Assembly (NCBI GenBank): GCA_031425655.1
Contig: JANPJS010000109.1
Location: 1 to 21,573, forward strand
DNA: 21,573 nucleotides
Direction of reading: 5' to 3'
From: Abditibacteriaceae bacterium
GTDB lineage: Bacteria > Armatimonadota > Abditibacteriia > Abditibacteriales > Abditibacteriaceae
A program made the position numbers and the translations under genes. Within the stretch, counting starts at the first letter, position 1, and each line of letters opens with the position of its first letter. Under the pieces are notes generated by a model, which was not told the DNA's origin, searched no databases, and was given only the letters and a program-made list of their open reading frames with translations. Below, one piece after another: positions 1 to 21,573 of this stretch.

Positions 1-68
1 AGATCACGATGATCACAAAGGGCAAAGTTAGCAAACGTTCTTCGTGGTCTTGGTGGCCTTTGTGTTTA
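1..68. repeat. Truncated palindromic element with arms built from ~9-bp units (CACAAAG family)
   Basis: Left units gatcacgat/gatcacaaa; right units ttcgtggtc/ttggtggcc/tttgtgttt. 49..68 matches 8867..8886 at 18/20 nt. Confidence 0.65.
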
Positions 69-78
69 ACAAATCTTC

Positions 79-1080
79 TCAAGCTACCGGCAAAATGGAG
101 TGCGCCTCGAAACCCAGCATGGCCGTTGAATAGGTTTTGTCTTCGCGCATTCGCCAGCGATAATAGCCGGCAGCGGCGATCATCGCGGCGTTGTCGGTGC
201 ATAAAACGTGAGGCGGCACCACGAAATCCACGCCCGCGCCCTGCGCTGCTTCTTGCATCGCGCCGCGCAACACGCCGTTGGCCGCTACGCCGCCGCATAA
301 TCCGAGCGTTGCCGGGCGAAACTCGCGGAGCGCGCGTTCGACGTTGCGGCGCAATTGCGTAATCGCCGCGCGCTGAAAGCTCGCCGCGATGTCTGGCACG
401 CGATTCGGAATCTTTTGCGCCATCTGCGAGGCGGCGGTTTTAAGGCCCGAATACGACACGTCGAACGACGGCTCCAAATTGCTCGCGGTGAAATCGAAAG
501 CCCGCGCATCGCCACTTCGTGCGATTTTTTCCAGATTCGGGCCGCCCGGCAGCGGCAAGGCCAGCGCCCGCGCCACTTTATCGAAGCTTTCGCCAACCGC
601 GTCGTCGCGCGTTCGGCCTAATCGCTCATAAAGGCCGAAATCGCGCATCAAGATCAAATCGGAGTGCCCGCCGCTGACGACTAAGCACAGCATCGGAAAT
701 TTCAAATCGGGCTGCGCCAAAAAGTTGGAAACGATGTGCCCTTCGATGTGATTGACCGGCTGACAGGGAATGCCATGCGCGAAGCTGAGCGCCTTCGCCG
801 CCGCCACGCCGACGAGCAGCGCGCCCGCCAATCCCGGCCCGTGCGTGACGCTGATTAAATCCAAATCGCGCCAACCGATTCCGGCTTCGCGCAATGCGGC
901 GCCCAGCAGAGGATTGAGCAATTCAAGATGCTTGCGCGAGGCGATTTCCGGCACCACGCCGCCAAAAAGCTGATGCGCGTCAATCTGCGAGGCGATGAGG
1001 TTGACCACAATTTCCGCGCGGTCGCGCAAAATCGCCACGCTGGTTTCGTCGCAGGATGTTTCGATGCCAAGAGTTATCAT
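79..1080 (-). CDS. tsaD: tRNA N6-adenosine threonylcarbamoyltransferase TsaD
   Basis: LGIETSCDET start, GGVVPEIASRKH, GPGL, HIEGH metal motif, LVVSGGHS, DDAVGESFDK, SYSGLKT, CTDNAAMIA; lies in a tsaE/tsaB operon. Confidence 0.97.
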   Translation of the reverse strand: MITLGIETSCDETSVAILRDRAEIVVNLIASQIDAHQLFGGVVPEIASRKHLELLNPLLGAALREAGIGWRDLDLISVTHGPGLAGALLVGVAAAKALSFAHGIPCQPVNHIEGHIVSNFLAQPDLKFPMLCLVVSGGHSDLILMRDFGLYERLGRTRDDAVGESFDKVARALALPLPGGPNLEKIARSGDARAFDFTASNLEPSFDVSYSGLKTAASQMAQKIPNRVPDIAASFQRAAITQLRRNVERALREFRPATLGLCGGVAANGVLRGAMQEAAQGAGVDFVVPPHVLCTDNAAMIAAAGYYRWRMREDKTYSTAMLGFEAHSILPVA

Positions 1081-1595
1081 TTGGGTGCTGGGGGTTGGGT
1101 TTTAGGTGCTGGATTTCGCGGCGCAAATAGCGGTTTCCACCAGCCGGACGGATTTTGCTGCGGATAAAACCATTCCACTTTATATTTTTTTCGTGTAAAT
1201 ACGCCGCAGACAGGCACGTTTTTCCAAAGCGACGCTAATTCGGAATAATTTTCCTTCGTTAACGGTGCGTAGCTTCGCGCTCGTTGATATTTGGCAAAGT
1301 CAAATCCATCTTGGTCTTGAGAAAACATAAATATCTGCACAGAAACAATCTTTTTCTCGCGCGCAATTCTGTGGCTTGTATACGCAAACACAGTTAATCC
1401 CTTGCTTTGTGCTACTGTTAGGTTTGGCTCAACAGCACTAATTCCCATCGTTGCGTTTGGGAGTTTCAGTGCCTCCGTCGCATCAACAAGATTTTTGTAA
1501 GCCGCTCGGCTCAGGGCGTAAGAGTTAAACGCTGTTCCGCACAATAAGCCAAGCATCATCACACTCAAGATTCCAAAGTAACGTGATAGTCTCAT
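1077..1595 (-). CDS. AT-rich hypothetical protein with N-terminal signal/TM segment
   Basis: Start placed at ATG 1595, which overlaps the rimI TGA (ATGA); its TGA overlaps the tsaD ATG. Hydrophobic N-terminus FGILSVMMLGLLCG; visibly lower GC than neighbours. Confidence 0.75.
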   Translation of the reverse strand: MRLSRYFGILSVMMLGLLCGTAFNSYALSRAAYKNLVDATEALKLPNATMGISAVEPNLTVAQSKGLTVFAYTSHRIAREKKIVSVQIFMFSQDQDGFDFAKYQRARSYAPLTKENYSELASLWKNVPVCGVFTRKKYKVEWFYPQQNPSGWWKPLFAPRNPAPKTQPPAPK

Positions 1596-2047
1596 TTCGT
1601 TGTCTCCCATTTCATAATCACTGCATCGTCGCCATCGGGATAGTATTTCGGGCGCGTGCCGACGACGCGAAAACCGCTCGATTCGTAAAGCCGACGCGCG
1701 GCGGCGTTGCCGGGGCGCACTTCAAGAAAAATCTGAGTCGCGCCGCGTCGTTGGCAGGCAGCAAGCGCGGCTTCGAGCAAACGGCGCGCGATGCCCTGCC
1801 CGCGCGCCGATTCGTCCACGGCAAGCGTGCCGATTTCGCCTTCGTCGAAAATCGTCCACGCAATTACGAAAGCGCATAACACGCCGTCTTTTTCCGTAGC
1901 GAGCGCGATATATTCGCCCTGCGCAGCTTTTTCCAACGCGCTTTGCATCGTGGCCGGCGACCACGGCTGCGAAAACGAGGCTTGATCTATCGCGATAATT
2001 TGCTCGGCGTCTTCGGGGCACGCGGCGCGAATGCAAAGCTCGTTCAT
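1592..2047 (-). CDS. rimI: RimI-type ribosomal-protein-alanine N-acetyltransferase (GNAT)
   Basis: SFSQPWS, LAVDESARGQGIA (acetyl-CoA motif), LEVRPGNAAARRLY, RPKYY..DAVIM; usual position after tsaB. Confidence 0.9.
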   Translation of the reverse strand: MNELCIRAACPEDAEQIIAIDQASFSQPWSPATMQSALEKAAQGEYIALATEKDGVLCAFVIAWTIFDEGEIGTLAVDESARGQGIARRLLEAALAACQRRGATQIFLEVRPGNAAARRLYESSGFRVVGTRPKYYPDGDDAVIMKWETTK

Positions 2048-2796
2048 TGCGGCGCTTCGCGCGCCAGTTTTTCGGCTAAAACGCGCTCGGCGTTGCTCGG
2101 CGCCAAATACAGAGGCGACAGCGATAATGGGTCGTCGCGCTGGCCGTTTTGCAAGCGTTTGGCGGCCAAACGCGCCACGTTTTGCACGGCATTTTGCGGC
2201 GCCACTTCCAGCGTTTCCATGCCGATGCCGCGTAGCAATTCCGTCACTTCAGCGACGGCGCGCATTCCGGCTCCCGGCGTAGAAATCAGGGCTAACCACG
2301 GCGGCGGTTCGCGCAGAATTGCGTCGGCGATTTGCTGCGGCGTAACGATGCGTTCTTCATCGCGCGAAGCGAGTTCGAGGTCGCGTGTCAGCCACGATTT
2401 AACGTAGATTTCTCCAGCGCGGCACGGCGCGAAGGCAAAATACCAGCAATAATCGCAGATGCGAATGCTGCGCGCTTCAAGGGCTAAAGCATCTAACGAC
2501 GGCACGCCGACGAGGGGCAAATCGCGCGCTTGGGCCAGAGTTTTCGCGGTCGTGAGGCCGATGCGCAGGCCTGTCCACGAGCCGGGGCCAATGCTGACGG
2601 CGATGGCATCGAGATCGTCTAACGTCCAATCGCTTTCATTCAACACGGCGGCGATGGAAAGCATGACTTCGCTTGAAAGCCGGCGAGGTTGGTCTAAAAC
2701 GCGCGTGGCAACGTGCAGAATTTCGTGATTTTCGTCCAATTCCACGGCGGCGAACGCGGGCGCGGCAGTGCTGGTTTCCAGAGCCAGAATCTTCAT
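2044..2796 (-). CDS. tsaB: tRNA threonylcarbamoyladenosine biosynthesis protein TsaB
   Basis: MKILALETST, AVSIGPGSWTGLRIG, GVPSLDALA, C-terminal PLYL. Confidence 0.95.
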   Translation of the reverse strand: MKILALETSTAAPAFAAVELDENHEILHVATRVLDQPRRLSSEVMLSIAAVLNESDWTLDDLDAIAVSIGPGSWTGLRIGLTTAKTLAQARDLPLVGVPSLDALALEARSIRICDYCWYFAFAPCRAGEIYVKSWLTRDLELASRDEERIVTPQQIADAILREPPPWLALISTPGAGMRAVAEVTELLRGIGMETLEVAPQNAVQNVARLAAKRLQNGQRDDPLSLSPLYLAPSNAERVLAEKLAREAPQ

Positions 2797-3224
2797 CGGG
2801 ATTCAATTTCAATCGTGCGCGCATCGCCGTCGCCGGGCGCAAAGGTGACGCGAAAACGCGGCGCGGGCAGAAAATCGGCGATGCGTTCGGGCCATTCGAT
2901 GACCGTCACGGCATCATCGCGCTCGACGGCGTCCAGCACGCCGGCATCGCGGATGGCGTCGTAACACAGATTTTCCAAACGATAAGCGTCAATATGCACT
3001 AAAGGCAGGCGGCCTTCGTGTTCGACCATCAGCACGAAAGTCGGCGAAGTGACGGCGGTTTCGCAGCCCAGACCGCGCGCCAAACCTTGCACGAAAGTCG
3101 TTTTTCCGGCGCCAAGCGGGCCGCTGAGCGTGATTAAATCGCCCGCTTGCAGCGTGGCGCCGAGTTCTTCGCCCACGCGGCGCGTGCTTTGGGCATCCGC
3201 AGTCTCAAAACGTCGCACATTCAT
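2793..3224 (-). CDS. tsaE: tRNA threonylcarbamoyladenosine biosynthesis ATPase TsaE
   Basis: GPLGAGKT Walker A, VTSPTF, HIDAYRL, IEWPE. Confidence 0.96.
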   Translation of the reverse strand: MNVRRFETADAQSTRRVGEELGATLQAGDLITLSGPLGAGKTTFVQGLARGLGCETAVTSPTFVLMVEHEGRLPLVHIDAYRLENLCYDAIRDAGVLDAVERDDAVTVIEWPERIADFLPAPRFRVTFAPGDGDARTIEIESR

Positions 3225-3289
3225 AAGCGCAAATTCAGTTCAAATCGTGGCATACAAAAGGCACTAAGGCGCTTGATTCGCGCCGGGCG

Positions 3290-3318
3290 TTGACACCCGG
3301 CGCTGTGCGACTTATAAT
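3290..3318 (+). promoter_or_regulatory. Perfect-consensus sigma70 promoter
   Basis: TTGACA (3290-3295), 17 bp, TATAAT (3313-3318), upstream of the gene at 3423. Confidence 0.85.
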
Positions 3319-3422
3319 GGCGGTCAAGTTGTGCCCCGCCGCAAATTCGTCGCAAAGCTGTTTTGCCGTTGCCTTTATCGCGTAATTTTTTCAGACTCAG
3401 TAGAACCCACCGGAGGACTCAG

Positions 3423-3962
3423 ATGATTCGCAAACATTCGTCACTCGTCGCACTCGCCCCGCTCGCCGGCGCTCTGGCAACTTTGCCCTTTTTGGCGGCC
3501 CCGGCTTTGGCCCAGAACACTGCGCCCGCCGCGCCTACGACCAGTGTAGCCGCCGGCCCACCCGCCGTCATTGCCGAGCCGTCGCCGTCCGCCAACATGG
3601 CATATCAGGCGATGCGCGGCATCGTCGTTTCGCGTCCGGGCGCTAATGCGGCTCGGCTTTCGCTGGGATCGCGCAACACGCTGCGCGTCGGCGCTCGCAT
3701 CGAATATCTGCACAACGGTCTGCAAATCGCCACGGGCCGCGTCAATTCGCTGAACTTTGCCGACGCCGTGGCCACAATTGAACCCGAAATCGCCGATCAC
3801 TACATCGGCATCAACACCGACATCCGCGTGCTGGAAAATCCGGCTTACAATCTCGGCCCGACTCAGGAAGAAATTGACGACAAAGAATGGCGCCGCTTCG
3901 AGCGCGATTTCGTCCTCAGCGCCGCCATCGCCACCGGCATTTATTACGCCTTCATTCGATAA
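3423..3962 (+). CDS. Secreted hypothetical protein (signal peptide, Pro/Ala linker, small beta domain, hydrophobic C-terminus)
   Basis: SD GGAGG at 3412-3416 before ATG 3423; signal peptide ending ALA|Q; followed by a terminator. Confidence 0.85.
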   Translation: MIRKHSSLVALAPLAGALATLPFLAAPALAQNTAPAAPTTSVAAGPPAVIAEPSPSANMAYQAMRGIVVSRPGANAARLSLGSRNTLRVGARIEYLHNGLQIATGRVNSLNFADAVATIEPEIADHYIGINTDIRVLENPAYNLGPTQEEIDDKEWRRFERDFVLSAAIATGIYYAFIR

Positions 3963-3976
3963 AGCCGCTTTCACGC

Positions 3977-4012
3977 AAAAAGGCCGGAAACCATTTGGTT
4001 TCCGGCCTTTTT
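3977..4012. terminator. Bidirectional rho-independent terminator
   Basis: AAAAAGGCCGGAAACCA-tt-TGGTTTCCGGCCTTTTT between convergent genes. Confidence 0.9.
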
Positions 4013-4020
4013 CGGCCCAA

Positions 4021-4815
4021 TTACAACGATTCCTTGACCGAATTGCGCCCGATAATCGGATGCTGTTCCAATTCGACGACGGCGCCGTTAATCAGCGCCG
4101 CGTCGTCGCACAAAAACATCCATGCGAAGTGCGCGACTTCTTCGGGTTTGAGCAGGCGCCCGCCCGCGACAAGGCTGCGCGGCACGATGTCTGGCCAGTT
4201 TTCGGGCAGGCCGTCTTTGATTTTGGCCTTGTATTCGTTGGGCGTCAGCACCCAGCCGGGATTGATTTGATTGACGCGAATACCTTCCTGCGCCAGCGCG
4301 TCGGCTAAATTGCGCGTTAAGGTCATCAGCGCGCCTTTGGAAACCGAATACGCGAAAAGGTTCGCCTCGCCACAATACGCGTTAACTGAGCCGATATTCA
4401 GCACGCGCCCGCCGCCCACGCGCTGAAAGTGCGGTCGCGCGGCCTGAATCAGCAGAAACGGCGCACGCGCGTTGATGCTCATCACGCGGTCGAAAAGCGC
4501 GGCATCGGTCGTTTCCACATTCGAGCGCACCACGAAAGCGGCGTTGTTGACCAAAATATCGAGCCGCTGCCACTGCGCGCCGGCTTTTTCGACCAATTGC
4601 GCGCATTCTTCGGCATTTTCAAGCTGCGCCGCGATGAAAATCGCCTGCGCGCCTGACGCCAGCAATTCGCGCACGATGGCTTCGCCGGCTTCGCGCTCGT
4701 GATTTTGGCCATGCAAAACCACCGACGCGCCTTCTTTTGCCAACCGCCGCGCGATGGCTTCGCCGATGCCGGTCGCCGAGCCGGTAACCAGCGCGACTTT
4801 ATTTTCGATTTTCAT
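4021..4815 (-). CDS. SDR family NAD(P)-dependent oxidoreductase
   Basis: TGSATGIG Rossmann motif, NNAA, NIGS, catalytic YSVSK, IRVNQINPG. Confidence 0.95.
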   Translation of the reverse strand: MKIENKVALVTGSATGIGEAIARRLAKEGASVVLHGQNHEREAGEAIVRELLASGAQAIFIAAQLENAEECAQLVEKAGAQWQRLDILVNNAAFVVRSNVETTDAALFDRVMSINARAPFLLIQAARPHFQRVGGGRVLNIGSVNAYCGEANLFAYSVSKGALMTLTRNLADALAQEGIRVNQINPGWVLTPNEYKAKIKDGLPENWPDIVPRSLVAGGRLLKPEEVAHFAWMFLCDDAALINGAVVELEQHPIIGRNSVKESL

Positions 4816-4826
4816 AAATACCCTTT

Positions 4827-4953
4827 AGCCGTGACTTTTCAATAAACCACGGATGGACACGGATCAACACGGATTTTCACGGCTCGATTTAAAAATCCGT
4901 GTAAATCCGTGGCCGTTTCCGTGAAATCCGTGTTCCATTGAAAAGTCACGGCT
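4827..4953. repeat. Palindromic element, CACGGAT 10-bp-unit family, copy 1
   Basis: 17-bp perfect outer IR agccgtgacttttcaat/attgaaaagtcacggct; left arm has CACGGA(T) units at 10-bp spacing, right arm has (A)TCCGTG units. Confidence 0.9.
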
Positions 4954-5986
4954 TCAAAACAGCTTTCACGAGTTCGCCGTTGTGCATCGCTTCAAAGCAT
5001 TCGTGCCAATCTTCGAGCGGCGCCACGCGATTGAGAATCAAATCGAGATTCAATTGGCCGCTGCTGAGCATGGCGATGACTTTTTCCCAAATCGGCCAGT
5101 TGTGCGAAAACGAGCCTTGCAGCGTTGCGGCTTTTTGCACCAGCGGGTCAAGCGAAAAGCCCAGCGGCTGCGGCCCCCAGCCGACTTTGGTGATGTGTCC
5201 GCCGGGCCGCACCATTTGCATCGCGGTTTGCAGCGCGGCGCTGACTCCGGCGGCGTCAATCACTACATCGAAGCCATAGCCGTCGCCGATTGCGGTCACC
5301 GATTGCGCGGCTTCCTCTGTCGTAAAAGTGTGTGTCGCGCCGAGTTTTCGCGCGATGTCGAGCCGCGCTTTGTCGGCGCTGGTGCCGATAACTACAAGCG
5401 GCTGCGCGCCGGAAAGCTGCGCCATCGTCACGCAAAGCAGGCCAATCGGCCCCGGCCCGATGACGGCCACGCTATCGCCGGGCCGGATGCGCGAATGCAC
5501 GCAAACCGCGTTATAGGCCACGCAGCACGGCTCCGTCAGCGCGGCTTTTTCAAAAGCCAAATTATCCGGCAAATGATGTAAACAACGCTCCGGCACGCGC
5601 ACGAAGCGCGTCATGGCGCCGTCCACGCCGTAGCCGAAACCAAGCCGGTTCGGGTCGAGATTATACAGTCCGGCGCGCGTAAACGGCGAATTGGCATCAA
5701 TAACCGCCGCCGTTTCCGAAACCACGCGGTCGCCTTCGCTAAAGCCGCGCACGCTGCGCCCGATTTGCGCGATTTCGCCGGAAAATTCGTGGCCGAAAAT
5801 CACCGGATAATTGACTTTCCAACTGTTTTTCCCAAGCCATTGATGCAAATCGCTGCCGCAAACCCCGACGGCGCGCACCGCGAGCAAAACTTCGTCGTCG
5901 CCAATCGTCGGAATCGGCACTTCGCGCAGTTCCGCCGCGCCCGATTGAGGGCCATAATTCACGACGCCGGGCATGGTTTCAGCCAT
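4946..5986 (-). CDS. Zinc-binding (MDR) alcohol/polyol dehydrogenase
   Basis: GVCGSDLH, GHEFSG, TEPCCV, GPGPIG; start set at ATG 5986 with SD GAAGGAG upstream. Confidence 0.93.
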   Translation of the reverse strand: MAETMPGVVNYGPQSGAAELREVPIPTIGDDEVLLAVRAVGVCGSDLHQWLGKNSWKVNYPVIFGHEFSGEIAQIGRSVRGFSEGDRVVSETAAVIDANSPFTRAGLYNLDPNRLGFGYGVDGAMTRFVRVPERCLHHLPDNLAFEKAALTEPCCVAYNAVCVHSRIRPGDSVAVIGPGPIGLLCVTMAQLSGAQPLVVIGTSADKARLDIARKLGATHTFTTEEAAQSVTAIGDGYGFDVVIDAAGVSAALQTAMQMVRPGGHITKVGWGPQPLGFSLDPLVQKAATLQGSFSHNWPIWEKVIAMLSSGQLNLDLILNRVAPLEDWHECFEAMHNGELVKAVLKP

Positions 5987-6006
5987 CAAATTTCTCCTTC
6001 GCTTGC

Positions 6007-6094
6007 TTTCAATAAACCACGGATTAACACGGATTTTCACGGCCTGATTTAAAATCCGTGTTAATCCGTGTCCATCCGTGGTTTATTGAAAAGT
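6007..6094. repeat. Palindromic element, CACGGAT 10-bp-unit family, copy 2
   Basis: 18-bp perfect IR tttcaataaaccacggat (6007-6024)/atccgtggtttattgaaa (6074-6091); same units and core as copy 1. Confidence 0.9.
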
Positions 6095-6110
6095 TTGGTT
6101 TTCATAATCA

Positions 6111-6812
6111 TCACTGCGGGCCGACATTGCCGTAAGCGTGAACGCGCTCGCAGATCAGGCGCAGTTTGCTTTCCAAGTCGCCACCGGCGGTTTTGAAAGC
6201 GTCGGCGTCAATGGCCAGAGGTGCGCCCAAAACCACGAGCGGCGCGCCGTATTGAGGAGTCGAAATCGCCTCTTCGATAGTCAAACCGCCAACCGCCTGC
6301 ACCGGCACGCGCACTGATTCAACAACTTCGCGCAACTGGTCGAGCGGCGTGGCGCAATATTCGCCGCGCGCCCGAATTCCGCGCCTTTCGTCGAAGCCGA
6401 TGTGATGAATCACGAAGTCGCAGCCCAAATCTTCGAGGCGCCGCGCGGCGGCAATCATATCGGGCGCGGCTAAGTTATCGCCCATGACTTGCACGCCGAA
6501 ATCGCGTCCGGCTTTGACAACTTCGCGGATAGTTTCCTCGTGGGCGCGCTCCATGACCACGACGTGCGTGGCGCCGGCTTTAGCCATTAGTTCAGCTTCG
6601 AGCCAGCCGCCGTCCATCGTTTTCAAATCGGCGACAATCGGCACCTTCGGAAACTCGCGGCGCAGGGCGCGCACGCCGTTCATGCCTTCGGCGATAATCA
6701 GCGGCGTGCCGGCTTCGAGCCAATCCACGCCCGCGCGAAGTGCCATGCGCGCCGTGTCGAGCGCCTCGGCGATTTCCGTCACGTCCAACGAAATTTGCAC
6801 GATAGTTTTCAT
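6111..6812 (-). CDS. 3-hexulose-6-phosphate synthase / KGPDC family protein (OMP decarboxylase suprafamily)
   Basis: QISLD, LEAGTPLI, ADLKTMDGG (DxKxxD), AVGGL. Confidence 0.88.
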   Translation of the reverse strand: MKTIVQISLDVTEIAEALDTARMALRAGVDWLEAGTPLIIAEGMNGVRALRREFPKVPIVADLKTMDGGWLEAELMAKAGATHVVVMERAHEETIREVVKAGRDFGVQVMGDNLAAPDMIAAARRLEDLGCDFVIHHIGFDERRGIRARGEYCATPLDQLREVVESVRVPVQAVGGLTIEEAISTPQYGAPLVVLGAPLAIDADAFKTAGGDLESKLRLICERVHAYGNVGPQ

Positions 6813-7712
6813 TTATGTTAGCCCGTGCCGCGCCATTTTTTCGCGCAGAAATTCCGCTGACAGACGCAGATGTTCGATGCCGCAGGCCGGGTCGTCGCCG
6901 TCTTCGATGCTGATCCAGCCTGCGAAGCCGGCGCTCGATAATCGGCTGAAAATTGCGTCGTAATCGTTGAGGCCGCGCCCGATGATGCCGTGCTTCAAAA
7001 ACGGTGCGTAGCCTCGCTGCGGGTCGGCGTCTTGCTGGCGCAAATCGTCCACGCTGCCGCCTTCAAAAAAGCGGTCGCTGGCGTGCATTGAAACCACGCG
7101 CGGCAAAACGGCATCCAGCAATTGCAGCGGGTCGTCGCCAGCCACGATGGCGTTGGACGGGTCGTAATTGACGCCGAAATGCGGCGAATCGGGAATCAGT
7201 TCGAGCAGGCGCAGAAAATCGTTCTGGCGCTGCGCGAATTCCGGGTAATCCCAGTAACCGTCTTTGTAATGGTTTTCCAAAACCAGCGTCACACCGTATT
7301 GCGCCGCGTGCGGCAGGCATTCGGCGATGCATTCGGCGGCCCATTGCAGGCCGTCTTCAACCGAGATTTCGGGGCGTCTCTGGCCGCTGAGCGTGCGGCA
7401 AATCTCACCATTGAGCATTGCCGTGACTTCGATGGCGCGCTTTTGTTTTCTCACTTCGCGGCGCCGCGCGGCGGCGTCCGATTGCGTGAAATCGGGCGAA
7501 TAACACAGCATCGGGATTTGCAAATTGGCGTTCGCGGCGCGGCGATGATAATCGCCTAAATCGCGCTCGGTGGCATCGGCGACGAAGCCCCAATAAAATT
7601 CGAGGCCGTCAATCGGCAGCGTGGCGGCGAGGTCAATCCACTGTGCGACCGTCATAGTTTTTTCGACGCAGAGCGCATCGAGAAAACACTTGGGAAAAGC
7701 GGCTAAAGGCAT
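6813..7712 (-). CDS. Sugar phosphate isomerase/epimerase (xylose-isomerase-like TIM barrel)
   Basis: LVLENH, VNYDPSN, MHASDR, GWISIED metal-ligand pattern; stop abuts the next ATG (TAA-ATG). Confidence 0.88.
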   Translation of the reverse strand: MPLAAFPKCFLDALCVEKTMTVAQWIDLAATLPIDGLEFYWGFVADATERDLGDYHRRAANANLQIPMLCYSPDFTQSDAAARRREVRKQKRAIEVTAMLNGEICRTLSGQRRPEISVEDGLQWAAECIAECLPHAAQYGVTLVLENHYKDGYWDYPEFAQRQNDFLRLLELIPDSPHFGVNYDPSNAIVAGDDPLQLLDAVLPRVVSMHASDRFFEGGSVDDLRQQDADPQRGYAPFLKHGIIGRGLNDYDAIFSRLSSAGFAGWISIEDGDDPACGIEHLRLSAEFLREKMARHGLT

Positions 7713-7742
7713 AGAAAAGGCTTTTTGCGATAGATTTTCGAC

Positions 7743-8786
7743 TCAAAAGTGCGTAAAAGCGGCGGGAAGCGTTTGGCGCACGCCGTTTTTCAGCAAAATG
7801 ACCGGCGCATCTTCTTCGCGCACGATGCAGCGCCCGACGCGCGTAACCGGCGTGCCGGTCGCGTTTTGCACGGCTGCGATAACTTCGGCGGCTTTGTTCG
7901 GCGCGATGCAAAGCAGTAACTCATAATCTTCACCGCCGGTCAGCGCAAAACTCAGCGCGTCACGATTTGCTGCTTCCGCAAACGCGCGACACGCTTGGGA
8001 AATCGGTAGTCGCTCGGTTTCGATTTCCAACGTAACATCCGATTGCCGCGCGATATGCGCCGCGTCACCGGCCAAGCCATCGGATAAATCGAGCGCGGCG
8101 CGAACGGCATTTTCGACTTTCAAGGCCGCCTGCATTTCGCGCAAGCGCGGCGTCGGAGTACGATGGCGCGACAGTAGAAAATCACGGTTGGAACGGCGAC
8201 CCCTCCTGCCCAAAGGGCGCCCGCCCTTAGCAAGGGGGCTTGGGGGTCGCAGTTCGAGTTCCGAGTTGAGCAGAATTTGTAGTCCGGCGGCAGAATCGCC
8301 CAATGTGCCGGTGACCAAAAGCACATCGCCGGGCGCGGCGCCCGAACGCAAAACCGGGCGGGGCGCGTTGCCGATGAGCGTCACGCTCAACATCAACGCG
8401 GGCGATTTCACGGTGTCGCCGCCCGCGATGGTGAGATTGAATTCTCCGGCGGCTTCCTCCATGCCTGCATAAAGTTCTTCGATGAATTCAACATCGAGAT
8501 TTGGCGGCAGAGCCAGCGAAATAAACGCCGCAACCGGCAAGCCGCCCATCGCCGCGATGTCGGACACGTTGACGGCAATCGCTTTCCAGCCGAGGGCGCG
8601 TGCCGTCGTCCAATCGAGGCGAAAATGCACGCCTTCGACCAGCGCATCGCAAGTGACAATGGGCGAATTGAGCGATTTAAGCAGCGCCGCATCGTCGCCG
8701 ATGCCGACGCGCACGCCGTCGCGCTGCGTTAGTTTTTCGTGCAAGCGCGCGATGAGGCCGAATTCGCCGAGAGAAGAGAGGTTCAT
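7743..8786 (-). CDS. thiL: Thiamine-monophosphate kinase with an in-frame ~22-aa palindromic insertion
   Basis: GEFGLI, GIGDDAA, DALVEGVHF, NVSDIAAMGG, GGDT, DLSDGL, GGEDYELL, FTHF end; start set at ATG 8786. Confidence 0.95.
   Translation of the reverse strand: MNLSSLGEFGLIARLHEKLTQRDGVRVGIGDDAALLKSLNSPIVTCDALVEGVHFRLDWTTARALGWKAIAVNVSDIAAMGGLPVAAFISLALPPNLDVEFIEELYAGMEEAAGEFNLTIAGGDTVKSPALMLSVTLIGNAPRPVLRSGAAPGDVLLVTGTLGDSAAGLQILLNSELELRPPSPLAKGGRPLGRRGRRSNRDFLLSRHRTPTPRLREMQAALKVENAVRAALDLSDGLAGDAAHIARQSDVTLEIETERLPISQACRAFAEAANRDALSFALTGGEDYELLLCIAPNKAAEVIAAVQNATGTPVTRVGRCIVREEDAPVILLKNGVRQTLPAAFTHF
8190..8255. repeat. Intragenic palindromic element (CCCCCTT-AAGGGGG family) in frame within thiL
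   Basis: 13-bp outer IR with 1 mismatch plus inner hairpins; minus strand acccccaagcccccttgctaaggg closely matches intergenic 21472ff acccccaacccccttggtaaggg. Confidence 0.8.
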
Positions 8787-8792
8787 ATTTTC

Positions 8793-8884
8793 AACACAAA
8801 GGACACCAAGAATTTCACAAAGAAACACAAAGTATTTGAATGATTTTTGTGTTTCTTTGTGAAATCCTTAGTGTCCTTTGTGTT
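8793..8884. repeat. Palindromic element, CACAAAG family, between thiE and thiL
   Basis: 39-bp IR with 2 mismatches (8793-8831 / 8846-8884), 14-nt loop; arms built from CACAAAG-type units. Confidence 0.9.
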
Positions 8885-8897
8885 TATACATCTGTGT

Positions 8898-9563
8898 TTA
8901 CAAATCGAATTTCGCTACCAAATCGCGCGCGGCTTGCTCCATCGCGGCTTCGTTTCCGGCATTTGTGACAGCGGAAATTACGCAGGCCATCGCAGCGCCG
9001 GCTTCGCGCGTGGCGGCGATATTTTCGAGCGATACACCGCCGATGGCCGCGACGGGCAGCGGCGTGGCTTGAACAATGGCGCGCAGCGTTTCGAGGCCGA
9101 TGGCGCTGCCGGCATCGAGCTTGGTTTGCGTGCCAAAAATCGCGCCCGCGCCGATATAATCGGCTCCGGCACGCCATGCGACGACGGCTTCTGCGGGCGA
9201 ATTACACGAAGCGCCGATCATTTTATGCGGGCCTAAAATATGCCGCGCAAGGGCGACGGGCAAATCGTCGGGGCCGAGATGCACGCCGTCGGCGCCGACG
9301 GCTAAAGCGAGATCGGCGCGGTCGTTCATCATAAAAAGCGCGTTCGCGGCGCGTGTCAGGCGGCGAATTTCGCGGGCAATCGGCAAAAGCTGCGAAAGCG
9401 GCGTGCTTTTATCGCGCAGTTGAATGATGCGGGCGCCGCCCTTTAGTGCGGCTCGCGCGATGGCGAGATGTCCGCCACCAAGCGCGGCGTCGGTGATAAC
9501 ATACAATCCGCGCAAACGTGCGCGCGGCAAGAATTCTGGTAAAGCGGAAACTGCCTGCTTCAT
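8898..9563 (-). CDS. thiE: Thiamine-phosphate synthase
   Basis: LYVITD, IQLRDK, MNDRADLA, GVHLGPDD, GADYIG, TQTK, VAAIGG, VISAV; start set at ATG 9563. Confidence 0.95.
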   Translation of the reverse strand: MKQAVSALPEFLPRARLRGLYVITDAALGGGHLAIARAALKGGARIIQLRDKSTPLSQLLPIAREIRRLTRAANALFMMNDRADLALAVGADGVHLGPDDLPVALARHILGPHKMIGASCNSPAEAVVAWRAGADYIGAGAIFGTQTKLDAGSAIGLETLRAIVQATPLPVAAIGGVSLENIAATREAGAAMACVISAVTNAGNEAAMEQAARDLVAKFDL

Positions 9564-9571
9564 GGCCCGCA

Positions 9572-9600
9572 AGTATGCGGCGAATTTTGGCATTTCACAA
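9572..9600 (-). promoter_or_regulatory. Putative sigma70 promoter for a leaderless thiE transcript
   Basis: Minus strand: TTGTGA, 17 bp, CATACT, 8 nt, ATG; no SD present. Confidence 0.45.
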
Positions 9601-9610
9601 TCGGAAGACG

Positions 9611-10864
9611 ATGACCACACACTTTTTCAACGCCAACGGTTGGCGCCACGAGCCGGATCAATTGACTTCCGACAGCACGCGCCGGGTTTTGGCGTGGCTG
9701 CGGCGTCTGCACGAAAGCGACGGCGACGAAACCGAAGACGTGGCGGCACGCATCGGCCTCGGTCTGCGCGAACTCAGCGAAGCGCATACGGTGGCGGTTT
9801 TCGCACGCGAGTTGCCGGGCGAGGCGCTGCGGCTTTTGGCCGTTTCGCAGGCCGAGATGGCGCCCGCTTTAGACGAAGGCTTCGAGGAAGAATCCGCAGA
9901 AGCTCTCGATGAAAATTTCAATTTGGCCGCGTTCGCCAGAGCGCGCTTTGCGGGCACGCATTTGTGGGATTCGCTGCCCGCGAACGCTTTCTGGGTGGCG
10001 CGGGCGCCGGCGCATTTGCAAGTGTTCGTCGGCGAAATCTGCGACTGGGTCAACACCTTCGCGCTGACCGACAAAGCCGGCGATGCGCTTTCGCCCTCTG
10101 CGATTGAAGAAGACACGCTCTTGCCGTCGTTGGGCGTGCCTTTGCGTGCTCACGGCGACAACGCGATTGTCGGGTTGGCATTGCTGTGGATTTTCACCGA
10201 AGATGGCTTCCTGCCCACGAGTTTTGAACCTTTGTTGGACGCCGCCGCCGCGCACGCCGCCGATGCTTTGGGCAGCGCGCTTCGCCTTGAACGGTTGGGC
10301 CATGCTTATCGCCAGATGGCCGAAATGGTCGCCAAAGCCGCCGATGCGCGCCAGCCGCAGCGCAGCGGGCACGCCGAATCCGTGAGCTATTACGCCGGGC
10401 TAATCGCGCAGGAAATGGGCTTGCCGCCAGCCGAATGCGAGCGCTTGGAATTCGCCGGTTTGCTGCACAACGTCGGCACGGCGAGCGTGCCCGACGCCAT
10501 TTTGCACAAGCAAAGCAGCCTCACGGCGGAAGAACTCGAAGTCGTGCGCGGCGCGGCCATCGCCGGCGCCGATTGGCTGAGCGAAGTGGACGGATTGGAA
10601 TCGGTGGCGCTGATGGTGCGCCATCAAAACGAGCGCTGGGACGGCGCTGGCCTGCCCGACGGCTTGCCGGGCGAGGCGATTCCGCTTGGCGCGCGGGTTT
10701 TGGCGGTCGCGCTGCGCTTTGCGTCCATGACGCAGGCACGGGCCGACCGTGGCCCGCGCCCCGTGGTTGGCGGCGCACTCGACGCTGTTGCTGCCGAAGC
10801 TGGAAGCGCGCTTGACCCGCAAGTAGTGCGCGCTTTTCTGAACGCTCTTGGCCGCAGTTTGTAA
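9611..10864 (+). CDS. GAF-like plus degenerate HD-GYP domain protein
   Basis: HD-GYP scaffold (GLLHNVG, VPDAILHK, LTAEE, ERWDGAGLPDGL.GEAIPLGAR, LDPQVV) with metal ligands substituted; start set at ATG 9611. Confidence 0.88.
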   Translation: MTTHFFNANGWRHEPDQLTSDSTRRVLAWLRRLHESDGDETEDVAARIGLGLRELSEAHTVAVFARELPGEALRLLAVSQAEMAPALDEGFEEESAEALDENFNLAAFARARFAGTHLWDSLPANAFWVARAPAHLQVFVGEICDWVNTFALTDKAGDALSPSAIEEDTLLPSLGVPLRAHGDNAIVGLALLWIFTEDGFLPTSFEPLLDAAAAHAADALGSALRLERLGHAYRQMAEMVAKAADARQPQRSGHAESVSYYAGLIAQEMGLPPAECERLEFAGLLHNVGTASVPDAILHKQSSLTAEELEVVRGAAIAGADWLSEVDGLESVALMVRHQNERWDGAGLPDGLPGEAIPLGARVLAVALRFASMTQARADRGPRPVVGGALDAVAAEAGSALDPQVVRAFLNALGRSL

Positions 10865-10892
10865 TCGCTTTGCCGCTTCCAATAAGCAGCGG

Positions 10893-11087
10893 TTGTAGGG
10901 ACATTCAGTTCTATCTTGGCGGAGCCTGCCCCCCGATTAAAATCGGGGTCTACCGCTACAAAGCCGACCTTCGTCGGCTGAACCAAACAAGCGGGGAGAG
11001 TCCGCGAAGGCGGACTTCGTAACCATAGACCCCGATTTTAATCGGGGCCGTATCGCTGCACAAGAACTGAATGTCCCTGCCCTACAA
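10893..11087. mobile_element. Nested REP/REPIN- or MITE-like non-autonomous element
   Basis: 16-bp perfect outer IR (10897-10912/11063-11078) inside ttgtagg..cctacaa; 22-bp perfect inner IR of GTAG-type REPs (10931-10952/11026-11047); two further internal hairpins. Confidence 0.8.
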
Positions 11088-11153
11088 GAGACACGCTCTA
11101 AGGCGATTTTACGCTTGCTGTGCTAACCTAAAACCGCGCTGCTTCGCCAAACC

Positions 11154-12365
11154 ATGCAAAGCTCACTGATCCGCATTTTACCGGCCTGCCTGACCGATTC
11201 GTTGCCCGCGACCTGGGATCAATCGCCTCCCGGCTTCGTGCTCGAAGTCATGCCCGAAGTCGAGCAGGCCGAAGCCGTGATTTTATCGCTGCAAACCACC
11301 GAACCCGACTTGCTGCTGCTCGACGGCGATTTCCCCGACTTAGACGCCTTTACGCTCACCGAAGCCGCTCTGATGGCGCGTCCCGGCTTGGCCGTTGTGA
11401 TTTTGTCGCACGACAGCTCGCCGGATCGTTTGCGCCGGGCCATGCTGGCCGGGGTCGAAGAATATCTGATTAAGCCGCTCGATGCGAATTCGATGCGCGA
11501 CAGCATCGTCGCCATCGCCTCGCACCGCACGTTGCGCATGGTGCAGGAGCGCGTGGAAGTGGCGGCTTCCAAGACTGCTGCCGAAGGGGTTGTCGTGGGC
11601 ATCGTGTCCGGCAAAGGCGGCATGGGCAAGACCACGCTCGCCACGAATTTAGCGGCTATCGTGGCCAAAACACCGGGCAAAACCGCCGCGCTGATCGGCT
11701 TGGAATCGGGCGATGCCGCCGTGATGCTGTCGCTGCAACCGCGTTCCGGCTTGCTCGACATGGCCGGCGCCACGAATGACGATCAAGCTTATTCCGCCGA
11801 TTGGCTCAACCATTTCAACACCAAGCATCGCACCGGCATCAATTATTGGACGTGGCAGGGCAGCGCATCGCAGTCGCCCGACGCAATGCCCGACGATTTC
11901 ATTCCCAATGTCTTGGACGGCTTCCGGCGTAACCATTCGGTGACCATTGTGGACTTCCCCCTGCTTTCGCCCGACGAAGCCATTGTTACGCTGCCGCTCT
12001 TGGATATCATTATTTTGGTGACTTCAACATCCGATTTACTGGCGCTCAAAGCCACCAAGTCGTTTCTCGATTTAGTGCCCGAAGAAATCGCGCAGCGCGT
12101 GCGTTTGGTCATCAATCGCGCCGACGCCACCGACATGATCAGCCGCGACGATTTTGAAAAAACCCTGAACGCCAAAGTTCTGGCTTCCCTGCCGAATCAG
12201 CCGCAAATCACATCCGAAGCGATTAATATGGGCGCGCCTTTCGTGCTTTCTCAGCCGCAAAGTGAACTGACGACTTCGCTGCGCGCGGTCGCACAGCGTT
12301 TATTTAAGCTGCCCGCCGAAGTGCCAAACGAGCGTCCCAAACGGCGATTCGGCCTTTTTTCCTGA
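11154..12365 (+). CDS. cpaE: Tad pilus CpaE/TadZ-like protein (receiver domain plus MinD/ParA-type ATPase)
   Basis: REC features (LLLLD, AMLAGVEEYLIKP), GKGGMGKTT, IVDFP, LVINR, AINMGAP, C-terminal KRRFGLFS; adjacent to cpaC/cpaB. Confidence 0.8.
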   Translation: MQSSLIRILPACLTDSLPATWDQSPPGFVLEVMPEVEQAEAVILSLQTTEPDLLLLDGDFPDLDAFTLTEAALMARPGLAVVILSHDSSPDRLRRAMLAGVEEYLIKPLDANSMRDSIVAIASHRTLRMVQERVEVAASKTAAEGVVVGIVSGKGGMGKTTLATNLAAIVAKTPGKTAALIGLESGDAAVMLSLQPRSGLLDMAGATNDDQAYSADWLNHFNTKHRTGINYWTWQGSASQSPDAMPDDFIPNVLDGFRRNHSVTIVDFPLLSPDEAIVTLPLLDIIILVTSTSDLLALKATKSFLDLVPEEIAQRVRLVINRADATDMISRDDFEKTLNAKVLASLPNQPQITSEAINMGAPFVLSQPQSELTTSLRAVAQRLFKLPAEVPNERPKRRFGLFS

Positions 12366-12429
12366 ATATCGAAGAATTTCCAAATCTGCGGGCCGCGAAT
12401 CGTTAAAGTGACGGCCAGTTGTGGTAGAT

Positions 12430-12458
12430 TTGGCATAATCCGGTGAATGGTTTACAAT
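12430..12458 (+). promoter_or_regulatory. Putative sigma70 promoter for cpaC-cpaB
   Basis: TTGGCA (12430-12435), 17 bp, TACAAT (12453-12458). Confidence 0.65.
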
Positions 12459-12463
12459 TTCTA

Positions 12464-12587
12464 CGATTAATGAACGCTTCCGCGATGGGCAGAGAGCATC
12501 GAATCGGTGCCACCGTTGCGGAGGGAGAATCATCAGTCGAGCGCCAGCGATTGGCCAACCGCAGCAATTTTAACCATCGTCGCCGGC
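12464..12587 (+). ncRNA. Candidate structured 5' leader RNA of cpaC (family not recognised)
   Basis: Three stacked helices with G-U pairs beginning at the predicted TSS, then a second stem 12543-12550/12580-12587. Confidence 0.35.
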
Positions 12588-12628
12588 TATCCGAACGTGC
12601 CTTAGAAGTCTGCTTTTAAGGAGAGACT

Positions 12629-15532
12629 ATGATTATGCCGACCCCTCCCCGACACCGCCGCGCCGTGTCAAATGCGCTCCCGAAAGTGGCGCCGCTTCCT
12701 TCCTTTGATAGAGCCGAGGCACGCCGAAAATCGGTGCGCGCCGAACAGTTAGCGGCCCTCTGCCTGTGGCTCGCATTGTGCGCTCCGGTTTTGGAATCCC
12801 CAGCGTTCGCGTCATCGCCGGCCCAGGCCAAACTGCCCGGCGCCAGCACGCACCGAACCGCCACGCCTAAAGCGCACGGCTTCGATGCGCCGGACAAGGC
12901 CAGTCTCGCGCCGCGCTCAATGGTTCCGCATCAGCTTCAGCGCGCGCCCCAAGCGCAAAAAGCCGCGCTGACGCGCGACAACGCTTCGCACGCAGTGCGC
13001 GGCGCTCTGGAACCGCGAATGCTGCGCGCCAAAGCCAACGACGGCGCCGACAATCCGCGTCCCATACGCGCCATGTTCCCGCTCTTCGCCTTGACTCAAA
13101 TCGCAGCGCCTAAAGAAATCGCAGCGGTTAAAGAAATCGCTCCTGCGAAAATCGAACTGAGCGCGACGACGGCGGCCTCTATTACGCGGCACAGCAGCTT
13201 CGACTTGTCGTTGGGCGCGCAGCCGGTCGAGCCGCGCTCGGACACGGCGATTGGCGCTTTGCCCTTCGTGTGGAAAGCCGGGCGCGCCGCGCTGCCCGTC
13301 ACGCTGTTGGCGTCCGGCGATGCGAAAAACCCGGCTGCACCGGCGCAAACCGATGTGCCGGGCGTCGGCAAAATGGGCCTCGTGATAAATGTCGCCGCGC
13401 TCAAACTGCCGCCGGCCTCGCGGCCTTTGCCGCCGAGCCTGCAATCGAAAGCCGTATCCGCCGACACGCGCTACATTTCTTCAATGCCACGTTTGGCGCA
13501 AGCCGGCACAGCCGCGAATTCTGCGCCGACCACGCCGGGCGCCACCAATGAAATCGCCGTCACGGTCAGCACCTTCGTGGTGCTTATCGCGCCCGACGAT
13601 TTGCAAACCGTCGCCGTGGCCGACCCGAATATCGCCGACGTGGTGGTCATCAATTCGCGCGCGGTTTTGGTCAACGGCAAAACGCCGGGCGCAACCAGTC
13701 TGGTGATCGTAGACAAGAAAATTCGCCAGTATCACGTTCGCGTGGTGCCGGCGTCGGGCGAATCCATCGCCGACGTAACAACCGCGGTTGCCAACGCTAT
13801 TAATCTGCCGAACGTGCAAGTGCGCGCGGTGCGCGGCGCGATTGTTTTGGACGGCGTGGTTTCCAACGCCGACGAAAAGAAAATGGCGCTGGAAATCGCT
13901 GGCCTGTATGCGCCTAAAGTTGTGGATTTATTGCAACTGCGCACGCCGGAGCCGCCCAACACCGATCCTCTGCCCATTCAAATCAAGAACGCGATTCGCA
14001 ACGACGCCGTGCAGGTGCGCGTTTTGGGCGACACGGTTCTGCTCGAAGGCATGGTTGCCAACACCGCCGAGCAAGAAGCCGCCGCTGCCGTCGCTGCGGC
14101 CCTGGCCAAAGATTTAAAAGTCGTCAATCTGCTGCGCCTGCCGGCCCCGCCCAACGCTCCGGCTGCCACGGTCCTGACTCTCGAAGACGTAAATCAGACC
14201 TTGAAGCCGTTGCAAAGCGCACCGGCTCCCACCGAAAATGGCGGCTTGTTTCCCGTCGCTCCGGCAGCCGTAACGCGCATTATCGCGCGTCAAGTGCGCG
14301 ATCAAATTATTCTCGAAGGCGTTGCGGCTTCGGCGGCGGACATCACGCAGGCAGCGGCCATCGCGGCGCGCACCGGGCTTAATGTGGTGAACCGCGTCGA
14401 ATTGGTGCAAGCGGCTGCGGCATTGCCCGCCGAGTTGCAAACCCTCAATTCCATCGCCATGACGATCAATCGCGCCATTCCCGGCGCGAGCGTTATGGTT
14501 GGCGGCGGCAAAGACCGTTTGGTGCTGACCGGCAGCGTGCCCAGCACCCGCGCGGCAGTTTTAGCCGAGCAAATCGCGCGCGGCACCAGCAAAGTTGTGG
14601 ATAACCTGCTTACTACGCCGCGCCCGGAGCAAATTGATGTTGATATTACCGTTTTGGAAATCAACCGCAGCAATCTCAAGAATCTGGGCATAACTCTGCC
14701 CGGCCTGCTCGATAGCACAACCGCAAACCCAACCGGCTTCGTAATCGGTCAAGGTTCACGTCCGTCCGGCCCGGTCGGAGGAGGCACAGTCAGCACGCCC
14801 GGCCTCATCAATGAGCTTGTCGGTGACCGCGCGTTTCAGTTCCTTTCGCCCTTCCAGGCATCGTTGCGCGCCGAAGAAACCAAAGGAAACGTGCGCTTGC
14901 TCTCAAATCCGCGCACGACCGTGCTTTCCGGGCGCACCGCGACCTTCAAAGTCGGCGGAGAAGTGCCGATTCCCGGCGTGACGACATTGTCCGGCAACGG
15001 CAACGCAACGACTTCGATTGTCTTCAAACCATTCGGTATTCTCATTGACGTGACGCCGATTTCCAGCGACGACGGTGTGGTTACGCTTCAAGTGCGCGCC
15101 GAAGTGTCACAGCCCGATTTCAGCATCGGCGTAGTGCCTCCCGGCGGCGGCGGCATCATCCCCGGCTTCTCGCAGCGTCAGGCGCAAACCGAAGTTACTA
15201 TCGAACCCGGCGGCACACTGGCTTTAGCCGGCCTGATCCAGAACAACTCGCGCGAGTTAGTGCGTAAAATTCCCTTGCTCAGCAAGATTCCGGTTTTCGG
15301 CGCGCTCTTTACCAGTAAGCGTTATCAGAAGGACGAAACCGAGTTGATGATCTTCATCACGCCGAAGGTGCAGGCCAACAAGCTCAAACCCGGCACACAG
15401 GCTCCGGCAAGTGCGGCCAGCAAGGGAGAAACCTTCGCCGTGAAGGTGCCGATGGGCGTCAGCGGCATCACAGCCTTCACCAACGAGAACCCCTTCGCAG
15501 TCGGCACCACAGCCGGCGGTGGCGGGCAATAA
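12629..15532 (+). CDS. cpaC: Tad pilus secretin CpaC/RcpA with long N-terminal extension and four BON-like repeats
   Basis: SD AAGGAG; pilus-N domain (VAVADPNIADV, NGKTPGATSLVI); four VL.G.V...V.N.L repeats; secretin motifs LLSNP, FKVGGEVPIP, FKPFGI, LAGLIQ, IPVFGALF, ETELMIFITP. Confidence 0.9.
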   Translation: MIMPTPPRHRRAVSNALPKVAPLPSFDRAEARRKSVRAEQLAALCLWLALCAPVLESPAFASSPAQAKLPGASTHRTATPKAHGFDAPDKASLAPRSMVPHQLQRAPQAQKAALTRDNASHAVRGALEPRMLRAKANDGADNPRPIRAMFPLFALTQIAAPKEIAAVKEIAPAKIELSATTAASITRHSSFDLSLGAQPVEPRSDTAIGALPFVWKAGRAALPVTLLASGDAKNPAAPAQTDVPGVGKMGLVINVAALKLPPASRPLPPSLQSKAVSADTRYISSMPRLAQAGTAANSAPTTPGATNEIAVTVSTFVVLIAPDDLQTVAVADPNIADVVVINSRAVLVNGKTPGATSLVIVDKKIRQYHVRVVPASGESIADVTTAVANAINLPNVQVRAVRGAIVLDGVVSNADEKKMALEIAGLYAPKVVDLLQLRTPEPPNTDPLPIQIKNAIRNDAVQVRVLGDTVLLEGMVANTAEQEAAAAVAAALAKDLKVVNLLRLPAPPNAPAATVLTLEDVNQTLKPLQSAPAPTENGGLFPVAPAAVTRIIARQVRDQIILEGVAASAADITQAAAIAARTGLNVVNRVELVQAAAALPAELQTLNSIAMTINRAIPGASVMVGGGKDRLVLTGSVPSTRAAVLAEQIARGTSKVVDNLLTTPRPEQIDVDITVLEINRSNLKNLGITLPGLLDSTTANPTGFVIGQGSRPSGPVGGGTVSTPGLINELVGDRAFQFLSPFQASLRAEETKGNVRLLSNPRTTVLSGRTATFKVGGEVPIPGVTTLSGNGNATTSIVFKPFGILIDVTPISSDDGVVTLQVRAEVSQPDFSIGVVPPGGGGIIPGFSQRQAQTEVTIEPGGTLALAGLIQNNSRELVRKIPLLSKIPVFGALFTSKRYQKDETELMIFITPKVQANKLKPGTQAPASAASKGETFAVKVPMGVSGITAFTNENPFAVGTTAGGGGQ

Positions 15533-15574
15533 TCCCGATAGGCGAACCGGCGCAGCCGCCGGAAGGAGAAACCT

Positions 15575-16639
15575 ATGAATCGCAATAACATGGCATTAAT
15601 CGGGGTAGTCGCCTTCCTCGTGATCGGACTGGGGCTGACGGCGCTCCTGCTGATGAACCGAGGCGGCGCCCCCGTTCCCGGTCAAGAGGTCGTCGCGCCG
15701 CCGCCGCGCAAAGTCTGGGTCGCCCGGCAGGACATTTTGCCGCGCACGGTCATCAAATCGGCCATGCTGATGGAAGACACGGCCACCTCGGCCACGGCGG
15801 GCGCCATTTCCGACCCGAATCAGGTGCTGGGCAAAATGGCCAGCGCCACGATTTACAAAGGCCAGGCCGTCACCTCCGCGATGACGACCGAGCCGCTGCG
15901 CCGCGTCGTGCCGGCCAACATTTCCATTCCCACTGAAGATTTACGCGCCGTCGCGGTGTGGGTTGACCCGCTGCAAACCGCCGCCGGATTGGTGGACAAG
16001 GGAGACCGCGTGGATGTTATCGTGGCGCACAAATTGAAAATCAAAGGCGCTGGCGGACAGGACGGCGAAATCGTGGCGGGCCGCACCATCGCGCAGGACT
16101 TGGAAGTATTGGCCGTAGATCGTTCCCTCGCTGCCGGAGCGGCGCCAACTCCGGCGCCTAACGCCGCTCCGGGCGCCGCGCCGCCCCCCCCGCCACCGGC
16201 GCCGCCAAACCAGCCGGGGCAGAAAACTTTCACTCGCGTGGTCTTAGCCGCACCGCCCGAAATCGCCGAGCGATTGGTTGCCGGAAACCTGTCCGGCGAA
16301 TTGCACCTCACCATCCGCGATCCGCGCGTCCGTGACAACTCTCTGATTGCCGAAGTCCGCGAATATCCGGTTCAAAGTGCCGATCCGTTGGCCCAGAAAG
16401 TCCGCGAAGCCAGCGTGCAGGACGCCATCGAAGCACGCCGTCAGCGCCGCCAGCTTGCGTTTTCTCTGGAAACACAAGAAAGGACGACGCGACTGGCTGA
16501 TCGCCTAAAGCCGCGGATTAAAATGCCGGATTTCGGCACTCCGATGCGGCCCGAAGTGCTTCCAACACCGATGCCGGAAGTTCACGAAATCACCGTTGTG
16601 CGCGGCACGGAAAAAACTCGCGTCGTCGTTCCACGCTAA
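15575..16639 (+). CDS. cpaB: Flp pilus assembly protein CpaB/RcpC
   Basis: SD AAGGAG; N-terminal TM; SAF domain (VWVARQDI); RAVAV..AGLVDKGDRVDVIV; LEVLAVD; LHLTIR. Confidence 0.9.
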   Translation: MNRNNMALIGVVAFLVIGLGLTALLLMNRGGAPVPGQEVVAPPPRKVWVARQDILPRTVIKSAMLMEDTATSATAGAISDPNQVLGKMASATIYKGQAVTSAMTTEPLRRVVPANISIPTEDLRAVAVWVDPLQTAAGLVDKGDRVDVIVAHKLKIKGAGGQDGEIVAGRTIAQDLEVLAVDRSLAAGAAPTPAPNAAPGAAPPPPPPAPPNQPGQKTFTRVVLAAPPEIAERLVAGNLSGELHLTIRDPRVRDNSLIAEVREYPVQSADPLAQKVREASVQDAIEARRQRRQLAFSLETQERTTRLADRLKPRIKMPDFGTPMRPEVLPTPMPEVHEITVVRGTEKTRVVVPR

Positions 16640-16654
16640 CGTAAAACGACTGGC

Positions 16655-16698
16655 AAAATCAAAAGGCGAAGCTCAATTGAGCTTCGCCTTTTGATTTT
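16655..16698. terminator. 44-bp perfect palindrome, probable terminator of cpaB, heptamer-repeat-like
   Basis: aaaatcaaaaggcgaagctcaa|ttgagcttcgccttttgatttt, no spacer, T-rich tail. Confidence 0.75.
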
Positions 16699-16741
16699 CG
16701 CTTTTCGCGGGCCGTTTCCAAACCTGCGATAATGAATTCTC

Positions 16742-18385
16742 GTGACTTCTCGACAGGATTCGACACCTCAACCTCACAAACGCTCGCTTTCCAACCCTTT
16801 GAAGGCCGCCGCGCTGCTTTCGGCGCTATATTTTCTTTCCAAACTGACCGGGCTTTTTCAGCAGCAGGTTTTATTAGGCGCGCTCAAACCTTACGCCACC
16901 GACGCTTACAACGCGGCTTTAACGCTCCCGGATGTCGTGAATTACGCCATCGCCGGCGGCGCGCTTTCCAGCACTTTTATTCCGATCTTCACCGAGCTAC
17001 GCGAACGCGGACGCGAAAAAGAAGCGTGGGAATTCTTCTCGGCGCTGGCCACGCTGATGACCATCGTTACGACCACGCTCGTCGTCATTTGCATAATTTT
17101 CGCGGAGCCTTTGACGCGGCTTTTCACGCCCGGATTGGATGGAATTACACAAGACGCGCGCACTTTCCCTCTCGCCGTGCGCATGACGCAAATTATTTTG
17201 CCGGCGCAAGTTTGCTTTTATCTGGGCGGATTGCTGGTCGGTGTGCTGAACGCGCAAAAGCGTTTCGGCGCCACAGGATTTACCGGCGCGGTTTACAACG
17301 TCGTAGCGATTATCGTCGCCGTTGTTCTCTGGAGCCTCACCGGGCTGGAAATAGCCTTCGCGGTGGGGCTGCTCGTCGGCGCTTTGGTCGGCAATTTTTT
17401 GCTGCCGCTGAAAGCCTCGCTGTCTGGCCCAAGCGAGCTGCGTTTGCGCTTTCGCCCTAATTTTCACTGGCGCCATCCGCTGATTAAGCAATTCTTCGTG
17501 ACCGCGCTGCCGATTATGGTGGGCGTGTCGTTTCCCGTCGTGGATCAAATCGTGGTCAGGGCTTTTGCCTCGTATTTGCCGACGGGCGCCATGACGCATC
17601 TTTCGGCGGGCAATCGTTTGATGCTCGTGGCACTCAGCGTTTTGGCGCAAGCGGCCAGCGTGGCGGCGTTTCCCTTTTTGGCCTCGAACAGCGCCGCGCG
17701 CGACTGGCAGAAACTCGCCGATTTTCTACGCGTCGGCCTGCGCCGCTTGATGTTCATTACGCTGCCGATTTCGACATTAATGATTCTGACGGCACGCCCG
17801 ACTGTAAATATTTTGTTCGGACACGGCGCGTTTAACACGCCCGAAGCGATTAACAGCACCAGTCTGGCGTATGCGCTTTACACGCTCGGACTTTTCGCAT
17901 GGGCCGGGCAGCAACTTGTAGCACGCGGCTTTTGGGCGCTCAAAGACACGCGCACACCGACCATTATTGGTAGCGTTATCACGGTTTTCTTCGTGTTTTT
18001 CGCGTGGCTGTGCGTGCGTTCGAGTGCGCCGGTGCCCGCTTTGGCTTTAGCCACCAGCATCGGCGCCTGCGTGCATTTCGCGGCCATGACTTTAGCCTTG
18101 AAAAGAAAACTGGCCGGCGCGCCTTACGAAGTCGAACTTGGCGCGCACCGCATCGCCGGAACGCTGCTGCGCACTTTTGCCGCTTGCCTGGTGATGGCCG
18201 TTGCGGGCATATTTGTCGCCGTTTTGCTGAGTTTCACGCCGCTGTATGGCAAAATCGGCGACTTAGTGCGCGCTCTTCTCATCACAGCCGCCGCGCTGCC
18301 CGCTTTTGCCCTCGCCTCGCACCGCTTCGATATTCCCGAATGGAAATGGCTGTGGAACCGCGTTGCGCGCAGAATTAAGAAGTGA
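16742..18385 (+). CDS. murJ: Lipid II flippase MurJ (MviN)
   Basis: DAYNAALTLPD, GGALSSTFIPIF, LNAQKRF, NRLML, RGFWALKDTRTP, LALATSIG; many TM segments. GTG start uncertain. Confidence 0.92.
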   Translation: MTSRQDSTPQPHKRSLSNPLKAAALLSALYFLSKLTGLFQQQVLLGALKPYATDAYNAALTLPDVVNYAIAGGALSSTFIPIFTELRERGREKEAWEFFSALATLMTIVTTTLVVICIIFAEPLTRLFTPGLDGITQDARTFPLAVRMTQIILPAQVCFYLGGLLVGVLNAQKRFGATGFTGAVYNVVAIIVAVVLWSLTGLEIAFAVGLLVGALVGNFLLPLKASLSGPSELRLRFRPNFHWRHPLIKQFFVTALPIMVGVSFPVVDQIVVRAFASYLPTGAMTHLSAGNRLMLVALSVLAQAASVAAFPFLASNSAARDWQKLADFLRVGLRRLMFITLPISTLMILTARPTVNILFGHGAFNTPEAINSTSLAYALYTLGLFAWAGQQLVARGFWALKDTRTPTIIGSVITVFFVFFAWLCVRSSAPVPALALATSIGACVHFAAMTLALKRKLAGAPYEVELGAHRIAGTLLRTFAACLVMAVAGIFVAVLLSFTPLYGKIGDLVRALLITAAALPAFALASHRFDIPEWKWLWNRVARRIKK

Positions 18386-18469
18386 GAATGAAGAATGTAG
18401 AAAAGGGTGGCTCTAATTCTTCATTCTTCATTCTTCATTCTTCATTCTTCATTCTCCATTCTCACTTCT
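18371..18469. repeat. Inverted heptamer tandem-repeat element (AGAATGA / ATTCTTC)
   Basis: Five perfect ATTCTTC copies at 18416-18450 plus variants; complementary AGAATNN units from 18371; 13-bp perfect IR 18378-18390/18457-18469. Confidence 0.9.
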
Positions 18470-18520
18470 ACCCGGCACGCGCTTTGCTTTTTCCAACTGA
18501 GCCAACAAGGAGGCAAAATC

Positions 18521-18739
18521 ATGGGACAAGCAGAAGACAAAGCACGAGGCGCCGGCAACGAAGTTGTGGGCAAAGTCAAGCAGGCCGCAGGCGCTCTGAC
18601 CGGTGACAACAGTCTGAAAGCCGAAGGCGAAGCACAGGAACTCAAAGGCGAAGGCCAGACCGCACTGGGCAAAGCCAAAGACGCGGTCGGAGACGCGCTC
18701 GACGCCGCCGGAAAAGCCGTAAAACGGGCCGGCAGCTAA
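18521..18739 (+). CDS. csbD: CsbD family general stress protein
   Basis: SD AAGGAGG at 18507-18513; DKARGAGNEVVGKVKQAAGALTGDNSLKAEG...GKAKDAV. Confidence 0.9.
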   Translation: MGQAEDKARGAGNEVVGKVKQAAGALTGDNSLKAEGEAQELKGEGQTALGKAKDAVGDALDAAGKAVKRAGS

Positions 18740-18764
18740 ACACTGCACGTCAGAGACGTTAACC

Positions 18765-18795
18765 AAAGCGCCACCGAAATTCGGTGGCGCTTTTT
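18765..18795 (+). terminator. Rho-independent terminator after csbD
   Basis: AAAGCGCCACCGA-aat-TCGGTGGCGCTTTTT. Confidence 0.9.
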
Positions 18796-18803
18796 CGTTT
18801 TAA

Positions 18804-19015
18804 CTCACCTTACGCACCGGCCTGTATCCACCGTTTTAAACGGTAAGACGGAAAGAACGGGAAGACGGGAAGAGATTTGAGGGCTTGTCTAGCGTGAGCT
18901 GTGCGCTCTCAGGACAGTGTTCAGACCGTTTTTTCGCGTTGCCAACCCAAAAGGTTTCCCGTCTTCCCGTTCTTTCCGTCTTACCGTTTAAAACGACGGC
19001 ACCGCGTAAGGTGAG
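18804..19015. mobile_element. Nested MITE-like palindromic element
   Basis: 12-bp perfect outer IR ctcaccttacgc/gcgtaaggtgag; 40-bp perfect inner IR (18832-18871/18956-18995) built from ACGGNAAG units. Confidence 0.8.
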
Positions 19016-19047
19016 AGCTAAGCTGTCTCCGCGTTTTTTGTGTCACC

Positions 19048-21240
19048 TTACGCTGCTATCGTCGGCGCGTTGGCGCGGTCGCGGAAACGATGCTGCGCGA
19101 GTCCGTTCACCAAATCGCCGGCTACGCTCAACGCATTGCCGTCTTGGGCCAGAAAAACGCCGGCGGGCGCGTTGCCGTCCATTTGCTTGCCGAACTCAGT
19201 GGCCGAGACCAAATCCACGCCTTCGCCCGACGCGGCGATAGGTTTTTGATGCTTGTAAGCTTCGTCCAAGAACTTGCGCGCATCGCCCATTTTGACCAGC
19301 AGCGCCGCGCTGGCGCCGCCCGGAACGTAAACGCCGTCGAACAAAACCGAACTGCAATTGGCGTAGGTTTTCTTGGCTTCAACGGGGCCGCCATCGCCTT
19401 CGATAGCGCCAATGTGCGGGCCGACGACTTCGCCCAGCGCGCCCTGCGCCGCTAATTTGGCCTGCATCGTCTGGACGCACGCGGCAGCTACACCTTTGGC
19501 AACTAAAATCGCCACTTTGCGGCCTTTGGGCGAAAGAGGCTGGCCGATTTCGATGCTCAGACCGCTGGTTTTTTGCAAACCGCCTGACGCCGTCGTTGGC
19601 GATTCAGCTTCGGCTAAGGCTTTCATTTCGTCGGCGGAATCGGCTGTGCCGCCCGGTTTGGCTTTGGCGCCGGGCAATTCTTCGCCAATCGCCAGACCGA
19701 CTTGCGTGGCCATGACTTCGTTAATCTGTGCCAGATTATTCAGCATTCGCACGCGCACTTCGCGCGTTTCGACTTTGCTCAGCTCGAATTGCAGCGCCTT
19801 GACGATATGCTCTTTTTCAATCGGCGTCATGCTGTTCCAGAACAAGCGCGCCTGCCCGTAATGGTCGCCGAAACTTTCGCTGCGCACTCGCACTTTTGGC
19901 CCCGAAACCTGTTCTTCGTAGCTGACGAAACCGCCTTGTGGCGTGGCTTCTTCAGGCGAATGACCATCGAGCGAGGCCGGCGCATACGACACGCGACCTT
20001 TGTTGATGGTGTGACGCATTTGCGCGTCGCGCTGATTGTTGGAAAACGGGCAAACCGGACGGTTGATCGGCAGTTCGTGAAAATTCGGGCTGCCCAAACG
20101 CGACAATTGCGTGTCGAGATAGGAAAAATTGCGGCCTTGCAGCAGAGGATCGTTGCTGAAATCAATGCCGGGCACGATGTTGGTGGTCATAAACGCCACT
20201 TGCTCGGTTTCGGCAAAGAAGTTGTCCGGGTTGCGATTGAGCGTCATTTTGCCGATGCGCCGCACGGGAACCAGGTCTTCGGGCCAGATTTTGGTGGCGT
20301 CCAGCACGTCGAAATCGAATTTGGCTTCGTCGCCTTCGGCCACCAACTGCACGCCCAATTCCCATTGCGGGAAGTTGCCCATTTCGATGGCTTCCCACAA
20401 ATCGCGGCGATGAAAATCGGCGTCCTGCCCCATAATTTTCACGGCTTCGTCCCACACCAGCGAGTGCGCGCCCAAAACCGGCTTCCAGTGAAACTTGTCG
20501 AACGTGGATTTGCCCTCGGCGTTGATGAGCCGGAAAGTATGCACGCCGAAGCCTTCCATCATGGCATAGCTGCGCGGAATGGCGCGGTCGCTCATCACCC
20601 ACATAATCATGTGGGTGGATTCGGGCGTAAGCGAAATAAAATCCCAAAACGTATCGTGCGCCGACGACGCTTGGGGAATTTCGTTATTTGGCTCCGGCTT
20701 GACGGCGTGAACCAAATCGGGAAATTTAATCGCGTCCTGAATGAAGAAAACCGGAATGTTGTTGCCGACCAAATCCCAGTTGCCTTCCTGCGTATACATT
20801 TTCACGGCGAATCCGCGCACGTCGCGCGCGGTGTCCGCCGAGCCGCGCGAACCGGCGACGGTCGAAAAGCGCAAAAACAGCGGCGTTTGGCGCGAAGTGT
20901 CGGTGAGAACGCCCGCCGTGGTGTATTCTTCCAGCGATTCGGTCAGCTCGAAGACGCCGTGCGCCGCGGCGCCGCGCGCGTGAACCACGCGTTCGGGAAT
21001 GCGCTCATGATCGAAGTGCTGAATCTTTTCGCGCAGAATGAAATCTTCGAGCAGCGTCGGGCCGCGCGAACCGGCGCGCAGCGAGTTCTGGTCGGTGCTG
21101 ACAGGCTGGCCTTGATTGGTCGTCAGAGGCGTGCGGTCTTCGGTCGTGACTTTGGCTAAATCAAGGTCTTTCGTGGTCGGTGCGGCGGGCGAGGTGCCCT
21201 TTTCAGGGCTGTTCGGCGAAGTTTTTTTCGGTTCGTTCAT
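19048..21240 (-). CDS. katE: Large-subunit monofunctional heme catalase (HPII type, C-terminal flavodoxin-like/DJ-1 domain)
   Basis: FDHERIPERVVHARG active site, RFSTVAG, DLVGNN, RNFSYLDTQL heme ligand, C-terminal FDGVYVPGG..AYKHQKPI; start set at ATG 21240. Confidence 0.97.
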   Translation of the reverse strand: MNEPKKTSPNSPEKGTSPAAPTTKDLDLAKVTTEDRTPLTTNQGQPVSTDQNSLRAGSRGPTLLEDFILREKIQHFDHERIPERVVHARGAAAHGVFELTESLEEYTTAGVLTDTSRQTPLFLRFSTVAGSRGSADTARDVRGFAVKMYTQEGNWDLVGNNIPVFFIQDAIKFPDLVHAVKPEPNNEIPQASSAHDTFWDFISLTPESTHMIMWVMSDRAIPRSYAMMEGFGVHTFRLINAEGKSTFDKFHWKPVLGAHSLVWDEAVKIMGQDADFHRRDLWEAIEMGNFPQWELGVQLVAEGDEAKFDFDVLDATKIWPEDLVPVRRIGKMTLNRNPDNFFAETEQVAFMTTNIVPGIDFSNDPLLQGRNFSYLDTQLSRLGSPNFHELPINRPVCPFSNNQRDAQMRHTINKGRVSYAPASLDGHSPEEATPQGGFVSYEEQVSGPKVRVRSESFGDHYGQARLFWNSMTPIEKEHIVKALQFELSKVETREVRVRMLNNLAQINEVMATQVGLAIGEELPGAKAKPGGTADSADEMKALAEAESPTTASGGLQKTSGLSIEIGQPLSPKGRKVAILVAKGVAAACVQTMQAKLAAQGALGEVVGPHIGAIEGDGGPVEAKKTYANCSSVLFDGVYVPGGASAALLVKMGDARKFLDEAYKHQKPIAASGEGVDLVSATEFGKQMDGNAPAGVFLAQDGNALSVAGDLVNGLAQHRFRDRANAPTIAA

Positions 21241-21471
21241 TGGGAAAAATCTCTCCATTCGTGAGAAGGTCAGCGCCAAATTAGCACAAACTATGCCTCA
21301 CACAGTAAATAAAGCACAAATCCCACAATTTGAGCGCAAGAAACGGAAAGACCGGCGCGTTTGCACCCTTTATCCTTAAAGCGTCTAAAGAAATAAACCA
21401 CTGATGAACCCGCCCAGAGGGCAATGGCATTAAGTTAAGGAAGCTAAAGAGCGGCTTTGCCGCTCCTGAAA

Positions 21472-21573
21472 ACCCCCAACCCCCTTGGTAAGGGGGCTAA
21501 ATTTATTACGCTGTTGCACAAAGCCGAGTTTGAGTAGTGCCATAGCGTTTGAATTTAGCCCCCTTACCAAGGG
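21472..21573. repeat. Palindromic element, CCCCCTT-AAGGGGG family, truncated by window end
   Basis: 22-bp perfect IR cccttggtaagggggctaaatt (21482-21503)/aatttagcccccttaccaaggg (21552-21573); each arm is itself a hairpin. Confidence 0.85.

Follow-up and report, generated by a model that had tools for sequence, protein, structure and literature searches.

Hairpin elements in the window

The window, i.e. the whole stretch of DNA analysed, comprises 21,573 nt of contig JANPJS010000109.1 from the Abditibacteriaceae bacterium assembly GCA_031425655.1 (327 contigs). Its hairpins are real, yet they constitute a mixture of several classes (Table 1). Realignment of the arm pairs confirmed the coordinates and inverted arms of the preliminary description. 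Folding covered eight of the ten elements (the two above 150 nt were left out) and yielded z-scores against dinucleotide shuffles of -3.5 (1-68), -12.3, -9.8, -8.8, -5.8, -8.0, -2.4 (8185-8260) and -9.2. The window was said to encode no mobilising enzyme, and Pfam indeed detected none among the 19 ORFs scanned, two of which had no assigned family.

Table 1. Hairpin elements and related features of the window
Positions	Strand	Assignment	Arms or remarks
1..68	.	Degenerate CACAAAG-unit member (GxxExxY class)	Cut by contig start
1083..1113	-	Lone heptamer 3' arm, missed earlier	Read from sequence
4827..4953	.	Empty GxxExxY-class hairpin, adh-sdr junction	4827-4854/4926-4953, 28 nt, 89%
6007..6094	.	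Empty GxxExxY-class hairpin, hps-adh junction	6007-6042/6056-6091, 36 nt, 89%
8190..8255	-	66-nt in-frame insertion in thiL	DUF559-type hairpin
8793..8884	.	Empty GxxExxY-class hairpin, thiE-thiL junction	8793-8831/8846-8884, 39 nt, 95%
10893..11087	.	REP-like hairpin cluster, 81-copy family	Within 10931-11047
16655..16698	.	Single-copy perfect hairpin after cpaB, terminator-like	20-bp stem, 4-nt loop
18371..18469	.	Empty heptamer-class (four-helix-bundle class) hairpin, family 18	Arms confirmed
18832..18995	.	Empty GxxExxY-class hairpin	18832-18871/18956-18995, 40 nt, 100%
21472..21573	.	REP-like hairpin, 36-copy family, cut by contig end	21482-21573

Five elements were assigned to the GxxExxY class. 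The one at the contig start lies 11 nt beyond the tsaD stop, is single by blastn and weakly resembles (score 16) family 2, a 60-copy family with CACAAAG units that includes the thiE-thiL hairpin and has a filled copy in congener G002 (L140). The thiE-thiL junction is a 5-nt gap in G003 and carries other hairpin types in G001 and G014. The adh-sdr element overlaps the adh stop and is a chimera of one family 3 and one family 14 arm; its GxxExxY-filled relatives, identified by arm match, reside in the same genome (C215 and C126), and six relatives displayed a different hairpin or none at this junction. The hps-adh element belongs to family 14 (CACGGAT units) and its arms match the C126 GxxExxY locus; the junction lacked this hairpin in four out of four relatives. 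The last element, located between the convergent csbD and catalase genes, belongs to family 9 (ACGGNAAG units, 37 copies, filled copy at C260), in which spacers were common to different loci in 27 of 36 cases.

The heptamer element 18371-18469 has 7-bp units like those around PF05635 genes. Its first arm provides the last codons and stop of murJ, which ends earlier than in G001 and G003, where remnants of another heptamer are retained. A filled copy with its unit was found neither among the seven PF05635 genes of this genome nor, by eye, among 27 of the relatives' 102 loci. The lone arm ends 2 nt ahead of the tsaD start.

The REP-like family of 10893-11087 flanks a Y1/HUH (RAYT-like) gene at C12 and that of 21472-21573 a DUF559 gene at C244. 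Element 8190-8255, previously listed with the REP-type families, is a DUF559-type hairpin and lies in frame inside thiL; it bears a nested 18-nt mini-palindrome and is missing from the seven relative ThiL sequences compared. The supposed tandem-unit element 16655-16707 proved to be a perfect single-copy hairpin. Intrinsic termination, rejected for the class in view of long loops and a co-oriented bias, is plausible only here, although the terminator scanner did not list it.

Repeat families and their cargo genes

Genome-wide, 1652 inverted pairs reached a score of at least 18; 60 contigs contained 280 pairs, against one after block shuffling of the same contigs. The two tandem classes comprised 412 and 255 elements, and hairpin elements occupied at least 71,684 bp. 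Arm motifs were multicopy, in families of 18-81 copies, and densities differed between congeners (e.g. 17.9 vs 5.0 and 0.5 vs 7.5 per Mb). Stems measured ~30 bp and arms consisted of four to five units in 172 and 156 of 214 cases, with expanded arrays of up to 28 units. Families were nested inside one another, and a GIY-YIG-type family (52 copies) was also present. The A-rich arm comes first in the window, as described, yet elsewhere the order can be reversed: a T-rich first arm was displayed by the largest heptamer family (95 copies) and by three smaller families.

The type of repeat unit went with the type of cargo, and each GxxExxY gene of this genome had its own repeat family. Filled forms of families with 8-13-bp units enclose a GxxExxY (TIGR04256) gene, a predicted PD-(D/E)XK nuclease, while the 7-bp class encloses four-helix-bundle (23S-IVS, PF05635) genes and REP-type hairpins accompany RAYT and DUF559 genes. 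Since arms enclosed GxxExxY, four-helix-bundle and DUF559 genes in this genome and its relatives, the cargo named in the preliminary description was correct; the families with 8-13-bp units, presented there as unrelated, have one class and cargo in common. Flanking inverted arms (score of at least 13) were found at 72 of 78 GxxExxY loci (3.7% of mismatched pairs) and 27 of 34 four-helix loci (1.8%). Among loci with a period, this was 7 bp at 27 of the 30 four-helix loci but at none of the 71 GxxExxY loci, class labels having been given by eye ahead of the period and family-assignment tests. The nine GxxExxY genes of this genome fell into nine different families out of 12 (P = 0.005 size-weighted, 0.015 unweighted). 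Three of 12 GxxExxY-class and seven of 12 heptamer families had no filled copy in the 327-contig assembly, among them those of 8793-8884 and 18371-18469.

Arms were still recognisable around proteins 59-74% identical to the query in many phyla and one archaeon, with a high cross-pair control (35%) because arms were shared. In a quick tree, units tracked GxxExxY clades only as linkage predicts. Viral carriers amounted to two loci, from one pattern, both with arms by eye. Residues E34, D69, E79-x-K81 and Q93-xxx-Y97 were conserved in 28 GxxExxY proteins; the nearest folds of the model (pLDDT 96) were Cas4, lambda exonuclease and Hjc, all matches lying above E = 0.001. The four-helix protein (PF05635/TIGR02436) matched 2GSC and displayed no catalytic motif among those checked.

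Copying and junction occupancy

Whole elements of several families were copied in either orientation. Spacers at separate loci were related in 173 of 310 and 39 of 79 elements and never in shuffles, figures inflated because some spacers include inner arm units; in the family of 8793-8884 only 4 of 34 were related, and in that of 6007-6094 only 4 of 24, most spacers there being specific to their locus. Orientation relative to transcription displayed no bias (27:21 and 8:8). The 4-8-nt direct repeats of 388 and 251 elements did not fall outside the range given by within-family shuffles. The elements resemble MITEs (ERIC, RUP, NEMIS) in being short, non-coding and bounded by terminal inverted repeats, but differ from them in the absence of a target duplication, for which a MITE identity was rejected, and in arms that make up most of the element.

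Elements abut stop codons at tight operon junctions, where families turn over while occupancy persists. Absent, empty and filled states were all found at orthologous loci, and junction states varied between relatives. Junction C193:13443 is an overlapping stop-start here and holds a filled cassette in G001-G003; the filled C54 of this genome corresponds to an empty hairpin of the same family in G003; and one junction carries cassettes of different GxxExxY clades in G007 and G001. Junctions occupied here were also occupied in a congener in 26 of 50 cases, vs 7 of 73 (p = 2.6e-7), or 26 of 40 vs 5 of 34 when both gaps were at least 40 nt, mostly by a hairpin of another family. Mapping of four read runs for strain-level empty sites revealed no close strain. 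With codon bias as expression proxy, only the lowest fifth was depleted (29 vs 72-85 elements per fifth).

Origin and spread of the hairpins

The arm motifs were neither single-copy nor fixed across relatives nor without a linked gene, which supports the reading of most tandem elements as empty, non-autonomous cassettes, 16655-16707 excepted. Two classes of one-gene cassettes (arm, gene, inverted arm) are present, GxxExxY with 8-13-bp units and four-helix-bundle with 7-bp units, of which the tandem-armed hairpins would be gene-less members, arisen by loss of the gene between the arms. We give about an even chance to the proposal that these gene-less copies spread at the DNA level by means of the cognate cassette protein, like Ssn-NTS or RAYT-REP. 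Each protein would recognise its own arms when single-stranded or extruded as a hairpin, and the GxxExxY protein would cut there; host recombination or repair might then copy an empty or filled hairpin to another junction, or over a resident one, leaving no target duplication. Insertions at gene ends may survive because the first arm has built-in stop codons whereas the second has none. The four-helix half of this model is the weaker one: a protein devoid of the catalytic motifs tested would serve as specificity factor for another enzyme. The idea that a pentamer matches five units is not discriminating, because all classes have ~30-bp arms. G-N-A triloop mini-hairpins, which have a DNA-specific stability, were enriched (57% and 51% vs 12-17%), a mere hint as the enrichment stems from three families.

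The persistence of a hairpin at one junction would be equally expected if the host selected a stem there. The hairpins would then be signals in polycistronic mRNA, either for RNase III or for stability/decoupling, much as rRNA intervening sequences are. Slippage, ectopic conversion and the exchange of alleles with relatives would renew the units, and the genes would be passengers or RNA-binding regulators. The occupancy shared with the congener, usually with another unit, agrees with this, as do the 7-bp arrays of the ribosomal-protein cluster (present in 17 of its 25 wide gaps), the stem length and the presence of rnc, encoding RNase III; the heptamers of the Coxiella IVS, according to PMC4990558, lie in a 28-bp stem cut by RNase III. 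RNA stems nonetheless appear unlikely: sense-strand G-U vs A-C mismatches (97 vs 143 in heptamers, 164 vs 127 in the GxxExxY class, copies not being independent) displayed no consistent G-U excess and thus a mixed RNA-level pairing signal, RNA tetraloops were not enriched, and asymmetric copies lie in either orientation. Neither one gene per family nor arm conservation across phyla is predicted.

Y1/HUH (RAYT, IS200) transposases could move all hairpins in trans, with GxxExxY and four-helix genes as captured cargo. HUH insertion is not known to leave a target duplication, none was detected here, families are nested and the genome has six Y1_Tnp genes. The Y1 genes, however, match non-tandem families of their own and no tandem family, and Y1-type hairpins shun tight junctions (5% of 97, vs 60% of 224 and 30% of 367); together with the strict period-to-cargo rule, this makes such mobilisation improbable. 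We likewise consider it improbable that the empties are immobile remnants of filled cassettes which recombined horizontally, in a homing-like manner anchored on conserved gene ends. The filled-to-empty pair, the clade difference between G007 and G001, the locus-specific spacers of some families and the higher occupancy of conserved syntenic junctions (40 of 123, vs 471 elements per 3067 co-oriented junctions overall) are in line with such remnants; relatedness of spacers and outer flanks between unrelated loci, in both orientations, is not, and several hundred independent gene losses ending at near-identical size would be required.

A wholly non-mobile origin, as neutral slippage microsatellites or intrinsic terminators, is barely credible and largely refuted by the flanking-arm, period and family-cargo results: some arrays are expanded and 16655-16698 and 18765-18793 are terminator-like, but arms at co-oriented junctions were paired in orientation 195 times vs once, multicopy families are tied to cargo genes, and short-loop singleton hairpins, unlike heptamer elements (17 of 229), lie preferentially in convergent gaps (50 of 98). 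Template switching (locus-by-locus arm mirroring), first suggested by terminal positions, was not supported: under pairing-independent detection, none of seven motif sets had arms that were closer to their partner in the element than to the nearest arm of another element. Reverse transcriptase had no match in the 97%-complete genome.

Comparison with known systems

A published precedent is provided by the Ssn GIY-YIG nucleases, which cleave ssDNA at the hairpins that flank them (PMC11893778). As in Ssn-NTS/SRM, a small nuclease gene is flanked by its own hairpin repeat, with many gene-less copies and homologue-specific variants (PMC11893778). The cassettes differ in their cargo (TIGR04256, of predicted PD-(D/E)XK fold, or the non-enzyme PF05635, instead of GIY-YIG), for which Ssn-NTS identity was rejected, in long tandem-array arms pairing across the gene and in strong stop-start targeting. 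One gene per family, empty doublets, a hairpin-gene-hairpin arrangement and occasional in-frame insertion are shared with REP/REPIN-RAYT and TIRtrons (PMC3733652). The tandem-armed families, however, occupy different sites and have no cognate HUH Y1 gene, so that this identity was retained only for 10893-11087.

ORF-bearing 23S rRNA IVS (S23p) share the PF05635/TIGR02436 family, a ~30-bp terminal stem and heptamers (PMC4990558), whereas the window elements and the seven PF05635 genes of this genome lie between protein genes and not in an rRNA helix, for which IVS identity was rejected; the elements here, in protein-coding operons, are mostly gene-less and number in the hundreds. The intergenic heptamers of Beggiatoaceae, Xanthomonas and Nostoc likewise consist of about four 7-bp units near stops and starts of co-oriented genes, are rare in divergent gaps and provide three-frame stops in one orientation (PMC4679880, PMC4692102). 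Those articles, as far as available, regard them as direct repeats or as quadruplexes and give neither a cargo gene nor a mechanism of mobility, and "four helix" and "helix bundle" are absent from the available text of PMC4679880. Outside subscription journals and supplements, no literature was found that connects dispersed repeat arms with GxxExxY or PF05635 genes.

Implications

Elements and cassettes together point to a form of selfish DNA that is widespread but hardly described, and they link a class of bacterial repeats still without explanation to two large protein families whose function is unknown. A further-reaching reading, less likely than not, concerns both families. In it, the GxxExxY proteins of many phyla would make up one large family of nucleases, each enzyme being specific for the arms of a single repeat family in hairpin or ssDNA form; with no transposase involved, they would drive a "cut and overwrite" cycle that copies hairpins to operon junctions, where these displace rival hairpins. 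Pentameric four-helix proteins would provide the second specificity system, which would be non-catalytic and read four to five heptamers. If true, this would explain why an excess of intergenic heptamers has long been noted in bacteria. Nine matched putative enzyme-substrate pairs in one genome are open to direct assay, as with Ssn nucleases; were cleavage arm-specific, single-strand nucleases with sequence specificity could be drawn from this new source, and repeats would have a mode of spread that needs no transposase. Since the elements rewrite protein C-termini and fill most wide gaps of the ribosomal-protein cluster, they matter for annotation and operon evolution.

Hairpin families of the window and genome

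Inverted arms, as reported at several positions by the preliminary description, were found there and folded far better than shuffled sequences. Its claim that no mobilising enzyme is encoded agreed with a scan of 19 ORFs of the window (contig C109), none of which was a recombinase; gene content comprised housekeeping, sugar-metabolism, thiamine, Flp-pilus, murJ, csbD and catalase genes. The complete assembly (G000; 5.98 Mb, 327 contigs, 97 % complete) contained 1652 inverted pairs, and a control on 60 contigs yielded 280 real pairs vs one after shuffling. The 1137 non-overlapping hairpin elements formed 33 families of at least five members, with 195 elements remaining in smaller groups. By eye, 12 families (412 elements) were labelled as a class with 8-13-bp units and 12 (255 elements) as a heptamer class, the remaining ones being non-tandem and REP-like. 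Membership of window elements in repeat families, also proposed earlier, held for families of 18-81 copies, with one element (16655-16707) matching no family. An 18-nt mini-palindrome, which lies within hairpins from many unrelated families, often in their loops, looks like a repeat parasitic on other repeats.

Coordinates of individual features (window, contig C109; other C numbers, contigs of G000; L055, locus of congener G002)
Location	Strand	Feature
Window 1077-1610	-	177-aa low-GC ORF between rimI and tsaD, without Pfam match; stop overlaps tsaD start
Window 1083-1113		Lone heptamer arm traversed by the 177-aa ORF
Window 3290-3318	+	Perfect sigma-70 consensus (12/12) upstream of an ORF of 180 aa that has no Pfam match
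Window 4827-4953		Chimeric element
Window 6007-6094; 8793-8884		Elements whose family spacers do not show whole-element copying
Window 8205-8222; ~21409-21424		18-nt mini-palindrome; 299 genomic matches with one mismatch allowed
C207:8415; C226:5704; C285:1186		Clear chimeras
C207:1210-20933		Ribosomal-protein cluster (genes identified by N-termini) with unusually wide gaps; 7-bp arrays of several families in 17 of 25
C70:13107-13740		Small toxin-antitoxin-like gene pair (from translation) where two relatives carry GxxExxY cassettes
C106:16655-17627		Divergent, longer (~260 aa) GxxExxY-like protein; own 10-bp repeat family, 19 copies
C144:550		Second DUF559 gene, hairpin family of 18 copies; DUF559 thus shares the gene-plus-hairpin layout
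C256:25891		Ssn-like GIY-YIG gene, hairpin family of 52 copies
L055:2163-2571		thiE-thiL gap; degenerate direct repeats over ~400 nt, with no relation to the hairpins

Filled cassettes and their proteins

G000 displayed nine GxxExxY, seven four-helix-bundle, three DUF559, six Y1_Tnp and four GIY-YIG matches, with arms beginning at the upstream stop and finishing just ahead of the next start. Together with 69 of 86 matches from 40 relatives (fragments and weak matches excluded), GxxExxY genes were flanked by inverted arms at 72 of 78 loci vs 3.7 % of mismatched pairs. Four-helix genes, seven from G000 and 27 of 102 matches in relatives, were so flanked at 27 of 34 loci vs 1.8 %. Where a period was detectable, it was seven in 27 out of 30 four-helix loci and in none of 71 GxxExxY loci. 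The nine GxxExxY genes of G000 matched nine different repeat families (P = 0.005, weighted by family size); five of the seven four-helix genes matched a heptamer family of at least five elements, and seven of the 12 heptamer families had no matching gene in the assembly.

The best 80 of 601 GxxExxY matches in GTDB genomes spanned Proteobacteria, Acidobacteria, Planctomycetes, Chloroflexi, Bacteroidetes, one cyanobacterium and one archaeon. Arms were found at 60 of their 78 scorable loci, and 35 % of mismatched pairs scored too because the arms are so alike. Since these non-coding arms are kept with the gene across phyla, we argue that they are probably required in cis. The GxxExxY protein retains PD-(D/E)XK residues, and its confident structure model weakly suggested Cas4, lambda exonuclease and Hjc as nearest folds; PF13366 is catalogued with multiple transfers and an unknown function (PMC3424549). 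The four-helix protein matched structure 2GSC, described as a homopentamer (PMC4990558).

Placement at operon junctions

According to our own gene caller, 203 of 229 heptamer elements and 268 of 369 elements with 8-13-bp units lay between co-oriented genes, at medians of 1 and 8 nt from the upstream stop, respectively. Tight co-oriented gaps (<30 nt once the element was removed) represented 60 % of 224 heptamer-occupied and 30 % of 367 8-13-bp-class junctions; the same category accounted for 1.4 % of element-free intergenic DNA, and for 5 %, 3 % and 0 % with RAYT-, DUF559- and GIY-type hairpins. Arm order was constant (195 vs 1). This placement is partly due to survival, because 127 of 255 heptamer elements had stop codons in every one of the three frames of their first arm (second arm, three) and a hairpin arm provides the C-terminus of murJ. 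Eighteen elements, 14 of them heptameric, lay well within called ORFs (C39, C47, C114, C164, C289, C318 and others); these are possible in-frame insertions, as in thiL.

Comparison with relatives

At junctions of the window, the gap was short in relatives, or the same place was taken by a hairpin from another family. Among 123 junctions syntenic with congener G003 (1.6 of its 5.3 Mb compared), those occupied in G000 tended to be occupied in G003 too (26/50 vs 7/73, p = 2.6e-7; detector false rate 1/597), also after tight junctions were dropped. Class was mostly retained among the 26 shared junctions (17 heptamer-heptamer, five long-long, four mixed); alignment scores reached at least 20 in only seven pairs. 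Stacked families were rare, 19 of 383 junctions being flagged, of which about half were labelling artefacts.

Both flanks were adjacent in G000 for 21 of 69 relatives' cassettes, and in the relatives' DNA compared for four of 15 G000 cassettes. The empty and filled orthologous sites sought by the preliminary description were indeed encountered: a filled cassette on C54 corresponded in G003 to an empty hairpin from its own family, and a stop-start overlap in G000 to a filled cassette in relatives G001-G003. At a single junction, the GxxExxY cassettes of two relatives belonged to separate clades.

Copying and proposed mechanism

Spacers related across unrelated loci, in both orientations, show that whole elements were copied in several families. 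Multicopy families, spacers shared between loci and family densities specific to lineages speak against the hairpins of G000 having arisen purely locally. No target duplication was found at the elements and no reverse transcriptase in G000. Copying at the DNA level by the cognate cassette protein, to which we give an even chance, is proposed by analogy with Ssn nucleases, which cleave single-stranded DNA at hairpins flanking their own gene (PMC11893778), and with RAYT-REP systems (PMC3733652). The protein would recognise its own arms, cutting would follow there and a repair step would complete copying. The main rival, RNA stems kept by host selection while their units turn over, fits the persistence of hairpins at junctions and the presence of RNase III; it does not fit the missing wobble bias, the free element orientation and the single gene per repeat family, and appears less likely. 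Cognate-protein copying and stem selection can occur side by side.

Relation to known systems

Arrays of heptamers close to stop and start codons have been published, without cargo or mechanism in the available portions (PMC4679880, PMC4692102), and the Coxiella IVS is a single filled heptamer cassette located in rRNA (PMC4990558). In openly accessible main texts, no link between GxxExxY genes and repeats was found; the domain was named once, beside a reverse transcriptase (PMC8934634). Tandem-armed cassettes would operate like Ssn-NTS or a REPtron, yet are members of neither. What is new from G000 is the one-to-one map of genes to repeat families, the three allelic states (filled, empty and absent) and the contrast with RAYT-type hairpins.
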